Shown: piece by piece, positions 1 to 33,807 of the stretch | Numbering within the stretch: position 1 is the first letter of the stretch | Layout of the letters: every line of letters begins with the position of its first letter | DNA from: Escherichia phage vB_EcoM-12474III | DNA length: 33,807 nt | Sequence record: NC_049457.1 | Reading direction: 5' to 3' (one strand) | Program-made: the position numbers and the translations under genes | Notes under the pieces: generated by a model | What the model was told of the DNA's origin: nothing | Database searches by the model: none | Seen by the model: the letters and a program-made list of their open reading frames with translations, nothing else

Positions 1-127
1 GGGGAAATACTTGTCCGCCAGTAGCTGACGCCCCACAATCACCACAAGGTCAGGGTCTTCCTGATACCACGGCTCAATCAGGTTGTTGGTCGCATCCATC
101 ACCAGTGCGTCAAGGCTGGCATAATCA
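1..127. repeat. Terminal redundancy: 1-127 is identical to 33681-33807 (circular-permutation overlap)
   Basis: Read directly: both copies begin ggggaaatacttgtccgccagtagctgacg and end caaggctggcataatca; the capsid ORF reads seamlessly across the junction. Confidence 0.95.
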
Positions 128-741
128 CCGCCCTTACCCACGCGGATGACCTCAGATGTGGTGTGCCCTTCCTCGTCAGTGACCTTGCTCATCACGCGCG
201 CCGGTGCTTCATTGCGGTATTTCTGCAGCCAGCCGACCGCCACATCCTGCAGCATCGGATTACTGCTGCGGTCAGAGGTTTCGGCACGCTTCACGCCGTT
301 AAAACCGGCCATGATGAAATCAAGGGACTGGCGTTTGATAATGGCGTTACGGATACGGAGCTGGAAATCCTGATAACGCGCCCACAGGTCCAGCGTTTTG
401 TAGCGGATATAAAAATCGAAGTTAATCTGGTCGCATTCGTACTTGTTTGACGCCAGCTTCGAGAAGTCCTTCGGCTGACGCTCGGTGCCACCGGCGGTGT
501 CGGTGGTGCTGGCGATGGAGCCGGTGACACCAATACCAATTTTTTCCCCTTTCATTTCGCTGACCGGCACAATGTTGATGCGGGTCAGAAAATCAGAGGA
601 CTCCTGCATGGTGTTCATCAGGGTCTGAGTGACCGACGGTTCAACGGTGAATTTTTTCGACACATCACCGGCGTCGATGCCGTTCAGTTCGGCAACACGG
701 GACAGGTAGGCATTAAATTTAAAGCGGGTTTCCTGGCGCAT
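1..741 (-). CDS. N: Major capsid protein gpN, N-terminal part (ATG at 741..739; ORF runs off the window start and continues at the window end)
   Basis: Manual translation from 741 downward gives MRQETRFKFNAYLSRVAELNGIDAGDVSKKF..., matching my recollection of P2 gpN; the combined length with the 3' part is 357 aa. Confidence 0.9.
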   Translation of the reverse strand, partial: MRQETRFKFNAYLSRVAELNGIDAGDVSKKFTVEPSVTQTLMNTMQESSDFLTRINIVPVSEMKGEKIGIGVTGSIASTTDTAGGTERQPKDFSKLASNKYECDQINFDFYIRYKTLDLWARYQDFQLRIRNAIIKRQSLDFIMAGFNGVKRAETSDRSSNPMLQDVAVGWLQKYRNEAPARVMSKVTDEEGHTTSEVIRVGKGGDYASLDALVMDATNNLIEPWYQEDPDLVVIVGRQLLADKYFP

Positions 742-799
742 AGTTTTTCCTGAAATTAAGGGTTAATCGTGAAGGTTTTCCCGGACTGACTGACGCCGG

Positions 800-1654
800 T
801 CAGCAGTTCGTCATCAGGGCGTCACCGCCACCACCGGTGGCCTTGCTGCGGCGCTGCTGGGTCAGACTTTCGGTGTTGTCGAGACTGTTTTTCAGGCGGG
901 TGAATGCCTGGCTGGTTTCATCCGCCCTGTCAGTCACCTCCTGCTTAAGTGCGGAAAAGGCGGTTTCCATCTCAGCGAGGCGCTGCTCAGTGGCGCTCAG
1001 TTTTTCCTGCACATGTTCAGCAACAGCGGTCACCGCTTCATGCACGTCATTCAGACGGGCGTCATCGCTGGCCTGTTTGCGGCCAAAAATGGATTTCACC
1101 TTTTCGGTCAGGGCGGTGAACACGGTTTCAGGCAGGTCTTCAAATTCCAGCTCAACGGGCGTTGCCACTGAAATAAGGTTCTCAGGGCTTAATTTGAAGC
1201 GGTTCAGGGGGTTGTGTTTTGCCGTGCGGCAGAATTCCAGGTATTCCGTACCGAGGCTTGCCGGGTCATCGGTGACGGCCAGCCCCACCAGATAACATTT
1301 GCCGGTGTTGGCAAAGTTCGGCTGAATTTCCATTGAGGTATAGACCTTCTGCGCGGCCTTGTTCATCGCGATAAGGTCATCGGTCGGGGTGATTTTCGCA
1401 AACAGCGCCCATTTGCCTTTCAGCGCCGAATCATCGTCAATCTTTTCGGCCTTCAGTTCGGCCACATCGCCATAACGCTTAAAAATACCGTCAGGCAGGA
1501 TGCCGCGCAGATGTTCCAGGTTAATGCGGCAACCATAGACTCGCGGGTCAAAGGTTTCGGCCATTTCCTGAATATCCTGCGCACTGATGACACGCCCGTC
1601 ACAGGTGTCACCTTCAACGCCGATACGAAAGAATTTTGAGACTTTTTTTGCCAT
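800..1654 (-). CDS. O: Capsid scaffolding protein gpO
   Basis: ORF-track protein from MAKKVSKFFRIGVEGDTCDGRVI... is 284 aa from the ATG at 1654, the same length and start as P2 gpO as I recall it. Confidence 0.9.
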   Translation of the reverse strand: MAKKVSKFFRIGVEGDTCDGRVISAQDIQEMAETFDPRVYGCRINLEHLRGILPDGIFKRYGDVAELKAEKIDDDSALKGKWALFAKITPTDDLIAMNKAAQKVYTSMEIQPNFANTGKCYLVGLAVTDDPASLGTEYLEFCRTAKHNPLNRFKLSPENLISVATPVELEFEDLPETVFTALTEKVKSIFGRKQASDDARLNDVHEAVTAVAEHVQEKLSATEQRLAEMETAFSALKQEVTDRADETSQAFTRLKNSLDNTESLTQQRRSKATGGGGDALMTNC

Positions 1655-1827
1655 TGTCAGGAGTCCTGAATAGTGATTAGAGGAGTCACATGTCGGCATC
1701 AGTTTCCCGACGATGCGCATCCTCCGCCATCAGTCCCGGATGGCTTATCACTGACACAACAGCACCTTAGCGAATCGCGGGACGCGACTCAGTAGCCTTG
1801 CCGTGTATTCATCACGGCGAGGTATTC

Positions 1828-3600
1828 ATGACCATCACCACAGACACCACTCTTTTACACGACCCGCGTCGTCAGGCGGCGCTGCTGTACTGGCAGGGGT
1901 TTTCCGTGCCGCAGATTGCCGCCATGTTGCAGATGAAACGCCCGACGGTGCAGAGCTGGAAACAGCGCGACGGCTGGGACAGCGTTGCCCCCATCAGCCG
2001 TGTCGAAATGAGTCTGGAAGCGCGGCTGACCCAGCTCATCATCAAACCGCAGAAAACCGGCGGTGACTTCAAGGAAATTGACCTGCTGGGACGCCAGATT
2101 GAACGACTGGCACGGGTAAACCGTTACAGTCAGACCGGCAACGAGGCAGACCTTAATCCGAACGTCGCTAACCGCAACAAAGGCGGGCGGCGCAAACCGA
2201 AAAAGAATTTTTTCAGTGACGAGGCCATCGAAAAGCTGGAGCAGATTTTCTTTGAGCAGTCTTTCGAATATCAGCTGCACTGGTATCGCGCCGGGCTTGA
2301 GCACCGCATCCGCGATATCCTGAAATCCCGCCAGATTGGCGCGACGTTTTATTTTTCCCGCGAGGCGCTGCTGCGCGCCCTGAAAACCGGCCATAACCAG
2401 ATTTTTCTGTCGGCCAGTAAAACGCAGGCGTATGTGTTCCGCGAATACATCATCGCCTTTGCCCGTCTGGTTGACGTTGACCTGACCGGTGACCCGATTG
2501 TCCTGGGCAATAACGGTGCAAAACTGATTTTTCTCGGCACCAACTCCAACACCGCACAGAGCCATAACGGCGACCTGTACGTCGATGAGATTTTCTGGAT
2601 CCCGAATTTTCAGGTACTGCGTAAGGTAGCATCAGGTATGGCCTCACAGAGTCACCTGCGTTCGACCTATTTCTCCACCCCGTCCACGCTGGCGCACGAC
2701 GCCTACCCGTTCTGGTCGGGTGAACTGTATAACCGGGGACGCGCCAGCGCCGCCGAACGCGTGGAAATCGACGTCAGTCATAACGCCCTTGCCGGTGGGC
2801 TTCTCTGTGCGGACGGCCAGTGGCGACAGATTGTCACCATTGAGGACGCCCTGAAAGGTGGCTGCACGCTGTTCGACATTGAGCAGCTCAAACGCGAAAA
2901 CAGCGCCGACGATTTTAAAAACCTGTTCATGTGTGAATTTGTTGACGACAAGGCGTCGGTGTTCCCGTTCGAGGAGCTGCAACGCTGCATGGTCGACACG
3001 CTGGAAGAATGGGAAGACTATGCACCCTTTGCCGCCAATCCGTTCGGCTCCCGCCCGGTATGGATTGGTTACGACCCGTCACACCGTGGCGACAGCGCCG
3101 GATGCGTGGTGCTGGCACCGCCGGTGGTGGCCGGTGGCAAATTCAGAATACTTGAGCGTCACCAGTGGAAAGGCATGGACTTTGCCACCCAGGCTGAATC
3201 CATCCGCAAACTCACCGAAAAATATAACGTCGAATACATCGGTATTGATGCCACCGGCCTCGGTGTCGGCGTGTTCCAGCTCGTGCGCTCGTTCTATCCC
3301 GCCGCGCGCGACATCCGCTACACGCCGGAAATGAAAACCGCAATGGTGCTCAAGGCAAAAGACGTTATCCGCCGTGGCTGTCTGGAATATGACGTCAGCG
3401 CCACCGACATCACCAGCTCGTTTATGGCTATCCGCAAGACCATGACCAGCAGCGGACGCAGCGCCACCTATGAGGCCAGCCGCAGCGAGGAAGCCAGCCA
3501 CGCCGACCTCGCCTGGGCGACCATGCACGCCCTGTTAAATGAGCCACTCACCGCCGGTATCAGCACCCCGCTGACATCCACCATTCTGGAGTTTTACTGA
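1828..3600 (+). CDS. P: Terminase ATPase (large) subunit gpP
   Basis: MTITTDTTLLHDPRRQAALLYWQGFSVPQIAAM... (590 aa from the ATG at 1828) matches P2 gpP; divergent from O as in P2. Confidence 0.92.
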   Translation: MTITTDTTLLHDPRRQAALLYWQGFSVPQIAAMLQMKRPTVQSWKQRDGWDSVAPISRVEMSLEARLTQLIIKPQKTGGDFKEIDLLGRQIERLARVNRYSQTGNEADLNPNVANRNKGGRRKPKKNFFSDEAIEKLEQIFFEQSFEYQLHWYRAGLEHRIRDILKSRQIGATFYFSREALLRALKTGHNQIFLSASKTQAYVFREYIIAFARLVDVDLTGDPIVLGNNGAKLIFLGTNSNTAQSHNGDLYVDEIFWIPNFQVLRKVASGMASQSHLRSTYFSTPSTLAHDAYPFWSGELYNRGRASAAERVEIDVSHNALAGGLLCADGQWRQIVTIEDALKGGCTLFDIEQLKRENSADDFKNLFMCEFVDDKASVFPFEELQRCMVDTLEEWEDYAPFAANPFGSRPVWIGYDPSHRGDSAGCVVLAPPVVAGGKFRILERHQWKGMDFATQAESIRKLTEKYNVEYIGIDATGLGVGVFQLVRSFYPAARDIRYTPEMKTAMVLKAKDVIRRGCLEYDVSATDITSSFMAIRKTMTSSGRSATYEASRSEEASHADLAWATMHALLNEPLTAGISTPLTSTILEFY

Positions 3601-4634
3601 TGAGCAAGAAAAAAGGGAAAACACCGCAACCTGCGGCAAAAAAAATGACCGCCAGCGCCCCGAAAATGGAGGCATTCACCTTTGGTGAGCCGGTGCCGGT
3701 ACTCGACCGCCGTGACATTCTGGATTACGTCGAGTGCATCAGTAACGGCAGATGGTATGAGCCGCCGGTCAGCTTTACCGGTCTGGCAAAAAGCCTGCGT
3801 GCTGCCGTACATCACAGCTCACCGATTTACGTCAAACGTAATATTCTGGCCTCGACATTTATCCCGCATCCGTGGCTTTCCCAGCAGGATTTCAGCCGCT
3901 TTGTGCTGGATTTTCTGGTGTTCGGTAATGCGTTTCTGGAAAAGCGTTACAGCACTACCGGTAAGGTCATCAGACTGGAAACCTCACCGGCGAAATATAC
4001 CCGTCGTGGCGTGGAAGAGGATGTTTACTGGTGGGTGCCGTCCTTCAACGAGCCGACAGCCTTCGCGCCCGGCTCCGTGTTTCATCTGCTGGAGCCGGAT
4101 ATTAATCAGGAGCTGTACGGCCTGCCGGAATATCTCAGCGCCCTTAACTCTGCCTGGCTGAATGAGTCGGCCACGCTGTTCCGCCGCAAGTATTACGAAA
4201 ACGGCGCTCATGCCGGATATATCATGTACGTCACTGATGCCGTGCAGGATCGCAACGATATCGAAATGCTCCGCGAAAACATGGTGAAGTCGAAAGGCCG
4301 CAACAACTTTAAAAATCTGTTTCTCTATGCCCCACAGGGGAAAGCCGACGGCATCAAAATTATCCCGCTCAGTGAAGTGGCAACGAAGGACGATTTTTTT
4401 AATATCAAAAAAGCCAGCGCCGCTGACCTGCTGGACGCGCACCGCATCCCCTTTCAGTTGATGGGCGGCAAGCCGGAGAACGTCGGGTCACTGGGCGATA
4501 TTGAGAAAGTGGCAAAGGTCTTTGTCCGCAATGAGCTTATCCCGTTACAGGATAGGATCCGCGAGATAAACGGCTGGCTCGGTCAGGAGGTCATCCGCTT
4601 TAAAAACTACTCACTGGACACTGACAACGGCTGA
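3600..4634 (+). CDS. Q: Portal protein gpQ
   Basis: 344-aa ORF MSKKKGKTPQPAAKKMTASAPKMEAFTFGEP...; same length as P2 gpQ; its start overlaps the P stop (TGATG). Confidence 0.92.
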   Translation: MSKKKGKTPQPAAKKMTASAPKMEAFTFGEPVPVLDRRDILDYVECISNGRWYEPPVSFTGLAKSLRAAVHHSSPIYVKRNILASTFIPHPWLSQQDFSRFVLDFLVFGNAFLEKRYSTTGKVIRLETSPAKYTRRGVEEDVYWWVPSFNEPTAFAPGSVFHLLEPDINQELYGLPEYLSALNSAWLNESATLFRRKYYENGAHAGYIMYVTDAVQDRNDIEMLRENMVKSKGRNNFKNLFLYAPQGKADGIKIIPLSEVATKDDFFNIKKASAADLLDAHRIPFQLMGGKPENVGSLGDIEKVAKVFVRNELIPLQDRIREINGWLGQEVIRFKNYSLDTDNG

Positions 4635-4639
4635 ACATC

Positions 4640-4662
4640 GCCGCCTGCGGGCGGCTTTTTTA
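4640..4662 (+). terminator. Rho-independent terminator after P-Q
   Basis: GC stem gccgcc-tgcg-ggcggc followed by TTTTTT, immediately 3' of the Q stop. Confidence 0.8.
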
Positions 4663-4803
4663 TATCCCGTCATCACGCCCTCACACGCTCACCACCGCAC
4701 AAAACACCCCGCAGAGACACCAATGCCCCGGCGCACAATCTAAACGCCGTCACGACGCGCTCAGACGCTGAAAAAATAAAATCCGCACCACCGCCAGCGC
4801 GCA

Positions 4804-4822
4804 GTGCTTTCCCGCCTCGCCC
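4804..4822. other. cos: cos cohesive-end site (19 nt)
   Basis: Minus strand reads GGGCGAGGCGGGAAAGCAC, near-identical to the P2 cohesive end as I recall it (GGCGAGGCGGGGAAAGCAC); it lies about 170 bp beyond the Q stop, as in P2. Confidence 0.7.
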
Positions 4823-5008
4823 GCCCGCTTCATGGGTCGGTTTTAATGCAGTTGCATAACATATTATTCATAGCACCACTGTGAGTTTATGGCTTCATTT
4901 TAGCGAGTTACTTACGCATGCATTTTAATGCACATAATTGCAGTTCTAGCCTACGTTTAACTCCAGTGTTAATCTTTGCATATCACCATATCTAATGAGA
5001 TTAGAGTT

Positions 5009-6127
5009 ATGACAGAAAGCCTTGATTACATCGACCTCAATAAACTTGAGCTTGATACAAAAAATCCACGTCTTCCTGAAGGTGTTGAACGTACCCCAGA
5101 AGCAATGCTAAATCATATAGCTCTAACAACCTCTATTGAAGACTTGATGAATGCAATCGCAGAAAATGGATTTTTTCCTGGCGAGCCTCTTATTGCGGTT
5201 AAAGAGGGAGATAAGTACACCGTTGTGGAAGGCAACCGTCGCTTAACGGCAGTTAAACTTATTCATAACCCATATGAGTGCGACAGACCCAGCTCCCGGA
5301 TGATAGAAATCGCCGAAAGCGCTAAAGATAAACTAGGTACACTAGAAAAATTACCAGTGATCGTTAGAGATACCAGAGCTGAAATTTTACCTTATTTGGG
5401 TTTCAGACATATCACTGGTGTCAAACAATGGGAACCTCTATCGAAGGCTCGTTATATCGAGCAACTTTTTGGGCTCACCTCCCCAAACTCACCGACTAAT
5501 GATCGATATCATCAGGTTGCTCGTGCAATTGGTAGCAGAAAAGATCATATCAAGAGAAATCTAGATGCTTTAGCCGTTTATAAAGTAATGGAGAGCAATA
5601 ACTTTTATGATATTGATGGATTAGATGAAGAATCGATCAAGTTTTCAATTTTATCTACAGCCTTAGCTGACGAGAAAATTGGATTGTTTGTTGGCGTCTC
5701 AGAAAAAGACGAATATGGTGATATTACATCCAATGATGTAATAATTCACCCACATCATATAAATAGAGAAAATACCAGAGAACTTACACTATGGCTTTAT
5801 AAAAAGGATGATTCCGGGAAAACAAAGGTTGGAGAGTCCCGAAATTTACGCCTATTATCTTCTGTTATTGATAACCCCAAGGCTTTAACGTCCTTTAGAA
5901 ACGGGGCTGACCTTAAGGTTGCGTATCAGTTAACTGAAGACTTAAAACAAGATTTCATGACGTTACTTTATAAAGCTGAATCTGCATTAATTGAAGCGGC
6001 TGGAATTGTTGCAACCATTGATTACAATCCTGAAGCATTGGAAGTTGCAAGACGCCTAAGTCAAAATGTCAAACTTATTGGTAATACAATTAAAGCCAAA
6101 AAGGTTTCTGACGATGAAGATTTTTAA
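5009..6127 (+). CDS. ParB/Srx-fold (ParB N-terminal nuclease-like) domain protein, cargo gene
   Basis: N-terminus carries ParB-type motifs DTKNPR (aa 16-21) and VVEGNRRLTAV (aa 72-82, the GxRR box); ATG at 5009 follows a GAG-rich RBS; AT-rich relative to the core; overlaps the start of the next gene. Confidence 0.6.
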   Translation: MTESLDYIDLNKLELDTKNPRLPEGVERTPEAMLNHIALTTSIEDLMNAIAENGFFPGEPLIAVKEGDKYTVVEGNRRLTAVKLIHNPYECDRPSSRMIEIAESAKDKLGTLEKLPVIVRDTRAEILPYLGFRHITGVKQWEPLSKARYIEQLFGLTSPNSPTNDRYHQVARAIGSRKDHIKRNLDALAVYKVMESNNFYDIDGLDEESIKFSILSTALADEKIGLFVGVSEKDEYGDITSNDVIIHPHHINRENTRELTLWLYKKDDSGKTKVGESRNLRLLSSVIDNPKALTSFRNGADLKVAYQLTEDLKQDFMTLLYKAESALIEAAGIVATIDYNPEALEVARRLSQNVKLIGNTIKAKKVSDDEDF

Positions 6128-7106
6128 AATCGGAGACATTCATCCTAGTGTTCCTCATCTTTTTGCAGACCTTGCAGAACTTGCTACGGTTATAAATTAT
6201 TCTGGTCGTTATGATCTACATAAAAATGACCTCATAACAATAAGAACTCAAAGTAACACAAGTGTGGATGATATTGATCAAGAATATCAAGAAGATGAAA
6301 ATGAAGGCTGCGATGCTGAACGCAATGACCGTTTAGAAAGACAAGTTGAAGATGTCTGGACGCAACTCGATTTTAGACAAAATTTTCTCAAGGATATTTA
6401 TCCATTTATTATTAATGGTGACTTTATTTCATTGAAAGAAAACCTCACTGAGATACAAAGAATATATATTTTCTTACTCGCATGCTCGAGGTTACGTTCT
6501 TTCACAAAGGCTAGGCAAGGAATAATACAGTTTTGGGCAAAAAATTTTGCTGTCGTAAGTAAATTTTGTGCAACAGCACTACTCCCAGCACACTCAACTG
6601 TACGAGTATTTGACGCAAACTCAGATGACAGGCGAAAATATTATGGTACTGATTTAAGAAAAGCCTTGAAAAGGCTAGGAAAAGACTTAGCTGTTCCTTA
6701 TATTAATGAGCAAGAGTGCGAAAGAGCTGATCCGAGAGGTGATGGTGGTTTTGATATAGTTGCAACTATAGAATTTGAAGATAAATTAAGTAGTAACTTT
6801 GCCTTTTTAGGTCAATGTGGAGCCCAAGAAAGAGATTGGCCCAAAAAAACACTTGAAGCCCACTCATTGAAACTACGAACATATTTTCAAGTGCATTTTG
6901 ACATACCAACTCTAATGTTTACCCCCGTATTCTATCGAAACTCAGATGGTCAATGGGTAGACAATAGCCCTTGCGCTGGAGTATTGATCATTGACAGAGC
7001 AAGGATATTACAGCTTTTAAAAAAGACAAACCATTGCCCTAAAATAGTTTCAGAACAATGGTTTCTTGATTTCGAACAAATTATCAATGATCTTAAGGTC
7101 GAATAA
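6114..7106 (+). CDS. Hypothetical protein with a possible PD-(D/E)xK nuclease motif; operon partner of the ParB-fold gene
   Basis: ATG at 6114 overlaps the upstream gene end (6127); protein contains RGDGGFDIVATIEFEDK (aa 208-224), reminiscent of the Mrr-type GDGGxD ... ExK catalytic signature; AT-rich. Confidence 0.5.
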   Translation: MKIFKIGDIHPSVPHLFADLAELATVINYSGRYDLHKNDLITIRTQSNTSVDDIDQEYQEDENEGCDAERNDRLERQVEDVWTQLDFRQNFLKDIYPFIINGDFISLKENLTEIQRIYIFLLACSRLRSFTKARQGIIQFWAKNFAVVSKFCATALLPAHSTVRVFDANSDDRRKYYGTDLRKALKRLGKDLAVPYINEQECERADPRGDGGFDIVATIEFEDKLSSNFAFLGQCGAQERDWPKKTLEAHSLKLRTYFQVHFDIPTLMFTPVFYRNSDGQWVDNSPCAGVLIIDRARILQLLKKTNHCPKIVSEQWFLDFEQIINDLKVE

Positions 7107-8045
7107 CTAATCCCAAATATCTGGAAGAGATTTAGCAACCGCCTCAAATAAAGGAGGCGGAACAGCATTGCCAACTACTGTATACTTCATATTAATAGAA
7201 GCCCGTTCAGTTTCTGGAAAAATTAGGTCTCCAAAACCCTGTAAAATAGCGGCCTCTCGATAACTAAACCTACGAGCTGGTGCATCCGAAGTAAATTGCC
7301 ACTTATCTGGACCCAATTTTTCTAATGTTGGACTTATTGGATGTAGAGGCATATGTCTAGGATTTGCAACAATTGTTTTAGATATCTGATCCCAATCTTG
7401 CCGACGGTTGCGCGATAGATAATACCAATGAAAATCGGCATCATAAAACTCACCAATAGGCCAAACAGGCATATGACCAATAGCATCACGAATTGTTGAA
7501 TATGGTTTCAAGCCATCACCATGTGTTGGTTTTGGAAATTTGTATGTAATACCATAGTCTTTTCGTATTCCTACGATAAAGATTCTCTTCCTATCTTGTG
7601 ATACGCCATAGTGGGACGCATTCAGAATTTGCGAGCTTACTGTATAACCTGCTTCTTCGAAAACTTTGAATTGATCCTTTAACAAATGTTCAAAGTTACG
7701 CCTTACCATTCCAGAAACATTCTCTACAATGAATGCTTTTGGCTTAATCTTTCTCAAAGCACGAGCAAACTCTAAATATAGAGTATTAATCTTTCTATCT
7801 GCCTTCCTTGCTCCACCCTGGCTAAATCCCTGGCAAGGATAGCATCCGATAAGCAATTCGGCAGAAGGGAACGATTGGAGTCCTGAAATATCGCCCAATA
7901 TGTAATCAGTTTCAGGATGGTTTTCTAAGTAAACGTCCCTTGCATAAGGCAAAATATCGTTTGCCATCAGCACATTGAACCCTGCTCTCAAAACTCCCGC
8001 ATCAGAACCACCACATCCAGAAAAAAGTGAAACTACAGTTGGCAT
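7107..8045 (-). CDS. DNA (cytosine-5)-methyltransferase
   Basis: Canonical C5-MTase motifs: FSGCGG (motif I, aa 8-13), PCQGFS (motif IV, aa 70-75), ENV (motif VI, aa 108-110), a QDRKR motif (VIII-like) and a C-terminal GNAVPPPL; convergent with, and abutting, the 6114..7106 gene. Confidence 0.88.
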   Translation of the reverse strand: MPTVVSLFSGCGGSDAGVLRAGFNVLMANDILPYARDVYLENHPETDYILGDISGLQSFPSAELLIGCYPCQGFSQGGARKADRKINTLYLEFARALRKIKPKAFIVENVSGMVRRNFEHLLKDQFKVFEEAGYTVSSQILNASHYGVSQDRKRIFIVGIRKDYGITYKFPKPTHGDGLKPYSTIRDAIGHMPVWPIGEFYDADFHWYYLSRNRRQDWDQISKTIVANPRHMPLHPISPTLEKLGPDKWQFTSDAPARRFSYREAAILQGFGDLIFPETERASINMKYTVVGNAVPPPLFEAVAKSLPDIWD

Positions 8046-8257
8046 CGCCCCTCCTAAAAACCGACCGCGTATTATAGCGAAACCACCCCTTGGGAAAAGC
8101 TAGATTTCGCCAAGTTTTGATATTCTCATGTTTTAGTAGTTGTGGCCATCTTTAACGAGAGAAAGATGAAATTGAGTTCTCATTAATTTTCAATAGGTTT
8201 AATTGTAAACACAGCAGGAATCAAAGCTAACACGTCGCTACGCTCATTGTTCAACCC

Positions 8258-8290
8258 CGCCATCTCTGAAAACAAGTTTCAGAAATGGCG
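8258..8290. promoter_or_regulatory. Imperfect palindrome upstream of the methyltransferase gene
   Basis: cgccatctctgaaa-acaag-tttcagaaatggcg, 13/14 complementary arms; sits in an AT-rich spacer about 210 bp upstream of the MTase start. Confidence 0.35.
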
Positions 8291-8296
8291 AGTATA

Positions 8297-8542
8297 CTAC
8301 ATCCTATGCGGTAGTTTCTTAGGCATGTTTGCTGGTCGAAATACCTCAATTTTCTGTCTACTGATATCGTTAAACCGTCTGTAATTATCCCGGACCATTT
8401 CGGCACACCCGACCAGCTCATCAGGCGTCAGATTTTCGTTGACCATAATCTGCTGTAGACGGTGGACAATGGCCATCAGCTTGATATTTTTAGTTTTATG
8501 CTGCGGTATCTCGCCTGGTATTCTGTGCATTATCCAAGCCAC
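8297..8542 (-). CDS. Small hypothetical protein (81 aa; start uncertain, possibly 8476)
   Basis: ORF only; occupies the position of the small post-A ORFs in P2-like phages. Confidence 0.4.
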   Translation of the reverse strand: MAWIMHRIPGEIPQHKTKNIKLMAIVHRLQQIMVNENLTPDELVGCAEMVRDNYRRFNDISRQKIEVFRPANMPKKLPHRM

Positions 8543-8982
8543 CCGTTTTGCTGTGCACGCTCCATCTGTTCATCTGAATAGTTCCATGCTCCATCCGTGG
8601 CAACCATTGCCCCGCCAGACACCCCCGTCTCTGGTTCATACATAACAGCAAGGCCGAGCTGATGCATAATTTCATGATTAATTCTGAATACCAGGCCACG
8701 CTCACTAAGTTCTTTCCAGTTCACAATCTCATATGCGCTTGTATTAAGCAGCTCAATACTTAGCAAGACATAATCTTCCAGCCAGTCTGACAGGTCAGTA
8801 ACATCTGTTATCCGGGCTTCAACCTTTCGCCCCGTAAACACACCCTGTACCCATTCATGCAAAATCAGCGTATCCCCGCGCTCATAATTACGGTCATTTT
8901 TCCGAAACTCTGCACGTTTCTTTCCTTCCAGCACAAGGTCGAAATATTTTGCGTGCAGCTTTACCTCGTGAATTTTTGCCAT
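8530..8982 (-). CDS. ASCH/DUF3850-like protein with a C-terminal HExxH motif
   Basis: MAKIHEVKLHAKYFDLVLEGKKRAEFRKNDRNYERGDTLILHEW... resembles PUA-like ASCH/DUF3850 domains; C-terminal part contains HEIMH followed by YEPE; ATG at 8982 overlaps the end of A. Confidence 0.6.
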   Translation of the reverse strand: MAKIHEVKLHAKYFDLVLEGKKRAEFRKNDRNYERGDTLILHEWVQGVFTGRKVEARITDVTDLSDWLEDYVLLSIELLNTSAYEIVNWKELSERGLVFRINHEIMHQLGLAVMYEPETGVSGGAMVATDGAWNYSDEQMERAQQNGWLG

Positions 8983-11267
8983 GATGTCCACTCCATTACT
9001 GTTGAGAATCCCGGCCACACATCAGCGACCAGATACGTGAATTTTTTTCCGTCATAATTTACGGTTGCTCCACGCGCCAGCGCCTCAAGTTCCCATCGCT
9101 GAGGCCAGATGCCGTTCTGAGCAAGGTCAACACGGATACGGGTAATTTGCATACGCTCCGACCGGGTCAGCCTGGCCGATGGCGCTATTTCATTCGGTTT
9201 TAACGGGCTTCCGTTTCTTTGCTGACGGTTTGGTGTTCTCAGGCCGTGTTTTAATGCGCCCCTGAGCGCCCTCACGACCTCCGGGTCATTCCATTCGATA
9301 ACACCGTCATCAACCAGATTAAGCACGGCTGCGGCGCGCTCAGAAGGTGTGGGAGCCGGTAACGAAGTATCACCACCGGTGAGCTTTCCACAGTTATTGA
9401 CAGGACTCCGAGGCGCGGCGATGCCGCTTTTTAAAGTCAAAGGCTCAACGACCGGCACTTTCGGAACAATGCGCCAGTCCGTCGTTCTGGTGATATGAAT
9501 ATGACGCGCGCCGAGATGCGGCGCGTAAATGCCGACCACTCTCTCGACTTCTTCCTCGTACTCGTTAACTTCATCCGACGGACTACGGGCGACCCTGACA
9601 GTCTGACAATCGCGCGGGACATTTGCCCCACCCTGCGCGCTGATATACAGCGCAAAATCACCACTGTCTGCGGCGGCGCGTGCAGCCTCGACGCGCTCGT
9701 CAAACTCATCAGCAATGCTGACGCCGCGAGGCAATTTGCGTAGTTCACGGTAAGCCCCCATTGTCGGCAGGCCAACCGTTTTAAATTGCGGAATGCGCCA
9801 CGTTGACGCCCATGCGGTAACAGCCGCGGCAGTATCTTTCAGCGGTCTGCCGGTATCGTTATCGAGCTGCCCATCCAGTGCATAGCCGTCGATATTTTTT
9901 GAGATGTATTTCGCGATATACCCCGCAGCACCGCCCCGATTAAGATGTTTTGCCTGAAAACGGTTTCGCGCGGCTCCTCTTTCGTCGCCATCCTCTTTGA
10001 GCGCATAGCGACGCATGATTTCAATAATCTGGTTACGCTGGCGTGGATTACAAAAAAGCATCATATGCCAGTGCGGCGTTCCGTCGTGGTGTGGCTCAAC
10101 GACACGCAAACCGTAGGCCTGTAAATCATTATCCTTGAATGCCGTGCGCATCAGGCTCCAGATACGGCAGAGATAACGCTGCGCATCCTTTGGATTAAAT
10201 GCCTCATGGTTCCAGCCGTGATTAAGCTGGACGGTTTTACTTTCGCCTTTTCCGACCTGACGTGTCGGGTGATACTTTGACGGCGCGGTCAGCGTGATAA
10301 ACATCCCCACATCACCCTCTGCGGCGGCGTAACGCTCAATACCGGCAATGGTGTTCATCAGCTCCATCCGGCGAATTTCAGGATTAGAAATACTGCCCAT
10401 CACCTTACTGATAAGGTCGATGCGTTCGCCGGTTTCCCTGTTTTCAAGGTCACACGATTTAAGAAATTCCAGATTTGCCTGGCGGCGTGCACGTACATCA
10501 CGAATGGCATGTTTACTGGCATAAGGAGAACGGTCTTTATTCACCGCCCCGACAGCAATCAGTAACGCCTCATGCCAGCGCATACGCTGGCCTTTAAGCT
10601 GATGAGCCCACCACTCATCGTTAAACAGACGGGCAATGGCAGAATATGCCTGCCTCGTGGTCATCTGCCCTTTACGGTATTTTTTCCAGTAGAGAGGGGA
10701 AATATTGAAAGCTCGTGCAGCGCCAGCAACATGACCATACAGGTGAGCCTGCGCCTCATCCGTAAACAGCGATTCTTTCTCGCCATGCGCATCCACCCAG
10801 GCATCGCTGAGTTCCTCATACATCATGAAAAGCTGCGATGAGATACGGGCGGCAAATTTTTTCAGCTCCTTGTCATTCATTCCCGGCAGGCGCGCATAGT
10901 GGTCACGCTCTGCCAGAAACAGTAACGACGCGTCGGTGTTCATTTCATGGCGCTGATTCACACGCTCAATGCGCGGCCATAAACGACGCTGAAAAGTGGA
11001 TGTGAGAAAATAAAACCCGTGCACCGGGCTTTTATTGCGCCGGATGTAGTCATAGCGTGAAGTAAACAGCGAGCGCAAAAAGTAAGGCAGGCGGTTAATC
11101 GTGGATAAAACACCTTGCACCTGACGCATCTCGTCACGTGTAAGGGGTCTTTCGCGCCCGACAGCCTCGCGTGGCGCGTTCCATGCATAAGCACCGGTAA
11201 ACGCCTTACCGGTGCCTGCGGCAAATGCTGACGGAGGGACAAAACGCCCGGAGGCTTTAACGGCCAT
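8961..11267 (-). CDS. A: Rolling-circle replication initiator endonuclease gpA
   Basis: Long ORF; from MAVKASGRFVPPSAFAAGTGK... it matches P2 gpA as I recall it (about 761 aa); start chosen at that Met. Confidence 0.9.
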   Translation of the reverse strand: MAVKASGRFVPPSAFAAGTGKAFTGAYAWNAPREAVGRERPLTRDEMRQVQGVLSTINRLPYFLRSLFTSRYDYIRRNKSPVHGFYFLTSTFQRRLWPRIERVNQRHEMNTDASLLFLAERDHYARLPGMNDKELKKFAARISSQLFMMYEELSDAWVDAHGEKESLFTDEAQAHLYGHVAGAARAFNISPLYWKKYRKGQMTTRQAYSAIARLFNDEWWAHQLKGQRMRWHEALLIAVGAVNKDRSPYASKHAIRDVRARRQANLEFLKSCDLENRETGERIDLISKVMGSISNPEIRRMELMNTIAGIERYAAAEGDVGMFITLTAPSKYHPTRQVGKGESKTVQLNHGWNHEAFNPKDAQRYLCRIWSLMRTAFKDNDLQAYGLRVVEPHHDGTPHWHMMLFCNPRQRNQIIEIMRRYALKEDGDERGAARNRFQAKHLNRGGAAGYIAKYISKNIDGYALDGQLDNDTGRPLKDTAAAVTAWASTWRIPQFKTVGLPTMGAYRELRKLPRGVSIADEFDERVEAARAAADSGDFALYISAQGGANVPRDCQTVRVARSPSDEVNEYEEEVERVVGIYAPHLGARHIHITRTTDWRIVPKVPVVEPLTLKSGIAAPRSPVNNCGKLTGGDTSLPAPTPSERAAAVLNLVDDGVIEWNDPEVVRALRGALKHGLRTPNRQQRNGSPLKPNEIAPSARLTRSERMQITRIRVDLAQNGIWPQRWELEALARGATVNYDGKKFTYLVADVWPGFSTVMEWTSWQKFTR

Positions 11268-11532
11268 ATGAGCCAAAAGCCTCTGAACAACGCTTGCTGA
11301 GTTGCTCAACCTGCGCGTTTAAATCAGCAAAAGACTTTGCGCTTCCGGTCAGAATATCGTGATGCATCAGGCCGGAAACGAGCTGGCTTAATTTCGGGTA
11401 ATAACCAACCACTGCCAGCCATTCCTGACCGACGTTTTTACCGCTTTCCGCTCTCTTTTTCTCGTGGAGAATAAACTGAAAGCTGTCACTGGTAACGACA
11501 TAACGTTCGCCAATTTCAATACGAATACTCAT
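11257..11532 (-). CDS. Hypothetical protein, P2 orf83-like by position
   Basis: 91-aa ORF directly upstream of and overlapping A, as in P2. Confidence 0.6.
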   Translation of the reverse strand: MSIRIEIGERYVVTSDSFQFILHEKKRAESGKNVGQEWLAVVGYYPKLSQLVSGLMHHDILTGSAKSFADLNAQVEQLSKRCSEAFGSYGR

Positions 11533-11753
11533 GCCGTTCTCCGGTAATGTTTGTTTTTTGCTTCAAAGACTGACTGACAGGAAACACAACGCGTGGCTGA
11601 CGGATAAGCCGCACGACGGGCAGCAGGTATTGGCGCGTCACACTCTTCGCAAACCAGCGCAGAAGCACCGCAATGTTTTACCCTTGCCGCGTTAATCTGG
11701 CGCTCCAGTAATTCAGCCTGTTGTTCCTGAATAAAATCTACGTTGTCCGGCAT
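11529..11753 (-). CDS. DksA/TraR-type C4 zinc-finger protein (P2 orf82-like)
   Basis: CEECDAPIP ... CVSCQ four-cysteine spacing typical of the TraR/DksA family; conserved position. Confidence 0.7.
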   Translation of the reverse strand: MPDNVDFIQEQQAELLERQINAARVKHCGASALVCEECDAPIPAARRAAYPSATRCVSCQSVFEAKNKHYRRTA

Positions 11754-11755
11754 TA

Positions 11756-12058
11756 TCAGCTCCTTTTATCGTTAAGTTTCCTGGATACATCAGCGCAATA
11801 ACTGGCAAGTTCTGTCGTTAATTTTGTCAGTTCATCCACGGAGGAAATTTGCTTGTGGAATACAGCGCGTTTAACAAGTAAATTGACCACATCAGACAGG
11901 AGGTTTAATTCATTCTGATAAATCGCGATAACAGATTCAGTTATGTCGCGTTTTTCTTTATCAAGACAAAGTTGAATAAGAGACAAATCGCCATTTTTCA
12001 TAACGGCGATTTTTAAGGCGTTATTCAGTAATACAACTGAATGAGAACAGGACATCAA
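11756..12058 (-). CDS. Hypothetical protein (P2 orf81-like by position)
   Basis: 100-aa ORF, translationally coupled to its neighbours. Confidence 0.55.
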
Positions 12059-12279
12059 AGCACCTCCCCGCGAGACAATCCGATATTGTGAAATTTTTCC
12101 GACTCCTGACTGAGCAGCTCGACTATCTCCACGCGGGATAACTCCGCCTTTGTGATGTGGCGAATCATGGCATCAAGATGAGAAGAAAAGCGCGTCGCCG
12201 CGTCGGCCTGTGCTTCGGTTCTGGCCTGTTGCAGCAGTAATGCGTATTTACCGCACTGATTTTCAGAAACTGTATGCAT
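12055..12279 (-). CDS. Hypothetical protein (P2 orf80-like by position)
   Basis: 74-aa ORF between B and orf81. Confidence 0.55.
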
Positions 12280-12342
12280 GACTTTCTCCAGGCAAAAAGA
12301 TGCCCCGCACGATTAAGTGCGTTAAAAACTCTGGTTAATTAC

Positions 12343-12849
12343 TTAATGCAGATATTGCTCTGGTTTTACCGACGTCAGAATTGTCGGTGCATATTCAAAC
12401 AGACTGAATAATTCACGTAATGCACGGAATAAAGCATCACGCCAGTAACATGACTCTTCATTAATTCGCCAGTATGGCTGATTGAATTCTTTTTCTGTCA
12501 ATCCCGCATGCATAAATAAAGTGCGACGCTGACTGACTGTTAAAAAACTAATATATGCATACTCACTCGCGCCAACCTGACGACGTTTTGAGAATGCCCC
12601 ACGCAATTCATCAATTGCACATACCAGTCGTTCACGTTCGACGTCGTTCATTTCTTCAAAACGCATCGTTGCGTGACGCTGTTTTAACTGCGCATGAAAG
12701 CAAACCGTTAGCCGTTCGCGCTCCATCATCTGATTATAATAATCACATGTATCCTGCCAGCGAGGAACGGCAAGATGCTTACCAATTATCCGGCGCATAG
12801 CTGCTGGCTGTTTTTCAACGAGATTGAGCGTCATCACTGTCATTTCCAT
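12343..12849 (-). CDS. B: Replication protein gpB (helicase-loader-like)
   Basis: MTVMTLNLVEKQPAAMRRIIGKHLAVPRWQDTCDYYNQ... matches P2 gpB as I recall it. Confidence 0.85.
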   Translation of the reverse strand: MEMTVMTLNLVEKQPAAMRRIIGKHLAVPRWQDTCDYYNQMMERERLTVCFHAQLKQRHATMRFEEMNDVERERLVCAIDELRGAFSKRRQVGASEYAYISFLTVSQRRTLFMHAGLTEKEFNQPYWRINEESCYWRDALFRALRELFSLFEYAPTILTSVKPEQYLH

Positions 12850-13010
12850 ACCCTCCGGCTTTTCAGAAAGGTCAGAGCCTTTTTTAACGGACTCTGTTTT
12901 TTGGTGCGGATAATGATTCCCTTACGCCCCTTACCGTGGGTGATGGTGAAGTCAATCGCCCTGGGGCTTTCGTTACGCAGTAACTGAGCAATATAACGCG
13001 GTTCACTCAT
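12840..13010 (-). CDS. Small protein, P2 orf78-like
   Basis: MSEPRYIAQLLRNESPRAIDFTITHGKGRKG...; between cox and B, as in P2. Confidence 0.6.
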   Translation of the reverse strand: MSEPRYIAQLLRNESPRAIDFTITHGKGRKGIIIRTKKQSPLKKALTFLKSRRVWK

Positions 13011-13012
13011 AA

Positions 13013-13285
13013 TCACAACCCCATCCACAAAAGCCATGCATCACGCTGTTCAACTGGTCGGTTATAAAACGCCTCTCGTACAGCGCGATTAAACTCTGGA
13101 ATGAAAACCCACTTCTCACCGACACGAGCGTTCGGCTTACTTGGATCACGAAGCTCAATAACTGGCAATTTATTCTCTTTTACCATCTTGACTACAGCCG
13201 TTTCTGGCTTACCAAGTAACTCTGCAAACTTAACCGTATGTACCGCATCAATCGGGTACTGAATCACATAGTCATTGACTTCCAT
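13013..13285 (-). CDS. cox: Cox (early-promoter repressor and excision directionality factor)
   Basis: 90-aa ORF divergent from C; conserved ...KLPVI...W...GL architecture of P2 Cox but clearly divergent sequence. Confidence 0.75.
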   Translation of the reverse strand: MEVNDYVIQYPIDAVHTVKFAELLGKPETAVVKMVKENKLPVIELRDPSKPNARVGEKWVFIPEFNRAVREAFYNRPVEQRDAWLLWMGL

Positions 13286-13437
13286 TGATTAGCCCTTTTT
13301 GCTTTCGTGTTACCCTTATTAGATCCAGTCCCTTCTAGGTCGCCCCTGTCCTTTCTAGGGACTGGCTAACACACTCAAAAGGTCACCAATACACAACCTT
13401 TTGACGGGAATATAAGTCACCAATAGGTTACTGTCAA
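13286..13437. promoter_or_regulatory. Divergent early promoter/operator region (Pe/Pc equivalent) between cox and C
   Basis: Intergenic region between divergent cox and C; contains direct repeats cccttctagg / cctttctagg and inverted arms ccagtccct ... agggactgg at 13325..13365. Confidence 0.6.
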
Positions 13438-13731
13438 ATGCAGACATTCGAAAAACTGAAAGCGATTAGGAAAGCAGAAGGCTTAACACAGGCGAAATTC
13501 AGCGAAATTAGCGGGATAGCTCTAGGAACAGTCAAAAATTACGAAAGTGGGCATAAAGACCCTGGTCTCAGCATCGTTATGCGAGTCACAAATACGCCTT
13601 TATTTAAAAAATATACGCTCTGGTTAATGACTGGTGATACGTCACCACAAGCTGGTCAGATCGCGCCGGCTCTCGCACACATTGGGCAAAAACCAACAGA
13701 ATCAGACCACTCCGAAAAACAGACTGGTTAA
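13438..13731 (+). CDS. C: Immunity repressor C
   Basis: 97-aa ORF; C-terminal ...KYTLWLMTGD...GQIAPALAHIGQ... resembles P2 C; the N-terminus is divergent. Confidence 0.8.
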   Translation: MQTFEKLKAIRKAEGLTQAKFSEISGIALGTVKNYESGHKDPGLSIVMRVTNTPLFKKYTLWLMTGDTSPQAGQIAPALAHIGQKPTESDHSEKQTG

Positions 13732-13800
13732 CACTCTATAAACATTACATTTTCACTATTTGTTACCAAGATGGTGAATACAGCGTCAGAGGGCTTTCTT

Positions 13801-14781
13801 ATGTCAATTAAGAAGCTCGATGATGGACGCTATGAAGTGGACATTAGACCTCGCGGTCGCGACGGAAAACGCATCCGCAGGAAATTTGAAAGAAAAGCTG
13901 AGGCTGTAGCATTTGAGCGATACACAATCGCCTACGCCAGCCAGAAAGAATGGGCAGGTCAGCGAGCAGATCGCAGAACTTTGAGTGAGTTGCTGGACAT
14001 CTGGTGGAAATATCACGGGCAAAACCACGAGCATGGAACAAAAGAGTTTAATCATCTGCTCAAAACCATCAGCGGCATAGGTGATATACCAGTGAGCCGG
14101 ATGAGCAAAAGAGCTTTGATGGATTATCGTTCCATGCGACTACGTGATGGTATCAGTGCCGCAACGATAAACCGTGACATGTACCGATTATCCGGCATGT
14201 TCACAAAATTAATTCAATTGGATGAATTTTCCGGGCAACACCCAATTCACGGACTGCCGCCACTGGCGGAGGCCAACCCTGAAATGACGTTCCTGGAAAA
14301 AGCAGAAATCGAAAAACTGTTAAATGTTTTGGATGGTGATGACTTACTTGTCGCACTTTTATGTCTGAGCACTGGAGGAAGATGGACGGAAGTTGCCACG
14401 CTAAAACCAGCACAGATTACAAATTGCAGGGTTACCTTCCTGAAAACCAAAAACGGTAAAAAGCGAACCGTGCCGATTTCTGAGGAACTGGAGAAAAAAG
14501 TTAAAGAGGAGGCCAGCGCTAAATTATTCAAAGTTGATTATGAGAAGTTTTGCGGGATTTTACGCAGAGTGAAGCCAGATATACCACCCAATCAGGCAAC
14601 CCACATCCTGCGGCATACATTCGCAAGCCATTTCATGATGAATGGGGGCAATATAATCGCACTGCAACAGATTCTGGGACATGCGAGCATTCAGCAGACG
14701 ATGGCCTATGCGCACCTTGCGCCTGACTACCTGCAAAATGCCGTCGCACTGAATCCTCTAAAAGGCGGAGTGACGTTATAA
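13801..14781 (+). CDS. int: Tyrosine integrase
   Basis: MSIKKLDDGRYEVDIRP... (P2 Int-like N-terminus); C-terminal HILRHTFASHFMMNGG ... LGH ... MAYAHL tyrosine-recombinase motifs. Confidence 0.9.
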   Translation: MSIKKLDDGRYEVDIRPRGRDGKRIRRKFERKAEAVAFERYTIAYASQKEWAGQRADRRTLSELLDIWWKYHGQNHEHGTKEFNHLLKTISGIGDIPVSRMSKRALMDYRSMRLRDGISAATINRDMYRLSGMFTKLIQLDEFSGQHPIHGLPPLAEANPEMTFLEKAEIEKLLNVLDGDDLLVALLCLSTGGRWTEVATLKPAQITNCRVTFLKTKNGKKRTVPISEELEKKVKEEASAKLFKVDYEKFCGILRRVKPDIPPNQATHILRHTFASHFMMNGGNIIALQQILGHASIQQTMAYAHLAPDYLQNAVALNPLKGGVTL

Positions 14782-14795
14782 ATTTCCCTTCTGAG

Positions 14796-15050
14796 TGTCC
14801 ACATAGTGTCCACACTCTCAGAACTTTGTAGCCCTTCCAGTCCCTTATAGGTTTTCTTAAGTTACTGTTTTCTTACGGAAACCGATGTAAGTGATTGATA
14901 AAAAAAACCCCCACATCATGTGGGGGAAGACAGGGATGGTGTCACAAAAAAGCACCTAACCTGATGATATAAATGGATTTATGTCAACCACTGTCCACAT
15001 AGCGTCCACATCGACCATAAATAAGCCCCTCGACTGAGGGGCTATTTTTG
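14796..15050. other. attP: attP region: Int arm-type sites flanking a probable core
   Basis: TGTCCACATAGTGTCCACA (14796..14814) and TGTCCACATAGCGTCCACA (14992..15010) are tandem copies of the reverse complement of TGTGGACA, which I recall as the P2 Int arm-site motif; the probable core is the A-run plus hairpin at about 14898..14930. Confidence 0.55.
14900..14926 (-). terminator. Rho-independent terminator downstream of ogr (likely overlapping the attP core)
   Basis: Minus strand reads stem cccccacatgatgtggggg followed by eight T. Confidence 0.7.
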
Positions 15051-15053
15051 TGA

Positions 15054-15272
15054 TCACATCCACATAATTTGCTGCCCTGACGGCAACGGGTGCGGCCTCA
15101 CGGCGTGGACTTCTCCCGGCTTCACGATGTATCTCTGTACCGACTCATAAGTGATGAACGTGGCGCTGCAATTCACGTTCTGGCACTGGTGATAACGCTC
15201 TTTTGTCGTGTCAGTGATATAGCGGCTTGTACGCGCATGTGCGGCATGCTGGCATAAAGGACAATGAAACAT
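15054..15272 (-). CDS. ogr: Late-gene transcriptional activator Ogr (zinc finger)
   Basis: MFHCPLCQHAAHARTSRYITDTTKERYHQCQNVNCSATF... has the C-X2-C-X22-C-X4-C pattern and matches P2 Ogr (72 aa); RBS GGAAGAGG upstream of the ATG at 15272. Confidence 0.88.
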   Translation of the reverse strand: MFHCPLCQHAAHARTSRYITDTTKERYHQCQNVNCSATFITYESVQRYIVKPGEVHAVRPHPLPSGQQIMWM

Positions 15273-15352
15273 CGCGAGCACCTCTTCCGGTTTTGTTAAT
15301 GGTGCCATTTTATTTAATTTATCCTTATAAAACAAACAGATAAAACTAAACA

Positions 15353-16516
15353 TTAATCATCATCTTCTGTTTCGTACTCCACATCAGAAAGCCTGACCTC
15401 AAGCTCTAAGGACGTCGTGAAGCCGCTATTATTCAGAAAATGTGTCACCTTAGTGATTGTCCAGTCCTGCTCGTCTATGACGCGCTTAAAGCCTGACACT
15501 CTGACCGGTGTTTCCGTGTAAATATCAGCACGACCAGTGGCCAGGCTGATGGAGAACTCCGCAACGCCCCGTTGCAGTTTATCCCACTTCGCCTGAGCGG
15601 CACGCATGGCCTGCGCTTTTGTGGCATATACCGTAGTCAGGGCAAAAACGTTGTCAGCTTCACCTGCCATGTATTCACCTTCGCGCGCTTCCGGTGCTTT
15701 TGGCGCTTTCTTCTGCGTGACCGGTTTCGCTTTCGGGTGCTCCAGTGCGCGCAGGTGTTTCTCTTTCTTTTTGCGTTTCAGTTTTACCTTCTGCTTTTGC
15801 GGCTTCGGGTCTTTGGTGTGTAACCACTTTGCCGTTACGCCGGTGTAAGCTCCACGGTCAGCAATCGCAAAATGATGACGGTCGCCGTCGCTGCGGGTGA
15901 TGGTAATCTGCGGGATTTTTTTACCGCTGGCCGTCACCCCCTGCCCCACTTTGAGAAACAGCAGTTTTCCCATTTTTACCGACACCTCACCGCCGTTGCG
16001 TTCAGCAAGGCGGGTCAGGAATTTTGCATCAGACTCCTGTGACTGGTCGATGTGCGGGATTTTAATTCCGGCCAGTGACGGAGCGACACTGGCTTCCAGC
16101 CTGTTACGGGAGGCTATCGCCTCAACAATCGCACCGAGCGTGGTGTCATGCCAGGAGCCTTCACGGCGGGAATTGAGCGTCCCGCGAAAATCTGCACTCC
16201 TGGCGCGGATGGTGACCACATCCGGCGCGCCCCGGTGTTCAACCTCATCAACGGTAAATTTCCCTTTGCATACCAGGGCAAAACCTTTCCAGCCGATATA
16301 CACCGTCAGGACAGCGCCACGAACCGGCAGCCCGACCTGCCCGTCGGCATCGTTCAGTTCAATATCAAGCTGGTCAGCCTCAAAGCCCCGGTTATCCGTC
16401 AGGGTCATGCTCATCAGACGGTCGCTGATATTGCCGGTAATATCCCTGCTGTCGAGCATCAGCATGTAATCCGGCGTCAGCGTACTGCCTGCATCAAATG
16501 TCAGCGCATCCAGCAT
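15353..16516 (-). CDS. D: Tail protein gpD
   Basis: 387-aa ORF, the same length and position as P2 gpD. Confidence 0.85.
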   Translation of the reverse strand: MLDALTFDAGSTLTPDYMLMLDSRDITGNISDRLMSMTLTDNRGFEADQLDIELNDADGQVGLPVRGAVLTVYIGWKGFALVCKGKFTVDEVEHRGAPDVVTIRARSADFRGTLNSRREGSWHDTTLGAIVEAIASRNRLEASVAPSLAGIKIPHIDQSQESDAKFLTRLAERNGGEVSVKMGKLLFLKVGQGVTASGKKIPQITITRSDGDRHHFAIADRGAYTGVTAKWLHTKDPKPQKQKVKLKRKKKEKHLRALEHPKAKPVTQKKAPKAPEAREGEYMAGEADNVFALTTVYATKAQAMRAAQAKWDKLQRGVAEFSISLATGRADIYTETPVRVSGFKRVIDEQDWTITKVTHFLNNSGFTTSLELEVRLSDVEYETEDDD

Positions 16517-16995
16517 TATCCCGCCTCCGTCATACCCGTGAATTTAGTCGCTATACTGCCAGCCTTACCGATGAGCGATTCCGCCTGTTTACCGATATCG
16601 CCATAAAGCGCGGCCAGTGATTCATCAACGCGGGTGAGCGACAGCGTAAAATCAATTTTTCGGGGTGTGCCGTCTGCAAAGAAAATACTCCCTGTTTCAC
16701 TCACCTTACTGATGACATACATGCCGTAAATCATGCCGGTGCCATCCAGCAACGGCCACGCCCGACCTTCCTCTGCCATCAGCCTGAGCGTGGTCATCGT
16801 CAGCTTGCCGCCGGTCAGTTCGGGATAAAGCACACCGGCCAGCGTGATGTTTTCCTCACCCACACCGAGAAATTGAAAGGCATCCCGTTTGCCGATACGG
16901 GAATTTGACGGCCAGCGATAATCTGATTCACGCTGCATGGTCTGGTGTGGCAGCGTCTGGCGCATAAAAACAAACATACCTAACGCGAGCATCAT
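16516..16995 (-). CDS. U: Tail protein gpU
   Basis: 159-aa ORF between T and D, matching P2 gpU length. Confidence 0.85.
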   Translation of the reverse strand: MMLALGMFVFMRQTLPHQTMQRESDYRWPSNSRIGKRDAFQFLGVGEENITLAGVLYPELTGGKLTMTTLRLMAEEGRAWPLLDGTGMIYGMYVISKVSETGSIFFADGTPRKIDFTLSLTRVDESLAALYGDIGKQAESLIGKAGSIATKFTGMTEAG

Positions 16996-17009
16996 TTTTC
17001 GTCACCTCC

Positions 17010-19457
17010 TTAACCGTCATGCATCATGCTGGCACGGGCGCGCGCACGTTTATCCCGCTCGTATTTTTCGAGCGCATCCTGTAACTGGCGGTCAAGCTGT
17101 GTCCCCGGCGCAGTACCACCCGTCAGGCTGATGTGATATTCGTTTTTACTCTGGTCCACATAAGAGCGGCCAGCCGGTGCCGTGACCGGCTGATAAGCCT
17201 GATAGCCTGCATAAGAGCTGGTCGCCGGAATATAACCACCGCTGCCATACGTGGCGGCTTGAGTTCTGGCGGCGGTCTGGTCAAGTGTGTCTGACTCTTT
17301 GTTGATAACACCGAGTTTTTCCAGTACCCAGTCAATACCGCTGCGCAGTTTGTTGAACGCATTAAGCGGCAGCATCAACGCGTCAGCCAGTGCCTGCCCG
17401 AACATGACGCCCGTGTCACGGCAACGGTTCAGGGTGTCCTGGGTGGCTTTAACCGGGGCAATCAGGTTTTTAAACCACTGCCACGCGGCCTGTAACTTTT
17501 CGCCCAGCCAGTCAAACACCGGTTTAAGTGGCGTGAACAGTTCCCCCACCGGCGCAAATGCCGCTTTCAGCCCTTCAACCACACCGCCGAAGAATGCGCT
17601 GACAGGCTCCCAGTATTTACGGATAAGCAACGCCCCGGCGACAATGGCGGCCACCACGGCCACAACCGGCCAGCTAATCGCCCCGATGGCCGTCATAACA
17701 GCACTGCCAACCGTCGTGAAGATTGCCCCCATTGCGCCTGCTGCCGCGATGATGGCATTGATGCCGGTGATAACCGGCCAGGCTATGAGGCCAATGGCAC
17801 CGATGACACCAGTCAGCGCCAGTGCACCACCGACAATGATGCCGATGGTTGACGCCAGTGATTTGTTTTTCTGTATCCAGCCGTCGAGTTTTAACACATA
17901 CTTTGTGGCCGTCTGCGTGAGCTTACGCAGTGCGCCTTCCTGCTGGTCAAACAGGTCAGTCCCCACCGCCTCATAAGCGGACTGAAACTCCTTAAAGTCA
18001 CCGCCGAGGTTGTCCTGCATGATATTTACCAGCTCGGCAGTCTTCCCGTCTGAGGCTTTAAACGCAGCGGTCAGTTTGTCCAGCTTTCCGGTTGAGGCGG
18101 CAGTCATCAGCACGGCGGCGGCTGAGCTGGCCTCCTCCCCGAAAATGGTTTTCATGTATTCAGCCTGCTGGGCAGTACCGAGCCGGTTTTTCTCAAAACT
18201 GGCCTGCATTTCTTTCAGAATGGTAAATACTGGTCGGGTATTCCCCTTACTGTCTGAGGTTTTCACGCCAAGCTCTTTGAGTGCATCCCATGCTTTTCCC
18301 GTCGGTGCCTGCAGGCGACTTAACACGGCACGGCTTCCCGTCCCCGCCATTGAACCGGTAATTTTTGCATCATGCAGCGCCCCGACCATTGCGGCGGTTT
18401 CTTCAATGCTGACACCGGCATTTTTTGCCACAGGTGCGGCATAGGTCAGCGCATCGCTCATGCCGTCAAAATCGGCGGCGGTTTTGTTCATCGTCATGGA
18501 GAGAACATCCCCGATATGAGCGACCTTATCGTTTGAAAGCTGAAAGGCGGATTTCATCCCCATCAGCAGGGCGGCGTTTTCTTCCATCGTGCGGCGGTTC
18601 GCCAGCGCCATGTTCAGCGTGACCGGCGTTGCCGCCTGAATGGCATCAACATCCCCACCGGCTTTCGCAATGATAATCTGTGCACCGGCCGCATCATCCG
18701 CCGAGGCGGCGGTATTGTCGCCGAGCTGGCGCGCCTGTTTGCGTAGTGCGGCCATTTCGGTGGAGTCTTTTGCCACTCCGAGCACAGCCTGTAATTCTGA
18801 GTTTTTCTGCGCAAACTCATAACCGGGCATCAGCAGCTTAACTCCGGCCATCGTTCCCGCCGCCGCAATCCCCACACCGGCAGCGCCCACCGAGGCCATA
18901 TTTCCGGCCAGTTCTTTTCCTGCCTGATAACGCTGTTTGACTGCGTTAAGTTTTGCCTGTTGCGCACTGACACGCGCCAGCGCATCACGCTGACGGTTAA
19001 GCTGTACGGTGGTTTCACTGATACGGCTTTTCAGTCCCTGCTCATCATGTGCAAGATTGCGGGTATTAATTCCCACAGCGGCCAGTTCCCGCTGCTGGCG
19101 TTTAACGGAATCCGTCAGGCGGTTATATTTCGCCTGTAAGTCCTCCGCCGCACGCTTTGCGGATTCCAGCACTTTCGCCTGAGCACGGGTCGGACGTTCG
19201 GTGTTTTTAAACTGTGTGGCAAGTGCTTCGGCTTCCTGCCGTGCCTTTTCAAGTGCATGACCAGTCACGGCAAGCTGTGCGCTGGTCTTGCGAAATCCCT
19301 CAATACGGGATGCGTGACCATTCAGCTCGCGCAGTGATTTTTGTGTTTCCCGGATATCCCCCGACAGCGACTTACTCGCTGTGCGGATGGATTTAAACGG
19401 GCGGGATGCCTGGTCAACAGCCCTGAGCAATACCTGTAATTTTACATTGTTACTCAT
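17010..19457 (-). CDS. T: Tail tape measure protein gpT
   Basis: 815-aa ORF (same as P2 gpT); coiled-coil N-terminus and Gly/Ala-rich hydrophobic central segment. Confidence 0.9.
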   Translation of the reverse strand: MSNNVKLQVLLRAVDQASRPFKSIRTASKSLSGDIRETQKSLRELNGHASRIEGFRKTSAQLAVTGHALEKARQEAEALATQFKNTERPTRAQAKVLESAKRAAEDLQAKYNRLTDSVKRQQRELAAVGINTRNLAHDEQGLKSRISETTVQLNRQRDALARVSAQQAKLNAVKQRYQAGKELAGNMASVGAAGVGIAAAGTMAGVKLLMPGYEFAQKNSELQAVLGVAKDSTEMAALRKQARQLGDNTAASADDAAGAQIIIAKAGGDVDAIQAATPVTLNMALANRRTMEENAALLMGMKSAFQLSNDKVAHIGDVLSMTMNKTAADFDGMSDALTYAAPVAKNAGVSIEETAAMVGALHDAKITGSMAGTGSRAVLSRLQAPTGKAWDALKELGVKTSDSKGNTRPVFTILKEMQASFEKNRLGTAQQAEYMKTIFGEEASSAAAVLMTAASTGKLDKLTAAFKASDGKTAELVNIMQDNLGGDFKEFQSAYEAVGTDLFDQQEGALRKLTQTATKYVLKLDGWIQKNKSLASTIGIIVGGALALTGVIGAIGLIAWPVITGINAIIAAAGAMGAIFTTVGSAVMTAIGAISWPVVAVVAAIVAGALLIRKYWEPVSAFFGGVVEGLKAAFAPVGELFTPLKPVFDWLGEKLQAAWQWFKNLIAPVKATQDTLNRCRDTGVMFGQALADALMLPLNAFNKLRSGIDWVLEKLGVINKESDTLDQTAARTQAATYGSGGYIPATSSYAGYQAYQPVTAPAGRSYVDQSKNEYHISLTGGTAPGTQLDRQLQDALEKYERDKRARARASMMHDG

Positions 19458-19877
19458 TCGTGTTTCCGCTTCGCCGGAGCGCCTTTTCGCGCCATGTGAT
19501 GAGTTCGGTCAGGCTCATGGGATACAGTTCTGATGGCGGCCAGTGAAATATCACTGCCACATCCGCCATCAGGTCATCGACCGAGAGATTTTTCGGAAAC
19601 GTCACTGCACCGAGTTCGGCGACAAAAAACCGACCACCTTACCGGCCAGCGCCACAAGGTCAGGCAGTTCCAGCGCGGCGACTTCCTGCTCGGTCAGCAT
19701 CGGTGCCGTCATGCGCGGCAGCACCTTAATCAGTGCATCGACTTCGGAGTTCGCGACCGCAGCCAGACTGACACCGCGCAGCGTCCCGGCATTAGGTTTC
19801 ATCAGCGTGACCTGTTCGATAACCTGCTCACCACGCTTGACCGGATTGTCCAGGGTAATCACATTTTCTTTGTTCAT
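19450..19877 (-). CDS. E': gpE+E' programmed -1 frameshift product
   Basis: Slippery heptamer T TTT TTG at 19629..19623 (minus sense); the -1 frame continues ...VAELGAVTFPKNLSVDDLMAD...REKALRRSGNTNE to a TAA at 19452..19450, overlapping the T start. Confidence 0.75.
19602..19877 (-). CDS. E: Tail assembly chaperone gpE
   Basis: 91-aa ORF MNKENVITLDNPVKRGEQVIEQVTLMKPNAGTLRGV..., matching P2 gpE. Confidence 0.85.
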   Translation of the reverse strand: MNKENVITLDNPVKRGEQVIEQVTLMKPNAGTLRGVSLAAVANSEVDALIKVLPRMTAPMLTEQEVAALELPDLVALAGKVVGFLSPNSVQ

Positions 19878-19933
19878 GGTTTTCTCACTTCTGAATCAGG
19901 GTTAACCGGTCAGCCTGGCTGACCGGATGAAAA

Positions 19934-20452
19934 TCACAGGCCGATATTGCGGCGGTGTTGCTCCAGCCGGTCGACGCCGTTCACCTTCTCAATCATGTTG
20001 ATGGTGTCGATTTCGACCAGCTCCTTACCGTCCATCGTCAGCCGGAAATAGGTGCAGACCACGGAGATTTTCGACTCGGTATCTTCTCCCTGTTTCCCCT
20101 CGCCGGTGTCGATTTCTTTCTGACGTCCACGCATGACCACCTCGACGGCCACCGTTTCGCCGGTATCGTCGCGCTGGTAAGAACCTGCAAAACGAATCGG
20201 TACGGCATCCACACCGGTTGCGGCGTAAAGCTCCCAGATAACCGAATCCGGGAAGCCACCGAGCGACCACTCCATTGACAGCGCATCGTCATCAAGGCCG
20301 AGGTCTACCGGTGCGCTGCCATTCATCCCCGCACCGCGATAGTTTTCGAGCTTACGGGTCAGTTTTGGCAGCGTGACGGACTTCGCGACGCCCTGATAGC
20401 TGTAGCCGTTCAGAAAGACGTTCATTAACTTGAGTTTGCGCGGCATTGCCAT
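19934..20452 (-). CDS. FII: Tail tube protein gpFII
   Basis: 172-aa ORF, P2 FII length and position. Confidence 0.88.
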   Translation of the reverse strand: MAMPRKLKLMNVFLNGYSYQGVAKSVTLPKLTRKLENYRGAGMNGSAPVDLGLDDDALSMEWSLGGFPDSVIWELYAATGVDAVPIRFAGSYQRDDTGETVAVEVVMRGRQKEIDTGEGKQGEDTESKISVVCTYFRLTMDGKELVEIDTINMIEKVNGVDRLEQHRRNIGL

Positions 20453-20464
20453 CGGTCAGGCTCC

Positions 20465-21655
20465 TTAATTGCTGTTAACCGAGGTGACCAGATTTGCCAG
20501 GTATTTATCGGTAATACGCTGGCGCAGGGTCAGGTTTTCAAGAGGAGGTACCGGTGTATAGTCGTAGTCGATATACAGTTTTCCGGCCTTGAGGGTTTCC
20601 GCATCGTTGGATTCTTCGCTGAACCAGCAGGTCGCATCCACGATATAGCCGTTTGTTTTCAGCTCACGGAATTTGGCATTGATGCCGTCAACGATGTCGC
20701 GAATCAGCGTTGCGGTGATGGGCTTGTCCACCGCCCACATGTGCGCCTCAGCCATCGTGTCGGCCAGCACCTGCGCGGTGCGGGTGTAGTTTTCAAAGAG
20801 GAACAGCTGGTCATCAGAGCAGGTACGGTTACCCCAGAAGCGGAAACCGTCGCGGCGAATCAGCGTAGTGACGCCTGACTCGTTAAGCAGGTCAGCATCG
20901 GTGCCGGACTCCTGCAAATCCCAGAATACAGATGCGCTGATGCCGGTAACACCGTTCACCCCGACATTGGACAGCGTTTTATGCCAGCCCTGCTCCTGGT
21001 CGATTTTGGCACGCAGCCCCAGTGCACGGGCGGTTGCATACGCGGTGGCGGTGATACTGGTGACCGTATCCCATGCGAGGAAATCCGGCCAGATGACCAT
21101 CAGCTCACGCTGGCTGAAATTCTGGCGGTAAGCTTTCACCTCGGAAATGGTTTTACAGCCCCATGCGCTGATATACCCGAAAGCGCGCAACTTCTGACAG
21201 ACTGATGCCAGTGCAACCGCCACCTCTTTGGTGTCCAGTCCCGGCACACCGAGAATACGCGGTTTAACACCGGTAACCGACTCCGCCGCCAGCAGGGCTT
21301 TCAGTCCGGTGTACTGACCGTTTTCGTCGGTGGTGCCGATGATATTGGAAACAGTCTGCGCAAGTTTCGTTTCTTCGTCGTCGCCGGTGCCGTCTTCCAC
21401 ACGCACGACTACGGTGACCGGTTTTGACTGGTCAGCGATGGCCTGCAACGACGCCGCCAGCGTGCCTTTTTTACCGGCCTTTGCAATTGCGCTCTGCACA
21501 TTGGTAATCAGCACCGGTTTATTGAGGGGGAAGATTTCCGCATCCGCATCGCTGGCCGTGCAGACCATGCCAACAATGGCGGTGGATACGGTGGAAATGA
21601 CGCGGGTGCCGTCGTTAATCTCCAGCACCTGCACGCCGTGATGATAGTCACTCAT
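20465..21655 (-). CDS. FI: Contractile tail sheath protein gpFI
   Basis: 396-aa ORF MSDYHHGVQVLEINDGTRVISTVSTAIVGMVCTASDADAE..., matching P2 FI. Confidence 0.92.
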   Translation of the reverse strand: MSDYHHGVQVLEINDGTRVISTVSTAIVGMVCTASDADAEIFPLNKPVLITNVQSAIAKAGKKGTLAASLQAIADQSKPVTVVVRVEDGTGDDEETKLAQTVSNIIGTTDENGQYTGLKALLAAESVTGVKPRILGVPGLDTKEVAVALASVCQKLRAFGYISAWGCKTISEVKAYRQNFSQRELMVIWPDFLAWDTVTSITATAYATARALGLRAKIDQEQGWHKTLSNVGVNGVTGISASVFWDLQESGTDADLLNESGVTTLIRRDGFRFWGNRTCSDDQLFLFENYTRTAQVLADTMAEAHMWAVDKPITATLIRDIVDGINAKFRELKTNGYIVDATCWFSEESNDAETLKAGKLYIDYDYTPVPPLENLTLRQRITDKYLANLVTSVNSN

Positions 21656-21749
21656 CCGTTTAACTCCGTGGTTAATGGGTGCAACTATTTTCTGTTGTGC
21701 AGAGCATAAGACGCTATTTGACCTGACTGGTCAGTGGATGAAACAACAG

Positions 21750-21779
21750 ATTAAAGAAAAGGCGGGCAACTCGCCCGCC
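21750..21779 (-). terminator. GC-rich hairpin with T-tract (minus-strand sense) between cargo gene 2 and FI
   Basis: Minus strand: ggcgggc-gagtt-gcccgcc followed by TTTTCTTTAAT. Confidence 0.55.
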
Positions 21780-21973
21780 CGTCCTGATTTGTACTCACTC
21801 ATTTTTCAACTGACAATTTACATAGCCCAAACGCTATCAAATCTGACAGCCTATTTTGAGCGAAAAGCAGACATTAGCATCCTTCTTATAGAAAAGGTAA
21901 ACCTGCTTCTATTTGTTAATCAATAGAGAGTAAGTCACAATGGCAGATACGAATATCGGCTGGAGAAATTAAA

Positions 21974-23056
21974 TTGAAACCAGAGCAAATGAAAAACAGG
22001 GAAGAATTAACTAGCTTTGCAACGAAACTTGCTACTCAAATCAAGATGCAAACCAGCAGCAATTTAAATGATCTTTCTACAGCCCAAGAGAGCTCGCTAT
22101 TGCCTCTAATCAATCATGCCTGGGGAGAGCAGTTTGAGGATATGAATAGGATATCCCAAAACTACCCTGGTCTCGACTATGTGCAACCGGGAAAGCGCTT
22201 AGGTTTGCAAATGACTGCCACTGCAAGAAAGGTTAAGTATCAGAAAACATTAGACAAACTTCGAAATAATGAGAAGTTAAAGGGTAAGTTTGACGAGATT
22301 TGGTTTTTCGTCCTCACGGCTGAACGCCTACCTGATAACGTACGTGAACACCCTGACGATTTTCAGTGCAAATATTTCACATTGTACGACCTAGTCGAAA
22401 AGGTAATGGGACAGACTTTAGAATTTCAGCGTGATTTTTTGACCCTTGCCCGGAAAGAATACTCGGATTATTTCTCTCCTGGGGACGTTGCTTTCAATCA
22501 GGGGTATTGTGTATCAGAAAACAAGCCGATCCCCTTTGACTTGAGTCTTTTCAACGCGTTAATTCATACTAATGAATGGTTTGATGATGTTGACGAAGGT
22601 GAGCAGATCGTATATGAATTTCTAGAACTTTTTAAAAATAGACTGCGTCAATGCACTTTATCTGCTAGAAATCTTTTAAGCAAAATTATCAGTGAGATAA
22701 ATATACCGAAGAGTACAAGCACGAAAATCGAGTTTCCTGAAAAGCAACTTTTCGGGCCACTAATGATTGACGATACAAACTATCAATCTTTTTCAAAAGA
22801 CCTTGATGATTTGTTCGAGATGAGTCTTATTGAACGATGGGACAATTATGTTGGAATGTACTATAAGGGTGATGATGCATATATCAAAAATGAACGTATG
22901 ATCAGCGTGTCATTTCCAAAGATTGAACCCGAAATGAATCTGTATGCGGCGTTATATATCTTTTATGAAAAAAATCATGATATTGCAAAACTTGTGAACG
23001 CAATTGAAAATAGTGATTTTTCTCTGCTCGCTGACAGCACTTGCCAAAATAATTAG
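21974..23056 (+). CDS. Hypothetical 360-aa protein, AT-rich cargo between FI and G (start TTG at 21974 with GGAG 8 nt upstream; alternative ATG at 21989)
   Basis: Long ORF on the strand opposite to all flanking late genes; visibly AT-rich codon usage; no transmembrane segments; no family recognised. Confidence 0.7.
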   Translation: MKPEQMKNREELTSFATKLATQIKMQTSSNLNDLSTAQESSLLPLINHAWGEQFEDMNRISQNYPGLDYVQPGKRLGLQMTATARKVKYQKTLDKLRNNEKLKGKFDEIWFFVLTAERLPDNVREHPDDFQCKYFTLYDLVEKVMGQTLEFQRDFLTLARKEYSDYFSPGDVAFNQGYCVSENKPIPFDLSLFNALIHTNEWFDDVDEGEQIVYEFLELFKNRLRQCTLSARNLLSKIISEINIPKSTSTKIEFPEKQLFGPLMIDDTNYQSFSKDLDDLFEMSLIERWDNYVGMYYKGDDAYIKNERMISVSFPKIEPEMNLYAALYIFYEKNHDIAKLVNAIENSDFSLLADSTCQNN

Positions 23057-23307
23057 TTAGTAAAAGGATGCATTTATGCTCTTAGTTACTCACTCTGTTG
23101 AATTTATTTTAAGTTATTAATATAGATATGGGCTTATATATCTTTAATAGAAATGACTAGCGTGAAAAATATGGGGCTAACTGGTCTGCCTCTCTTTTGA
23201 CCAAGACAATTTGCTGGAAAACTTCCGCTCTTGGCACAGAGCGGACTGTCAGATTAGACTTTACTCTGTGCCATAGATATGTAAGCTCCCACCAGAGCTC
23301 ATACAAC

Positions 23308-23835
23308 TTACTGCGGCATTTCCGGCCATTCAGGATTTGCAGGATCCACACGACTGACCAGAACACTGTAGCGTTCCCATGCTTCCAGTCGGCTGCGTTC
23401 CTCCTCTGTTGCCATATTCAGCCTGACAGCGCGCTCCAGCAGCAAAATCACGGATTCAGCTTCGGAAAGTAAAGTTGCCTTTTGTGATTCTGCCAGTTGA
23501 TGCTGTTCGTCTGCCGTATAAATCCGCTTAATCACGGCACCATCCTTAAACATCCATTTACCTGAGTCATCAGCACGTCGGTTGGCGGTAATATCAGGAA
23601 CCTCGACAACGCTAAAACCTTCAGGGTTAAGCGTTGAAGCATCTCTGGTGATGCCGACAATTATATTATTCTCGTCGTAAACAATCTTTATCGTGTCTTC
23701 CTGAAAATTACTTACTTCCTCATACCAGTTTTTTCCGTCTTCAGACCATAACCAGACAACATCAAAATTTTTTGTCAGTTGATATTGGGCAACAGTTTTG
23801 GGATTACCCGCAGTAATATTTTTTAAATGCTGCAT
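23308..23835 (-). CDS. G: Tail fiber assembly protein gpG
   Basis: 175-aa ORF, matching P2 gpG length and position downstream of H. Confidence 0.85.
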
Positions 23836-23838
23836 AAA

Positions 23839-25767
23839 TTACACCTGTGCGACGTTATACCATGTGCCATTAATGTATTTTTGTATTGGTCTGAATACTG
23901 CGGGGTCATCACCATCGACTTCACCGACAATACCAAGCCCTGTAATTACATGGCCTGATTTTTCATACATCACACCTTTTTGCATAGTCTGAACAACACG
24001 TGTGCCCAGGCGAATATCTCGTACATAGCGAGAATCCGATTCAGCTTTGGTATATGCACCAACATCTCCCGCAGAGGGTTTGCGGGTTGTGGTGTAAAAC
24101 TCTGACCAGTTAGCCTCAAATCCATAACCATCACGTGCTGAACGATAAAAAATACCGCCGTTCTTATAATTCACACGGAACTGTACGGCAGGGCAACTCC
24201 CCGCATTCATATTGAAGTGGAGGATTAATGTCGATGCACCGCTGATATCTGCATCATAAACACCGCTATTCCAGTTCCAGCCAACAGCTTTATCATTTGC
24301 AACCCTGCTTCCTGTTTGCCCTAAAGCAAATGCAGGCTGCTGGTTTTTCGTGTTGTAGTCTCGTCGCCAGCCGGGGGCATAAGCATCACCATGATTAATA
24401 TAAGTGAATTGAGCGTTAGTGGTGCCGCCTCCGGTAGAAGTGCTTGGTGTTGTTACACGGATGGTCATGGCACCTTTATTACCCATAACCTCAATAACGC
24501 AACCTGCAAGATGAATAGTTCCACAGCCAGTATCGGTAATAATTTTATTATTGCCGTATGACCATGAACATTTGCACATCCAGTACGGATGATTAAATGC
24601 ACCACGGGAATCCAGCCATTCAATAAACTGAGCGGTTGTCCAGTTTCCGGCTTCAGTGCTCAAAGCGCCGCTATAAGCACGACAGGCACCGATATTTTTC
24701 GTGAAGGTATCCTTTCCCGGAATATCCGCACCGTTCTGATCTTTCTGAAGACGTTTTTCAGCATTGTCATAGGCAGACTTCACTGCTTTTGGTGTTGCGG
24801 CCAGCGTTTCAGAATCACTGTTGGCGGCGCTACTGAGCTGAACAAGACCTTTCCGCGCCGTGGTGGCGTCCTGTGCAGTGTATTTCCCGTTAGCAAGGTC
24901 ATACGCGGCCTTTACCGCCTTTGGCGTTGCCGCAAGCGTTTCAGAATCGCTGTTGGTGACGCTACTGAGCTGGACAAGACCTTTTCGCGCTGTGGTGGCG
25001 TCCTGTGCGGTATATTTCCCGTTAGCAAGGTCATATGCTGCTTTTACCGCTTTTGGTGTTGCGGCAAGCGTTTCAGACGTGCTGTTGGTGGCACTACTGA
25101 GCTGGACAAGACCTTTTCGCGCTGTGGTAGCGTCCTGTGCGGTATATTTCCCGTTAGCCAGGTCATATGCGGCCTTAACCGCTTTCGGCGTTGCAGCCAG
25201 TGTTTCAGACGTGCTGTTGGTCGCACTGCTTAACTGAGTAAAACCTTTTGCGGTCAGCGAGGCGTCCGGGTGACGTCGTGACTGTTCATGTTCTGCAATT
25301 TTGTCATCAACGTAATCCTGCGTCGCCATCACCGTTGTGGTGTCAATGGTCAGCTCCACTGAGGTCACACTGCTGACGATGATGACCATGCGACAGGTCT
25401 GCGAACGCCCTGAGCCTTCGGCAAGAGCTGGCTTATAACTTTCGGCCATGTTCGCCACGGCAATTAATGTTCCCGCATCATCGTACAGGCCAAGCTCACG
25501 CATCCAGAAACCGCCCACCTCCGGCGGAATAACCAGCTCTGCGATAATATAATTACTGTTTCGTTTGTCCTGGCTGATTTTGTTCAGCGCATGTCGCCAG
25601 ACTTCATGGATAAGCCCGGTCTGTCCGGCATCCGGGACAGGCAATTTACCACCGCCATCCCCGACGGCCATCGTGGTAATGTTGACCTTCCGCCCTCCCG
25701 GCGCGGTTGCCGCTGCCAGCTTTGCTGCACCGGCAGTGGTGATAACGGTTCTGAATTTTGTGCTCAT
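23839..25767 (-). CDS. H: Tail fiber protein gpH
   Basis: 642-aa ORF; N-terminus MSTKFRTVITTAGAAKLAAATAPGGRKVNITTMAVGDGGG... is P2 H-like; contains internal 44-aa tandem repeats. Confidence 0.9.
   Translation of the reverse strand: MSTKFRTVITTAGAAKLAAATAPGGRKVNITTMAVGDGGGKLPVPDAGQTGLIHEVWRHALNKISQDKRNSNYIIAELVIPPEVGGFWMRELGLYDDAGTLIAVANMAESYKPALAEGSGRSQTCRMVIIVSSVTSVELTIDTTTVMATQDYVDDKIAEHEQSRRHPDASLTAKGFTQLSSATNSTSETLAATPKAVKAAYDLANGKYTAQDATTARKGLVQLSSATNSTSETLAATPKAVKAAYDLANGKYTAQDATTARKGLVQLSSVTNSDSETLAATPKAVKAAYDLANGKYTAQDATTARKGLVQLSSAANSDSETLAATPKAVKSAYDNAEKRLQKDQNGADIPGKDTFTKNIGACRAYSGALSTEAGNWTTAQFIEWLDSRGAFNHPYWMCKCSWSYGNNKIITDTGCGTIHLAGCVIEVMGNKGAMTIRVTTPSTSTGGGTTNAQFTYINHGDAYAPGWRRDYNTKNQQPAFALGQTGSRVANDKAVGWNWNSGVYDADISGASTLILHFNMNAGSCPAVQFRVNYKNGGIFYRSARDGYGFEANWSEFYTTTRKPSAGDVGAYTKAESDSRYVRDIRLGTRVVQTMQKGVMYEKSGHVITGLGIVGEVDGDDPAVFRPIQKYINGTWYNVAQV
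24760..25250. repeat. Tandem 132-bp coding repeat (about 3.7 copies) inside tail fiber gene H
   Basis: gttagcaagg / gttagccagg landmarks recur at 24889, 25021 and 25153 (period 132); the protein repeats KGLVQLSSATNSTSETLAATPKAVKAAYDLANGKYTAQDATTAR. Confidence 0.9.
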
Positions 25768-25777
25768 TATTCCTCAC

Positions 25778-26308
25778 TTATCCGGGGTAAACCGTAATTA
25801 CATCGCCGTCATAAGCCACACCACCGGCGAACAGGTAGCCGGGAATGTCCCGGGTAATGTTCAGGCCAATAAGGTGGCGGCTTGCAGGTTTGGCATCAGC
25901 AATCAGCCGTTCCATTTCCTGATACATTGCCTCTGTGATGCCACTTTCCAGTACACCAATATCAAGCCGGAAGGTGCCCGGCGGGTCACTGGTTTCCCAC
26001 CACTCCGTCACGTTGATGAGATAGCCGAGCGGCTCCACCACACGCCGGATTGCACCTATAGTGCCTTTATGACAGTGGATGAAATAGGCATCGCGGATAA
26101 CGGCGCGTTTTGTCGCTTCCGGCCACTTTTCATCCCACCTGTCGACCGAAAACGCCCACGCCAGCCACGGCAGCAGATTTGCCGGACAGGTGTCCGGGTT
26201 CCACAGCTCACGAATACTGACCGGCGTTTTTTCAATTTCCGCACAGGCTTTTGCGGCGGCGACCTCAAGCGGTGATGAGCCGGTCGGCAGCAGTCGCGAA
26301 TCACTCAT
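25778..26308 (-). CDS. I: Baseplate protein gpI
   Basis: 176-aa ORF, P2 gpI length; overlaps the J stop. Confidence 0.88.
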   Translation of the reverse strand: MSDSRLLPTGSSPLEVAAAKACAEIEKTPVSIRELWNPDTCPANLLPWLAWAFSVDRWDEKWPEATKRAVIRDAYFIHCHKGTIGAIRRVVEPLGYLINVTEWWETSDPPGTFRLDIGVLESGITEAMYQEMERLIADAKPASRHLIGLNITRDIPGYLFAGGVAYDGDVITVYPG

Positions 26309-27209
26309 CCGAGCCTCCGGTCACGACGCGGTATTCGGTACAGAAAGACGCCTGCGTACTGTTGAGCACGATGTCGGCCAGTGGTGCTGCCAGTTCGACA
26401 CGCTGCACACCTTCCACATGCAAAGCGGCATAAATGGCAGACAGACGGATGTCGCGCCCCAGCCGGTGCTGTGCCGTGATATACGCTTCCAGTTTTTTCA
26501 CGGCGGCAGCGCGGATGGGTTCGCTTTCGGGACCAGGGTAAAGGTAAAGCGTGGCGTTTATCTGGTATTCAACGATGGCGGCAGACTGCACGGTCACGCG
26601 GTCGGCCACCGGCCTGACGTCCTCACCATTAAGGGCGTTACGCACCACGGCCAGCAGGTCTTCGGATGCAACACCGTTATTTTCACGTGACAGCACAGAG
26701 ATGGTGACGCAGGCCGGAGACGGACTGGTGACAGAGATATCCGCGACACGCCCGTCGGCACTGCGACCATGATACTGATAGGCACCCACCGACCCGGCGA
26801 CGCTTAAGCCCTCAAACGCCTGCTGAATACGCAGACGATAATCGGTGTCAGACTCCATCACTGCCGGTGTCGGCGGAATGGTCGAATCATCTGCCGGGGT
26901 GATAGTCAGGCGCGTGGTGTTGTAATTGGCACCAATCACATCAAGGTCATTACCGGCTGCACAGGCCAGCATCACCGCCCGTGCAGCCTCATTCACACGC
27001 TGACGCCAGATAAGCTCACGATAAGCATTTTCCTCCAGCAGTTTGACGAGAGGCTCGGATTCCAGCGTCAGGGTACGGGCGACCGCCTCCTGCTGGTCTT
27101 CCGGGTAAAGGGAAATCAGTGTCGCCTTGCGTTCGGTGAGAATGGTTTCAAAGTCCAGCTCCTCGACCACATCCGGTGCGGGTAGCTGGTTCAGGTCGAT
27201 AATCGGCAT
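26301..27209 (-). CDS. J: Baseplate protein gpJ
   Basis: 302-aa ORF, P2 gpJ length. Confidence 0.88.
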   Translation of the reverse strand: MPIIDLNQLPAPDVVEELDFETILTERKATLISLYPEDQQEAVARTLTLESEPLVKLLEENAYRELIWRQRVNEAARAVMLACAAGNDLDVIGANYNTTRLTITPADDSTIPPTPAVMESDTDYRLRIQQAFEGLSVAGSVGAYQYHGRSADGRVADISVTSPSPACVTISVLSRENNGVASEDLLAVVRNALNGEDVRPVADRVTVQSAAIVEYQINATLYLYPGPESEPIRAAAVKKLEAYITAQHRLGRDIRLSAIYAALHVEGVQRVELAAPLADIVLNSTQASFCTEYRVVTGGSDE

Positions 27210-27213
27210 GGTT

Positions 27214-27561
27214 TCAACTCACAGGGATGGTTAACGAAAGTGGCTGGCCGGTGTCGTTGTGCTGGCCGGTCAACGTGACCGTCATTCGCCCGTCAAAGCT
27301 GCGCGCCGTGGTGACGGATGACAGGGTGACGCGGGGTTCCCATTTCAGCACTGCCATGTAACAGGCGACCTTAATCTGCAACTCAAGCGCCGGGGTCTGC
27401 GGCTGGTCAATCATTGATGCCAGCAACGAGCCGTAATCACGACGCATCACCCGTGAGCCGACCGGCGTGCGCAGGATATCGCCGATACTCTGGCTGATAT
27501 GCTCAAGGTCAGTGACAGTCAGGCCATTACTGCGATTCATTCCGAGATAACGCGCTGTCAT
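27214..27561 (-). CDS. W: Baseplate protein gpW
   Basis: 115-aa ORF, P2 gpW length; ATGA overlap with V. Confidence 0.88.
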   Translation of the reverse strand: MTARYLGMNRSNGLTVTDLEHISQSIGDILRTPVGSRVMRRDYGSLLASMIDQPQTPALELQIKVACYMAVLKWEPRVTLSSVTTARSFDGRMTVTLTGQHNDTGQPLSLTIPVS

Positions 27562-28193
27562 AAAGGACTCCCGGTTGTGCCGCCGCTGTCGCCGGGGTGT
27601 TTGTGGGTATGCAGTACCTTACCGTTTGATGAGAGTTCACCGCCGGTGTGTTCAATGTTGCCGCGCATCGTCCCGCCCTTCTGTACTTCCAGCGTGCCGG
27701 TAATCAGCCTGTTGGTGCAGACCACCTCCGGTGTGTCCAGGGTGACGCGGGTTGATGCTTTCACCATGACCACCGGCACCGTGGCAGTAACAGAATCAGA
27801 AGCCGTCACGCTGGCCGTTTTAATTCCGCTTGCCGTGAGTGCACTGGTTTCGGGTTCATATTCAATCACCGCCCCGTCAGGGAAACGGATATGCAGGGCA
27901 TCCGCCGACGCAGACGGCGCGGGGTTATCGCCGGAATAAATCCCCGGCAGAACGAACGCCGTGTCGAGTTCACCGCCCACGGCCAGAATCAGCACCTGCT
28001 CCCCCACGGAAGGTGCCCACCATGTGCGCGAACGACCGGCACGATGGGTCAGCCACTGAAGCCAGTCAGTGCACATGCCGCCGGTCTGCACACGGCAGCG
28101 ACCGGCGTTAAGGTCGGTTTCGACGATAATGCCGGTGCGAATCATGTTGCGCAGTGCGCGCGCGAGTTCCTGAATATTTGCGAGAGTGTTCAT
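27558..28193 (-). CDS. V: Baseplate spike protein gpV
   Basis: MNTLANIQELARALRNMIRTGIIVETDLNAGRCRVQTGG... from the ATG at 28193; 211 aa, as in P2 gpV. Confidence 0.9.
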   Translation of the reverse strand: MNTLANIQELARALRNMIRTGIIVETDLNAGRCRVQTGGMCTDWLQWLTHRAGRSRTWWAPSVGEQVLILAVGGELDTAFVLPGIYSGDNPAPSASADALHIRFPDGAVIEYEPETSALTASGIKTASVTASDSVTATVPVVMVKASTRVTLDTPEVVCTNRLITGTLEVQKGGTMRGNIEHTGGELSSNGKVLHTHKHPGDSGGTTGSPL

Positions 28194-28276
28194 GCATGTG
28201 AGATTGCACAATATATAAAAGTTATGCTATCTGGATTCATTTGTAGAACTACCAGACAACATTCAAGGAGAGCGTA

Positions 28277-29062
28277 ATGGTCAGCTATAATGTGACTAAT
28301 GTGTGGGGGCTAATCGTTTTTTTCCTTTGTAGCTTTGCAGTATTAGCATTTTTTAGCTTTGGTAAAAGTAACCTTATGAGGCTTATTGCACATTATTTCA
28401 ATTTTGGATATTCAGACAAAAAATTAAAAAGACTTGACCGCGAGTGGCGCGACATTCAACTATTTAAAATAATTAACGGAATCAATGTATCAGGCATTGA
28501 AAATGTGAGAATGATACAGCAGGGACTGATTGATGGAAAACTAAAAACATCGTATTTTTTCCTTACTCGCATCTGGGGTGACATAACAAAACCACCACAC
28601 ATAATTAAAACAATAATTGTAATTCTGGCCAGTATTTTTTACATTCTCCTCGCATGTTATATACACAACAAACAATCCGCTATAGTAAGAGATGCCATAG
28701 GCATACCATATAAAAATATGATGTACTATGTTTATAGTGACAAAGTTCTTTTATCCTTCAACAATAAAACAGTTGAATTCAATAAAACTTATAGCCTTGC
28801 CGATTGCAAGAGGCTACGAAACGTATTTATAAAAGACACACTTCCTGAGATCGCCTGCAATAAGCTCTTACAGCTAAACGAGGAGGACTCCGAATGGTTA
28901 AGTCAGGAGATTAAAGATAATAACAGCCAAAAAAAAGCATTATTAATAATATCCCTCATCTATTTCATTTCAGGTCTGGTTATATTCCTGTCATATACAA
29001 AATTCCTTTACGCCAATAAGAAGGTTGTAGAATACAAAGCATCAAATAAAAATCACTCATAA
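28277..29062 (+). CDS. Predicted membrane protein (261 aa), AT-rich cargo between V and S
   Basis: ATG at 28277 with an AGGAG RBS 6 nt upstream; three hydrophobic helix-like segments (aa about 10-30, 115-135, 225-245); strongly AT-rich; strand opposite to the flanking late genes. Confidence 0.75.
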   Translation: MVSYNVTNVWGLIVFFLCSFAVLAFFSFGKSNLMRLIAHYFNFGYSDKKLKRLDREWRDIQLFKIINGINVSGIENVRMIQQGLIDGKLKTSYFFLTRIWGDITKPPHIIKTIIVILASIFYILLACYIHNKQSAIVRDAIGIPYKNMMYYVYSDKVLLSFNNKTVEFNKTYSLADCKRLRNVFIKDTLPEIACNKLLQLNEEDSEWLSQEIKDNNSQKKALLIISLIYFISGLVIFLSYTKFLYANKKVVEYKASNKNHS

Positions 29063-29068
29063 ACCTCT

Positions 29069-29103
29069 AAACATTGAGCGACCAGCATGGCCGCTCAATG
29101 TTT
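29069..29103. terminator. Perfect 12-bp-stem hairpin between the convergent cargo gene and S (possible bidirectional terminator)
   Basis: aaacattgagcg-(11 nt loop)-cgctcaatgttt; located between the stop of 28277..29062 (+) and the stop of S (-). Confidence 0.5.
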
Positions 29104-29133
29104 AATTGCGCATCAGCCTCTGCCTGGATAAAA

Positions 29134-29586
29134 CTAACGCTCAAGGTGAGCCAGGATAATCTCTTCAATCATCTGCACATCCTCACCGGTAAAGCCGAGC
29201 AGAGGACGCGCCGGATAATCAATTTTCTTACCGTTTTTCCGGGTTTCTTCCGACAGACCGAACTGATGCACACTGGCGATTTTCGGCGACTTCCCGCCGT
29301 AAAATTCCATTGATGCCTGTTCCGGGCTGGCGCGGATATGCAAAAAACGACTGGTGATAAGTTTCGCAAACATTTTTCGCTTAACACGACCGGTCTTTTT
29401 TCTGGCGCTCTGCTGCTGGCGTGGCGCGTAGGGTGTGCCGTCCGGGGCTTTCTGTGCCATCACCCGACGCTGCTGACTCTGACGCAGACGTTTCGCCAGT
29501 TCGGCGCTCAGTCGCCGACGCCCTGACGGTGACAGCGATTCAATAAGTCCCGCCAGCCGGTCTTCAAAACGCTTAAACTCATTCAT
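29134..29586 (-). CDS. S: Tail completion protein gpS
   Basis: 150-aa ORF, P2 gpS length and position. Confidence 0.88.
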   Translation of the reverse strand: MNEFKRFEDRLAGLIESLSPSGRRRLSAELAKRLRQSQQRRVMAQKAPDGTPYAPRQQQSARKKTGRVKRKMFAKLITSRFLHIRASPEQASMEFYGGKSPKIASVHQFGLSEETRKNGKKIDYPARPLLGFTGEDVQMIEEIILAHLER

Positions 29587-30046
29587 CCCACTTGCTCACC
29601 AGTTCGCCATTGATATAAAGCTCCATCGGGCGGGTGGCCGGCTCCGGCGGCGTGGGTTCCGGGATATTCTTCACATGCAGCGCGCCGTCCACCTCACTGA
29701 CCAGCGTGCGCTCGGTCAGCATCAGGCTGATGCTGATATCAAAGCTGCTGTCATTGTTGATGTCTGCATAAAACGTGAAGCCCTTTTTCTGACCTTCGTC
29801 AGTGGTCATGATGTCGGGCTGATTTTCCCGCAGCCACGCCAGCACCGGCACGATGAGCAGGTCAAAATCACCGGTAAAGTCGGTCACAATGACATTGAGC
29901 GTGTAACGCTTTTCGAATGACAGCGACGTCGCCAGTGTGGAGGCAATACTCCCGTTATCCACGAATATCCGCAGCATATCGGGGTTAGTTTTCAGCACCG
30001 TGACGGCATCAGTCAGCGCCCTGCGCAGGCTGTCGGGTTTGAGCAT
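29579..30046 (-). CDS. R: Tail completion protein gpR
   Basis: 155-aa ORF, P2 gpR length and position. Confidence 0.88.
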   Translation of the reverse strand: MLKPDSLRRALTDAVTVLKTNPDMLRIFVDNGSIASTLATSLSFEKRYTLNVIVTDFTGDFDLLIVPVLAWLRENQPDIMTTDEGQKKGFTFYADINNDSSFDISISLMLTERTLVSEVDGALHVKNIPEPTPPEPATRPMELYINGELVSKWDE

Positions 30047-30299
30047 CGTTTTCGTCCTGACAGTGTTTAATCATTTTTACCTGGCTGGCACAGCGCGCCA
30101 GCGCGTTCTCAAGCTGCCGGATATCGGCACTTAAATCACCGTTCGTCTGCGGGTCGCTGCCCGGCATCGGGCAAAGACTCACTTTCGGGCAGGCGTTGTG
30201 GACAATCACTGGCATCGGTGCAGGCGGGGCGCTGGTGCAACCGGCGCACAGCATCAGGCAGGTCAGCGCCGTACCAGCGGCGAAAATCTTCGTTTTCAT
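30009..30299 (-). CDS. lysC: LysC, outer-membrane lipoprotein spanin (Rz1-like), embedded out of frame in lysB and overlapping R
   Basis: 96-aa ORF with signal peptide and lipobox (LMLCAGC); Pro-rich mature region; overlaps the 3' end of lysB in another frame. Confidence 0.75.
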   Translation of the reverse strand: MKTKIFAAGTALTCLMLCAGCTSAPPAPMPVIVHNACPKVSLCPMPGSDPQTNGDLSADIRQLENALARCASQVKMIKHCQDENDAQTRQPAQGAD

Positions 30300-30579
30300 T
30301 CAGTAACCTCGTGATGGTTTTCTCGCGCTGTGCTTCACGTTTCGCGGCGTTCTCCAGCTCCTGACGCAGTGCCACCTGCGCCAGCTCGTTTTTGTCTGCC
30401 CTGGTAAGGGCAACATGAAGCTGGTTTTTCAGCATGGTGATGGTCGTCTGCTGTTCACTGGCGACGTTGTTCGCCCTGTCCAGCGAGGCGCGCAGGCTGG
30501 CGTTTTCATGCTTCGCCAGAAACAGCCCCGCCACCGCCAGCGATAACAACACGACCAGCACAATCATCAGCTTTGACAT
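30136..30579 (-). CDS. lysB: LysB, inner-membrane spanin (Rz-like)
   Basis: N-terminal transmembrane segment MSKLMIVLVVLLSLAVAGLFLA followed by a coiled-coil-like region; conserved position. Confidence 0.85.
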   Translation of the reverse strand: MSKLMIVLVVLLSLAVAGLFLAKHENASLRASLDRANNVASEQQTTITMLKNQLHVALTRADKNELAQVALRQELENAAKREAQREKTITRLLNENEDFRRWYGADLPDAVRRLHQRPACTDASDCPQRLPESESLPDAGQRPADER

Positions 30580-30992
30580 GGTTCCCGCCCCTCAAAACGC
30601 TGACGGCAGGCTTTACGTATCAGCCGGAAGAACACCGACGCCACAAGATAAATCAGCGCGGTAAAAATCCACCCGGCAGCGACCAGCGCGATAAACGTCG
30701 CCACCATCACCACCAGAGCCGCCGCCCGTCTGCGCCACCGCACCGGCTGCAAAAACAGCGACGTGACAATCTTCACGGCCAGCGATTCCGGCGGCAGCTC
30801 CCGCCCGTAGCGTTCCAGCACATACTCAGTGGCATACACGCCGACACCACCGGCAACCACACAGATAACCGTCGCCAGAATCGCCCAGGTGGCGACAAAA
30901 CTGACGGCCACGCTCTGCGGGTAAATCAGGGACAGTGCCAGCATCAGCGCCAGCGACACGTTCAGCATCAGTGAAAGGGATAATTTCTTCAT
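30567..30992 (-). CDS. lysA: LysA (membrane protein, lysis timing)
   Basis: 141-aa multi-hydrophobic-segment ORF between K and lysB, as in P2. Confidence 0.85.
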   Translation of the reverse strand: MKKLSLSLMLNVSLALMLALSLIYPQSVAVSFVATWAILATVICVVAGGVGVYATEYVLERYGRELPPESLAVKIVTSLFLQPVRWRRRAAALVVMVATFIALVAAGWIFTALIYLVASVFFRLIRKACRQRFEGREPCQS

Positions 30993-31006
30993 GGTGTTTA
31001 CTCCGT

Positions 31007-31504
31007 TTAAGCCGGTACGCCGCCAGCGGTACGCCAGACGGTGACCAGTTTTTCCAGTGAATGCTCACGCTGACCGTAACCGGCACCCGGCAGGGACGCC
31101 CAGATATTGCGACAGCGTGAAATGGCGCGCTCAATGCGTCCCGCCCGGATGTCATCCAGCGCACCGCGTTCGCGGATCAACTGAATGGCAAGTCTGTCCT
31201 GTGACAACGGACTGAAATCCGGCAGGGCAAGCTGTTTGCGGTAATGCGGCCAGAACAGGTAAAGCTGCTGATAGCGACCGGAGGCCGTGGATTTTTCACC
31301 GCGACGGTTAAACACCTTCGCCGGTCGGCCATGTGCGAACGGGTGGTCACTGTAGTCGGTGAAAATTTCCGGCTTCCCGTCCAGTCCGGTGACTATCACG
31401 TCATAGCCCCGGTTTTTCGTCAGCGGATGGTTTGCCGTCCCTTCGGACACGGCCAGCATGTCGAGAAAGGCGGCGATATTCTGATGCGTGTTAATAACCG
31501 GCAT
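31007..31504 (-). CDS. K: Endolysin gpK
   Basis: 165-aa ORF MPVINTHQNIAAFLDMLAVSEGTANHPLTKNRGYDV..., matching P2 gpK. Confidence 0.9.
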   Translation of the reverse strand: MPVINTHQNIAAFLDMLAVSEGTANHPLTKNRGYDVIVTGLDGKPEIFTDYSDHPFAHGRPAKVFNRRGEKSTASGRYQQLYLFWPHYRKQLALPDFSPLSQDRLAIQLIRERGALDDIRAGRIERAISRCRNIWASLPGAGYGQREHSLEKLVTVWRTAGGVPA

Positions 31505-31785
31505 TACGGTTTCCCCCTGCCCTTAAAGCGGCGCTGAATGGCAATCTCAATCACCTGATAACCGGCGATACCCAGCATGGAGCCGATACCGCACACCGCA
31601 GGCAGTGACAGGTCAGGAAACTGCACCAGAACAACACCGGCAACCATCGAGACAAAACCACCGAGCAACATGCGCCCGATAAACAGACGCGGGGTGATGG
31701 GTTCACCACCGGCAAGCACCTTGCCGACAACAATCAGCACCCCAATCATGAAAAGCGACAGGACGCTTTTTTCTTCTGCTGTCAT
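31504..31785 (-). CDS. Y: Holin gpY
   Basis: 93-aa ORF with hydrophobic segments and a charged C-terminus; P2 gpY length. Confidence 0.88.
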   Translation of the reverse strand: MTAEEKSVLSLFMIGVLIVVGKVLAGGEPITPRLFIGRMLLGGFVSMVAGVVLVQFPDLSLPAVCGIGSMLGIAGYQVIEIAIQRRFKGRGKP

Positions 31786-31788
31786 GCG

Positions 31789-31992
31789 TTACTCCCACAG
31801 ATTGACAGTTTCAGCCACGGGCGCGGTCTGAACGTCGGGCAGTTCGACGGCGGTGCCGTGTGGCAGCACCGCACCCAGTTCAGCCAGTCCCGGATTTGCG
31901 GCGAGCACGGTCTCAACCACGCCCTCAGTGCGCCCGTAATACCGGACACAAATGGCGTCGAGCGTGTCGCCCTGTAGCGCAAAGGTCTTCAT
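31789..31992 (-). CDS. X: Tail protein gpX
   Basis: MKTFALQGDTLDAICVRYYGRTEGVVETVLAANPGLAELG... (67 aa); the ATG at 31992 overlaps the L stop (ATGA). Confidence 0.85.
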   Translation of the reverse strand: MKTFALQGDTLDAICVRYYGRTEGVVETVLAANPGLAELGAVLPHGTAVELPDVQTAPVAETVNLWE

Positions 31993-32501
31993 CAGATTTG
32001 ACTCACGATGCAGCGCGGCTTGTCCTGGATACGCGCCACCGCCCAGCGCATATCCCGCCACAGTTCATCAATGGTGCTGTCAATGCTGTCAGCCTTCTTG
32101 TCGCCTTTCGCACTGGCATCCACACCGCGATAACGCTCATAAAGCGACGCGGTCGCCATCGCACACACGGCGCGCTCGTAGTAAAAAACTTTGATACTTT
32201 CACCGTCGATGTCGTCCGCCGGAACGTCCGCCAGACGCGTAAAACCGGCGGCAATTTTCTGTTCGCGGTACTCGTACAGCTCCGCATTTGTTTCCGCCAT
32301 GCCTGACTTGATGGCCTCACGCAGACGGGCGGGGGCGACGGTCTGCTCAAGGCGCATACGTTCCCGGACGCGCTTCGGGTCGATATCGGGAAAAAAGAAC
32401 GTGTTTTTAATCACCGGCTCGTCGCCTGCCGGTTGCGGGATGACCACCGTACCCTCACCGGACACGGGAGCCTCCTTTCGCGGAATAATCAACGTCATCA
32501 T
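31992..32501 (-). CDS. L: Head completion protein gpL
   Basis: MMTLIIPRKEAPVSGEGTVVIPQPAGDEP... 169 aa from the ATG at 32501, matching P2 gpL. Confidence 0.85.
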   Translation of the reverse strand: MMTLIIPRKEAPVSGEGTVVIPQPAGDEPVIKNTFFFPDIDPKRVRERMRLEQTVAPARLREAIKSGMAETNAELYEYREQKIAAGFTRLADVPADDIDGESIKVFYYERAVCAMATASLYERYRGVDASAKGDKKADSIDSTIDELWRDMRWAVARIQDKPRCIVSQI

Positions 32502-32600
32502 GACTACCTCTGAAAAGTCGGGCGGTGGACGCCGGTACAGTGTCAGGTGATTCACCCTCACTGACCGGCGTGCCGCCCTGGCGCGGGGCGCATTCGGTTG

Positions 32601-33344
32601 TTAACTGGCTTTCTTTTTCGGGCGTCCACGTTTTGCCGGTGTCACGCTCCGGATCTTACGCGGGGCGCGGGTGGCCGCTTTTGGCTGCGGCTCCGGCTTC
32701 GGTTTCAGTTCCCGCTCCAGTCGTTCAATCTCTTTTTTGACGCCTGCCTGACAGTCGAGCTGTGTCGCACGTTGCAGGTGCGCCAGCGCACCGGCGGCAT
32801 CACCACCGTCACGCAGAAACAGACCGGTGATTTTGTGCAGCTTTGCGCGCACTTCATCAGGCATGTCAGCCGTGGCGGTCAGTTCAAGGGTCTCCGTCAG
32901 CAGGCGGATATCCACAGATTCACCGGCAGCGTGAGCGCGCATGGCCGCGAGTGCGACCTCCTCGGTGAACATGTACGGCGGGGTGCGGCGGTGTTTACCC
33001 GGCATGGTCAGACCGTACTTCAGGGCATAACGGGCAATCTCCAGCGCACCGGCAATATCGCCGGTATCCAGACGCCACAGCATGACCGTCATCAGAATGT
33101 CATCCTGTGCACCTTTGCCCTGCTCCAGCACGCCGTTCACCCACGGCAACCAGAACGGCAGCAGTTCGCGTTTTTTCGCGGCCTTCAGCTCTTTTGAATA
33201 AATCGCTTTCAGTGTGCGCTGGTCTGCGGCGAGCTTAACCAGCATCTGCTCATAGACAGTTGCATGTCGCAGCGGGGCGGCTTCCCGCTGCGCGGTCATC
33301 GCTGCCGAGACCCGCATCATGTGGCGCTGTGCGGGACTCGTCAT
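32601..33344 (-). CDS. M: Terminase endonuclease (small) subunit gpM
   Basis: 247-aa ORF MTSPAQRHMMRVSAAMTAQREAAPLRHATVYEQ..., matching P2 gpM. Confidence 0.9.
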   Translation of the reverse strand: MTSPAQRHMMRVSAAMTAQREAAPLRHATVYEQMLVKLAADQRTLKAIYSKELKAAKKRELLPFWLPWVNGVLEQGKGAQDDILMTVMLWRLDTGDIAGALEIARYALKYGLTMPGKHRRTPPYMFTEEVALAAMRAHAAGESVDIRLLTETLELTATADMPDEVRAKLHKITGLFLRDGGDAAGALAHLQRATQLDCQAGVKKEIERLERELKPKPEPQPKAATRAPRKIRSVTPAKRGRPKKKAS

Positions 33345-33347
33345 CGG

Positions 33348-33807
33348 TTACGCTCCCGGCTCTGCGGTCGCCTTAGCCGGTGTGGAGAAATCACCGACCT
33401 TAATTTTTTCCACCAGGCAACCGGCGGCGTAGTCTTCCACCACGTAATCAATGTTCATTGACTCGTAGTTCTCCACGCGGTCGAGTTTCGGGTTTTCCTC
33501 AATCACGCGGCGATGGCTGTCATCCATGTAGTAGATGGACAGGTTTTCCAGCTTCGTGATGAGCATCGCATCCGCCGGGAAGTACGGGACGCGTACCGCT
33601 GGCAGGTTGCCGATGCGTTTCTGGCTGATGATGACGTCAGCGGCCAGCATTTCGCTGTTGTCCTGCTCCTTGTTAACGATGGGGAAATACTTGTCCGCCA
33701 GTAGCTGACGCCCCACAATCACCACAAGGTCAGGGTCTTCCTGATACCACGGCTCAATCAGGTTGTTGGTCGCATCCATCACCAGTGCGTCAAGGCTGGC
33801 ATAATCA
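33348..33807 (-). CDS. N: Major capsid protein gpN, C-terminal part (5' end runs off the window end; continuous with 1..741 on the circular map)
   Basis: ...MDATNNLIEPWYQEDPDLVVIVGRQLLADKYFPIVNKEQDNSEMLAADVII... reads continuously from the 1..741 segment through the 127-bp redundancy. Confidence 0.9.
   Translation of the reverse strand, partial: DYASLDALVMDATNNLIEPWYQEDPDLVVIVGRQLLADKYFPIVNKEQDNSEMLAADVIISQKRIGNLPAVRVPYFPADAMLITKLENLSIYYMDDSHRRVIEENPKLDRVENYESMNIDYVVEDYAAGCLVEKIKVGDFSTPAKATAEPGA

Follow-up and report, generated by a model that had tools for sequence, protein, structure and literature searches.

Complete genome of the P2-like Escherichia phage vB_EcoM-12474III, recovered as a contig with overlapping ends

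A P2 backbone and its closest relatives

P2-type phages package unique-ended linear DNA that is cut at cos. After injection, the DNA circularises by its cohesive ends and replicates from an origin in gene A, and P2 replicates as monomeric circles that also serve as the packaging substrate. The window analysed here, by which we mean the whole 33,807-nt stretch from vB_EcoM-12474III (NC_049457.1), holds the full genome of a P2-like E. coli phage published previously, a correct but ordinary finding. Judged from sequence comparison, it belongs to the genus Peduovirus and combines a P2 backbone with immunity and integration functions of the WΦ type. Except for a one-base difference at cos, it holds no biological surprise, and the main value of the result lies in how other features of the window are read, with no host context.

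Compared with P2 (NC_001895), the window has the same gene order, and its proteins for structure, lysis, replication and late control are mostly 95–100% identical (less conserved are lysA, at 94%, and G and orf81, at 89%). The context of the replication origin (50/50) and the flanks of cos are also conserved. It differs from P2 in int, C and cox (51%, 46% and 43% identical), in its attachment site, in a divergent C-terminal part of H, in carrying other cargo in place of old, tin and fun(Z), and in a cos that is one base shorter. These diverged functions are instead shared with WΦ (NC_005056): Int (325/326), C (97/97) and Cox (90/90) are identical or nearly so, the 47-bp att core is exact, and the attachment site near cpxP is common to both. 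The methyltransferase is 98% identical to that of WΦ, and DNA identity is 96% over window positions 7108–15400. However, the two plus-strand cos-adjacent genes reach only 32% and 25% identity with WΦ gp98 and gp96, and the WΦ genome is shorter (32,684 bp versus 33,680 bp in the window unit). A prophage of E. coli O145 RM9872 at cpxP/fieF (NZ_CP028379) is about 99% identical in DNA along the entire phage, including the cargo genes, and has an identical 47-bp core at both ends. Unlike the window, it is integrated, with int adjoining cpxP and ogr adjoining fieF, and it carries the canonical 19-nt cos.

The closest records are those of vB_EcoM-12474II, IV and V (MK907236, MK907238 and MK907239; species Peduovirus pv12474III), with lengths of 33,688, 33,714 and 33,731 bp. 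They have the same gene content as the window, including all cargo loci, and we found 0 mismatches over 33,666–33,679 bp (about 33.67 kb). Study, sample and assembler are probably also common to them and the window.

Genes were assigned by tblastn with P2 proteins, and ORF intactness was checked for O, P, Q, A, int, ogr, C and cox, plus N, all of which were intact. The essential P2 genes are all present in P2 order: Q P / O N M L X Y K R S V W J I H G / FI FII E T U D ogr / int C cox B A. Matches were full length at 89–100% identity, except for int, C and cox (43–51%) and for H, which matches P2 over its N-terminal 251 residues only. No homologs of fun(Z), tin or old were found in the window with P2 proteins in tblastn; all other P2 genes were present. 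Rfam and tRNA scans found no RNA genes in the window. The genes outside the capsid and integration regions are as follows.

800..1654, minus strand: scaffold gene O, 99.6% identical to P2 gpO, ORF intact
1828–3600, plus strand: large terminase P, 99.7% identical to P2 gpP, ORF intact
3600–4634, plus strand: portal Q, 99.4% identical to P2 gpQ, ORF intact
5009..8045: cargo beside cos at the P2 old/tin position, three genes, GC 0.37–0.40
5009–6127, plus strand: ParB-N/PD-Lambda-5_A-like gene, cos-adjacent cargo
6114–7106, plus strand: gene without an assigned function, cos-adjacent cargo
7107–8045, minus strand: C5 cytosine methyltransferase, cos-adjacent cargo
8961..11267, minus strand: replication gene A, containing the origin, by tblastn, ORF intact
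11257..13285, minus strand: early operon orf83, orf82, orf81, orf80, B, orf78 and cox, by tblastn
15353..21655, minus strand: tail genes D, U, T, E, FII and FI, 97.5–100% identical to P2, full length
21974..23056, plus strand: SMEK-domain protein (Pfam SMEK_N; weak PADLOC match), cargo at the P2 fun(Z) position, GC 0.38
23308..28193, minus strand: tail fibre and baseplate genes G, H, I, J, W and V, by tblastn
28277..29062, plus strand: orf30, non-essential and on the opposite strand, 95% identical to P2 Orf30, GC 0.34
29134..33344, minus strand: S, R, lysC, lysB, lysA, K, Y, X, L and M (small terminase), 94–100% identical to P2, full length

The conserved P2 nick-site context lies at 9384–9433, inside A, with the nick at about 9409. 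Within H, we also observed a 132-nt tandem repeat at 24766–25221. For orf30, Pfam and PADLOC scans gave no family match. The position of the cos-adjacent cargo corresponds to a published P2 hotspot between gpA and gpQ. Among the contigs returned, those encoding an identical 330-aa cargo protein were integrated prophages only. The preliminary description proposed that three cargo loci travel with the virion, and this held, as all three are present in the virion-derived sibling genomes with 0 mismatches. All three of these low-GC loci lie inside the packaged unit, in places where P2 is known to vary.

Attachment site and integration module

The int, attP and ogr sequences are contiguous in the window, together with the neighbouring immunity genes.

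13013–13285, minus strand: cox
13438–13731, plus strand: immunity repressor C
13801–14781, plus strand: tyrosine integrase int (Pfam Int_N, Phage_integrase)
14796..14814, minus strand: int-side attP arm, TGTGGACA twice, 11 bp apart
14897..14943: attP core, 47 bp, with the hairpin CCCCCACATCATGTGGGGG, exact copy in WΦ
14992..15010, minus strand: ogr-side attP arm, one TGTGGACA and one TGTGGACG repeat, 11 bp apart
15054–15272, minus strand: late-gene activator ogr, 72/72 identical to P2 Ogr

Of the 18 copies of the arm repeat in the genome, 4 fall within 421 bp, against an expectation of 0.23, and those on the int side match the published P2-type arm consensus tgTGGaCa. Window positions 14701–14943 match one end of the O145 RM9872 prophage and 14897–15200 match the other, with the 47-bp core in common. 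This core is identical in both prophage junctions at cpxP/fieF and matches 46/47 positions in the empty K-12 site. The published WΦ attachment site, near cpxP at MG1655 position 4104392 (old coordinates), agrees with the window attP. From these comparisons, the int/attP module is classed as WΦ-type, not P2-type. By established P2 biology, the phage can integrate through this WΦ-type integrase, recombining the attP core at 14897–14943 with the same sequence at the cpxP/cpxQ 3' end, upstream of fieF.

Prophages of this phage type are found very often at cpxP. We considered whether the contig represents an integrated prophage or includes host DNA at its flanks. This reading is extremely improbable, and we rejected it because the attP junction refutes it: the window runs from int through attP to ogr, whereas in every prophage copy examined the match stops at the core, with cpxP or fieF following. 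The host-identical stretch in the window is limited to the 47-bp core, and cpxP/fieF sequence beyond it is absent. Two statements of the preliminary description, that the int–attP–ogr segment is uninterrupted and that the window is no prophage and has no host context, are thus upheld, with attP being the exact recombinant of attL and attR. We note one correction to the record: the published "attL/attR" of the 12474 phages is the wrap-around beside cos, while the real attP core is the 47-bp sequence matching the cpxP/cpxQ 3' end.

The terminal overlap and the capsid gene

Comparison of the window ends with each other showed that positions 1–127 match 33681–33807 exactly, and these are the only copies of the 127-mer in the window. 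Collapsing one of them leaves a unit of 33,680 bp.

1..127, no strand: overlap copy 1, inside capsid gene N, same sequence as 33681–33807
33681..33807, no strand: overlap copy 2, redundant, its removal leaves the 33,680-bp unit
1..741, minus strand: 5' part of N (major capsid), start codon at 741, by tblastn with P2 gpN
33348..33680, minus strand: 3' part of N, stop codon at 33348–33350, by tblastn and translation

N spans the junction on the minus strand, running from 741 to 1 and then from 33680 to 33348 (1,074 nt). Translation across the junction gives a product that is identical to MK907236 N and matches P2 gpN at 356/357 residues. When both 127-mers are kept, N is frameshifted, because 127 leaves a remainder of 1 when divided by three, and a stop is reached at codon 248. 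With 250-bp reads, the largest k used by SPAdes is 127. The source study sequenced plaque-purified phage stocks and reported four phages of 33,688–33,807 bp, prepared with Nextera XT, read at 250 bp and assembled with SPAdes 3.13. End overlaps of 127 bp are a documented SPAdes artefact, and the same overlap has been reported in two papers. Since the assembly was made with SPAdes 3.13 and this artefact is documented, the overlap and the permutation are features of the contig, not of virion DNA.

We identify the 127-bp redundancy as the k=127 overlap of SPAdes, not as a biological terminal repeat. We are highly confident that the window is a circularised SPAdes contig of the plaque-purified P2-like phage vB_EcoM-12474III, opened inside N and with its end k-mer doubled. 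The assembly graph would have closed into a circle and been printed opened at an arbitrary point inside N. Its final k-mer (127 bases) would then be repeated at both ends, so that dropping one copy restores 33,680 bp.

The opposing interpretation is a virion genome packaged by the headful, circularly permuted and terminally redundant, with the 127 bp as a genuine direct repeat at its termini. The window ends are indeed exactly redundant, and the same SPAdes overlap has been so interpreted in some papers. However, the 127-mer is single-copy in MK907238, an identical phage record, and the junction closed with one copy is collinear with all three siblings, at 100% identity over 800 nt in these independent linear records. 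Two copies would break the capsid gene, the overlap has the length of the documented artefact, and terminase and portal share over 99% identity with those of P2, a cos-packaging phage. All sibling assemblies end at cos, with no scatter of end positions. A headful-permuted genome was rejected on the absence of the repeat from the siblings, its effect on N and the fixed sibling ends, and we give it almost no credence.

With the contig read as a circularised assembly, several points of the preliminary description stand: an exact 127-bp terminal redundancy, a capsid gene that reads through the junction (intact with one copy), a complete genome of about 33.68 kb with a circular map, and a length near that of P2 (33,593 bp). 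The option of an assembly artefact, which it had left open, proved correct for the overlap. Its term "circularly permuted" fits the assembler's arbitrary opening of the circle but not the virion DNA, which has fixed ends. In practical terms, coordinates wrap inside N, one 127-bp copy is to be removed, and the true genome is 33,680 bp or, if cos is canonical, 33,681 bp.

The cos site and the ends of virion DNA

The unit aligns to the phage records throughout its 33,680 bp except for a few bases at cos. The site lies between Q and the cos-adjacent cargo, where it is expected.

4804..4821, no strand: cos cohesive-end sequence, 18 nt versus the canonical 19 nt (CCC for CCCC)

Searching the window by pattern for the P2 cos 19-mer, with three substitutions allowed at most, gave no match. 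This substitution-only search missed the site because the difference is a deletion, and cos was located by comparison with the P2 record. The window cos, GTGCTTTCCCGCCTCGCC (18 nt), is the reverse complement of P2 cosL/cosR minus one C, and its flanks are conserved with P2. The preliminary description called cos intact; its place and flanks are as expected, but with a length one base short of canonical this statement is only partly confirmed. Every other copy examined, P2 included, has the 19-mer, with one C more.

The virion DNA would be packaged with unique ends cut at cos (4804–4821), and once injected would circularise by its cohesive ends and then replicate from the origin inside gene A. 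The sibling records are linear and open at cos, whereas the window is closed across cos and opened inside N. The sibling virion assemblies begin at window position 4813 or 4818 and run out at 4807 or 4813, inside cos, and their record ends carry Nextera adapter remnants or a wrap-around with 9 nt deleted. Together with the Tn5 9-bp stagger, the positions of the adapter junctions fit neither an 18-nt nor a 19-nt end cleanly. The window junction across cos, one base short of an otherwise universal 19-mer, may be inaccurate.

Alternatively, the 18-nt cos could be a real private allele and not an assembly error, giving 18-nt cohesive ends or shifted nick positions, a possibility that we regard as appreciable but doubtful. 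In its favour, MK907239, from an independent library, ends with GTGCTTTCCCGCCCGCTTC, which is the exact product of a 9-nt slip between two CCCGCC repeats in the 3-C version, not the 4-C version. Against this, P2, the O145 prophage and four prophages with the identical cargo protein all carry the 19-mer, which has at least 120 matches in IMG/VR. The closest E. coli prophages among the matches listed are all one base longer across cos. The 18-nt form had zero exact matches in IMG/VR, GTDB species genomes and JGI metagenomes, and it was absent among the matches listed from complete E. coli genomes. The site also coincides with the scrambled part of the sibling assemblies. If the 18-nt allele were real, and thus viable and plaque-forming, it would be the sole case seen among thousands of P2-like cos sites. 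The P2 terminase would then tolerate a deletion in the cohesive-end sequence, with either 18-nt ends or nicks set by distance, not sequence.

The closure across cos could also mean that the circle is intracellular replicative or excised circular DNA carried into the preparation, not virion DNA. A de Bruijn path at k=127 needs cos-spanning reads, which covalently closed circles would supply, and monomeric circles are the established replication form and packaging substrate of P2. We consider this source unlikely, as the stocks sequenced were plaque-purified and three of the four sibling assemblies are unclosed at cos with end-associated adapter junctions, which is expected if most molecules are linear and terminate at cos. 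Reads that span cos would probably also result from cohesive ends that had annealed, or from overlap-extension between filled-in ends during PCR. We infer that the cos-spanning reads behind the window arose from circles, annealed or replicative, or through PCR overlap between both ends. A further correction concerns the sibling GenBank records, in which adapter sequence is still present.

Genome unit and the 127-bp duplication

The window represents a whole phage genome, circular in map and carrying an intact attP, and not a prophage, as the preliminary description had proposed; single-copy closure and an uninterrupted attP carry this reading, and a single-base difference in cos is the one point left beyond an otherwise routine picture. 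The phage had been published previously. Four such phages (II–V) were obtained from one blood sample, plated on E. coli DSM 12242, and sequenced as 250-bp read pairs from Nextera XT libraries; assembly in SPAdes 3.13 gave genomes "between 33,688 and 33,807 bp" with an ANI of 100% (PMC6834657). We found 0 mismatches over 33,666–33,679 bp between the window and Escherichia phages vB_EcoM-12474II, IV, and V (MK907236, MK907238, and MK907239), whose three records, in order of length, measure 33,688, 33,714, and 33,731 bp.

The window begins and ends with the same 127 bases, with no third copy, which gives a unit of 33,680 bp. As described before, the capsid gene N reads through the junction:

Capsid gene N: start at 741, past the left end, then from 33680 down to the stop at 33348; minus strand; joined through one copy of the 127-mer

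Closed with one copy, N is intact with a length of 1,074 nt, equals its MK907236 counterpart, and matches P2 gpN at 356/357 positions; with both copies retained, it is frameshifted (127 mod 3 = 1) and stops at codon 248. The identical record MK907238 has a single copy of the 127-mer, and an 800-nt query across the single-copy junction, inside N, aligned end to end at 100% to three independent linear phage records. The single copy, the collinear junction in these sibling records, and the broken reading frame rule out a genuine genomic direct repeat. For 250-bp reads, the largest default k in SPAdes is 127, and circular paths are output with an overlap of length k. Such 127-bp end overlaps of SPAdes contigs are documented in two papers, one of which considers them artificial. 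The "terminal redundancy" is therefore a routine assembler signature and the opening point inside N is arbitrary.

Attachment site and integration

Matches to E. coli chromosomal copies were 100% over window positions 13000–14943 and then broke off. In E. coli O145 RM9872 (NZ_CP028379), a P2-like prophage sits between cpxP and fieF; its int-side end corresponds to window 14701–14943 and its ogr-side end to 14897–15200, so that the two matches overlap each other in a shared core.

attP core: 14897–14943, 47 bp, overlap of both O145 prophage ends, identical in both junctions
attP arm repeats: 14796–14814 and 14992–15010, two TGTGGACA on each side of the core

Because chromosomal matches stop at the core and both junctions share it, the window contains an intact WΦ-type attP within an uninterrupted int-attP-ogr segment and no host DNA past the core, in agreement with the stated lack of host context. 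An integrated prophage was rejected, as the window lacks host junctions and the prophage copies examined break at the core into the cpxP/fieF region. Four of the 18 genome copies of TGTGGACA fall within 421 bp (0.23 expected), and these repeats agree with the published P2-type arm consensus.

The window's Int, C, and Cox are nearly or fully identical to those of WΦ (NC_005056; 325/326, 97/97, and 90/90), which contains the same 47-bp core, but only 51%, 46%, and 43% identical to those of P2. With an offset of ~2 kb between K-12 sequence versions taken into account, the published WΦ site lies within the mapped core. That site was given as MG1655 4104392 in an older coordinate system. The empty K-12 site (4106344–4106390; 1345–1391 of the K-12 locus L004) matches the core at 46/47 positions, the one different base lying in a hairpin loop. 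The annotated sRNA cpxQ, the 3'-terminal part of the cpxP transcript, has its own 3' end within this core. On the cpxP strand, the core includes a G+C-rich hairpin and, after it, a T run, an arrangement that resembles the cpxP/cpxQ terminator. Integration would swap the cpxQ end for a phage-borne copy.

The cos site and virion DNA ends

cos: 4804–4821, between Q and the cos-side cargo, at the P2 position
Adapter remnants in sibling GenBank records (e.g., GGCAGCGTCAGATGAGTATAAGAGACAG, CTGTCTCTTATACAAATCTGACGCTGCC): MK907238 1–28 and 33704–33731; MK907236 1–12; MK907239 1–7

All three sibling assemblies start or end inside cos. The window positions of the end and the restart are 4807 and 4813 for MK907238 and 4813 and 4818 for MK907236; MK907239 starts at 4813 and has a 9-nt deletion where it wraps beyond cos. 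Directly next to these cos-internal ends lie Nextera mosaic-end remnants (both ends of MK907238, the starts of MK907236 and MK907239). This pattern is expected if most molecules are linear and, like P2 DNA, end physically at cos. Circular permutation of the virion genome, as in the preliminary description, is thus rejected. PMC6834657 lists CCCGCCCGCTTCATGGGTCGGTTTTAATG as both attL and attR; we reject this 29-mer (window 4820–4848) as an attachment site, since it is the cos-adjacent wrap-around at both MK907239 ends and the true attP core lies at 14897–14943.

An intact cos is supported by the position of the site and by its 30-nt flanks, identical on both sides to the O145 prophage, but not by the length read in the window: GTGCTTTCCCGCCTCGCC (18 nt), whereas P2 (NC_001895), the same O145 prophage, and four further prophages have GTGCTTTCCCCGCCTCGCC (19 nt). 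Among E. coli matches, the closest 20 differ from this stretch only by that one additional base, and all other full-length matches listed are one base longer as well. With 3-nt flanks, the 19-nt form had at least 120 matches in IMG/VR; the 18-nt form had none in IMG/VR, 185,579 species-representative genomes, or JGI metagenomes. This uniqueness, and the location of the difference at scrambled sibling assembly ends, argue for an assembly artifact. However, the aberrant MK907239 end corresponds to a 9-nt slip between two CCCGCC repeats of a three-C cos, which the four-C version does not give, lending modest independent support to three Cs in this stock. We consider it possible, though somewhat doubtful, that the 18-nt form is a real allele of the phage stock.

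Gene content and cargo loci

The window carries all P2 genes except fun(Z), tin, and old, for which no counterpart was found; their order is that of P2, with the strand reversed against the standard P2 map. Three loci outside the P2 core have a GC content of 0.34–0.40 (genome, 0.51):

5009–8045: cos-side cargo, with a ParB-N/PD-Lambda-5_A-like gene, a gene with no family match (6114–7106), and a C5 cytosine methyltransferase
21974–23056: SMEK-domain protein at the fun(Z) position (Pfam SMEK_N, E = 1.6e-19; GC 0.38)
28277–29062: orf30, 95% identical to P2 Orf30

These loci travel with the virion, as previously proposed: they fall inside the cos-to-cos unit, and the siblings, whose sequences come from virions, carry them with 0 mismatches. 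The cos-side cargo occupies a published P2 defense hotspot, the gpA-gpQ interval. Its methyltransferase is 98% identical to that of WΦ, but its first two genes share no more than 32% and 25% identity with WΦ gp98 and gp96, and the first of them resembles only the N-terminal ~150 residues of PD-Lambda-5_A defense proteins. The cargo may be a restriction-like or defense module paired with the methylase. The exact 330-aa protein encoded at 6114–7106 occurs in 4,835 blocks of a public assembly collection, and the four places shown (L128–L131) are all P2-like prophages with int adjoining cpxP, so this phage type with its cargo appears very widespread in E. coli. The SMEK-domain protein weakly matches the N-terminus of the PADLOC Aga_REase-PNTD model.

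At 8297–8982, the orf91 homolog is longer than in P2 (150 versus 109 aa; DUF3850/ASCH and DUF7415); the ORF after it, of 77 aa, matches no family. In the tail-fiber gene H, which P2 gpH matches only over its N-terminal 251 residues, a 132-nt (44-codon) unit is repeated in tandem 3.5 times at 24766–25221, with 88% identity.

What the first reader, a model, noticed from the sequence alone, without database searches (positions are those of the whole stretch)
4850..8296. AT-rich three-gene cargo island next to cos: ParB-fold protein plus nuclease-like partner, tail-to-tail with a C5-cytosine methyltransferase
This slot lies between cos and the post-A small genes, where P2 carries its old and tin exclusion genes as I recall. 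Here it holds a translationally overlapping two-gene operon (5009..6127 and 6114..7106) and a convergent C5-MTase (7107..8045) whose stop abuts the operon stop with no gap. The block is visibly AT-rich against the GC-rich backbone, indicating horizontal acquisition. A methyltransferase paired with two nuclease-fold proteins could be a restriction-modification-like or modification-linked anti-phage system. I could not match the pair to any named defense family from sequence alone.
Basis: partly seen in the sequence, partly recalled or inferred. Interest (0 to 1): 0.85.

Follow-up and report, generated by a model that had tools for sequence, protein, structure and literature searches.

The report
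ParB-like, nuclease-like, cytosine methylase cassette
Next to the packaging site of this P2-like phage sits a three-gene cassette (a ParB/KorB-like DNA-binding protein, a restriction-enzyme-like protein and a cytosine methylase). The same trio travels together in many mobile elements, so it is most likely an uncharacterised methylation-linked anti-phage system, though nobody has tested it.

Summary
Genes A (5009-6127), B (6114-7106, overlapping A by 14 nt) and a convergent C5-methylase M (7107-8045, stop codons abutting) lie in a 34-42% GC block, against a 53-59% GC backbone. The block sits between cos and the replication gene A, which is the P2 tin/old hotspot.

- **A:** a full ParB/KorB-type protein with the nucleotide-binding N-domain (NPRLP and EGNRRL motifs), an HTH DNA-binding domain and a helical C-domain. 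It is not a nuclease fold.
- **B:** belongs to no modelled family. Its predicted structure is a winged helix plus a restriction-endonuclease-like domain, with a conserved GDxGxD...QC...K..E signature.
- **M:** aligns with M.HaeIII over its full length, so it probably methylates GGCC.

The trio is real. A C5-methylase flanks A-B in 15 of 19 informative loci, in four different gene orders. In 5,426 complete E. coli genomes, M (140 genomes) occurs only beside one of two A-B types (36 + 104).

The closest validated relative is PD-lambda-5 (ParB/HEPN + Dam-like methylase), but this cassette is not a member. It is listed, unnamed and untested, in the P2 hotspot table of Rousset 2022 and as Wphi gp98/gp96/mth.

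Best reading (about 0.5): an R-M-like defence in which M marks self DNA and A-B attacks unmarked DNA.

The parts
4804..4822 (.). cos region (context: left border of the island)
   Evidence: Ends of the linear phage records vB_EcoM-12474II/IV/V and L-413C map to window ~4804-4818. The sequence agtgctttcccgcctcgcc matches the P2 cohesive end as I recall it (own knowledge).
4823..5008 (+). AT-rich leader and presumed promoter region of the A-B operon, with short TTTTAATGCA / TTGCATA repeats
   Evidence: The consensus scan found no sigma-70 match of 9/12 or better here, so the promoter is inferred, not shown. Homology to Wphi and HQ103 stops at ~4857-4859.
5009..6127 (+). Gene A: ParB/KorB-like protein, 372 aa. 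It has an N-terminal ParB/Srx nucleotide-binding fold, a ParB-type HTH DNA-binding domain, a helical C-domain and an invariant acidic tail ending in F.
   Evidence: Sequence hits: Pfam ParB_N is weak; PADLOC PD-Lambda-5_A covers residues 5-158 at E 7.5e-23, and PDC-M38A covers residues 41-316.

Invariant motifs are NPRLP, EGNRRL and LGFRHITG..W.PL.KARY, with DDxF at the C-terminus. PHROG assignment is phrog_3694, unknown function.
6114..7106 (+). Gene B: 330-aa protein of an unmodelled family, with an N-terminal winged helix and a C-terminal restriction-endonuclease-like (Mrr/MspJI/NgoMIV-like) domain
   Evidence: No Pfam, PADLOC or NCBIfam family matches.

The signature GDxGxD(210-214)...QC(234-235)...K245..E248 is kept down to ~25% identity.

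Family size: 277 homologues and 1,141 50%-identity clusters. PHROG assignment is phrog_3984, unknown function.
7107..8045 (-). Gene M: C5-cytosine DNA methyltransferase, M.HaeIII-like over its full length including the target-recognition domain. Probable specificity is GGCC (inferred).
   Evidence: - PF00145, E 3.7e-62.
- The best PADLOC models are DruM2 (370 bits) and MTase_II.
- PDB 1dct M.HaeIII aligns at E 1.3e-49, residues 4-307 against 3-320, with the SRNR...LHP recognition-domain stretch aligned.
- 98% amino-acid identity to Wphi Mth, with dN/dS 0.04.
8046..8296 (-). Upstream region of M (presumed promoter and leader), shared with Wphi
   Evidence: DNA homology to Wphi runs uninterrupted from 7108 to beyond 9300 at 91%. 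No promoter was demonstrated.
8297..8542 (-). Small AT-rich ORF (81 aa) between the orf91-like gene and M. Membership of the cassette is not established.
   Evidence: It matches phrog_11386, unknown function. GC here is still 0.42. It is largely removed (to 8489), together with B and M, by the L-413C deletion of 5920-8489. It is absent from the non-P2 loci.

Best explanation
The island is a self-contained three-gene, methylation-linked defence cassette carried as a moron in the P2 tin/old hotspot.

- **M:** an M.HaeIII-like C5-methylase, probably making GGm5CC. It marks the resident DNA (host chromosome and prophage).
- **A and B:** translationally coupled and co-evolving, so they most likely act as a complex.
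- **A as sensor or loader:** it is a ParB/KorB-type protein with the conserved nucleotide-binding motifs and an HTH domain. I propose it binds DNA and reads its methylation state.
- **B as effector:** it has a winged helix plus a restriction-endonuclease-like domain with a conserved acidic/lysine signature. I propose it cuts DNA that lacks M's mark, such as an incoming phage or plasmid.

**Shown:** gene structure, folds, motif conservation, and conserved three-gene linkage.

**Inferred:** anti-phage activity, the A-B complex, nuclease activity of B, nucleotide dependence of A, the GGCC specificity of M, and protection by methylation.
For: **Location.** The cassette sits in a validated defence hotspot. 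P2 carries tin and old between gpA and the portal gene, and many systems have been validated there (PMC9519451; PMC9122126).

**Linkage.**
- A-B is always adjacent and usually overlapping.
- A PF00145 MTase lies next to A-B in the window, Wphi, HQ103, Pseudomonas phage D14A, and in Pseudomonas, Burkholderia, Methylophilaceae, Edwardsiella, Pusillimonas, Methylomonas and Halomonas elements.
- It also lies next to very distant B homologues, in other orders: A-B-M and M-A-B co-directional, and HNH-M-A-B.
- In 5,426 complete E. coli genomes M occurs in 140. Of these, 36 carry the window-type A-B and 104 the Wphi-type.

**Selection and co-evolution.**
- M is under strong purifying selection (dN/dS 0.04).
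- A and B identities co-vary (Spearman 0.93).

**Folds and motifs.**
- B has a restriction-endonuclease-like fold and a superfamily-wide GDxGxD...QC...K..E motif.
- A has the ParB fold with NPRLP and EGNRRL motifs conserved across the superfamily.

**Validated analogue.** PD-lambda-5 (ParB/HEPN + methyltransferase) gives broad phage protection and carries an active MTase, since it needed a delta-mrr host. A's N-domain is homologous to PD-lambda-5_A.
Against: - There is no experimental test of this cassette here or in the searched literature.
- Four loci have A-B with no C5-MTase within the fetched flanks: L015 (an IS element follows B), L017, L019, and L022 with two A-B pairs. B's motif is fully intact in L017 and L019, and intact in L015 except E248 replaced by A. 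A-B is therefore not obviously lethal without an adjacent M.
- M does not co-diverge with A-B (Spearman ~0.03). The same M (98% identical) serves two A-B types that are only 25-32% identical.
- Two loci carry an extra HNH_2 nuclease next to M, which might be M's real restriction partner there.
Confidence: 0.5

Rival explanations
1. A-B is a stand-alone sensor-effector (possibly abortive-infection) system. M is a functionally separate partner that is merely co-selected. M could protect the phage's own DNA from host GGCC-type restriction, or the arrangement could be an 'RM + Abi' one as proposed for PD-lambda-5, in which A-B guards or backs up methylation-based immunity rather than reading M's mark.
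For: - A-B occurs without an adjacent MTase in 4 of 19 loci, with B's motif fully intact in two of them and nearly intact in a third.
- The phylogeny of M is decoupled from that of A-B.
- The A-B cassette was swapped against an unchanged M between window-type and Wphi-type phages.
- PD-lambda-5 is described as a compacted RM+Abi system.
- Menshen is proposed (from comparative genomics and structure prediction) to use a ParB-like sensor and a nuclease effector, without a methylase.
Against: - The 140/140 co-occurrence in E. coli, and retention of a PF00145 MTase through four gene orders and down to ~25% B identity, are hard to explain without functional coupling.
- Stop-to-stop abutment or a 4-nt overlap between B and M recurs in several loci.
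Confidence: 0.2
2. The cassette is a DNA-modification module, not a restriction module. The ParB-like A (perhaps with B) activates or targets the methylase M on double-stranded DNA, as phage ParB homologues activate 5-methylpyrimidine dioxygenases. The benefit would be anti-restriction or epigenetic control for the phage.
For: - A phage ParB homologue is required to activate its cognate T-dioxygenase on dsDNA (PMC13229309).
- In the validated system PD-lambda-5, a ParB-domain protein is likewise encoded next to a DNA methyltransferase.
- M is the most conserved of the three genes.
Against: - M.HaeIII-type enzymes are active on their own (established knowledge).
- A does not co-evolve with M, whereas the dioxygenase ParBs show cognate specificity.
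- A-B exists without M.
- B's conserved nuclease-like signature has no role in this model.
Confidence: 0.1
3. A-B is a modification-dependent (type IV-like) restriction pair, analogous to GmrS/GmrD or BrxU (ParB-like NTPase plus nuclease). It would attack modified phage DNA, with M's own mark not recognised.
For: - B's closest structural matches include the modification-dependent enzymes MspJI and AspBHI, and Mrr-type nuclease domains.
- ParB/DUF262-fold plus nuclease is the GmrSD/SspE architecture (own knowledge; Menshen paper).
Against: - A has no DUF262 hit and B has no DUF1524/HNH hit.
- The model gives no reason for the conserved C5-MTase neighbour. It would risk self-restriction if m5C were the target.
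Confidence: 0.07
4. The cassette has a non-defence function: plasmid-like partition, transcriptional regulation (KorB-like) or another housekeeping role for the prophage.
For: A has a complete ParB/KorB-type N-domain plus HTH. Short repeats lie upstream of A.
Against: - There is no ParA or KorA partner, and no parS-like array was found.
- The element integrates (integrase at 13771..14781).
- The cassette is dispensable and replaced by unrelated cargo in most P2-like phages, and it is deleted in L-413C.
- It travels with a methylase and a nuclease-like protein in unrelated mobile elements.
Confidence: 0.03

Closest known systems
PD-lambda-5 (Vassallo et al. 2022, PMC9519451): ParB/HEPN protein + methyltransferase, validated in E. 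coli
   Same: - Two-part logic: a ParB-fold protein carrying or accompanied by a nuclease-type effector, plus a DNA methyltransferase.
- A's residues 5-158 match PD-Lambda-5_A models (E 7.5e-23).
   Different: - The match covers only the ParB N-domain (profile positions 4-166 of 466).
- PD-lambda-5A carries a weak HEPN-like C-terminus instead of the HTH plus helical domain.
- Its methylase is Dam-like (PF02086), not C5 (PF00145).
- There is no counterpart of B.
Wphi gp98 / gp96 / Mth, and the 'DNA_methylase + hypothetical + ParBc' entry of the P2 hotspot catalogue (Rousset et al. 2022)
   Same: Same slot and same architecture (A-B convergent with M). M is 98% identical.
   Different: - A is only 32% identical and B only 25%. 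This is a second subtype, which lacks the DDxF tail.
- It is annotated only as hypothetical proteins and was never tested (no mention in the main text).
Classical type II restriction-modification (e.g. HaeIII, BspRI; GGCC)
   Same: An M.HaeIII-like methylase sits tail-to-tail with a gene for a restriction-endonuclease-fold protein. The cassette is mobile and AT-rich.
   Different: - The putative restriction function is split over two co-evolving proteins, one of them a ParB/KorB-type NTP-binding protein.
- B has no sequence match to any REase family.
- Some A-B pairs lack a neighbouring methylase.
SspABCD-SspE, Dnd and GmrSD/BrxU (ParB/DUF262-fold NTPase coupled to a nuclease, reading a DNA modification)
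   Same: The concept: a ParB/Srx-fold nucleotide-dependent sensor coupled to a nuclease, discriminating DNA by its modification state (own knowledge; for ParB-DUF262 in Menshen).
   Different: - A is of the ParB/KorB type with an HTH, not DUF262.
- The nuclease is PD-(D/E)xK-like and a separate protein, not DUF1524/HNH.
- The modification is m5C, not phosphorothioate or hmC.
Chromosomal and plasmid ParB/KorB/Noc CTP-switch proteins
   Different: - The box III region is LGFRHITG rather than ENLQR.
- There is no ParA or KorA partner and no parS array.
- The C-domain is different, with an acidic tail.
- The genomic context is a defence hotspot.

Membership tests
C5-cytosine DNA methyltransferase (PF00145), M.HaeIII-like | Full set of conserved motifs over the whole length, including the PCQ catalytic Cys and ENV | tested here: met
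   PF00145 E 3.7e-62, residues 3-307 against profile 2-322/324. The sequence shows GCYPCQGFS and ENVSGM.
C5-cytosine DNA methyltransferase (PF00145), M.HaeIII-like | GGCC specificity | not testable with these tools
   Only inferred. The protein aligns with M.HaeIII (1dct) across the recognition domain, with SRNR..W...T..A..R...LHP conserved. Methylation mapping is needed.
Type II restriction-modification system | Methylase adjacent to its cognate endonuclease gene | tested here: inconclusive
   M abuts B and the adjacency is conserved. Whether B (with A) is a cognate endonuclease is unknown.
Type II restriction-modification system | Endonuclease cleaves the unmethylated site and is blocked by the cognate methylation | not testable with these tools
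   This needs biochemistry or genetics. A-B pairs without a neighbouring MTase argue against an obligate dependence.
PD-(D/E)xK / Mrr-like nuclease superfamily (protein B) | Restriction-endonuclease-like alpha/beta core | tested here: inconclusive
PD-(D/E)xK / Mrr-like nuclease superfamily (protein B) | Catalytic D...(D/E/Q)xK motif | tested here: inconclusive
   GDGGFD and QC are conserved, but the position of the motif Lys is Gly (QCG). An invariant K245 and E248 follow 9-12 residues later. This could be a migrated lysine or an inactive site.
PD-lambda-5 | PD-Lambda-5_A-type ParB N-terminal domain | tested here: met
   E 7.5e-23, residues 5-158. Wphi gp98 matches likewise.
PD-lambda-5 | Rest of PD-Lambda-5_A (C-terminal HEPN-like part, ~450-500 aa protein) | tested here: not met
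   All matches stop at profile position ~166. A's remainder is an HTH plus helical domain.
PD-lambda-5 | PD-Lambda-5_B, a D12-class (Dam-like) methyltransferase | tested here: not met
   PD-lambda-5B is PF02086. M is PF00145, and no PD-Lambda-5_B model is among its 25 best PADLOC hits.
ParB/KorB CTP-switch family (protein A) | ParB/Srx N-domain fold with the GxxRxxA arginine patch, plus an HTH DNA-binding domain | tested here: met
ParB/KorB CTP-switch family (protein A) | CTP binding and hydrolysis, clamp closure, cognate loading site, ParA/KorA partner | not testable with these tools
   The box III equivalent is divergent (LGFRHITG). No ParA-like gene is in the cassette. No biochemical data are available.
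Menshen (NsnABC) | ParB-DUF262 NsnA + ABC-type ATPase NsnB + inPIN-nuclease NsnC | tested here: not met
   No Menshen model is among the PADLOC hits listed for A (25 of 26 shown), and B has no PADLOC hit at all. There is no ATPase gene in the cassette. Composition is as described in PMC12065111.
GmrSD / BrxU / SspE type IV-like enzymes | DUF262 N-domain and DUF1524 (His-Me) nuclease | tested here: not met
   Neither A nor B hits DUF262 or DUF1524.
Druantia type II | DruM methylase together with DruE helicase and DruF/DruG | tested here: not met
   M's best PADLOC model is DruM2 (2.8e-111), but no DruE, DruF or DruG homologue is in the window's island.

The most novel reading that the evidence does not exclude
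A is a nucleotide (CTP)-gated ParB-type DNA clamp, repurposed for self/non-self discrimination. It would load on DNA carrying unmethylated M-sites, slide or spread, and recruit or activate the B nuclease. In the window-type clade this could work through its invariant acidic DDxF tail. This would be a restriction system built on the ParB CTP switch rather than on an ATP-dependent translocase or a simple dimeric endonuclease. The A-B module would be exchangeable against a constant methylase.
Probability: 0.15. Interest if true: 0.85.

Novelty: new variant of a known kind. Interest (0 to 1): 0.62.

Why it matters
If it works as inferred, this is a widespread methylation-linked immunity module that has no name. 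The B superfamily alone has 1,141 clusters at 50% identity, and the cassette is in 140 of 5,426 complete E. coli genomes, including the O145:H28 outbreak lineage.

Its 'restriction' half is a ParB/KorB-type nucleotide-switch protein plus a nuclease-like protein with no family model. Current defence finders (PADLOC models, Pfam) do not recognise the pair, so it is missed in defensome surveys.

It would extend the ParB CTP-switch fold to non-self DNA discrimination. It would also give a genetically simple three-gene system in which the sensor-effector pair has been swapped against an unchanged methylase. That is a natural experiment on how specificity is shared between modification and restriction.

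Tried and rejected
- **Family searches for B.** Pfam, NCBIfam and PADLOC gave nothing significant, also when all 34 aligned members were scanned. A PDB sequence search gave only noise.
- **Fold library.** The afdb50 library was unavailable.
- **Species-representative genomes.** The scan returned only 9 loci, so statistics rest on a small, partly metagenomic sample.
- **Literature.** Searches for ParB + defence/CTP/methyltransferase, for the WP accessions of the Rousset table, for Wphi mth and for O145 methylomes found no functional study. The O145:H28 PacBio methylome reports adenine methylation only, so it is uninformative for m5C.
- **GGCC avoidance.** The observed/expected ratio of 0.67 in the window is too weak, and not specific enough, to argue for or against restriction pressure.
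- **Promoter scan.** It found nothing convincing upstream of A or M.
- **Rejected families.** Membership in PD-lambda-5, Menshen, GmrSD/SspE and Druantia II was considered and rejected (see the membership table). A partition function was rejected for lack of ParA and parS.
- One search gives the alignment to the deposited 1dct chain.


Full report
**1. What is in the sequence**

The window is a complete P2-like (Peduovirus) genome in vegetative gene order. The portal gene Q lies at 3600..4634, followed by a terminator. The ends of the linear phage records vB_EcoM-12474II/IV/V and L-413C map to window ~4804-4818, which marks cos.

To the right of cos lie three genes:
- Gene A, 5009..6127 (+), 372 aa.
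- Gene B, 6114..7106 (+), 330 aa. Its ATG at 6114 agrees with the N-termini of homologues, and it overlaps A by 14 nt.
- Gene M, 7107..8045 (-), 312 aa. B's TAA and M's TAG are directly adjacent.

Further right come an 81-aa ORF, the orf91-like DUF3850/ASCH gene, and replication gene A (8961..11309) on the minus strand. GC is 0.34-0.42 from 5001 to 8500, against 0.53-0.59 in the flanks.

**2. The three proteins**

*M* is a complete C5-cytosine methyltransferase (PF00145, E 3.7e-62). It aligns with the crystallised M.HaeIII over residues 4-307, including the target-recognition domain (SRNR...LHP stretch). GGCC is therefore the likely target, but this is inferred and not shown. Among PADLOC models its best match is DruM of Druantia type II, yet none of the other Druantia genes is present.

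*A* gives only weak sequence matches to ParB_N. With PADLOC, its first ~160 residues match PD-Lambda-5_A (E 7.5e-23) and residues 41-316 match the candidate PDC-M38A.
- A is thus a ParB/KorB-type protein with a nucleotide-binding N-domain, an HTH domain and a private helical C-domain.
- The motifs NPRLP (box I), EGNRRLxAxKL (the GxxRxxA arginine patch) and LGxRHxTG..W..LxKA are invariant, even in relatives about 32-44% identical.
- The window-type clade ends in an invariant acidic tail...DDxF.

*B* matches no Pfam, NCBIfam or PADLOC model, even when 34 members are scanned individually.
- These scores are modest. However, the signature GDxGxD...QC...W..K..E is kept down to ~25% identity. It resembles the Mrr/MspJI D...QxK motif with the lysine displaced.
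- Only B, then, has a nuclease-like fold. 'Two nuclease-fold proteins' is incorrect.

**3. Is the trio a unit?**

Yes, on comparative evidence.
- A and B are adjacent and usually overlapping in every locus examined. Their divergences co-vary (Spearman 0.93).
- An orthologous M (62-88% identical, with a conserved recognition domain) lies convergently right after B in many elements. These are Yersinia phage HQ103 (where it is unannotated), Pseudomonas phage D14A (in a different genome position), and integrative elements or prophages of Pseudomonas, Burkholderia, Methylophilaceae, Edwardsiella, Pusillimonas, Methylomonas and Halomonas.
- Very distant B homologues, taken from a profile search that found 1,141 clusters, still have a PF00145 methylase beside A-B, but in other arrangements. 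L025 and L030 are A-B-M co-directional. L031 is M-A-B, with a methylase whose recognition domain differs. L024 is HNH-M-A-B. Linkage that survives rearrangement is the classical sign of functional coupling.
- In 5,426 complete E. coli genomes M is present in 140. Of these, 36 carry the window-type A-B and 104 the Wphi-type A-B. No M is left over.

There are exceptions. Four of 19 informative loci show A-B without a C5-methylase in the fetched flanks:
- L015, where an IS element follows B;
- L017 and L019, which are chromosomal;
- L022, with two convergent A-B pairs.

B's motif is fully intact in L017 and L019, and intact in L015 apart from one substitution (E248 to A).

**4. A natural swap**

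Wphi and a related P2 isolate carry gp98/gp96/mth in the same slot. M is 98% identical (dN/dS 0.04), but A is 32% and B 25% identical. DNA homology between the window and Wphi runs from 7108, the first base of M's stop codon, to beyond 9300 at 91%. It is absent from 4860 to 7107.

The A-B pair has therefore been exchanged as a cassette against an unchanged methylase. Either both A-B types depend on the same mark, or A-B does not depend on M's specificity at all. This cuts both ways and is the main reason my confidence is moderate. L-413C has lost 5920-8489, which removes the end of A, all of B and M, and most of the small ORF.

**5. Relation to what is known**

The slot is the validated P2 defence hotspot (PMC9519451; PMC9122126).
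- Rousset et al. list 'DNA_methylase + hypothetical + ParBc' repeatedly in their hotspot table, but ParB is never mentioned in the main text. The cassette is catalogued but untested.
- PHROGs files A and B as phrog_3694 and phrog_3984, both 'unknown function'.
- The closest validated system is PD-lambda-5, 'ParB/HEPN, methyltransferase'. It protects broadly, had to be cloned in a delta-mrr host, and its authors regard it as a compacted RM+Abi system.
- The present cassette shares only the ParB N-domain with it. PD-lambda-5A continues into a HEPN-like region, and PD-lambda-5B is a Dam-like PF02086 enzyme. It is therefore an analogue, not a member.
- Menshen, GmrSD/SspE and Druantia II share single themes (a ParB-fold sensor, a nuclease effector, a DruM-like methylase) but fail their defining features (membership table).
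- A 2026 paper shows that phage ParB homologues can activate DNA-modifying dioxygenases. This motivates the rival in which A serves M rather than B.

**6. Most likely mechanism**

M marks resident DNA. A (sensor or loader, possibly nucleotide-gated) and B (effector nuclease) act together on unmarked incoming DNA.
- Shown: architecture, folds, motifs, linkage, and purifying selection on M.
- Inferred: the defence phenotype, the A-B complex, catalysis by B, nucleotide use by A, the GGCC site, and protection by methylation.

I put this at about 0.5. The rivals are A-B as a stand-alone system with M co-selected (0.2), A as an activator of M (0.1), a type IV-like system (0.07), and a non-defence function (0.03).

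**7. Verdict**

This is a real, coherent and widespread cassette. It is not an artefact and not chance. It is already visible in databases and in one supplementary catalogue, but it is unnamed, unmodelled and untested.

I rate it a new variant of a known kind: a methylation-linked defence with a ParB-fold component. It is a good experimental candidate because it is small and E. coli-native, and because it comes with a natural A-B swap and a natural deletion for comparison.

Noticed in passing
whole window: GATC is strongly under-represented: 28 sites against 129.5 expected from a trinucleotide Markov model (ratio 0.22). Most other 4-bp palindromes are near expectation; GGCC is 0.67 and CGCG 0.82.
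   Followed up: no
window 21974..23056 (+): A second AT-rich cargo gene (GC 0.35-0.42) between tail genes, in the Z/fun hotspot. It encodes a 360-aa protein with a SMEK_N domain (PF21941, 1.6e-19), and its N-terminus matches a PADLOC Argonaute-associated 'Aga_REase-PNTD' model (4e-18). It may be another defence gene.
   Followed up: partly
window 28277..29062 (+): A third AT-rich ORF (GC 0.34, 261 aa) among baseplate and tail genes (the P2 orf30 slot, as I recall). It has no Pfam or PADLOC match.
   Followed up: partly
window 6086..6127 (C-terminus of A) and homologues: The window-type A proteins all end in an acidic tail with a terminal Phe (DDEDF, DDDQF, EDEF and similar). This recalls the SSB and T7 gp2.5 C-terminal tails (own knowledge). 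Wphi-type and D14A-type A proteins lack the terminal Phe.
   Followed up: partly
L009 7165-7929, L010 3165-4097, L024 1537-2592: In two unrelated loci an orthologous HNH_2 (PF13391) nuclease gene (44% identity) sits next to M. It lies between B and M in the Methylophilaceae locus and upstream of M in L024. It may be a fourth component, or M's classical restriction partner.
   Followed up: partly
L022 (MT835579.1, human faecal phage scaffold) 2644-7522: Two divergent A-B pairs lie tail to tail, with no C5-methylase motif in the fetched 8.7 kb. Their B motifs are degenerate (QA instead of QC; GDxGxD missing in one).
   Followed up: partly
L020 (Yersinia phage HQ103, NC_070908) 2338-3288 (-): An intact M-family methylase ORF (590 bits to the M profile) is not annotated in the public record, which shows a ~1-kb gap there.
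   Followed up: yes
L001 (Yersinia phage L-413C) compared with window 5920-8489: L-413C carries only a C-terminally altered A gene. A single deletion removed the end of A, all of B and M, and most of the 81-aa ORF.
   Followed up: yes
window 13771..14781 (+): The integrase lies in the middle of the window, with tail genes following. The window is therefore a circularly permuted vegetative phage genome, not an integrated prophage with host flanks.
   Followed up: partly
window 4841-4985: Short direct repeats lie upstream of gene A: TTTTAATGCA twice, and TTGCATAACA / TTGCATATCA. They could be operator or loading sites but may be chance in AT-rich DNA.
   Followed up: no

What the first reader, a model, noticed from the sequence alone, without database searches (positions are those of the whole stretch)
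5009..6127. ParB/Srx-fold protein with the GxRR box changed to GNRR
The N-terminal 90 residues follow the ParB N-terminal domain pattern (DTKNPR, then VVEGNRRLTAV), but the remaining roughly 280 residues show no helix-turn-helix centromere-binding region or recognisable partition-protein features. ParB-fold domains recur as NTPase or nuclease modules in defense proteins (DndB and DUF262/GmrS-type families). The operon context with a nuclease-like partner favours a defense role over plasmid partitioning.
Basis: partly seen in the sequence, partly recalled or inferred. Interest (0 to 1): 0.6.

Follow-up and report, generated by a model that had tools for sequence, protein, structure and literature searches.

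The report
ParB-like restriction subunit in prophage
The gene encodes a ParB-type nucleotide-switch protein that is not a partition protein; it always travels with a novel nuclease gene and a DNA-marking enzyme, so it is most likely one subunit of an undescribed, widespread restriction-modification-like anti-phage system carried by a P2-like prophage.

Summary
Window 5009-6127 (+) encodes a 372-aa protein whose first ~158 residues are a ParB/Srx domain (DTKNPR, EGNRR, plus an invariant RHITG loop).

The gene sits in a 38% GC cargo island at the old/tin hotspot of a P2-like prophage of E. coli O145:H28. It overlaps by 14 nt a 330-aa gene with no Pfam or PADLOC match, which models as winged helix plus restriction-endonuclease fold. 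A convergent C5 cytosine methyltransferase follows.

- Across 68 loci from several phyla, the two genes are adjacent in 67.
- Of 49 loci with full flanks, 27 carry the C5 methylase, 18 carry dndCDE (phosphorothioation), 4 carry neither, and none carry both.
- In 5426 E. coli genomes the methylase occurs 140 times, matching 36 window-type plus 104 Wphi-type pairs.
- Phage Wphi has a 98%-identical methylase but a pair only 32% and 25% identical, swapped as one block.

My best reading is a split, NTP-gated ParB-nuclease restriction effector coupled to a self-marking enzyme. It is related to PD-lambda-5 only through the ParB module and is analogous to GmrSD, SspE and DndI. There is no ParA and no parS. 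No function was tested experimentally.

The parts
4860..5008 (+). AT-rich upstream (promoter/leader) region belonging to the exchangeable ORF1-ORF2 block. It contains TTTTAATGCA x2 and the palindrome ATGCAgtTGCAT (4846-4857 straddles the boundary).
   Evidence: Nucleotide similarity to phage Wphi stops at 4859 and resumes at 7108. Repeats were found. No motif is conserved across homologous loci. No strong sigma-70 consensus was found here.
5009..6127 (+). ORF1, 372 aa (the finding): ParB/Srx-type predicted NTP-binding subunit. The C-terminal two-thirds are helical with no catalytic signature. The protein ends in an acidic ...SDDEDF tail.
5009..5482 (+). ParB-N module (aa 1-158), shared with PD-lambda-5_A-type proteins. 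Motifs: DTKNPR 5054-5071, EGNRR 5228-5242, RHITG loop 5405-5419.
   Evidence: PADLOC matches are limited to aa 5-158. hhalign with Vibrio phage ValB1MD-2 gp42 covers aa 8-158. Family-wide invariant residues are E59, E74, G75, N76, R78, G131, R133, H134, I135, G137, W141 and K146. The RHITG loop is the only low-confidence internal segment of the model.
6114..7106 (+). ORF2, 330 aa, overlapping ORF1 by 14 nt. It has an N-terminal winged-helix domain and a C-terminal PD-(D/E)xK-like (MspJI/NgoMIV-like) nuclease domain. Candidate catalytic residues are D214 (6753-6755), Q234 (6813-6815) and K245 (6846-6848).
7107..8045 (-). C5 cytosine DNA methyltransferase (312 aa), convergent with ORF1-ORF2. This is the self-marking component.
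   Evidence: Pfam DNA_methylase E 3.7e-62. M.HaeIII is the best solved relative, aligned through the target-recognition domain. It is 98% identical to Wphi mth.
7028..7064 (-). Terminator-like hairpin (17-bp stem followed by a T run) on the minus strand, 43 nt downstream of the methyltransferase stop and embedded in the 3' coding region of ORF2.
   Evidence: Consensus scan only. Function is inferred.

Best explanation
ORF1 is the ParB/Srx-type nucleotide-binding subunit of a two-subunit restriction effector. Its partner is ORF2, a winged-helix plus PD-(D/E)xK nuclease. Together with the convergent C5 methyltransferase they form a three-gene, restriction-modification-like anti-phage cassette carried as cargo in the old/tin hotspot of a P2-like prophage.

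Proposed mechanism (inferred):
1. The methyltransferase marks the lysogen's DNA with m5C.
2. ORF1 binds DNA and uses NTP binding and hydrolysis in its ParB pocket (NPR, EGNRR, RHITG) as a switch that senses the mark.
3. On marked self DNA the complex is released or kept inactive.
4. On unmarked incoming DNA, ORF1 licenses ORF2 to cut.

In a sister clade the same ORF1-ORF2 pair is wired to dndCDE, so phosphorothioate replaces m5C as the self mark.

Shown by computation: the ParB fold, the obligate ORF1-ORF2 pairing and co-evolution, the linkage to a modification module, and the cargo/hotspot location.
Inferred: NTPase activity, nuclease activity, physical complex formation, and the direction of the modification effect.
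For: 1. ParB/Srx fold with all family-invariant residues concentrated in aa 59-146.
2. An ORF2 homolog lies immediately downstream of ORF1 in 67 of 68 loci with room, usually with overlapping stop and start, across Proteobacteria, Bacteroidota, Acidobacteriota, Spirochaetota and Firmicutes. ORF1 and ORF2 distance matrices correlate at r = 0.95, against 0.36 for ORF1 and the MTase.
3. ORF2 models as wHTH plus restriction-endonuclease fold by two methods. It has invariant D214 and Q234 with near-invariant K245, resembling the MspJI D-x20-QxK motif.
4. A modification module is adjacent in 45 of 49 loci with full flanks: 27 C5-MTase, 18 dndCDE, never both. Dnd-linked ORF1s form one clade nested among MTase-linked clades.
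5. In 5426 complete E. coli genomes the MTase occurs in 140, which equals 36 window-type pairs plus 104 Wphi-type pairs.
6. The MTase is conserved (mean distance 0.31) while the pair evolves fast (0.60-0.67), as is usual for methylase versus nuclease in R-M systems.
7. The pair is exchanged as a block (4860-7107) next to a 98%-identical MTase in phage Wphi. Phage L-413C lost the nuclease and the MTase in a single deletion.
8. The island has 38% GC against 54-55% in the flanks and lies in the known P2 defence hotspot. The same cassette is in Pseudomonas phage D14A.
9. The ParB-N module is homologous to PD-lambda-5 A, an experimentally validated MTase-coupled defence system.
10. DndI and SspE show experimentally that ParB-like NTPase domains sense DNA modification and gate a nuclease (PMC11662687; PMC13251355 abstract).
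Against: - No experiment exists for this cassette.
- Pfam does not hit ORF1 itself.
- Four of 49 loci with full flanks (L008, L021, L022, L076), plus L011 (4952 nt upstream, just under the flank cut-off), have the pair among housekeeping genes with no adjacent modification gene. That is unexpected if the pair is lethal without protection, unless the MTase is encoded elsewhere.
- The Dnd loci also contain other candidate restriction modules: Pbe-type in L061/L065 and GmrSD-type in L039.
- The direction of the modification effect (protective or activating) is not determined by any result.
Confidence: 0.6

Rival explanations
1. Modification-activated effector (SspE-like logic). The ORF1-ORF2 pair is inert on its own. 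It needs the m5C or PT marks on host DNA to activate its NTPase and nuclease against phage DNA, rather than being blocked by them.
For: Solitary pairs without an adjacent modification gene exist (L008, L011, L021, L022), so the pair may be non-toxic when unprotected. SspE works this way (text; PMC13251355 abstract). ORF2's best fold matches, MspJI and AspBHI, are modification-dependent enzymes.
Against: The MspJI/AspBHI similarity is most likely to the generic nuclease domain; no SRA-like reader is detected. The strict MTase-pair co-occurrence in E. coli (140/140 by counts) fits both models. The L-413C co-deletion of nuclease and MTase fits classical R-M slightly better.
Confidence: 0.15
2. 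ORF1 is not part of the nuclease. It is a regulator or modification cofactor: a DndB/KorB-like NTP-dependent repressor controlling the cassette, or a DpdB-like ATPase assisting modification. ORF2 alone is the restriction enzyme.
Against: ORF1 tracks ORF2 (r = 0.95; adjacent in 67 of 68 loci) and not the modification enzyme (r = 0.36), and it is swapped together with ORF2 while the MTase stays. In Dnd operons it lies after dndE, not at the operon start. No upstream motif is conserved across the family. No DndB or DGQHR model is hit.
Confidence: 0.15
3. Compact R-M plus abortive-infection hybrid, as suggested for PD-lambda-5. ORF1-ORF2 is a suicide effector triggered when a phage interferes with methylation or with the complex, killing the cell rather than selectively cutting phage DNA.
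For: [quoted passage not shown] The ParB-N module is shared. Rakesh et al. propose suicide roles for some Dnd-linked nucleases.
Against: The HEPN-type element inferred for PD-lambda-5A is absent here. The match stops at aa 158, and there is no Rx4-6H motif among conserved C-terminal residues. The gene organisation and evolutionary rates look like ordinary R-M.
Confidence: 0.07
4. Genuine partition or segregation ParB of the prophage or of a plasmid-like state.
Against: There is no ParA anywhere in the prophage. P2 integrates, here next to cpxP. No parS-like conserved repeat is present. Homologs occur in chromosomes next to methylases or dnd genes, not next to ParA.
Confidence: 0.01

Closest known systems
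PD-lambda-5 (Vassallo et al. 2022, PMC9519451): ParB/HEPN protein plus D12-class N6-adenine methyltransferase
   Same: The N-terminal ~158-aa ParB module is homologous: all 81 family members hit PD-Lambda-5_A models. Both are prophage-borne and coupled to a DNA methyltransferase. PD-lambda-5 is experimentally validated as broad anti-phage defence.
   Different: The match stops at aa ~158 of profiles 440-590 positions long. The C-terminal part differs, with no HEPN signature. The methyltransferase is C5-cytosine rather than Dam-like. A separate nuclease gene (ORF2), absent from PD-lambda-5 and from every PADLOC model, is obligatory. This cassette has three genes, not two.
GmrS/GmrD, BrxU, SspE and DndI: DUF262 (ParB-like NTPase, DGQQR) plus DUF1524 HNH nuclease
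   Same: A ParB/Srx NTPase is coupled to a DNA nuclease. In SspE and DndI the NTPase senses a DNA modification (PT) and gates DNA binding or cleavage. GmrS/GmrD is a two-polypeptide version (my own knowledge). DUF262 models weakly hit 17 of 81 family members. Part of this family is wired to dndCDE.
   Different: The motif is EGNRR rather than DGQQR, and the domain is closer to partition-type ParB_N. The nuclease has a PD-(D/E)xK-like fold on a separate protein rather than being an HNH. The main partner is an m5C methylase. GmrSD-type enzymes attack modified DNA and have no cognate methylase.
DndB (ParB-superfamily DGQHR protein of dnd clusters)
   Same: A ParB-superfamily protein of similar size that is associated with dnd genes.
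   Different: No DndB (PF14072) or DGQHR model is hit by any of the 81 members. The gene lies after dndE and is always followed by ORF2, rather than lying upstream of dndC. Most family members are linked to C5 methylases, not to dnd.
ParB/KorB/Noc CTP-dependent DNA clamps
   Same: The fold, the NPR (box I-like) motif and the GxRR (box II) arginine pair are shared. KorB and PadC are the best structural matches.
   Different: There is no ParA, no parS and no partition context. All sequence matches are below curated cut-offs. The third motif is a family-specific RHITG loop. Nucleotide specificity is unknown.
Type II/IIM restriction endonucleases with the MspJI/AspBHI or NgoMIV/Cfr10I nuclease core (for ORF2), and classical Type II R-M organisation
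   Same: A convergent MTase and nuclease genes, a conserved methylase with a fast-evolving nuclease, and a PD-(D/E)xK-like fold with a D...Q motif.
   Different: The nuclease has an obligatory ParB-type partner. No sequence family is recognised for it. The same nuclease pair also serves a phosphorothioation module.

Membership tests
ParB/Srx superfamily | ParB/sulfiredoxin alpha/beta fold | tested here: met
ParB/Srx superfamily | Conserved GxxR/GxRR nucleotide-pocket motif | tested here: met
   E74-G75-N76-R77-R78. E, G, N and R78 are invariant, and R77 is conserved in >=90% of 81 sequences. The motif aligns to GERRL of H. pylori Spo0J.
Partition ParB (ParABS) | Cognate ParA ATPase gene nearby | tested here: not met
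   No ParA is annotated anywhere in the prophage. None was seen next to homologs.
Partition ParB (ParABS) | parS centromere repeats | tested here: not met
   Only short TGCA-rich repeats lie upstream. No motif is shared across 20 homologous loci.
Partition ParB (ParABS) | Score above the curated family threshold | tested here: not met
   TIGR00180 scores 24.4 bits against a cut-off of 58.45. Pfam ParB_N does not hit this protein at E<=0.01.
Partition ParB (ParABS) | Central HTH DNA-binding domain | tested here: inconclusive
PD-lambda-5 | A protein: ParB-N followed by the family's C-terminal region (weak HEPN/DUF4145), about 450-500 aa | tested here: not met
   Only aa 5-158 match profile positions 4-166 of 466. 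ORF1 is 372 aa, and no Rx4-6H motif is conserved in the C-terminal half.
PD-lambda-5 | B protein: D12-class N6-adenine methyltransferase | tested here: not met
   The linked enzyme is a C5 cytosine MTase (PF00145, E 3.7e-62). PD-lambda-5B is MethyltransfD12.
PD-lambda-5 | Anti-phage activity | not testable with these tools
   This needs phage challenge of the cloned cassette.
DndB / DGQHR | Match to DndB (PF14072) or TIGR DGQHR/DndB models, and the DGQHR motif | tested here: not met
   0 of 81 members hit these models in Pfam or NCBIfam. The motif here is EGNRR.
GmrSD / SspE / DndI (DUF262 + DUF1524) | DUF262 N-domain with the DGQQR motif | tested here: inconclusive
   GmrSD_N hits 17 of 81 members weakly (best 3.4e-5) but not this protein. 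The motif here is EGNRR.
GmrSD / SspE / DndI (DUF262 + DUF1524) | DUF1524 HNH nuclease domain | tested here: not met
   No HNH or DUF1524 is present in ORF1 or ORF2. ORF2 has a REase-like fold instead.
HEPN | Rx4-6H catalytic motif in a four-helix domain | tested here: not met
Restriction-modification system (Type II-like) | Cognate DNA methyltransferase genetically linked to the nuclease | tested here: met
   A C5-MTase is adjacent in 39 of 68 loci. In E. coli the counts are 140 MTase genes = 36 + 104 pairs.
Restriction-modification system (Type II-like) | Nuclease with a PD-(D/E)xK catalytic core | tested here: inconclusive
Restriction-modification system (Type II-like) | Cleavage of unmodified DNA and protection by the cognate methylation | not testable with these tools
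   This requires transformation or phage assays and in vitro cleavage.

The most novel reading that the evidence does not exclude
ORF1-ORF2 is a modification-agnostic restriction chassis. A ParB-type NTP-gated DNA clamp or switch licenses a dedicated PD-(D/E)xK nuclease on DNA that lacks the host's mark. During evolution the chassis has been re-wired between chemically unrelated marks: base methylation (m5C here; m6A in the PD-lambda-5 relatives that share the ParB module) and backbone phosphorothioation (the dndCDE-linked clade). It would then be a distinct class of restriction-modification system, one in which self/non-self reading is done by a ParB nucleotide switch rather than by the nuclease's own sequence recognition.
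Probability: 0.3. Interest if true: 0.8.

Novelty: new variant of a known kind. Interest (0 to 1): 0.62.

Why it matters
If correct, this defines a widespread defence module. At least 284 sequence clusters at 50% identity match with E<=1e-30, across several phyla and in Peduoviridae of E. coli, Yersinia and Pseudomonas. Current catalogues miss it: ORF2 matches none of the 5027 PADLOC models and no Pfam family.

It links three lines of work that are usually separate: ParB CTPase switches, classical methylation-based restriction, and phosphorothioate-based defence. It also offers a natural experiment, because the same nuclease pair family reads either m5C or PT, and two 30%-identical pairs serve a 98%-identical methylase.

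There is a practical side. The laboratory and industrial strain E. coli W and its derivatives (LY180, KO11FL), described as restriction-minus, carry the sister cassette in prophage Wphi. That could affect their transformability and phage sensitivity.

Tried and rejected
- Pfam on ORF1 and ORF2 gave nothing.
- A profile search of both families against PDB sequences gave only a marginal Spo0J hit for ORF1 and nothing for ORF2.
- DndB identity was rejected: no DndB or DGQHR model was hit by 81 members.
- HEPN in the C-terminal part was rejected: no conserved Rx4-6H and no HEPN fold hits.
- I looked for a conserved operator or parS-like site upstream of ORF1 across 20 loci and found none.
- The AFDB50 fold library was unavailable, so annotated full-length structural relatives could not be retrieved.
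- PDC-M38 could not be traced in the paper library. Its A model (715 positions) overlaps ORF1 aa 41-316, but ORF2 hits no PDC model.
- The published SMRT methylome of RM13514 reports only adenine methylation and is uninformative for m5C.
- Odegrip 2006, on the P2 TO region, is not held. Rousset 2022 does not mention ParB or a methylase at this hotspot. The E. coli W genome paper did not notice the cassette.
- No natural ORF1-ORF2 fusion was seen among the top hits.

Full report
**Observation.** Window 5009-6127 (+) is an intact ORF of 372 codons. Its product contains DTKNPR (aa 16-21) and VVEGNRRLTAV (aa 72-82), exactly as described. RefSeq annotates the same ORF as a 'ParB N-terminal domain-containing protein'. 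Pfam gives no hit at E<=0.01, but the ParB assignment is solid on other evidence:
- PADLOC PD-Lambda-5_A models match aa 5-158 at E 7.5e-23.
- NCBIfam parB_part matches weakly here and in 77 of 81 relatives.
- Pfam ParB_N hits 21 of 81 relatives and GmrSD_N hits 17 of 81.

GNRR is not a change to the GxRR box, because it fits that pattern. E-G-N-(R)-R is invariant across 81 sequences down to about 30% identity.

**Where it is.** The window is 100% identical to a P2-like prophage of E. coli O145:H28, integrated beside cpxP. The gene order is:
- gpO, gpP and gpQ (portal, ending at 4634) and the cos region;
- a 38% GC island within 54-55% GC phage DNA, containing ORF1 (5009-6127, +), ORF2 (6114-7106, +, 14-nt overlap) and a C5 cytosine methyltransferase (7107-8045, -);
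- P2 orf91 (DUF3850) and gpA.

This is the old/tin 'hotspot #1' of P2-like phages, which is known to hold defence cargo (PMC9519451 and its reference to Rousset 2022). No ParA is present anywhere in the prophage.

**The partner gene.** ORF2 has a conserved family of about 330 aa with no Pfam domain and no PADLOC match in any of 73 members.
- Foldseek independently ranks MspJI first (probability 0.98, E 5.5e-3), then BsaWI and AspBHI, though nothing reaches E<=1e-3.
- Family-wide invariant residues are R88, Y118, F145, D214, Q234, R295 and R297, with near-invariant D223, C235 and K245.

D214...Q234 resembles the D-x20-QxK motif of MspJI (my own knowledge of that enzyme). However, the lysine is not at the canonical position, so I call the nuclease assignment probable, not proven.

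**Linkage.** I fetched 80 loci encoding ORF1 relatives from species-representative genomes, plus four from exact look-ups.
- An ORF2 homolog lies immediately downstream in 67 of 68 loci with enough sequence.
- Among 49 loci with full flanks, 27 have a homologous C5 methyltransferase next to the pair, in convergent or co-directional arrangements. Eighteen have dndC-dndD-dndE directly upstream in one tightly packed operon. Four have neither, and none has both.
- The Dnd-linked ORF1s form a single clade nested among methylase-linked clades.
- ORF1 and ORF2 distance matrices correlate at r = 0.95, whereas ORF1 and the methylase give 0.36. The methylase evolves about half as fast, with a mean distance of 0.31 against 0.60-0.67.

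In 5426 complete E. coli genomes the methylase occurs in 140. In 36 it is >=99% identical, matching the 36 genomes with the window-type pair. In 104 it is 90-95% identical, matching the 104 genomes with a second pair type first seen in phage Wphi. This agreement is at the level of counts; I did not check genome by genome.

**Module shuffling.** Phage Wphi (orf98, orf96, mth) has the same arrangement at the same locus. Its methylase is 98% identical (305/312), but its ORF1 and ORF2 are only 32% and 25% identical. Nucleotide similarity between the window and Wphi ends at 4859 and resumes exactly at 7108, the ORF2/methylase junction. So promoter+ORF1+ORF2 is exchanged as one block beside a constant methylase.
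- Yersinia phage L-413C keeps only a truncated ORF1. One deletion (5921-8488) removed the ORF1 C-terminus, ORF2 and the methylase together.
- Pseudomonas phage D14A carries the same three-gene arrangement. Its middle gene is an ORF2-family member (hhalign E 2e-50).
- Vibrio phage ValB1MD-2 has a short protein sharing exactly ORF1 aa 8-158, followed by a hypothetical gene and a DNA adenine methylase.

**Relation to known systems.** PD-lambda-5 (Vassallo 2022) is a validated two-gene defence system, described as 'ParB/HEPN, methyltransferase'. Its A protein has ParBc at residues 6-89 and only a weak HEPN call, its B protein is a D12-class adenine methylase, and cloning it needed an mrr-deleted host. 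ORF1 shares only the first ~158 residues with it. The effector part and the methylase class differ, and ORF2 is new.

DndB is not a match. SspE and DndI are single-chain ParB-like (DGQQR) NTPase plus HNH nucleases in which phosphorothioate modulates the NTPase and thereby DNA binding or cleavage. They are the best mechanistic precedent, and GmrS/GmrD (my own knowledge) is a two-polypeptide precedent. Rakesh et al. 2024 note REase domains fused to HARE-HTH immediately downstream of dnd genes, and note that cytosine methylases can replace PT. I could not establish whether ORF2 is their class, because Pfam HARE-HTH hits 0 of 73 members. The text I searched does not describe a ParB-REase pair or the methylase cassette. 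Literature searches found no description of this cassette.

**Mechanism.** Every family-wide invariant residue of ORF1 except G175 and W262 lies in aa 59-146: E59, EGN-R, G131, RHI-G, W141 and K146. So the functional centre is the ParB nucleotide pocket. The C-terminal two-thirds are helical (long helices 311-334 and 341-364) and have no catalytic-type conservation, which suits DNA binding or partner binding.

I therefore propose an NTP-gated ParB switch that reads the self mark and licenses ORF2 to cut unmarked DNA, with the methylase (or Dnd) protecting the host. The steps shown by computation are the fold, the pairing, the co-evolution, the linkage to modification and the cargo location. 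Nucleotide use, complex formation, nuclease activity and the direction of the modification effect are inferred.

The main uncertainties are:
- the modest fold scores for ORF2;
- the four flank-complete loci (plus L011) where the pair sits among housekeeping genes with no modification gene, which leaves an SspE-like modification-activated model open;
- the alternative that ORF1 is a DndB/KorB/DpdB-like regulator or cofactor, which the ORF1-ORF2 co-evolution and block exchange argue against.

**Verdict.** The gene is one subunit of an uncatalogued three-gene, restriction-modification-like cassette whose ParB-nuclease core is also used with phosphorothioation. It is a new variant of a known kind, not a new principle. 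I score interest at 0.62, because it is widespread, is missed by current tools, can be tested directly, and is present in the common laboratory strain E. coli W.

Noticed in passing
window 4860-7107 versus phage Wphi NC_005056 (L088): Sharp recombination boundaries. Window-to-Wphi nucleotide similarity (91%) covers only 4822-4859 and 7108-9400. The ORF1-ORF2 block has been swapped for a 32%/25%-identical homologous pair beside a 98%-identical methyltransferase.
   Followed up: yes
window 5921-8488 versus Yersinia phage L-413C (L087): The plague-diagnostic phage L-413C carries a deletion remnant of this cassette. Only ORF1 aa 1-309 survive (97.7% identical), and ORF2 and the methyltransferase were lost in a single deletion.
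   Followed up: partly
window 6101-6127 (ORF1 C-terminus): ORF1 ends in an acidic tail with a terminal aromatic residue (…SDDEDF). A D-[DE]-[DE]-F carboxy terminus occurs in 38 of 81 family members: every member of the close clade and most of the Dnd-linked clade. It resembles the SSB C-terminal tip (my own knowledge) and could be a docking peptide.
   Followed up: partly
window 4841-4985: TGCA-rich repeats and palindromes lie upstream of ORF1: TTTTAATGCA at 4841 and 4923, ATGCAgtTGCAT at 4846-4857, and TGCATTttAATGCA around 4919-4932. A similar CATGCA-N6-TGCATG is upstream of the Edwardsiella homolog, but nothing is conserved across the family.
   Followed up: partly
window 7028-7064 (- strand): A 17-bp-stem terminator-like hairpin for the methyltransferase transcript lies inside the 3' coding region of the convergent ORF2.
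   Followed up: no
L037 4363-5967, and homologs in L033, L036, L038, L041-L043, L046, L048, L050-L053, L057, L060, L066, L071: In many Bacteroidota dnd operons upstream of the pair, DndE is fused to an AAA_10/HerA-like ATPase region, giving a ~530-aa protein. A smaller group of loci (L058, L061, L062, L065, L072, L073) has a stand-alone ~130-aa DndE.
   Followed up: no
L061 8036-13015 (- strand), L065, L039, L043: The Dnd-linked loci are composite islands. L061 and L065 have a convergent CxC-type ABC ATPase plus HKD-SF2 helicase (Pbe-like) module, L039 has a GmrSD/DndI-type DUF262+DUF1524 protein, and L043 has a DndA cysteine desulfurase.
   Followed up: partly
E. coli W, LY180, KO11FL (hits H42-H45), prophage Wphi1 at cpxP-fieF: The laboratory and industrial strain E. 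coli W is described in its genome paper as restriction-minus, with prophages encoding nothing of note. It carries the sister ParB-nuclease-methylase cassette at the same attachment site as in this window.
   Followed up: partly
window 7107-8045: The methyltransferase aligns with M.HaeIII (GGCC) along its full length, including the S-R-N-R segment of the target-recognition domain (E 1.3e-49). This suggests a GGCC-like target. The cassette contains 3 GGCC sites in 3186 nt, against 21 in the 4859 nt to its left, but it is also much more AT-rich.
   Followed up: partly
window 8297-9018 (- strand): An 81-aa ORF (RefSeq annotates 77 aa) and a DUF3850/ASCH plus DUF7415 protein (the P2 orf91 equivalent) lie between the methyltransferase and gpA. 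They belong to the conserved phage backbone shared with Wphi and L-413C, not to the cassette.
   Followed up: partly
window ~22000-24000 and ~28000-29000: Two other low-GC stretches (38-42% GC) are host genes outside the prophage. From the annotation offset, 22-24 kb falls on rhaR/rhaS, and the start of the 28-29 kb stretch falls on the carbohydrate porin gene (annotation fetched only up to about window 28300). They appear ordinary.
   Followed up: partly
L086 3958-5040 (outside the window, same prophage): The second P2 hotspot (the Z/fun position, between the tail sheath and tail fibre genes) of this prophage carries a 'SMEK domain-containing protein', which is another likely cargo or defence gene.
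   Followed up: no

What the first reader, a model, noticed from the sequence alone, without database searches (positions are those of the whole stretch)
6114..7106. Operon partner carries a possible PD-(D/E)xK motif (GDGGFD-x7-EDK)
Residues 208-224 (RGDGGFDIVATIEFEDK) resemble the Mrr-type restriction-endonuclease signature, a Gly-rich loop followed by an acidic residue and an acid-x-Lys triad. If genuine, this protein would be the effector nuclease of the island. A nearby GQCG segment, where Mrr has a QxK-like element, makes the assignment uncertain.
Basis: inference. Interest (0 to 1): 0.6.

Follow-up and report, generated by a model that had tools for sequence, protein, structure and literature searches.

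The report
Restriction-type nuclease in prophage defence cassette

Summary

The proposed triad is wrong. D214 and Q234 correspond to MspJI D334 and Q355. E222 and K224 lie in a hairpin and are not conserved (30 and 20 of 259 homologues). "D213" is actually F213. The canonical lysine position is Gly/Ala across the family; K245 is nearly invariant nearby.

Context points to an uncharacterised restriction-modification-like cassette in the P2 cargo hotspot. A ParB/KorB-like partner is always directly upstream and overlapping. An M.HaeIII-like C5 methylase is adjacent in about two thirds of loci, sometimes with Vsr or an HhH-GPD glycosylase. Phage Wphi carries the same methylase (98% identical) with a 25%-identical version of this protein.

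No Pfam, PADLOC or NCBIfam model covers the family. Nuclease activity, methylation-sensitive cutting and defence are inferred, not shown.

The parts
6114..7106 (+). Target gene: 330-aa protein with an N-terminal helix plus winged-helix-like region and a C-terminal Mrr/MspJI-type PD-(D/E)xK-fold domain. RefSeq calls it 'hypothetical protein' WP_000688782.1.
   Evidence: ORF and annotation. (AF2 model, pLDDT 84, pTM 0.87). (fold and profile matches to MspJI, NgoMIV, AspBHI). The start at 6114 rather than 6066 is supported by homologue N-termini and an AAGG about 10 nt upstream.
6114..6443 (+). N-terminal region (residues 1 to about 110). It holds a helix at 14-26 with invariant D19 and E22, a winged-helix-like module, and a variable acidic insert at about residues 50-70.
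6450..7028 (+). Restriction-endonuclease-like core (residues about 113-305). Elements: helix 137-156, strand 161-165, helical insertion 171-204, strand 215-219, strand 229-235, strand 266-269, strand 290-293, helix 295-303.
   Evidence: model. (structural neighbours are restriction endonucleases). (collinear hhalign alignment to the Mrr catalytic domain).
6738..6755 (+). G209-D210-G-G212-F-D214 loop. D214 is at the start of strand beta2 and corresponds to the catalytic Asp of MspJI (D334) and to Mrr D203.
   Evidence: HMM alignment to MspJI 298-359. (D210 in 257 of 259, D214 in 259 of 259). (Mrr GDGGID).
6777..6785 (+). It lies in the beta2-beta3 hairpin and is not the catalytic triad. Only D223 is conserved, and it may correspond to Mrr D209 / MspJI D340.
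   Evidence: Glu at 222 in 30 of 259, D223 in 247 of 259, Lys at 224 in 20 of 259. (between strands 215-219 and 229-235)..
6813..6830 (+). Q234-C235-G236-A-Q238-E239 at the end of strand beta3. Q234 matches the Q of the Mrr/MspJI QxK motif and G236 occupies the Lys position. E239 is an acidic residue specific to this subfamily.
   Evidence: LGQCAC aligned to MspJI LGQAKC. (Q234 in 259 of 259; position 236 is G 134, A 107, K 5). (E239 present where the alpha1 Glu146 is absent).
6846..6848 (+). K245 in the W242-P-x-K245 element. It is a near-invariant lysine 11 residues after Q234 and a candidate relocated catalytic Lys. It lies in a low-confidence loop of the model.
   Evidence: K245 in 254 of 259, W242 in 259 of 259. 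(residues 238-250 have pLDDT below 50). The catalytic role is inference only.
5009..6127 (+). Operon partner: 372-aa ParB/KorB-like protein with a ParB-N NTP-binding fold (invariant E74-G-N-R77-R78), an HTH DNA-binding domain and a C-terminal helical domain. An alternative TTG start lies at 4976. It overlaps the target gene by 14 nt.
7107..8045 (-). Convergent C5 DNA cytosine methyltransferase (312 aa), related to M.HaeIII over its full length. Presumed protective modification enzyme.
   Evidence: PF00145, 3.7e-62. (M.HaeIII 1dct, E 1.3e-49, residues 4-307 vs 3-320). (orthologous MTase adjacent in most loci). (98% identical to Wphi Mth).
4860..7107 (.). Exchangeable two-gene module within the P2 cargo hotspot. 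DNA homology to phage Wphi is absent here. It resumes exactly at 7108 (the end of the methylase gene) and continues at 93.7% identity into gene A.
   Evidence: blastn breakpoints 4822-4859 and 7108-11070. (island GC 35-42% vs 54-59% in the backbone). (36 E. coli genomes carry this module; 140 carry the methylase).
7028..7064 (-). 17-pair inverted repeat followed by a T-run on the minus strand, inside the 3' end of the target ORF. It could terminate the convergent methylase transcript.
   Evidence: pattern scan only; function not shown.

Best explanation
The gene encodes the nuclease-type subunit of a three-gene, restriction-modification-like cassette. The cassette is carried as cargo in the portal-proximal hotspot of a P2-like prophage of E. 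coli O145:H28. Shown: the protein has an N-terminal winged-helix-like region and a C-terminal domain of the Mrr/MspJI branch of the PD-(D/E)xK fold. Its conserved signature is GD-x-G-x-D214 ... Q234-C-[G/A] ... Inferred: D214 and Q234 coordinate the catalytic metal as in MspJI and Mrr. The canonical Lys is missing, and K245 possibly supplies it from the following loop. In this subfamily the Glu of helix alpha1 (E146 in distant relatives) has been replaced functionally by E239. Shown: the translationally coupled upstream protein has a ParB/KorB-like NTP-binding fold with an HTH domain. Inferred: it binds DNA and gates or targets the nuclease subunit. Inferred: the convergent M.HaeIII-like C5 methylase marks host and prophage DNA so that only unmethylated incoming DNA is cut. 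No activity was measured for any of the three proteins.

For: Selection on the site: D210, D214, Q234, W242, K245, D294, R295 and R297 are kept in at least 254 of 259 homologues, down to about 22% identity. Acidic residues at 146 and 239 are nearly mutually exclusive: 85 vs 138, both 15, neither 21. This is what relocation of an active-site residue would produce.

Partner: the ParB-like gene is directly upstream and overlapping in all loci examined, from E. coli, Pseudomonas, Burkholderia, methanotrophs and Acidobacteriota. It has a ParB/KorB fold with the GxxRR box conserved.

Methylase linkage: an orthologous C5 MTase is adjacent in about 14 of 21 closer loci and 4 of 6 distant ones. The orientation varies (convergent, upstream co-directional, downstream co-directional). 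Once it comes with Vsr (L032) and once with an HhH-GPD glycosylase (L035); both are known companions of m5C methylases.

Phage Wphi has the same arrangement. Its methylase is 98% identical, but its nuclease-type and ParB-like proteins are only 25% and 32% identical, with the breakpoint exactly at the methylase stop codon.

Location: this is the P2 hotspot next to the portal gene, known to hold anti-phage systems (PMC9122126, PMC9519451). The island has low GC. The ParB-like N-domain belongs to the subfamily of the validated system PD-lambda-5, described as 'ParB/HEPN, methyltransferase'.
Against: The canonical catalytic Lys is absent in the whole family. In the target the alpha1 Glu is absent as well. 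The loop carrying E239 and K245 is the least confident part of the model, and coordinates could not be inspected.

Sequence-level links to Mrr and MspJI are weak: E 0.025 and hhalign probability 8-25%. The Pfam Mrr_cat model does not hit any of 43 members.

Seven of about 21 closer loci have an intact pair with all signature residues but no adjacent C5 methylase. One distant pair sits in a dnd/GmrSD island instead. A classical restriction enzyme without its methylase should be lethal unless the methylase lies elsewhere.

No experiment on this family was found in the searchable literature.
Confidence: 0.55

Rival explanations
1. The protein keeps the restriction-endonuclease fold but is catalytically dead. 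It would serve as a DNA-binding or scaffolding subunit, for example reading the methylation state through its winged helix. The damage would be done by the ParB-like partner (some ParB/Srx-fold proteins have nuclease or NTPase activity) or by a host factor.
For: The Lys of the D...QxK motif is Gly or Ala in 241 of 259 members. The target also lacks the alpha1 Glu. In the related validated system PD-lambda-5 the ParB-like domain is fused to a HEPN domain, so that system does not use a PD-(D/E)xK effector.
Confidence: 0.15
2. The pair is a modification-dependent (Type IV-like) restriction system in the manner of Mrr, MspJI or GmrSD. It would attack modified phage DNA. The neighbouring methylase would be an independent cargo gene, for example protecting the phage genome from other restriction systems.
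For: The closest structural and sequence relatives (MspJI, AspBHI, Mrr) are all modification-dependent enzymes. The winged-helix plus Mrr-type catalytic domain layout resembles E. coli Mrr. A ParB-like NTPase paired with a nuclease recalls GmrSD (general knowledge). About one third of loci lack an adjacent methylase, and one pair lies in a dnd/GmrSD island.
Against: The C5 methylase lineage stays adjacent across very distant hosts and in three different gene orders. It is better conserved than the pair itself: 430-650 bits where the target homologue scores 170-390 bits. In Wphi compared with this window, the pair was exchanged precisely up to the methylase stop codon while the methylase was kept. 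An m5C-dependent nuclease next to an active m5C methylase would be self-destructive. No SRA-like or other known modified-base reader domain was detected.
Confidence: 0.15
3. The module is not a defence system. It would be a ParB/KorB-type regulatory or maintenance module of the mobile element, with this protein as an accessory DNA-processing factor.
For: The partner's nearest structural neighbours are KorB, Spo0J and plasmid ParB proteins. The module sits on prophages and integrase-flanked islands.
Against: No ParA gene or parS-like repeat context was seen. The module occupies the dispensable P2 cargo hotspot and is absent from most P2-like phages: 36 of 5426 E. coli genomes carry it. It is linked to a methylase, Vsr and an HhH-GPD glycosylase. 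Orphan copies lie between housekeeping genes in chromosomes.
Confidence: 0.05

Closest known systems
MspJI / AspBHI family and E. coli Mrr (Type IV modification-dependent restriction enzymes with an Mrr-type PD-(D/E)xK catalytic domain)
   Same: Same catalytic-domain fold. MspJI is the best structural and best profile match. The GDGGxD loop is shared, with the catalytic Asp at the start of beta2. A hydrophobic beta3 ends in G-Q. A later (V/I)-D-x-x-R-(I/L) strand-helix element is also shared. Like Mrr, a winged-helix-type region precedes the catalytic domain.
   Different: The Lys of QxK is Gly or Ala. There is an insertion of about 45 residues between beta1 and the GDGG loop. The beta2-beta3 hairpin is longer (19 vs 15-20 residues). 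No SRA or Mrr_N reader domain was detected. Pfam Mrr_cat does not score. The protein is encoded with an obligatory ParB-like partner and usually a C5 methylase, which Type IV enzymes do not have.
PD-lambda-5 (Vassallo et al. 2022, PMC9519451): a validated two-gene prophage system, 'ParB/HEPN + methyltransferase', described as a compacted RM+Abi system
   Same: The ParB-like partner's N-terminal 160 residues match PD-Lambda-5_A models at up to 8e-23, far better than generic ParB_N. Both systems combine this ParB-like domain with a DNA methyltransferase. PD-lambda-5 is described as a prophage system.
   Different: Only the ParB-N part matches. No HEPN motif is present here. The effector-type domain is instead a separate 330-aa PD-(D/E)xK-fold protein, which has no PADLOC match at all. 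The cassette has three genes rather than two. Whether the methylases are of the same class was not established.
Classical Type II restriction-modification systems with an M.HaeIII-like C5 methylase (often with Vsr or a Mig-type glycosylase)
   Same: Tail-to-tail or co-directional linkage of an M.HaeIII-like methylase with a PD-(D/E)xK-fold protein. Vsr or an HhH-GPD glycosylase occasionally accompanies them. They are carried on mobile elements.
   Different: The restriction component is two different proteins, one of which is a ParB/KorB-like NTP-binding-fold DNA binder. The nuclease active site lacks the canonical Lys. About a third of pairs occur without an adjacent methylase.
Phage Wphi gp98-gp96-Mth (AY135739), an annotated but uncharacterised homologous cassette in a classical P2-related phage
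   Same: Same position between cos/portal and gene A, and the same three-gene layout. The methylase is 98% identical. gp98 is the ParB-like homologue and gp96 the homologue of the target.
   Different: gp96 is only 25% identical and gp98 32% identical. gp96 keeps the alpha1 'FE' Glu and lacks E239. [quoted passage not shown] That paper could not be read, so any link between that phenotype and these genes is only a lead.
GmrSD / DUF262-DUF1524 enzymes (ParB-like NTPase domain coupled to a nuclease)
   Same: The concept of a ParB/Srx-fold NTP-binding module coupled to a DNA nuclease in phage defence (general knowledge; cited as related in PMC12704722).
   Different: GmrSD is a single polypeptide with a His-Me (DUF1524) nuclease and targets modified DNA. 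Here there are two polypeptides, a PD-(D/E)xK fold and an associated methylase. No sequence match was found.

Membership tests
PD-(D/E)xK phosphodiesterase (restriction-endonuclease-like) superfamily | alpha-beta-beta-beta-alpha-beta core fold | tested here: met
PD-(D/E)xK phosphodiesterase (restriction-endonuclease-like) superfamily | Catalytic Asp at the N-terminus of strand beta2 | tested here: met
   D214 is conserved in 259 of 259 homologues. It immediately precedes strand 215-219 and aligns with MspJI D334.
PD-(D/E)xK phosphodiesterase (restriction-endonuclease-like) superfamily | (D/E/Q)-x-K in strand beta3 | tested here: not met
   Q234 is invariant and aligns with MspJI Q355. The Lys position (236) is Gly in 134, Ala in 107 and Lys in only 5 of 259. 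K245 is a possible relocated Lys; this is inference. Variants without this Lys are known in the superfamily (e.g. BamHI, BglII; general knowledge). The fold assignment therefore stands, but the canonical motif is not present.
PD-(D/E)xK phosphodiesterase (restriction-endonuclease-like) superfamily | Acidic residue contributed by helix alpha1 | tested here: inconclusive
   Distant relatives have F145-E146 (97 of 110). The target subfamily has Thr or Ala at 146 and instead an invariant E239.
Mrr_cat (Pfam PF04471) / MspJI-type catalytic domain | Significant match to the family profile | tested here: inconclusive
   There is no Pfam hit for the target or for any of 43 diverse relatives. hhalign against an E. 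coli Mrr alignment gives probability 8-25% and P 1e-3 to 1e-4, collinear over 96-136 columns. The family HMM against PDB has MspJI as top hit at E 0.025. The Mrr alignment available was narrow (58% identity or more to Mrr).
Restriction-modification system (Type II-like) | Cognate methyltransferase genetically linked to the restriction gene(s) | tested here: met
   An orthologous C5 MTase is adjacent in about 14 of 21 closer loci and 4 of 6 distant loci, in three gene orders. It is not universal: 7 closer loci have an intact pair without one.
Restriction-modification system (Type II-like) | Endonuclease cleaves DNA lacking the methylase's mark, and methylation protects | not testable with these tools
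   This requires in vivo plating or transformation assays and in vitro cleavage assays.
PD-lambda-5 | Protein A = ParB-like N-domain fused to HEPN; protein B = methyltransferase | tested here: not met
Type IV modification-dependent restriction (Mrr/MspJI/GmrSD) | Modified-base reader domain (SRA, Mrr_N, etc.) and no cognate methylase | tested here: not met
   No reader-domain family was detected. The N-terminal region resembles generic winged helices only. A C5 methylase is linked in most loci. Substrate preference itself is not testable here.
ParB/Srx-fold NTP-binding proteins (the partner, not the target) | ParB-N fold with the GxxR(R) phosphate-binding box, plus an HTH DNA-binding domain | tested here: met

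The most novel reading that the evidence does not exclude
The cassette represents a new class of restriction enzyme. A ParB/KorB-like, NTP-gated DNA clamp would load on or scan DNA and license a lysine-less Mrr-type nuclease subunit. An M.HaeIII-like m5C methylase lineage would provide self-protection. The ParB-like module would be a general adaptor that can be wired to different effectors: HEPN in PD-lambda-5 and PD-(D/E)xK here. The fast-evolving ParB/nuclease pair can be swapped against a constant methylase, as seen between this prophage and Wphi. This would imply that recognition is not a classical co-evolved sequence match between the restriction and modification components.
Probability: 0.3. 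Interest if true: 0.8.

Novelty: new variant of a known kind. Interest (0 to 1): 0.58.

Why it matters
If the reading is right, a large family now labelled 'hypothetical protein' is the cutting subunit of a widespread restriction-modification-like system that current defence-finding tools miss. The family comprises at least 1130 clusters at 50% identity across Proteobacteria and beyond. It has no Pfam, NCBIfam or PADLOC model. Its obligate partner has the ParB/KorB NTP-switch fold, whose roles outside chromosome segregation are only beginning to be mapped (PMC12704722). A nuclease controlled by such a switch would be a new way to couple DNA scanning to cleavage. The family also offers a natural example of active-site rewiring in the PD-(D/E)xK fold, with the Lys lost and the acidic residue relocated. 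For E. coli O145:H28 and other hosts of P2-like prophages, it would explain part of their phage and plasmid exclusion.

Tried and rejected
1. Direct family assignment failed. Pfam, NCBIfam and PADLOC gave nothing meaningful for the target. PHROGs gave only 'unknown function' families. Searches of PDB sequences with the single sequence and the close-family profile gave only spurious coiled-coil or low-complexity hits.

3. An alternative register puts Q238-E-R240 at Mrr's Q-A-K with W242 on Mrr's W, as suggested by hhalign. I rejected it because Q238 and position 240 are not conserved outside the close subfamily, whereas Q234 is invariant.

4. hhalign against Mrr stayed at low probability with every setting. 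I treat it as supportive of collinearity only.

5. The AFDB Foldseek library was unavailable. Model coordinates cannot be read, so distances between D214, Q234, E239, K245 and D19/E22 could not be measured.

6. The search for related loci with the wide alignment failed because no conserved stretch was available. The close alignment was used instead.

7. Literature searches found no description of this family or of PDC-M38. The 1967 paper on lambda restriction in E. coli W could not be obtained.

8. The promoter scan gave no more sites than shuffled sequence.

9. I considered a HEPN domain in the partner's C-terminus, as in PD-lambda-5. No conserved Rx4-6H motif and no HEPN structural neighbour were found.
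Full report
1. WHAT IS AT THE COORDINATES

Window 6114-7106 (+) is an uninterrupted ORF of 330 codons. The string RGDGGFDIVATIEFEDK occupies residues 208-224 as reported. The window is a P2-like prophage. It is 100% identical over 4900-8100 to E. coli O145:H28 chromosomes, where the ORF is annotated 'hypothetical protein' WP_000688782.1.

The gene order is terminase (1798-3600), portal (3600-4634), a cos-containing spacer, and then three cargo genes:
- a ParB-like gene (5009-6127, +);
- the target (6114-7106, +), overlapping the ParB-like gene by 14 nt;
- a convergent C5 cytosine methyltransferase (7107-8045, -).

After these come a DUF3850/ASCH gene and replication gene A. The three cargo genes have 35-42% GC against 54-59% in the phage backbone. 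This position is the portal-proximal cargo hotspot of P2-like phages, which is known to carry anti-phage systems (PMC9122126; PMC9519451).

2. IS THE MOTIF REAL?

The target has 277 close database homologues, all unnamed. A profile search of 1.84 billion representative proteins finds 1130 clusters at E up to 1e-3, nearly all 310-365 aa and matched end to end. No Pfam, NCBIfam or PADLOC model covers the target or any of 43 diverse members. PHROGs lists the family as 'unknown function'.

The second half is not. Position 222 is Glu in 30 (Asp 87, Gly 46). Position 224 is Lys in 20 (Gly 121). Only D223 is kept (247).

Q234 is kept in 259 of 259 and C235 in 252. It is followed by W242 (259) and K245 (254). 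Further on come D294, R295 and R297 (258-259).

3. FOLD

An AlphaFold2 model built on 34 homologues is confident (mean pLDDT 84, pTM 0.87). The exception is residues 238-250. The model shows:
- an N-terminal helix (14-26, carrying invariant D19 and E22);
- a winged-helix-like region with a long helix and a variable acidic insert;
- an alpha/beta core: helix 137-156, strand 161-165, a helical insertion, strand 215-219 (immediately after D214), strand 229-235 (ending in Q234-C235), strand 266-269, strand 290-293 and helix 295-303.

Independently, an HMM of the wide family searched against all PDB sequences has MspJI as its best hit. The E-value is borderline (0.025). The alignment falls exactly on the catalytic segment: family 'sgDgGlDlVaw...vvlgQCac' against MspJI 'SSGDGGVDFIGR...VVVLGQAKCI'. 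Counting from the reported start (298) places the aligned MspJI residues at D334, Q355 and K357. This is the D-X20-QxK motif that, from my knowledge of the MspJI literature (Cohen-Karni 2011; Horton 2012), is the catalytic motif. So D214 corresponds to D334, Q234 to Q355, and G236 to K357.

Profile-profile comparison with an alignment of E. coli Mrr relatives gives only 8-25% probability (P 1e-3 to 1e-4). The alignment is nevertheless collinear over 96-136 columns: GDGGFD/GDGGID, the hydrophobic strand ending in Q, MFTP/FITT, and LIIDRARIL/VLVDGERL.

My conclusion is that the restriction-endonuclease fold of the Mrr/MspJI branch is well supported by concordance of weak-to-moderate evidence. 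Membership of Pfam Mrr_cat as defined is not demonstrated.

4. THE ACTIVE SITE IS NON-CANONICAL

E222-D223-K224 lies in the hairpin between beta2 and beta3. Conserved D223 has counterparts at a similar place in Mrr (D209, invariant in the Mrr alignment) and MspJI (D340).

The Lys of QxK is absent from the family. Position 236 is Gly 134, Ala 107, Thr 10 and Lys 5.

A second departure is specific to the target's subfamily. Distant relatives carry 'F145-E146' in the helix before beta1 (E in 97 of 110). This resembles the 'FE' that opens the Mrr catalytic domain. The target subfamily has Thr or Ala there (target A146) and has instead gained an invariant Q238-E239 just after beta3. Across 259 sequences, an acidic residue occurs at 146 only in 85, at 239 only in 138, at both in 15 and at neither in 21 (Fisher P 4e-32). 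That P value is not corrected for phylogeny, and the pattern is essentially a clade split.

I read this as relocation of an active-site carboxylate, as is documented for other PD-(D/E)xK enzymes such as Cfr10I and NgoMIV (general knowledge). Together with the invariance of D214 and Q234 and the near-invariant K245, it argues that the site is functional rather than decayed. This remains inference. The E239/K245 loop is the least confident part of the model, and I could not inspect coordinates.

5. CONTEXT: A CONSERVED THREE-GENE CASSETTE

In 29 further loci the ParB-like gene is directly upstream and overlapping whenever the sequence is present. The hosts are Pseudomonas, Burkholderia, Edwardsiella, Halomonas, Acinetobacter, methanotrophs, Nitrosomonadales, Acidobacteriota, metagenomes, and phages Wphi and HQ103.

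An orthologous C5 methylase is adjacent in about 14 of 21 closer loci and in 4 of 6 distant ones. Three gene orders occur: convergent downstream; upstream in the same direction (L029, L030); and downstream in the same direction (L032, L034, L035). In L032 it is followed by Vsr. In L035 it is preceded by an HhH-GPD glycosylase. Both are repair enzymes that classically accompany m5C methylases; the Dcm-Vsr and M.MthTI-Mig pairings are from general knowledge.

The methylase aligns over its full length, target-recognition region included, with M.HaeIII (E 1.3e-49). A GGCC-type specificity is therefore possible but unproven. The methylase is the best conserved of the three proteins across loci, and the target the least.

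Evidence pointing the other way must also be noted. Seven closer loci have an intact pair with every signature residue but no adjacent C5 methylase. One distant pair lies inside a dnd/GmrSD island.

6. MODULE EXCHANGE AGAINST A CONSTANT METHYLASE

Phage Wphi carries gp98-gp96-Mth at the same place. Mth is 98% identical to the window's methylase. gp96 is only 25% identical to the target, and gp98 only 32% identical to the ParB-like protein.

DNA similarity between the two phages begins exactly at window 7108, the end of the methylase gene. It runs at 93.7% through gene A. To the left there is none until the cos end. Among 5426 complete E. coli genomes, 140 carry this methylase: 36 at 99% identity or more and 104 at about 93%. 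Only the 36 carry the window's version of the target.

Two very different versions of the pair therefore operate next to what is effectively the same methylase. This ties the pair functionally to that methylase lineage. It also suggests either a family-wide conserved specificity or a recognition mode that does not need fine co-evolution.

[quoted passage not shown] I could not read it, so it is a lead and not evidence.

7. MECHANISM PROPOSED

Best-supported reading, with confidence about 0.55 for the whole chain:
- The methylase marks resident DNA.
- The ParB/KorB-like protein binds DNA through its HTH and uses its NTP-binding N-domain as a switch or clamp.
- The target, bound to it, cuts unmethylated DNA with a D214/Q234/E239(/K245) site. 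The two genes are translationally coupled and always co-occur.

Shown here: the fold, the conservation pattern, the gene linkage and the hotspot location. Inferred: catalysis, complex formation, NTP dependence, methylation sensitivity and anti-phage effect.

Rivals are a catalytically dead DNA-binding subunit (0.15), a modification-dependent Type IV-like pair with an unrelated methylase (0.15) and a non-defence ParB-type module (0.05). The evidence for and against each is given in the structured fields.

8. COMPARISON WITH KNOWN SYSTEMS AND NOVELTY

The protein works most like an Mrr/MspJI-type nuclease domain. It fails the canonical QxK test and the Pfam profile test, so I do not file it as Mrr_cat.

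The cassette is closest to two things:
- a Type II restriction-modification system with an M.HaeIII-like methylase;
- PD-lambda-5, listed by its discoverers as 'ParB/HEPN, methyltransferase' and called a compacted RM+Abi system. It shares the ParB-like subfamily and the methylase association, but not the HEPN effector.

I found no publication or database model describing this family (see Tried and rejected). I cannot exclude an entry in REBASE or in newer defence databases. I therefore rate it a new variant of a known kind: a restriction-modification-like system with a ParB-like subunit and a lysine-less Mrr-type nuclease. Interest is 0.58.

Noticed in passing
window 21974-23056 (+): A 360-aa ORF sits between the tail sheath gene and the tail-fibre genes. 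It has a SMEK_N domain (Pfam 1.6e-19), and its N-terminus matches the PADLOC model Aga_REase-PNTD1-PNTD2 (4e-18). It looks like a second defence-type cargo gene in the other variable locus of P2-like phages.
   Followed up: partly
window 28277-29062 (+): A 261-aa ORF is inserted among baseplate and tail genes on the opposite strand. Its sequence looks hydrophobic and possibly membrane-spanning. It has no Pfam or PADLOC match. It may be another cargo gene.
   Followed up: partly
window 8530-9018 (-): A DUF3850/ASCH plus DUF7415 protein lies next to replication gene A. [quoted passage not shown] Here it is a separate gene about 2.4 kb from the ParB-like gene.
   Followed up: no
window 7108-11070 vs phage Wphi (L037 2329-6262): The methylase belongs to the conserved backbone shared with Wphi (93.7% nucleotide identity, 98% protein identity). 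The ParB-like/nuclease pair to its left is completely replaced, and the breakpoint is exactly at the methylase stop codon. 140 of 5426 complete E. coli genomes have the methylase, and only 36 have this version of the pair.
   Followed up: yes
window 6549-6551 (A146) and 6828-6830 (E239): Family-wide, an acidic residue occurs either in helix alpha1 (position 146, distant relatives) or just after strand beta3 (position 239, the target's subfamily), and rarely in both or neither: 85, 138, 15 and 21 sequences. This looks like relocation of an active-site residue. It was not corrected for phylogeny.
   Followed up: partly
L036 (GCA_040777565.1 contig JBEVUX010482207.1), 4933-6963: A distant copy of the pair, with the ParB-like gene split into two ORFs, lies inside a DNA phosphorothioation (dndA/C/D/E) and GmrSD island. 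It has no C5 methylase. It is followed by a 373-aa protein matching PADLOC PDC-S54. The pair may combine with other modification systems.
   Followed up: no
window 7028-7064 (- strand): A 17-pair inverted repeat with a T-run lies inside the 3' end of the target ORF. It is oriented as a terminator for the convergent methylase transcript.
   Followed up: no
L027 5995-6855 and L028 5995-6585: Some chromosomal copies in methanotroph and Sideroxydans MAGs are shortened (286 and 196 aa) and lack an adjacent methylase. This may be decay of orphaned pairs, or it may reflect contig ends.
   Followed up: no

What the first reader, a model, noticed from the sequence alone, without database searches (positions are those of the whole stretch)
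7107..8045. Phage-borne C5-cytosine methyltransferase convergent with the nuclease-like operon
All hallmark C5-MTase motifs are present, and P2 itself carries no such gene as far as I recall. It may be the modification partner of the adjacent operon, or an orphan anti-restriction methylase. Either way it could alter the methylation state of the host and phage genome, and its specificity is unknown.
Basis: partly seen in the sequence, partly recalled or inferred. Interest (0 to 1): 0.55.

Follow-up and report, generated by a model that had tools for sequence, protein, structure and literature searches.

The report
Phage methylase in three-gene defence cassette
The gene is a real, intact cytosine-5 DNA methylase carried by a P2-like phage. 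It is the constant third member of a widespread but untested three-gene cassette (a ParB-like protein, a nuclease-like protein and the methylase), which most likely works as a restriction-modification-type defence.

Summary
Observation confirmed. Window 7107-8045 (-) encodes a 312-aa C5-cytosine methyltransferase with all motifs. It aligns end to end with M.HaeIII, and the GGCC-contacting residues are conserved.

It is not a stray gene. It abuts, stop codon to stop codon, a two-gene operon:
- ORF1 (5009-6127) has a ParB/KorB-type fold.
- ORF2 (6114-7106) has a winged-helix domain plus a restriction-endonuclease-like domain. Its closest structural match, though weak, is MspJI.

The trio is conserved in:
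- all 140 of 5,426 complete E. coli genomes that hold any part of it;
- 29/29 viral contigs;
- integrase-linked islands of Pseudomonas and Burkholderia;
- two loci where all three genes run co-directionally.

The methylase stays 73-98% identical while the partner pair splits into two clades only 24-35% identical. Phage Wphi's 'mth' is 98% identical but sits with the other clade.

The best reading is that the methylase is the self-marking partner of an R-M-like defence (confidence about 0.5). Rivals are an MspJI-like modification-dependent nuclease that merely travels with a methylase, or an independent methylase.

Against an obligatory partnership, 6-7 chromosomal loci, almost all from metagenome-assembled genomes, keep an intact pair without the methylase.

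The methylase is known in kind. Rousset et al. 2022 catalogued the cassette but did not test it. Specificity and activity remain untested.

The parts
7107..8045 (-). C5-cytosine DNA methyltransferase, 312 aa, M.HaeIII-like (catalytic Cys71; TRD about residues 160-257)
   Evidence: ORF. PF00145 E 3.7e-62, full length. phmmer to M.HaeIII 1dct E 1.3e-49 over residues 4-307, TRD included. Identical to RefSeq WP_001540306 'DNA cytosine methyltransferase'.
5009..6127 (+). ORF1, 372 aa (the open frame runs from TTG 4976): ParB/KorB-type N-terminal domain (NPR and G-N-R-R-L-T-A boxes), an HTH DNA-binding domain, a helical C-terminal domain and an acidic ...DDEDF tail
6114..7106 (+). ORF2, 330 aa, overlapping ORF1 by 14 nt: N-terminal winged helix plus helical region, and a C-terminal restriction-endonuclease-like (PD-(D/E)xK-type) domain with conserved G-D210-G-G-x-D214 ... 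Q234-C-G ... K245 ... E248
8050..8076 (-). Putative own promoter -10 (TATAAT 8076-8071) and ribosome-binding site (AGGAGG 8055-8050) of the methylase
   Evidence: Read from the sequence. The consensus scan did not report it because no good -35 is present. Function is inferred.
7028..7064 (-). Terminator-like hairpin (17 pairs, then a T-run) 43 nt downstream of the methylase stop codon, embedded in the 3' end of ORF2
   Evidence: Consensus scan. Function is inferred.
4860..8300 (.). Low-GC (38%) cargo island between cos/portal gene Q and the orf91-like/A genes. This is the P2 'tin-old' hotspot and holds the three genes.
   Evidence: GC 0.35-0.41 here against 0.52-0.58 in the flanks. Portal 3600-4634 and gpA 8961-11309. 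The hotspot is described in Rousset et al. and Vassallo et al..

Best explanation
The gene encodes an active-looking, M.HaeIII-type C5-cytosine methyltransferase. It is the modification (self-marking) module of a mobile three-gene restriction-modification-like cassette in the cos-proximal hotspot of a P2-like phage.

Proposed mechanism:
1. In the lysogen the methylase, read from its own promoter, methylates host and prophage DNA at a short site predicted to be GGCC or a near relative.
2. ORF1 (a ParB/KorB-type, probably NTP-binding, DNA-binding protein) and ORF2 (winged helix plus restriction-endonuclease-like domain) are translationally coupled and act together as the restriction arm against incoming DNA that lacks the mark.
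3. This protects the lysogen and may also stabilise the prophage.

Shown: the gene, its motifs, the similarity of its TRD to M.HaeIII, the folds of the partners, and the conserved linkage.

Inferred: catalytic activity, the GGCC specificity, nuclease activity of ORF2, NTP use by ORF1, and that methylation blocks attack.
For: Methylase:
- Full-length PF00145 match with all motifs.
- End-to-end alignment with M.HaeIII.
- The equivalents of M.HaeIII S224, R225, R227 and R243 are S211, R212, R214 and R230. They are conserved here and across 17 family members. Their roles in reading GGCC are taken from PMC3526282.

Linkage:
- ORF1 and ORF2 are always adjacent (14-nt overlap here; the called genes overlap likewise in other loci). 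Their divergence is tightly correlated, rho 0.89-0.92.
- An orthologous methylase (61-88% identity) abuts or overlaps the 3' end of ORF2 in 15 loci. It lies upstream in one co-directional operon in two more, L026 and L027.
- The same trio sits next to integrases in Pseudomonas nitroreducens and Burkholderia vietnamiensis, and in other P2-like prophages of E. coli, Klebsiella and Morganella.
- 29/29 viral contigs carry the trio.
- In 5,426 complete E. coli genomes, 36 carry this pair and 36 this methylase allele. 104 carry the Wphi-type pair and 104 the Wphi-type allele.

Methylase alleles are interchangeable among very different effector pairs. Methylases are 73-98% identical while the pairs are 24-35% identical between clades. 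This fits all pairs depending on one and the same mark.

Decay pattern:
- IS elements hit ORF1 (strains GF50 and GF54) or ORF2 (FXCREC123), never the methylase, in the 140 genomes.
- L-413C keeps only a truncated ORF1.

Hosts:
- E. coli W lacks hsd, mcrBC and mrr, with pac in their place.
- In RM13514 the same yjiS-yjiA interval holds only pac, so no mcrBC or mrr at that site.
- This is compatible with an active methylase that makes G-5mC.

Folds: ParB/KorB for ORF1 and restriction-endonuclease-like for ORF2.

Precedent: PD-lambda-5 is a P2-hotspot system whose A component's profiles match the ParB-like N-terminal part of ORF1. Its top domain hit was labelled 'methyltransferase', it was validated as a defence, and it was called a compact RM+Abi.
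Against: - No experiment exists. SMRT sequencing of RM13514 reported only adenine methylation, but SMRT detects 5mC poorly, so this does not settle activity.
- Six or seven loci (L005, L012, L016, L019, L022, L024, perhaps L015) keep ORF1+ORF2 with all conserved residues but no methylase within the held flank. Several are flanked by housekeeping genes. This is unusual for a nuclease that is lethal without its methylase.
- The canonical lysine of D...(E/Q)xK is a glycine or alanine in the whole family.
- The best structural match, MspJI, is a modification-dependent enzyme.
- Part of the linkage in E. coli and in viral contigs reflects hitch-hiking inside one prophage region.
Confidence: 0.5

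Rival explanations
1. Type IV-like reading. ORF1+ORF2 form a modification-dependent nuclease, a split analogue of GmrS/GmrD or an MspJI-like enzyme. It attacks modified foreign DNA such as 5hmC or glucosyl-5hmC. The methylase is an evolutionary companion whose own sites are not substrates. It serves to protect the element from GGCC-type restriction in new hosts.
For: - The best structural match of ORF2 is MspJI, and AspBHI is also listed.
- The spacing D214-X19-Q234 matches MspJI's D334...Q355.
- In the MspJI family about half the members sit next to a predicted 5mC methylase, and the rest have lost it (PMC2938202). This matches the mix seen here of loci with and without a methylase.
- Pair-only loci keep intact conserved residues.
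- From general knowledge, ParB/DUF262-type NTPase domains are typical of the GmrSD, BrxU and SspE modification-sensing nucleases. Here the ORF1 N-terminus matches PD-Lambda-5_A profiles.
Against: - No SRA-like or other 5mC-binding domain is found. The N-terminal part of ORF2 is winged helix plus helices.
- Pfam finds no DUF262, DUF1524 or Mrr_cat.
- The methylase is one orthologous family that broadly co-diverges with the pair, rho about 0.62-0.66. It is present in every mobile copy examined: 29/29 viral contigs and 140/140 E. coli genomes. This is tighter than the half-and-half pattern of MspJI.
- Two loci have a co-directional methylase-ORF1-ORF2 operon.
Confidence: 0.22
2. Independent modules. 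The methylase is a solitary (orphan) phage methylase that acts on its own, for anti-restriction or as an epigenetic or lysogenic-conversion function. The ORF1-ORF2 pair is an unrelated cargo, either a defence or a DNA-handling function, that merely shares the hotspot.
For: - The methylase has its own promoter-like -10 and its own terminator-like hairpin.
- Its phylogeny is decoupled from the deep split of the pair.
- The methylase family is larger than the ORF2 family: 2,715 clusters at E<=1e-60 against 277 for ORF2.
- Its closest PADLOC models are Druantia-II DruM.
- The pair occurs alone in some genomes.
Against: - All three methylase homologues sampled blindly from the methylase search again had a ParB-like gene plus a roughly 310-345-aa gene convergent with them.
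- The stop codons abut or overlap by 4 nt in many loci, and two loci have a single operon.
- The linkage is kept in unrelated mobile elements and phyla.
Confidence: 0.15
3. ORF1 is a genuine ParB-type partition or regulatory protein: plasmid-like maintenance of the phage, or a KorB-like repressor controlling the locus. The methylase is then unrelated to nuclease action.
For: ORF1 has the ParB/KorB fold with an HTH domain. NCBI names some homologues 'chromosome partitioning protein ParB'.
Against: - No ParA/StbA-type ATPase is present in the locus.
- The 'putative plasmid partitioning system' of P2 hotspots in Rousset et al. is probably the StbA + Plasmid_stab_B arrangement listed in their table. 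That is a different arrangement.
- The matches to partition-family models are far below cut-off: TIGR00180 scores 24 bits against a cut-off of 58.
- ORF1 is always coupled to the endonuclease-like ORF2.
Confidence: 0.05

Closest known systems
M.HaeIII (GGCC C5-methyltransferase; PDB 1dct/3ubt)
   Same: Same family and the same small size (312 against 330 aa). It aligns over the whole length, including the target-recognition domain (E 1.3e-49). The GGCC-contacting residues S224, R225, R227 and R243 are conserved.
   Different: It has a shorter N-terminal part of the TRD and Y in place of I221. Specificity is not measured. Its partner is not a HaeIII-type endonuclease but a two-gene ParB-like plus nuclease-like operon.
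Phage Wphi mth-gp96-gp98 locus (AY135739), and the same arrangements listed in Rousset et al. 2022, Table S5
   Same: Same hotspot and same three-gene architecture. The methylase is 98% identical. Rousset's table lists 'DNA_methylase + hypothetical + ParBc'. It also lists the very proteins of this window, WP_001540306 and WP_000688782.
   Different: Wphi gp98 and gp96 are only 32% and 25% identical to ORF1 and ORF2, so they belong to a second deep clade. Neither locus appears in Rousset's table of tested systems.
PD-lambda-5 (Vassallo et al. 2022), a validated defence described as a compact prophage 'RM+Abi'
   Same: The study found seven of its systems in P2-like prophages. PD-lambda-5 has a component labelled 'methyltransferase', and its cloning needed a host deleted for the region containing mrr. 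Its A-component profiles match the ParB-like N-terminal part of ORF1.
   Different: Only the first 160 residues or so of ORF1 match PD-Lambda-5_A profiles. ORF2 matches no PADLOC model. The methylase here is a separate C5 enzyme.
MspJI / AspBHI family (Mrr-like modification-dependent endonucleases) with neighbouring 5mC methylase genes
   Same: It is the best, though weak, structural match of ORF2, with the same D...Q spacing. About half of that family lies next to a 5mC methylase.
   Different: ORF2 has no SRA-like reader domain, and the catalytic lysine position is G/A. It needs a ParB-like partner gene. The methylase linkage is much tighter on mobile elements.
ParB/DUF262-type NTPase nucleases that sense DNA modification (GmrSD, BrxU, SspE) and Menshen NsnA
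   Same: A ParB-superfamily domain is coupled to a nuclease in a defence context. Menshen NsnA is described in PMC12065111. The others are from general knowledge.
   Different: ORF1 resembles true ParB/KorB (N-domain plus HTH) rather than DUF262. It has no DUF1524/HNH domain. No NsnB-type ATPase or NsnC is present, and no Menshen model hit it.

Membership tests
C5-cytosine DNA methyltransferase (Pfam PF00145) | Conserved motifs I (FxGxGG), IV (PCQ with catalytic Cys), VI (ENV), VIII (QxRxR), IX and X, in canonical order | tested here: met
   Read from the translation: F8..G13, P70-C71-Q72, E108-N-V110, Q150..R154, R258..F271, G292..P296. The profile is matched at 2-322 of 324.
C5-cytosine DNA methyltransferase (Pfam PF00145) | Score above the curated family threshold | tested here: met
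   211 bits against a cut-off of 22. TIGR00675 scores 187 against 100.65.
C5-cytosine DNA methyltransferase (Pfam PF00145) | Transfers methyl to C5 of cytosine in DNA in vivo | not testable with these tools
   The only methylome of a carrier strain (RM13514, SMRT) reported adenine methylation only. SMRT is poor at detecting 5mC.
GGCC-specific (M.HaeIII-type) methylases | TRD homologous to M.HaeIII with the base-contacting residues S224, R225, R227, R243 | tested here: met
   The alignment runs through the TRD. S211, R212, R214 and R230 are conserved here and in 17 family members. The residue roles are from PMC3526282.
GGCC-specific (M.HaeIII-type) methylases | Methylates GGCC (protects against HaeIII) | not testable with these tools
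   Prediction only. The first half of the TRD is shorter than in M.HaeIII.
Type II restriction-modification system | Methylase gene tightly and recurrently linked to an endonuclease gene | tested here: met
   17 genomic loci, 29/29 viral contigs and 140/140 E. coli genomes. The 'endonuclease' identity of ORF2 is only fold-level.
Type II restriction-modification system | A recognisable endonuclease catalytic site | tested here: inconclusive
   D210/D214, Q234, K245 and E248 are invariant, but the canonical (E/Q)xK lysine is G/A. The loop at residues 239-249 is modelled with low confidence.
Type II restriction-modification system | The endonuclease is not found without a protecting methylase | tested here: inconclusive
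   6-7 pair-only loci, almost all in MAGs or short contigs (L019 is the Crenothrix sp. D3 draft genome), have intact residues. The rest of those genomes could not be searched.
Type II restriction-modification system | Cleavage blocked by the cognate methylation; host-controlled modification of phage | not testable with these tools
   Needs experiments.
Type IV (modification-dependent) restriction: MspJI/Mrr or GmrSD type | A modified-base reader domain (SRA-like) or the DUF262+DUF1524 architecture | tested here: not met
   No Pfam hit for either ORF. The ORF2 N-terminus is winged helix plus helices. ORF1 matches ParB/KorB folds.
Type IV (modification-dependent) restriction: MspJI/Mrr or GmrSD type | Catalytic D...(Q/E)xK motif | tested here: not met
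   The motif is D214...Q234-C-G236. The lysine position is G or A in every member.
PD-lambda-5 | Both components match the PD-Lambda-5_A and _B models | tested here: not met
   Only ORF1 residues about 12-170 match A models. ORF2 has no PADLOC hit.
Druantia type II | DruM together with DruE, DruF and DruG | tested here: not met
   The methylase hits DruM2 models (2.8e-111). No other Druantia protein is found among the neighbours.
ParABS partition system | ParB with a partner ParA-type ATPase; score above the ParB family thresholds | tested here: not met
   No ATPase gene is in the locus. TIGR00180 scores 24 bits against a cut-off of 58.

The most novel reading that the evidence does not exclude
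The cassette is a new class of restriction-modification system. Its restriction arm is a ParB/KorB-type nucleotide-switch DNA clamp (ORF1) that loads on or scans DNA lacking GG(5mC)C. ORF1 then licenses a separate, non-canonical PD-(D/E)xK-like nuclease (ORF2). Because self-recognition lies in one shared methyl mark, very different effector pairs can be swapped against the same methylase by recombination next to cos.
Probability: 0.3. Interest if true: 0.7.

Novelty: new variant of a known kind. Interest (0 to 1): 0.5.

Why it matters
By itself the methylase is ordinary. It matters as the constant marker of a compact, highly mobile three-gene cassette. The cassette is common in P2-like prophages of E. 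coli (2.6% of complete genomes), and was also seen in P2-like prophages of Klebsiella and Morganella. It also occurs in other Proteobacteria. PADLOC classifies only its methylase, not the cassette as a system. In Rousset et al. 2022 it is listed but absent from the table of tested systems.

If it is an R-M-like defence, it would add a ParB-type component to the restriction repertoire. It would also show how one methyl mark lets effector modules be exchanged.

Practically, lysogens would carry extra 5mC, predicted at GGCC. That would affect transformation, McrBC-type barriers and methylome interpretation in EHEC O145:H28 and E. coli W.

Tried and rejected
- Sequence profile of ORF2 against all PDB sequences: nothing meaningful.
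- Pfam, NCBIfam and PADLOC for ORF2: no family.
- Odegrip et al. 2006 on the P2 variable locus is not held.
- Literature searches for a characterised ParB + C5-methylase defence found none. The library is incomplete, so this is not proof of absence.
- The RM13514 methylome paper gives no 5mC data.
- GGCC is under-represented in the window (116 observed, 173 expected). I did not interpret this, because no comparison with cassette-free relatives or with the host background was made.
- Druantia II, PD-lambda-5, Menshen and partition-system memberships were considered and rejected, because the partner genes are absent.
- A search for methylase remnants in the pair-only loci found only a 13-aa C-terminal trace in L005. 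It lies at the expected place but its E-value is 9.2, so it may be chance.
- The IS-insertion pattern (effectors hit, methylase never) rests on only two or three events and is not significant on its own.

Full report
**What is there**

The window is a P2-like phage genome.
- It holds terminase 1798-3600, portal 3600-4634, cos near 4806-4824, replication gene A 8961-11309, and cox, C and int at 13.0-14.8 kb.
- The stretch 4700-8300 is identical, apart from a one-base length difference, in 36 complete E. coli genomes. These include O145:H28 RM13514 and RM12581. It is also identical in the vB_EcoM-12474 phages.
- Between cos and A lies a low-GC island, 35-41% GC against 52-58% in the flanks. This is the 'tin-old' hotspot of P2, known to hold varied defence cargo.

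**The observation**

- The ORF at 7107-8045 (-) encodes 312 aa.
- It matches PF00145 over its whole length, E 3.7e-62, and carries motifs I, IV (P70-C71-Q72), VI, VIII, IX and X.
- RefSeq names it DNA cytosine methyltransferase, WP_001540306.
- On the + strand, ORF1 (5009-6127 by the RefSeq start) and ORF2 (6114-7106) overlap by 14 nt. ORF2 ends at the base before the methylase stop codon.
- Reference P2 has old and tin here. Its relative Wphi has a 98%-identical gene annotated mth.

**The methylase**

- It aligns end to end with M.HaeIII, E 1.3e-49, including the target-recognition domain.
- The M.HaeIII residues reported to read GGCC are S224, R225, R227 and R243 (PMC3526282). They correspond to S211, R212, R214 and R230 here.
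- The core FHWYY(L/M)SR(N/D)R...T(I/V)V...RH(M/V)PLHP is almost invariant in 17 methylases of this family.
- I therefore predict GGCC or a near relative. This is an inference. The first half of the TRD is shorter than in M.HaeIII.
- A TATAAT at 8076-8071 and an AGGAGG at 8055-8050 precede the start codon.
- A strong hairpin with a T-run follows the stop codon, inside ORF2.
- Two natural hosts have no McrBC or Mrr at the immigration control site. E. coli W lacks hsd, mcrBC and mrr. In RM13514 the yjiS-yjiA interval holds only penicillin G acylase. This is compatible with tolerance of G-5mC methylation, but it is only two data points.

**The neighbours**

ORF1:
- It has no Pfam hit above threshold. 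Its first 160 residues or so match PD-Lambda-5_A profiles.
- It has NPR and G-N-R-R-L-T-A boxes.

ORF2:
- It has no family in Pfam, PADLOC or NCBIfam, and is phrog_3984, 'unknown function'.
- Its model (pLDDT 86.5) has a winged helix, a helical region and a C-terminal alpha/beta domain.
- The matches of that domain are weak but are nearly all restriction endonucleases: NgoMIV 6.6, MspJI 6.2, AspBHI, HindIII, FokI, AgeI and Cfr10I. The Foldseek best hit is MspJI, E 9e-3.
- G-D210-G-G-x-D214, D223, Q234-C, K245 and E248 are conserved in both deep clades of the family. The lysine expected in (E/Q)xK is G or A.

**Is the methylase a partner?**

- A scan of one genome per species with the ORF2 alignment gave 24 loci. 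ORF1 is always directly upstream of ORF2.
- An orthologous methylase (61-88% identical) is convergent and abutting in most of these loci. In L026 (Undibacterium) and L027 (an Acidobacteriota MAG) it lies upstream in one co-directional operon.
- In Pseudomonas nitroreducens and Burkholderia vietnamiensis the trio sits beside an integrase.
- In E. coli, Klebsiella and Morganella it sits in the same P2 hotspot.
- All 29 viral contigs found with the ORF2 alignment carry the methylase.
- In 5,426 complete E. coli genomes the counts are exactly matched. This pair is in 36 genomes and this methylase allele in 36. The Wphi-type pair is in 104 and the Wphi-type allele in 104.
- Divergence of ORF1 and ORF2 is tightly correlated (rho 0.89-0.92). 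The methylase correlates with both at about 0.62-0.66 once Wphi is left out.

**An unexpected pattern**

- The effector pair falls into two deep clades.
  - Clade 1: this window, a second E. coli type, Klebsiella L039, Edwardsiella and the environmental loci.
  - Clade 2: Wphi, Klebsiella L035 and Morganella.
- The clades are only 24-35% identical to each other. The methylases are 73-98% identical and show no such split.
- In viral contigs, methylase identity is likewise unrelated to ORF2 identity. For example, L069 has ORF2 at 46% and the methylase at 87%.
- So methylase alleles and effector pairs have been re-assorted repeatedly. The hotspot lies next to cos, where Rousset et al. suggest recombination.
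- Re-assortment is viable if every effector pair depends on the same mark. That fits the partner model, but an unlinked function would allow it too.

**What argues against a simple R-M system**

- Six or seven loci have ORF1+ORF2 but no C5 methylase in the held flanks, even at a tblastn E-value limit of 10: L005, L012, L016, L019, L022, L024 and perhaps L015. Nearly all are MAGs, mostly Methylococcales or Burkholderiales (L019 is the Crenothrix sp. D3 draft genome).
- Their neighbours include citrate synthase, aconitase, NadA, GMP synthase or an IS607-type element.
- Their ORF2 proteins keep all the conserved residues.
- Either another methylase elsewhere protects these genomes, which I could not test, or the pair is not lethal without methylation.
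- The MspJI family is a real precedent for the second case. It looked like a typical R-M locus, and about half its members lie next to 5mC methylases, yet the enzyme cuts only modified DNA.
- I therefore keep a Type IV-like reading as the main rival. Against it:
  - no reader domain is found;
  - the linkage on mobile elements is complete;
  - operonic arrangements exist;
  - the methylase family broadly co-diverges with the pair.

**Decay pattern**

- IS1 interrupts ORF1 in strains GF50 and GF54. IS5 interrupts the ORF2 homologue in FXCREC123. The methylase is intact in all 140 carriers.
- L-413C keeps only a truncated ORF1.
- This is the order of loss expected for R-M systems, but the events are too few to carry weight.

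**Comparison with what is known**

- The methylase is a normal member of the M.HaeIII branch of C5 methylases. Its closest PADLOC models are Druantia-II DruM, but no other Druantia gene is present.
- The cassette is listed among P2 hotspot arrangements by Rousset et al., as 'DNA_methylase + hypothetical + ParBc' and as WP_001540306 + WP_000688782. It is absent from their table of tested systems.
- PD-lambda-5 of Vassallo et al. shares only the ParB-like N-domain.
- Menshen NsnA is a DUF262-type ParB protein with different partners.
- I found no paper that characterises this trio.

**Verdict**

- The finding is real.
- The methylase is most likely (about 0.5) the self-marking partner of an uncharacterised R-M-like cassette with a ParB/KorB-type component.
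- Its predicted target is GGCC-like.
- As a gene it is ordinary. As a system it is a new variant of a known kind and is worth a simple experimental test.

Noticed in passing
window 6100-6127 (C-terminus of ORF1) and alignment A2: The ORF1 family ends in a conserved acidic tail, (D/E)(D/E)-D-x-F. This recalls the C-terminal tail of SSB that recruits partner proteins. The Wphi-type clade ends in ...REDD without the F.
   Followed up: no
window 21974-23056 (+): A low-GC ORF of 360 aa has a SMEK_N domain (PF21941, 1.6e-19) and a PADLOC Aga_REase-PNTD hit. It lies beside the tail-fibre assembly gene (23308-23835). It is probably cargo of the second P2 hotspot, the Z/fun position.
   Followed up: partly
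window 27891-29062 (+): Two adjacent low-GC ORFs (128 and 261 aa) have no Pfam or PADLOC match. This may be a third cargo island.
   Followed up: partly
window 12800-16500: cox, C and int (13013-14781) lie in the middle of the window, directly beside late-region ORFs that were not identified. The window length (33.8 kb) equals that of the vB_EcoM-12474 phages. So the window looks like a whole, circularly permuted phage genome with attP intact, not a prophage with host flanks.
   Followed up: partly
whole window: GATC is strongly avoided: 28 observed against 130 expected, O/E 0.22. GGCC is moderately under-represented: 116 against 173, O/E 0.67.
   Followed up: no
window 8297-9018 (-): Between gene A and the methylase lie a DUF3850/ASCH + DUF7415 protein (8530-9018) and an 81-aa ORF (8297-8542, phrog_11386). 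Both are of unknown function. They are co-oriented with the methylase and conserved in Wphi-type loci.
   Followed up: no
L008:6991-7923: In a Methylophilaceae genome an HNH_2 endonuclease gene is inserted between ORF2 and the methylase. That locus may hold a second, conventional R partner.
   Followed up: no
L046 (E. coli GF50) and L047 (E. coli FXCREC123): IS1 interrupts ORF1, and IS5 interrupts the Wphi-type ORF2 homologue. The methylase stays intact in both.
   Followed up: yes
L045:1472-4012 (RM13514 chromosome 5481472-5484012): In RM13514 the yjiS-yjiA interval holds penicillin G acylase. E. coli W has the same replacement of hsd-mcrBC-mrr by pac. Both are natural hosts of the methylase cassette.
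   Followed up: partly
L005:7027-7065: In a pair-only Methylococcaceae locus, a 13-aa stretch resembles the methylase C-terminus on the opposite strand, just after the ORF2 stop. It may be a deletion scar, but at E 9.2 it may also be chance.
   Followed up: no
window 4700-4976: The RM13514 prophage is one base longer than the window in the cos-proximal non-coding stretch. All three genes are unaffected.
   Followed up: no

What the first reader, a model, noticed from the sequence alone, without database searches (positions are those of the whole stretch)
13325..14851. A 15-mer shared between the cox-C operator region and the attP arm
CCAGTCCCTTCTAGG (13325..13339) in the early promoter region recurs with 14 of 15 identities as CCAGTCCCTTATAGG (14837..14851), just inside the first Int arm site of attP. 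In P2, Cox acts both as repressor of the lysogenic promoter and as excision directionality factor at attP. A shared recognition element at both locations would fit that dual role for this phage's divergent Cox.
Basis: partly seen in the sequence, partly recalled or inferred. Interest (0 to 1): 0.4.

Follow-up and report, generated by a model that had tools for sequence, protein, structure and literature searches.

The report
Shared Cox-binding repeat, switch and attP
The repeated 15-mer is real and is most likely the recognition sequence of this WPhi-type phage's Cox protein, present at the lysogeny promoter and in the attachment site; this dual role is already published for phage WPhi, so the finding is mostly a rediscovery.

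Summary
CCAGTCCCTTCTAGG (13325-13339) recurs as CCAGTCCCTTATAGG (14837-14851), and no shuffle of the two intergenic regions matched as well (0 of 400).

The window is 100% identical to coliphage WPhi across cox and the switch. [quoted passage not shown] They lie about +5 to +40 from the annotated Pc promoter. They are not the C operators, which are GTCACCAATA at 13382 and 13416.

The attP copy sits between the int-proximal Int arm sites and the core. The P2 GenBank record annotates the Cox footprint in that same position.

Across 22 heteroimmune relatives, each lineage's switch matches its own attP arm far better than other lineages' arms (permutation p<1e-5). These module types track changes in the predicted Cox recognition helix. 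A natural mosaic shows the module follows Cox rather than C.

The exact attP copy and the clade-wide co-variation may be new detail. In passing I found a covarying dyad that contains the first copy.

The parts
13013..13285 (-). cox gene (90 aa), bifunctional repressor / excision directionality factor
   Evidence: Pfam PF10743 Phage_Cox, E 9.4e-24. PDB 4LHF (P2 Cox), E 2.5e-20. 41% identical to P2 Cox. Nucleotide sequence 100% identical to WPhi cox.
13285..13321 (+). Pc promoter (drives C and int)
   Evidence: Promoter feature of the WPhi record AJ245959, transferred by offset. Too weak to be picked up by the consensus scan.
13325..13339 (+). Switch copy s1, CCAGTCCCTTCTAGG (12-mer core 13328-13339). 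Its first 9 nt are also the left arm of a dyad.
   Evidence: Fits the published 12-nt direct repeat recognised by WPhi Cox (PMC5009727).
13345..13359 (+).
   Evidence: 2 mismatches; perfect match to GTCCYTTNTAGG.
13357..13365 (+). Right arm of the dyad, AGGGACTGG, complementary to 13325-13333
   Evidence: I18. Predicted hairpin -20.9 kcal/mol, z = -3.1. Arms covary across 22 lineages.
13382..13391 (+). C repressor operator half-site O2 (GTCACCAATA)
   Evidence: PMC1904263 gives O1 as TATTGGTGAC and a 34-nt centre-to-centre spacing. Sequence read.
13416..13425 (+). C repressor operator half-site O1 (GTCACCAATA)
   Evidence: PMC1904263; 34 nt from O2.
13403..13439 (-). Pe early promoter (drives cox)
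   Evidence: AJ245959 annotation. Consensus scan finds TTGACA-17-TATATT, 11 of 12.
13438..13731 (+). C immunity repressor gene
   Evidence: HTH_3, E 2e-8; annotated C in WPhi.
13771..14781 (+). int (tyrosine integrase; the WPhi annotation starts at about 13801)
   Evidence: PF24624 and PF00589.
14796..14814 (+). int-proximal (P') arm-type Int sites, TGTCCACATAGTGTCCACA
   Evidence: Direct repeat D5. Reverse complement of the P2-type arm consensus tgTGGaCa (PMC3448106). Same position as 'Int P' arm' in the P2 record.
14820..14831 (+). Possible weak second attP unit a1, GAACTTTGTAGC, 20 bp start to start upstream of the a2 core (19 bp between the aligned TTNTAG blocks)
   Evidence: 8 of 12 to s2, but reached in 6% of flank shuffles, so only suggestive. 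Conserved in Kosakonia prophage L010.
14837..14851 (+). attP copy a2, CCAGTCCCTTATAGG (12-mer core 14840-14851), the inferred Cox site of the P' arm
   Evidence: Positionally equivalent to the P2 Cox footprint. Lineage-specific co-variation with the switch.
14897..14943 (.). attP core region (identity with the host attB side ends near 14943)
   Evidence: Block invariant across lineages. Prophage junctions diverge after GGATGGTGTC.
14992..15010 (+). ogr-proximal (P) arm-type Int sites, TGTCCACATAGCGTCCACA
   Evidence: D5; P2 layout.

Best explanation
The repeated element is the DNA recognition sequence of this phage's WPhi-type Cox protein, used at two places.

At the switch, two direct copies 20 bp apart (13328-13339 and 13348-13359) lie about +5 to +40 relative to the Pc start. 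Cox oligomers bound there block transcription of C and int, which commits the phage to lytic growth. They also lie in the path of Pe transcripts, which may allow autoregulation.

In attP (or the int-side prophage junction), one strong copy at 14840-14851, and perhaps a weak one upstream of it (20 bp start to start), lies between the int-proximal arm-type Int sites and the core. Cox bound there bends the arm so that the excisive complex can form and integration is inhibited.

Shown experimentally by others, on identical sequence: WPhi Cox represses Pc, promotes excision in vitro, and recognises a 12-nt direct repeat in the Pe-Pc region.

Shown here: the copies exist beyond chance, their positions match the P2 layout, and switch and arm elements co-vary with the Cox recognition helix across lineages.

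Inferred: the 14837-14851 copy is the nucleation site for Cox in attP, and its lone strong unit explains weaker binding there than at Pc.
For: Identity with WPhi. PMC5009727 states that WPhi Cox represses Pc, promotes excision in vitro, does not bind P2 cox-boxes, and recognises a 12-nt direct repeat in the Pe-Pc region. The C operators are elsewhere (PMC1904263), so the repeat is not a C site.

Chance is excluded: 0 of 400 shuffles, and three perfect 12-mers, all on the + strand.

The P2 record gives the order int / Int P' arm / Cox (74 bp) / core / IHF / Int P arm. The window has the same geometry, with 83 bp from arm site to core against 87 bp in P2.

Co-variation: across 22 non-redundant lineages the mean local-alignment score of a switch against its own arm is 20.0. 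Label permutations give 15.7 +/- 0.8, with a maximum of 19.5 in 100,000. The strongest own-lineage matches are:
- L123: TTTGAAACGGTTCAGGAAG / TTTGAAACGGCTCAGGAAG (18/19)
- L011: TTTGAAAACGTTC (13/13)
- L-413C: AAACCACTCAAAACCGTT / AAACCACTCCAAACCCTT (16/18)
- L014: 17/20

Cox position 32, which aligns with P2 R29 in the recognition helix, is the most variable position of the protein (3.0 bits). Helix type tracks DNA module type in both the switch and the arm.

Mosaic L105 carries a WPhi-like C and operator O1 but an L011-type Cox, and its modules are L011-type. ENT4 has a different core, yet its arm module matches its Cox type.
Against: No binding data for the 14837-14851 copy could be read. 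My recollection of the abstract of Ahlgren-Berg et al. 2009 is that the authors describe only 'a repeat of 9 bp' in attP sharing 5 bp with the Pe-Pc repeat, and lower affinity for attP. The footprint may therefore not be centred on this copy.

Only 4 of 22 lineages have their own arm as the top-scoring arm. The signal is at the level of groups of related lineages, and the permutation test does not correct for phylogeny.

The same method does not detect the known P2 cox-box relation, so it is insensitive.

The second attP unit is weak (p about 0.06).

The first 9 nt of the switch copy also form one arm of a conserved dyad, so part of its conservation may serve another purpose.
Confidence: 0.8

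Rival explanations
1. The match is a coincidence between two AT/CT-rich intergenic regions and has no function.
For: With 3 mismatches allowed, 3% of whole-window shuffles also give three hits. Hits to the 12-mer consensus with 2 mismatches are at chance level.
Against: 0 of 400 shuffles of the two regions reach 14/15. All three perfect 12-mers are on one strand and at positions with known logic. Independent lineages carry their own switch/arm matches.
Confidence: 0.03
2. The shared element is bound by another protein, such as the C repressor, Int or a host factor like IHF or Fis, rather than by Cox.
For: The arm is a crowded nucleoprotein region. A block conserved in all lineages (TAAG..CTGTTTT, about 14858-14872) next to the copy could be a site for a conserved factor.
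Against: The C operators are mapped elsewhere. Mosaic L105 separates the module from C. P2-type Int arm sites are TGTGGACA. A host factor would not require lineage-specific sequences that track the Cox helix. WPhi Cox is reported to recognise the switch repeat.
Confidence: 0.05
3. The element works at the RNA level. The switch copy is the 5' arm of a stem-loop at the 5' end of the C-int mRNA. The attP copy, in the int 3' untranslated region, pairs with the dyad's right arm or with the antisense Pe leader to control int or C expression.
For: The dyad 13325-13333 / 13357-13365 folds at -20.9 kcal/mol, z = -3.1. It starts about 4 nt from the annotated Pc start. Its outer stem shows compensatory changes in 22 lineages: partner shuffles reach the observed pairing in 70, 17 and 0 of 5000 trials for the three variable pairs. 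The Pe leader is 14/15 complementary to the attP copy, which follows directly from the sequence.
Against: In most other lineages the part shared with the arm is the inner part of the switch module, not the stem arm. The arm region itself has no significant fold (z about -0.7 to -0.8). A dyad is equally expected for a symmetric protein site, and both strands fold about equally well. Direct DNA binding by Cox is documented. The RNA and DNA readings are not exclusive for the switch copy.
Confidence: 0.1

Closest known systems
Coliphage WPhi Cox with its Pe-Pc operator and attP (Liu & Haggard-Ljungquist 1999; Ahlgren-Berg et al. 2009, as cited in PMC5009727 and PMC3936717)
   Same: Same sequence: cox and the switch are 100% identical, and the whole cox-to-ogr region is 99.6% identical. 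Same gene order, promoters and C operators.
   Different: Essentially nothing in this region. The window is a WPhi-class phage with a few substitutions in attP outside the repeat. Whether the published work names the 14/15 attP copy could not be checked.
Bacteriophage P2 Cox and its cox-boxes at Pc, attP and P4 P_LL
   Same: Same protein family (PF10743; 4LHF, E 2.5e-20). Same dual role. Same placement of sites at Pc and between the P' arm Int sites and the core.
   Different: P2 uses six or more 9-bp boxes, TTAAA(G/C)NC(A/C), about 10-11 bp apart and in mixed orientations (PMC3936717). The window has none, even with 1 mismatch allowed. Instead it has 12-15-bp units about 20 bp apart in direct orientation. 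The proteins are 41% identical and differ at recognition-helix positions.
Phage 186 Apl (repressor and excisionase binding between pR-pL and at att)
   Same: One small protein binds direct repeats both at face-to-face switch promoters and at the attachment site (PMC7498355).
   Different: [quoted passage not shown] It uses seven sites one helical turn apart, and 186 has a CI/CII-type switch.
Lambda Xis and other winged-helix RDFs
   Same: Winged-helix proteins that bind head to tail on direct repeats in one att arm and bend it to direct excision (PMC7498355).
   Different: Xis has no role as a switch repressor, and its sites are adjacent at one-turn spacing.

Membership tests
P2-like Cox bifunctional repressor/RDF system (WPhi subtype) | Cox-family winged-helix protein encoded as the first gene of the early operon | tested here: met
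   PF10743, E 9.4e-24; 4LHF, E 2.5e-20; gene order cox / C-int / attP / ogr.
P2-like Cox bifunctional repressor/RDF system (WPhi subtype) | Face-to-face Pe and Pc promoters, with C operators (direct repeats) at Pe | tested here: met
   Pe found by scan, 11 of 12. Pc and Pe taken from the AJ245959 annotation. GTCACCAATA occurs twice, 34 nt apart, as published.
P2-like Cox bifunctional repressor/RDF system (WPhi subtype) | Imperfect 12-nt direct repeat in the Pe-Pc region that Cox recognises | tested here: met
   GTCCCTTCTAGG and GTCCTTTCTAGG at 13328 and 13348. Binding itself is taken from PMC5009727 and was not tested here.
P2-like Cox bifunctional repressor/RDF system (WPhi subtype) | Cox site in attP between the int-proximal arm-type Int sites and the core | tested here: inconclusive
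   A sequence copy is present at the equivalent position, with lineage co-variation. Protein binding to this copy cannot be tested with these tools, and the primary paper was not obtainable.
P2 cox-box type (P2, P2 Hy dis) | Multiple TTAAA(G/C)NC(A/C) boxes at about 10-11 bp spacing at Pc and attP | tested here: not met
   No match with up to 1 mismatch in 13286-13437 or 14815-14897. The literature says WPhi Cox does not bind cox-boxes.
Xis/Apl-type RDF site arrays | Three or more direct repeats spaced one helical turn apart | tested here: not met
   The strong units are 20 bp apart in the switch. The intermediate 10-bp positions show no convincing copy (sequence read).

The most novel reading that the evidence does not exclude
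Across the WPhi-related Cox clade, three things have diversified together in at least five or six lineage groups: the recognition helix of Cox (especially residues 32-33, 36-38), the Cox operator just downstream of Pc, and the Cox site in the int-proximal attP arm. A change of Cox specificity would then require matched changes at two DNA sites 1.5 kb apart. This offers a natural 'specificity code' for a recombination directionality factor. In addition, the first switch copy is embedded in a covarying dyad that may be a protective 5' stem-loop of the C-int mRNA, which would make that copy a dual-purpose (DNA site plus RNA stem) element.
Probability: 0.45. Interest if true: 0.45.

Novelty: already known. 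Interest (0 to 1): 0.27.

Why it matters
Coupling the lysis-lysogeny switch to prophage excision through one protein is the defining feature of P2-like Cox proteins. The shared recognition element is the physical basis of that coupling.

For WPhi this has been studied biochemically, so the finding itself adds little. What may be useful is the sharper definition of the attP site: a near-perfect copy of the operator repeat rather than a 5-bp resemblance. The comparative series of helix, operator and arm triplets is also useful, because it gives ready-made mutants for dissecting how Cox-type directionality factors read DNA, and it helps predict Cox sites in the many WPhi-class prophages (260 of 5426 complete E. 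coli genomes).

Tried and rejected
(1) C-operator reading. Rejected: the published O1/O2 sequence is GTCACCAATA at 13416 and 13382, not the 15-mer.

(2) Retrieving Ahlgren-Berg et al. 2009 (Virology 385:303), Liu & Haggard-Ljungquist 1999 and Karlsson et al. 2006. None is held. Searching the paper library for the repeat as a text string returned only unrelated primer sequences.

(3) Matrix of each switch against each arm with 10 lineages. The diagonal was clearly on top only for WPhi, L-413C and L014, and the P2 positive control was not detected. The method is therefore insensitive. The larger 22-lineage set gave a clear group-level signal.

(4) MAFFT alignment of the dyad region put the gaps at the 3' end and misaligned the right arms. 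I replaced it with anchoring on the conserved CCA / TGG.

(5) Polymorphism within the WPhi immunity class (phage records, IMG/VR). Too few substitutions to serve as a footprint.

(6) A second attP unit (14820-14831). Only 8 of 12, reached in 6% of shuffles, so I kept it as a possibility and not as a finding.

(7) P2 cox-box scan of the window. Negative.

(8) Most IMG/VR contigs end exactly at the int stop codon, so they gave switch sequences but no arms.
Full report
**What is in the sequence.** The two 15-mers are at the stated coordinates on the + strand: CCAGTCCCTTCTAGG at 13325-13339 and CCAGTCCCTTATAGG at 14837-14851. With one flanking base on each side the match is 16 of 17.

I compared the cox-C intergenic region (152 bp) with the int-ogr intergenic region (272 bp) on both strands. 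The best ungapped 15-mer match is this 14/15 pair. In 400 dinucleotide-preserving shuffles of both regions the best match never exceeded 13. The 12-mer core GTCCYTTNTAGG has exactly three perfect hits in the whole window, all on the + strand. Hits with 2 mismatches are no more frequent than chance.

**What the locus is.** Region 12990-15060 is 99.6% identical to coliphage WPhi, and cox plus the switch are 100% identical. The genes are:
- cox, 13013-13285, minus strand (PF10743)
- C, 13438-13731 (helix-turn-helix)
- int, 13771-14781
- then attP, ogr and D

The WPhi record AJ245959 annotates Pc at window 13285-13321 (+) and Pe at 13403-13439 (-). The consensus scan finds Pe (TTGACA-17-TATATT) but not the weak Pc. 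The C repressor operators are published as two direct copies of TATTGGTGAC, 34 nt apart (PMC1904263). In the window these are GTCACCAATA at 13416 and 13382. The 15-mer is therefore not the C operator. It begins about 4 nt after the end of the annotated Pc promoter.

**What is already known.** I could not obtain the 2009 paper or the 1999 J Virol paper. From my memory of the 2009 abstract, which I could not verify here, the authors report lower affinity of WPhi Cox for attP and mention only a 9-bp repeat in attP sharing 5 bp with the Pe-Pc repeat. If that recollection is right, the near-perfect attP copy may not have been pointed out.

**Position in attP.** The arm-type Int sites are TGTCCACATAGTGTCCACA at 14796-14814 and TGTCCACATAGCGTCCACA at 14992-15010. 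This is the reverse complement of the P2-type consensus tgTGGaCa (PMC3448106). The core is the block that is invariant across lineages and whose identity with host DNA ends near 14943. The P2 GenBank record gives the order int 3' end / Int P' arm / Cox footprint (74 bp) / core / IHF / Int P arm / terminator / ogr. The window copy at 14837-14851 lies 23 bp beyond the int-proximal arm sites and about 46 bp before the core, which is inside the stretch equivalent to the P2 Cox footprint.

**Comparative test.** Heteroimmune relatives whose Cox is 73-94% identical were collected from phage records (L-413C, P37, SI7, ENT4, FSL SP-004), from GTDB genomes and from IMG/VR. The int-proximal arm aligns throughout. 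The Int sites and the core are invariant, and the stretch between them is group-specific.

Each group has its own match between the switch (just downstream of Pc) and its arm:
- L-413C: AAACCACTCAAAACCGTT / AAACCACTCCAAACCCTT
- P37: AAACCGCT in both
- L011: TTTGAAAACGTTC in both
- L123: TTTGAAACGGTTCAGGAAG / TTTGAAACGGCTCAGGAAG
- L014: 17 of 20
- L018: tandem 10-bp units around ATGCTTAC in both

For 22 non-redundant lineages the mean local-alignment score of a switch with its own arm is 20.0. Permuting the arm labels 100,000 times gives 15.7 +/- 0.8, with a maximum of 19.5. The signal is a block structure of five or six groups, not 22 independent events, and the test is not corrected for phylogeny. 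The known P2 cox-box relation is not detected by this scoring, so negative cells carry little weight.

**Link to the protein.** The window Cox aligns to the P2 Cox crystal structure 4LHF with window residue n corresponding to P2 residue n-3. P2 R29, R30 and D33 in the recognition helix therefore correspond to window V32, K33 and K36. PMC3936717 names D33 (a lysine in WPhi) as a likely specificity determinant.

Among 35 distinct 90-residue Cox sequences of the clade, position 32 is the most variable in the whole protein (3.0 bits), and positions 28, 33 and 35-38 are also variable. Helix types go with DNA module types in both the switch and the arm:
- ..VKMVKEN (WPhi, L010) with GTCC(C/T)TT
- ..(S/T/A)EM(V/I)KAN with AAACC(A/G)CTC
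- ..MIEKN with AAACGG(C/T)TC
- ..EAMAKAN with CGTT(T/C)AGG
- ..(D/E)EMIKAR with TTTGAAAACGTTC

A natural mosaic, L105, has a WPhi-like C protein (87% identical) and an O1-region sequence identical to WPhi's. Its Cox is L011-type (96% identical), and its switch and arm modules are L011-type. The module therefore follows Cox and not C. ENT4 has a different core sequence, yet its arm module matches its Cox type.

**Mechanism.** The most likely reading (confidence about 0.8) has two parts. At the switch, Cox oligomers bind the two direct units from about +5 to +40 of Pc and block synthesis of C and Int. In attP or the int-side prophage junction, Cox binds the strong unit at 14840-14851, bending the arm to favour excision and inhibit integration.

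All units point the same way: away from Pc towards Pe, and from the arm sites towards the core. A weak second arm unit, GAACTTTGTAGC at 14820-14831, would mimic the two-unit spacing of the switch. It is only 8 of 12 and is reached in 6% of shuffles, although it is conserved in the Kosakonia relative L010. One strong unit plus one weak unit would fit weaker binding at attP than at Pc.

Cox binding at the switch rests on published experiments. Binding at the attP copy is my inference.

**Rival readings.**
- Chance is excluded.
- Another protein (C, Int or a host factor) is unlikely: the C operators and Int arm sites are mapped elsewhere, L105 separates the module from C, and the sequences are lineage-specific.
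- An RNA-level role cannot be excluded for the switch copy (next section). It does not explain the arm copy, which has no significant fold.

**Seen in passing.** The first 9 nt of the switch copy (CCAGTCCCT) are complementary to AGGGACTGG at 13357-13365. The resulting hairpin is predicted at -20.9 kcal/mol, z = -3.1. An equivalent dyad is present in all 23 lineages examined. Anchoring 22 of them on the conserved CCA...TGG (L014 has no TGG anchor), the next three pairs show compensatory changes: G-C/A-T, C-G/T-A, and C-G/T-A/G-C. Shuffling partners among lineages reaches the observed pairing in 70, 17 and 0 of 5000 trials.

This could be a 5'-terminal stem-loop of the C-int mRNA or a symmetric protein site. 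Both strands fold about equally well, so the data do not decide between them. A second, smaller covarying inverted repeat (13375-13383 / 13396-13404) brackets operator O2 at the 5' end of the Pe transcript.

**Comparison and novelty.** The element belongs to the WPhi subtype of the P2-like Cox system and is, base for base, the element studied in WPhi. It differs from P2 itself: there are no cox-boxes, and the units are longer, spaced about two helical turns apart, and in direct orientation. It is already known. The precise attP copy and the clade-wide co-diversification of helix, operator and arm are, as far as I could check, additional detail and not a new kind of system. WPhi-type switches occur in 260 of 5426 complete E. 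coli genomes.

**Verdict.** Observation confirmed. Interpretation supported with corrections. Novelty: already known. Interest is low to moderate.

Noticed in passing
window 13325-13365: The first switch copy is the left arm of a roughly 41-nt dyad (CCAGTCCCT ... AGGGACTGG; predicted hairpin -20.9 kcal/mol, z = -3.1) that starts about 4 nt after the annotated Pc promoter. An equivalent dyad exists in all 23 related lineages examined, and its outer stem shows compensatory base changes. It may be a 5' stem-loop of the C-int mRNA or a symmetric protein site.
   Followed up: partly
window 13375-13404: A second inverted repeat, TCAAAAGGT / ACCTTTTGA, brackets C operator half-site O2 at the very 5' end of the Pe transcript (-10.7 kcal/mol, z = -3.8 on the minus strand). 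By eye, similar inverted repeats with different sequence are present in relatives (SI7, L009, L013, L-413C).
   Followed up: partly
window 14851-14875: A perfect 9-bp direct repeat, GTTTTCTTA, at 14851-14859 and 14867-14875 starts at the last base of the attP copy. The block TAAG...CTGTTTT is conserved in all lineage groups, unlike the Cox-type module. It may be a site for a conserved factor, or the '9-bp repeat' of the literature.
   Followed up: no
L105 (IMGVR_UViG_3300028955_000039), upstream of C and the int-proximal arm: A natural mosaic. It has a WPhi-like C (87% identical) with a WPhi-identical O1 region, but an L011-type Cox (96% identical) and L011-type modules in the switch and arm. 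This implies a recombination joint between the Cox operator and C operator O2.
   Followed up: partly
L011, L012, L053, L092, L099, L105, L125 (between cox and C): In several lineages 0.5-0.9 kb with one to three extra ORFs is inserted between the cox start codon and the switch module, so cox is no longer adjacent to Pe/Pc. The complete module (Pc region, dyad, operators, Pe) stays next to C.
   Followed up: no
L075, L079 and a third IMG/VR locus (WPhi-class contigs), position equivalent to window 13329: A polymorphism changes the first switch copy to CCAGCCCCTTCTAGG. This breaks one Watson-Crick pair of the dyad (C.A on the + strand, G.U on the minus strand). The attP copy in L079 keeps the T.
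   Followed up: no
L018 (Acerihabitans arboris prophage), switch and arm: Both the switch (GATGCTTACA GAGGCTTATA) and the arm (AAATGCTTGC AAATGCTTAA) carry tandem units with a 10-bp period. This resembles the one-turn spacing of classical RDF sites, unlike the 20-bp spacing in WPhi.
   Followed up: no
L143 (Yersinia phage vB_YpM_22), just after int: About 560 bp holding a 78-aa ORF on the opposite strand is inserted directly after the int stop codon, displacing or replacing the int-proximal arm in an otherwise WPhi-class region.
   Followed up: no

What the first reader, a model, noticed from the sequence alone, without database searches (positions are those of the whole stretch)
14796..15050. 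attP architecture: tandem TGTCCACA arm repeats flanking a hairpin that probably doubles as the ogr terminator
Two 19-bp elements, each a tandem direct repeat of the reverse complement of the P2 Int arm-site motif as I recall it, bracket about 180 bp containing an A8 run plus GC hairpin (14900..14926). A second hairpin with a T-tract lies at 15024..15050. The likely core therefore resembles a host terminator, a common target type for tyrosine integrases.
Basis: partly seen in the sequence, partly recalled or inferred. Interest (0 to 1): 0.35.

Follow-up and report, generated by a model that had tools for sequence, protein, structure and literature searches.

The report
Known WPhi-type phage attachment site
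This is the already-described attachment site (attP) of a WPhi-type P2-like coliphage; it integrates into the terminator of the host cpxP gene, which is also the 3' end of the CpxQ small RNA, so the finding is correct but ordinary.

Summary
Two 19-bp tandem TGTCCACA units (14796..14814, 14992..15010) bracket an A8+hairpin (14900..14926), and a second hairpin sits at 15024..15043.

The region is 98.9-100% identical to phage WPhi and its relatives, and has the element order annotated for P2: int, P' arm, Cox region, core, IHF, P arm, terminator, ogr.

The core is a 47-bp block (14897..14943) identical to the E. coli chromosome between cpxP and fieF. About 786 of 5426 complete E. coli genomes carry a prophage there, and both junctions end exactly at this block. 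On the minus strand the block is the cpxP intrinsic terminator, which is nt 15-58 of the CpxQ sRNA.

A host/phage polymorphism at 14908 places strand exchange to its right (14909..14943), so the phage supplies the end of the CpxQ terminator in lysogens.

The homologue of P2's annotated ogr terminator is the proximal hairpin (15024..15043), not the core hairpin, which can at most be a back-up.

WPhi's site at cpxP-fieF and the tgTGGaCa arm consensus are published. Small additions here: the CpxQ identity, a conserved perfect IHF consensus abutting the core, and the narrowed crossover interval.

The parts
13801..14781 (+). int, a WPhi-type tyrosine integrase (326 aa). The ORF finder extends the frame back to 13771.
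   Evidence: WPhi record annotates 981 nt. Pfam Int_N plus Phage_integrase. 52% identical to P2 Int overall: N-terminal 45 aa 78%, central core-binding part 37%, catalytic part 55%.
14796..14814 (+). P' arm: two direct arm-type Int sites, TGTCCACA-tag-TGTCCACA.
   Evidence: Aligns with the P2 'Int P' arm' feature. Sits at the same offset (-104/-93 from the A-tract) in WPhi, FSL SP-004, SEN4, phiT5282H and a diverged E. coli prophage.
14830..14885 (+). Probable Cox (directionality factor) binding region. It holds AGTCCCTTATAGG at 14839..14851 and GTTTTCTTA twice, at 14851..14859 and 14867..14875.
   Evidence: Occupies the position of the P2 Cox footprint, between the P' arm and the core. The 13-mer recurs only at the Pe-Pc switch region, at 13327 and 13347. 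Direct repeats shown. Binding itself is inferred.
14888..14900 (-). Perfect IHF consensus TATCAATCACTTA, abutting and overlapping the left end of the core, with the U8/T8 tract as its A/T-rich flank.
   Evidence: It is the only perfect WATCAANNNNTTR match in the 33.8-kb window. It sits at offset -12 in five diverged attP or junction sequences; the consensus positions are kept while the N4 positions vary. Binding is inferred.
14897..14943 (.). attP core: a 47-bp block identical to E. coli attB between cpxP and fieF. Strand exchange falls within 14909..14943.
   Evidence: attP, attB and both junctions aligned. Crossover lies right of 14908 from the A9C4/A8C5 polymorphism.
14900..14926 (-). Intrinsic terminator of host cpxP, which is the 3' end of the CpxQ sRNA: stem-loop 14926..14908 followed by U8 at 14907..14900. 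In the phage it is a possible back-up terminator for ogr read-through.
   Evidence: CpxQ is described as spanning the cpxP 3' UTR in PMC9438474.
14929..14943 (.). Dyad GACA-GGGATGG-TGTC at the cpxP-proximal end of the block, a candidate Int core site with a 7-bp overlap region (hypothesis).
   Evidence: Read from the sequence. At least 7 unrelated phage P-arm families all diverge from the host immediately after GGTG at 14941. This is inference only.
14957..14969 (-). IHF-like site TATCATCAGGTTA (1 mismatch), the positional homologue of the annotated P2 IHF site.
14992..15010 (+). P arm: two direct arm-type Int sites, TGTCCACA-tag-CGTCCACA.
   Evidence: Aligns with the P2 'Int P arm' feature. 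Offset +92/+103 is also found in FSL SP-004.
15024..15050 (.). Two-way terminator hairpin. It is the homologue of the P2 'terminator for ogr transcript and F operon' on the - strand, and the likely int/C terminator on the + strand (tail AUUUUUG).
15054..15272 (-). ogr, the late-gene activator (72 aa).
   Evidence: Pfam Ogr_Delta.

Best explanation
The interval 14796..15050 is the attP of a WPhi-type P2-like phage.

Layout. The Int N-terminal domain binds two pairs of direct TGTCCACA repeats, the P' arm next to int and the P arm next to ogr. These lie about 100 bp on either side of a core that is identical to the host attB. IHF sites on both sides of the core, and Cox boxes between the core and the P' arm, bend the DNA so that arm-bound Int can reach the core. 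This is the heterobivalent, lambda/P2-type intasome.

Core. The core is the intrinsic terminator of the host cpxP gene, that is nt 15-58 of the 3'-UTR-derived sRNA CpxQ.

Strand exchange. It takes place between 14909 and 14943, most likely near the cpxP-proximal end. After integration the host supplies the 5' part of CpxQ and the phage supplies the rest, including the end of the terminator stem and the U-tract, so cpxP/CpxQ stays intact. The second core copy sits between ogr and fieF.

Transcription. The ogr/late transcript is terminated mainly at the proximal hairpin 15024..15043, which also ends int transcripts coming from the other side. The core hairpin+U8 is a second terminator in series.

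Shown here: the repeats, the homology, the attB locus, both junctions and the polarity of exchange at 14908. Inferred: protein binding to each site, the exact cut sites and terminator usage.
For: - Identity with phage WPhi (98.9%) and relatives (100%) across C-int-attP-ogr.
- The P2 record annotates terminator, Int P arm, IHF, core, Cox and Int P' arm in the same order. The arm, IHF and terminator blocks align with the window.
- The 47-bp block 14897..14943 matches E. coli chromosomes exactly, 24 nt downstream of the cpxP stop and 78 nt upstream of the fieF start.
- Junctions: fieF-core-P arm-ogr (L004) and int-P' arm-core-cpxP (L006). About 786 of 5426 genomes are lysogens at this site.
- CpxQ: the sequence downstream of the cpxP stop is invariant across about 77 enterobacterial species loci, apart from compensatory stem changes. 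CpxQ is about 60 nt and spans the cpxP 3' UTR (PMC9438474).
- Crossover polarity, host-variant case: lysogens whose hosts belong to the A9C4 clade carry A9C4 in the fieF-side copy and A8C5 in the cpxP-side copy.
- Crossover polarity, phage-variant case: one phage lineage sitting in two A8C5-type hosts shows the reverse pattern.
- Arm/IHF/core spacing is conserved in diverged phages, although the intervening sequence differs.
- The Int N-terminus is 78% identical to P2 Int, against 37% for the core-binding part. This fits the same arm motif with a different core (PMC3448106).
- Published: the tgTGGaCa arm consensus and the statement that the WPhi integration site was already identified (PMC3448106); prophage Wphi1 at cpxP-fieF in E. 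coli W (PMC3032704, Table 2).
Against: - No protein-binding or transcript data exist for this window. The Int, IHF and Cox contacts are assigned by homology and consensus only.
- The primary WPhi att paper could not be read here, so I do not know which of these sites were footprinted.
- The polymorphism test rests on 3+2 lysogens, and on the assumption that the C-to-A change at 14908 did not arise independently in those copies.
- The exact cut sites remain unmapped within a 35-bp interval.
Confidence: 0.93

Rival explanations
1. One reading: the core hairpin (14908..14926 plus the A8/U8 tract) is itself the working ogr terminator, so a single element serves as both recombination core and terminator.
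For: On the ogr (-) strand the core hairpin is followed by a perfect U8 and folds at -14.4 kcal/mol. The proximal hairpin's tail here is the interrupted UUAUUUAUGG, weaker than P2's UUUUUUGU. In a lysogen, this core copy is what separates ogr from fieF.
Against: The proximal hairpin begins 11 nt after the ogr stop codon and is more stable (-18 kcal/mol). It is the direct homologue of the feature annotated as the ogr/F-operon terminator in P2. A hairpin is kept at that position in every relative, even where cargo genes are inserted. P2's own core lies further from ogr than its terminator does.
Confidence: 0.2
2. Strand exchange is centred on the 19-bp perfect palindrome (overlap about 14914..14920, in the hairpin loop), with Int core sites on the two stem halves, rather than near the cpxP-proximal end of the block.
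For: The palindrome is the most obvious dyad in the core, and tyrosine recombinase cores are usually inverted half-sites. The interval 14909..14943 allowed by the polymorphism test includes it.
Against: All phage families that use this site keep identity with the host through GGTG (14941), and at least 7 unrelated P-arm families diverge immediately after it. A loop-centred exchange would not need that identity. None of the 101 core copies in IMG/VR has a hybrid A/T-type stem, although both stem types occur in phages and hosts. By alignment with P2, the homologous IHF site abuts the right end of the block rather than the hairpin.
Confidence: 0.3
3. The repeats and hairpins are not an att site. 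On this view the TGTCCACA units are operators for another regulator, or chance repeats in an intergenic spacer between convergent genes.
For: None beyond the fact that no binding data exist for this exact sequence.
Against: The 19-mer statistics, homology to footprint-annotated P2 sites, and hundreds of lysogens whose junctions fall exactly at the core.
Confidence: 0.01

Closest known systems
Bacteriophage WPhi attP/attB (Peduovirus Wphi; AY135739, AJ245959)
   Same: 98.9% nucleotide identity over C-int-attP-ogr, with the same arm repeats and an identical 47-bp core. The host site is the same: cpxP-fieF (PMC3032704, Table 2). Phages vB_EcoM-12474II/IV/V are 100% identical over this region.
   Different: A few point differences outside the functional blocks. 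Nothing architectural differs.
Bacteriophage P2 attP (AF063097 annotation)
   Same: Same order and orientation of ogr terminator, P arm, IHF, core, Cox and P' arm, with int alongside. The arm motif is the same (TGTCCACA / CGTCCACA / TGACCACA). The IHF block and the terminator hairpin are homologous.
   Different: The core is different: P2 has a 27-28 bp core. P2-type prophages sit at the cyaR sRNA locus (PMC3032704, Table 2), whereas this one uses the cpxP/CpxQ terminator. The Cox-box sequence differs. The arms are 177 bp apart here against 154 bp in P2. There is an extra perfect IHF consensus on the P' side that the P2 record does not annotate. The Int core-binding region is only 37% identical.
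Integration of phages and islands into the 3' ends of tRNA, tmRNA and sRNA genes (e.g. 186 in tRNA-Ile, Fels-2 in ssrA, P2-like prophages at rybB and cyaR)
   Same: The phage carries a copy of the 3' part of a small structured RNA gene, terminator included, so integration rebuilds the gene (PMC3448106; PMC3032704 Table 2).
   Different: The target here is a 3'-UTR-derived sRNA that shares its terminator with a protein-coding mRNA (cpxP), not a free-standing RNA gene. I found no paper that states the CpxQ identity of the WPhi core.
Lambda attP (heterobivalent Int with arm sites, IHF and Xis)
   Same: The same logic applies: arm-type and core-type Int sites, IHF bends, and a directionality factor binding on one arm.
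   Different: Unrelated sequences and a simpler arm layout (two tandem sites per arm). Cox also acts as the lysis-lysogeny switch repressor (PMC3936717).

Membership tests
P2/WPhi-type attP (heterobivalent tyrosine-integrase attachment site) | Adjacent tyrosine integrase of the P2 family with an arm-binding N-terminus | tested here: met
   Pfam Int_N plus Phage_integrase. 52% identical to P2 Int, with the N-terminal 45 aa at 78%.
P2/WPhi-type attP (heterobivalent tyrosine-integrase attachment site) | At least two direct arm-type repeats matching tgTGGaCa on each side of the core | tested here: met
   14796..14814 and 14992..15010. Consensus taken from PMC3448106. The repeats align with the annotated P2 arm sites.
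P2/WPhi-type attP (heterobivalent tyrosine-integrase attachment site) | Core sequence identical to a chromosomal attB | tested here: met
   47 of 47 bp identical to the cpxP-fieF intergenic region.
P2/WPhi-type attP (heterobivalent tyrosine-integrase attachment site) | Prophages flanked by attL and attR that share the core as a direct repeat | tested here: met
   Both junctions were read in lysogens. About 786 lysogens among 5426 genomes.
P2/WPhi-type attP (heterobivalent tyrosine-integrase attachment site) | IHF site between the core and an arm | tested here: inconclusive
   Consensus matches at 14888..14900 (perfect, conserved) and 14957..14969 (1 mismatch, homologous to the P2 IHF feature). 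No binding data.
P2/WPhi-type attP (heterobivalent tyrosine-integrase attachment site) | Cox (directionality factor) binding sites on the P' side, and a cox gene in the phage | tested here: inconclusive
   The cox gene is present (Pfam Phage_Cox). A 13-mer shared with the Pe-Pc region lies at 14839..14851. Binding could not be tested.
P2/WPhi-type attP (heterobivalent tyrosine-integrase attachment site) | Int-catalysed recombination at this site | not testable with these tools
   Needs in vivo or in vitro recombination. Indirect support comes from natural lysogens only.
Rho-independent terminator of ogr (as annotated in P2) | GC-rich hairpin plus U-tract immediately downstream of ogr on the ogr strand, homologous to P2 24265..24288 | tested here: met
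   Met by 15024..15043, although its U-tract is interrupted. The core hairpin at 14908..14926 is not the homologue of that feature.
CpxQ sRNA / cpxP terminator | Sequence identity with the 3' UTR of cpxP, including the terminator | tested here: met
   The core's - strand equals nt 15-58 of the 58-nt stretch that follows the cpxP stop region in E. coli. This stretch is conserved in about 77 enterobacterial loci. Only the 3' 44 nt are phage-borne; the 5' 14 nt are absent from attP.
CpxQ sRNA / cpxP terminator | Match to an Rfam CpxQ model | tested here: not met
   No family of that name gave a hit. The only hit is a sub-threshold match to Hrs1 (RF02628) on the opposite strand (31.8 bits against a 56.4 cut-off).

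The most novel reading that the evidence does not exclude
The phage-borne copy of the CpxQ 3' module (44 of 58 nt, including the internal conserved stretch and the Hfq-type terminator) may not be merely a passive recombination target. On this reading, read-through of ogr/late transcripts past the weakened proximal terminator ends at the core U8. That would produce a phage-encoded chimeric RNA with a CpxQ 3' end, which could mimic or titrate CpxQ/Hfq during lytic growth and so link P2-like phage development to the Cpx envelope-stress response. Alongside this, the conserved IHF site built on the terminator's T-tract would be a feature specific to phages that target cpxP.
Probability: 0.06. Interest if true: 0.55.

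Novelty: already known. Interest (0 to 1): 0.15.

Why it matters
For annotating this window, it fixes the attP, its parts and the host target, and it corrects the terminator assignment.

More broadly it is a textbook case, with little new. It does illustrate that P2-like phages favour sRNA terminators (cyaR, rybB, ssrA and here CpxQ), and that about one in seven complete E. coli genomes carries a prophage at this single site.

The natural A9C4/A8C5 polymorphism gives a cheap genomic way to read the polarity of strand exchange without experiments. The same approach could be applied to other att sites.

Tried and rejected
- Rfam on the empty attB locus and on the window gave no CpxQ family. The only hit was a sub-threshold Hrs1 match on the wrong strand. 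Rfam on the P2 core gave nothing, so its cyaR identity could not be confirmed by tool.
- The primary WPhi papers were not held: Virology 2009 (by doi), PMC113030 and PMC1482927. The supplement of PMC3448106, with the arm-site figure, was not held either.
- A fuzzy-regex scan of the host loci timed out and was replaced by a simple regex.
- The cpxP-side host flank was too conserved to assign lineages: 3-7 differences per 1400 nt. The fieF-side flank was used instead.
- One fetch missed the junction because that prophage carries extra cargo. It was repeated.
- I tried to place the crossover relative to the hairpin loop by looking for hybrid A/T stems in IMG/VR. There were 0 of 101, which is suggestive but not decisive, because phages may simply match their hosts.
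- I considered and rejected the idea that the terminator-scan counts alone support the hairpins (3 found against 1.7 expected).

Full report
**1. Observation**

- TGTCCACAtagTGTCCACA lies at 14796..14814.
- TGTCCACAtagCGTCCACA lies at 14992..15010, with 177 bp between the two units.
- A8 lies at 14900..14907, followed by the perfect palindrome CCCCCACAT-C-ATGTGGGGG at 14908..14926.
- A second hairpin, AGCCCCTCgactGAGGGGCT, lies at 15024..15043, followed by ATTTTTG.

The repeats are far beyond chance. The 8-mer occurs 4 times in the window against 0.98 expected, three of them here. The 19-mer occurs twice against 0.01 expected, and 0 of 100 shuffles reach 2. Both hairpins are stable as RNA: -14.4 kcal/mol for the core hairpin and -18 to -20 kcal/mol for the proximal one.

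**2. Context**

The interval lies between two convergent genes.
- int (13801..14781, + strand) has Pfam Int_N plus Phage_integrase.
- ogr (15054..15272, - strand) has Pfam Ogr_Delta.
- The C repressor and cox lie upstream of int, and gene D lies beyond ogr.

The 2-kb stretch C-int-att-ogr is 100% identical to phages vB_EcoM-12474II/IV/V and 98.9% identical to phage WPhi (AY135739, AJ245959).

**3. Anatomy by homology with P2**

The P2 GenBank record annotates these features in this order: ogr, 'rho-independent terminator for ogr transcript and F operon', Int P arm, IHF, Int attP core, Cox, Int P' arm, int.

In a three-way alignment of window, WPhi and P2, four blocks are conserved:
- the P' arm block (GAGTGTCCACAyAGTGTCCACA);
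- the IHF block (…ATAAAwGGATTTAT…);
- the P arm block (CGTCCACA…CCACATCGAC);
- the terminator hairpin (AAGCCCCTCGACTGAGGGGCT).

The core and the Cox region are unrelated between P2 and the window.

The protein comparison says the same. Against P2 Int, the window's Int is 78% identical in the N-terminal 45 residues, which form the arm-binding part. It is 37% identical in the central core-binding part and 55% identical in the catalytic part. Nilsson et al. 2011 (PMC3448106) give tgTGGaCa as the arm consensus of P2-type phages. They also note that the core-binding domain is the variable part. TGTCCACA is the reverse complement of that consensus.

**4. Core and host target**

A 551-nt query across the site was searched against 5426 complete E. 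coli genomes. Three kinds of match appeared.
- Thousands of genomes match only query positions 248..294, which is window 14897..14943. That is 47 bp at 100% identity.
- Lysogens match 248..551, the core plus the ogr side.
- Other lysogen pieces match 1..294, the int side plus the core.

A second query confirmed that int-side homology stops exactly at 14943 in 786 genomes.

The empty site lies 24 nt downstream of the cpxP stop codon and 78 nt upstream of the fieF start. The two junctions were read directly: fieF-core-P arm-ogr and int-P' arm-core-cpxP. All four att sequences are aligned.

It was therefore tested and not met. The cpxP-fieF location of prophage Wphi1 in E. coli W is published (PMC3032704, Table 2). 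P2-like prophages at yiiP(fieF)-cpxP are also listed for Salmonella (PMC6449608).

**5. What the core is in the host**

On the - strand the core reads GACACCATCCCTGTCTTCCCCCACATGATGTGGGGGTTTTTTTTATC. In E. coli the sequence after the cpxP stop is TTTTCCTTGCCATAGACACCATCCCTGTCTTCCCCCACATGATGTGGGGGTTTTTTTT. [quoted passage not shown]

The phage therefore carries CpxQ nt 15-58 plus 3 further bases. Across about 77 species loci of Enterobacteriaceae this stretch is invariant, apart from compensatory changes in the stem.

Many of those loci are themselves occupied by P2-like prophages. In them the sequence after T8 switches from the native GCC… (or ATCCTC… in Escherichia) to the phage-type ATCAnnnACTTA.

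I found no paper that states the WPhi core is the CpxQ 3' end. It does fit the known habit of P2-like phages of sitting at sRNA genes: cyaR, rybB and ssrA are listed in PMC3032704 Table 2 and PMC3448106.

**6. Where strand exchange occurs**

Some E. coli empty sites have a C-to-A change at the position equivalent to 14908, giving A9C4 instead of A8C5. I searched with synthetic junction queries carrying A9C4.
- Four lysogens carry it only in the fieF-side copy.
- Five carry it only in the cpxP-side copy.

Fetched examples, fieF-side group. The host flank (2400 nt of fieF-pfkA) is 20-21 differences from the A9C4 empty strains, against 54-66 from A8C5 strains. The other copy in DSM 103246 is A8C5.

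Fetched examples, cpxP-side group. The host flanks are 0-28 differences from A8C5 strains and 56-67 from the A9C4 clade. The two prophages examined belong to one lineage with the same restriction-modification cargo, yet sit in different hosts.

So position 14908 is host-derived at the fieF-side junction and phage-derived at the cpxP-side junction. The exchange therefore lies to its right, within 14909..14943. In lysogens the phage supplies at least the last stem base and the U-tract of the CpxQ terminator.

Further narrowing is inference.
- All phage families using this site keep identity up to GGTG (14941).
- At least seven unrelated P-arm families diverge immediately after GGTG.
- None of 101 core copies in IMG/VR has a hybrid A/T-type stem.
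- By alignment with P2, the homologous IHF site abuts the right end of the block.

The dyad GACA-GGGATGG-TGTC (14929..14943) is therefore my preferred candidate for core sites plus a 7-bp overlap, at roughly 55%. A palindrome-centred exchange gets about 30%.

**7. Accessory sites**

The only perfect IHF consensus (WATCAANNNNTTR) in the whole window is TATCAATCACTTA at 14888..14900 on the - strand. It overlaps the left edge of the core and uses the T8 tract as its A/T-rich flank.

That site sits at the same offset (-12 from the A-tract) in WPhi, FSL SP-004, SEN4, phiT5282H and a diverged E. coli prophage. The consensus positions are kept while the four N positions vary. The P2 record annotates no IHF site on that side.

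A second site with one mismatch (14957..14969) is the positional homologue of the P2 IHF feature.

Between the P' arm and the core, where P2 has its Cox footprint, lies AGTCCCTTATAGG (14839..14851). Its only other near-matches in the window are the two repeats in the Pe-Pc switch region, at 13327 and 13347. GTTTTCTTA is also repeated at 14851 and 14867. Binding to all of these sites is inferred.

The arm positions are fixed across these diverged phages, although the sequence between them differs: -104/-93 in all five sequences, and +92/+103 in the window and FSL SP-004. That is the signature of a constrained intasome geometry.

**8. Terminators**

The proximal hairpin (15043..15024 on the - strand) starts 11 nt after the ogr stop. 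It is the homologue of P2's annotated ogr/F-operon terminator. Its tail here is UUAUUUAUGG, against UUUUUUGU in P2.

On the + strand the same hairpin is followed by AUUUUUGUGA, so it is also the likely end of C-int transcripts, which must cross the whole attP first. Every relative keeps a hairpin at this position next to the P arm, even where cargo genes are inserted before ogr.

The core hairpin+U8 lies 128 nt further along the ogr strand. It is best seen as the host cpxP terminator that the phage must carry. It may also stop ogr read-through, and in the lysogen it insulates fieF.

One consequence is inferred and was not tested. In the prophage, int transcripts lose the 15024 terminator and instead run antisense into cpxP.

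**9. Verdict**

The element is the already-characterised WPhi-type attP. Novelty is 'already known' and interest is low. The minor additions are:
- the explicit CpxQ identity of the core;
- the conserved core-abutting IHF consensus;
- the polarity and 35-bp bound on strand exchange, derived from natural polymorphism;
- the prevalence of lysogens, about 14% of complete E. coli genomes.

Noticed in passing
window 14900..14966 (+ strand): There is a sub-threshold Rfam hit to Hrs1 (RF02628, an Erwinia Hfq-regulated sRNA), 31.8 bits against a 56.4 cut-off. The family consensus (A7-CCCC…GGGG-uAgaCaGgGaU…GGCAAGG…AcAGgG) reads like the reverse complement of CpxQ plus the end of cpxP. Rfam Hrs1 may therefore be the CpxQ locus modelled on the opposite strand.
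   Followed up: no
position equivalent to window 14908; loci L092, L093, L095-L099, L104-L106: A C-to-A polymorphism (A9C4 against A8C5) at the base of the cpxP terminator stem marks one E. coli host clade and, separately, one prophage lineage. Nine lysogens carry different alleles in their two core copies. The same allele is seen in Salmonella phage SEN4 and in some empty Citrobacter sites.
   Followed up: yes
L007 1686..2069, L008 1852..2955, L009 1745..2542, L010 1823..2230: In relatives that use the same core, the gap between the P-arm terminator and ogr is a cargo insertion spot. SEN4 and FSL SP-004 carry hypothetical proteins there, ESSI2_ev239 an O-acetyltransferase, and phiT5282H a CpdA-like phosphodiesterase. 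The window has no cargo at this position.
   Followed up: no
L008 (Escherichia phage ESSI2_ev239) about 1400..1640: This phage uses the same cpxP core but with a different arm layout. One side has a palindromic CGTCCACATGTGGACG and two arm repeats in the inverted orientation. It also has a GA insertion between the A8 tract and the hairpin, so its identity block with the host would be only about 35 bp.
   Followed up: partly
window 13286..13437 (cox-C intergenic switch region): A 10-bp direct repeat, GTCACCAATA, occurs at 13382 and 13416; these are probably C repressor operators. AGTCCCTTCTAGG / TGTCCTTTCTAGG occur at 13327 and 13347; these are probably Cox boxes, and one copy recurs in attP at 14839. 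A strong sigma-70-like promoter lies on the - strand at 13437..13409.
   Followed up: partly
window 14934..14950 and 15045..15061: A 17-nt inverted repeat, 82% complementary (GGATGGTGTCACAAAAA / TTTTTGTGATCACATCC), links the right edge of the core to the sequence just past the proximal terminator and the ogr stop. It is unexplained and may be chance.
   Followed up: no
NZ_CP135595.1 4418236..4420100 (hit H26): This is the only E. coli chromosome in which one place covers 98% of the attP query, in 3 pieces spread over about 1.9 kb, with int, ogr and D side by side. It may be a tandem or rearranged prophage that regenerates an attP-like junction with an insertion.
   Followed up: no
L013, L014, L039 (genome contigs): Two 'Enterobacter hormaechei' chromosomes carry a cpxP locus 100% identical to E. 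coli, including the E. coli-type flank. A 'Vagococcus sp.' contig carries an enterobacterial cpxP with a P2-like prophage junction. These are probably mislabelled or contaminated records.
   Followed up: no
window 15054..15353 (- strand): The mechanical ORF containing ogr is 99 aa, because the frame stays open upstream. The annotated 72-aa Ogr starts at 15272. Similarly, the int ORF opens at 13771 but the WPhi annotation starts at 13801.
   Followed up: yes
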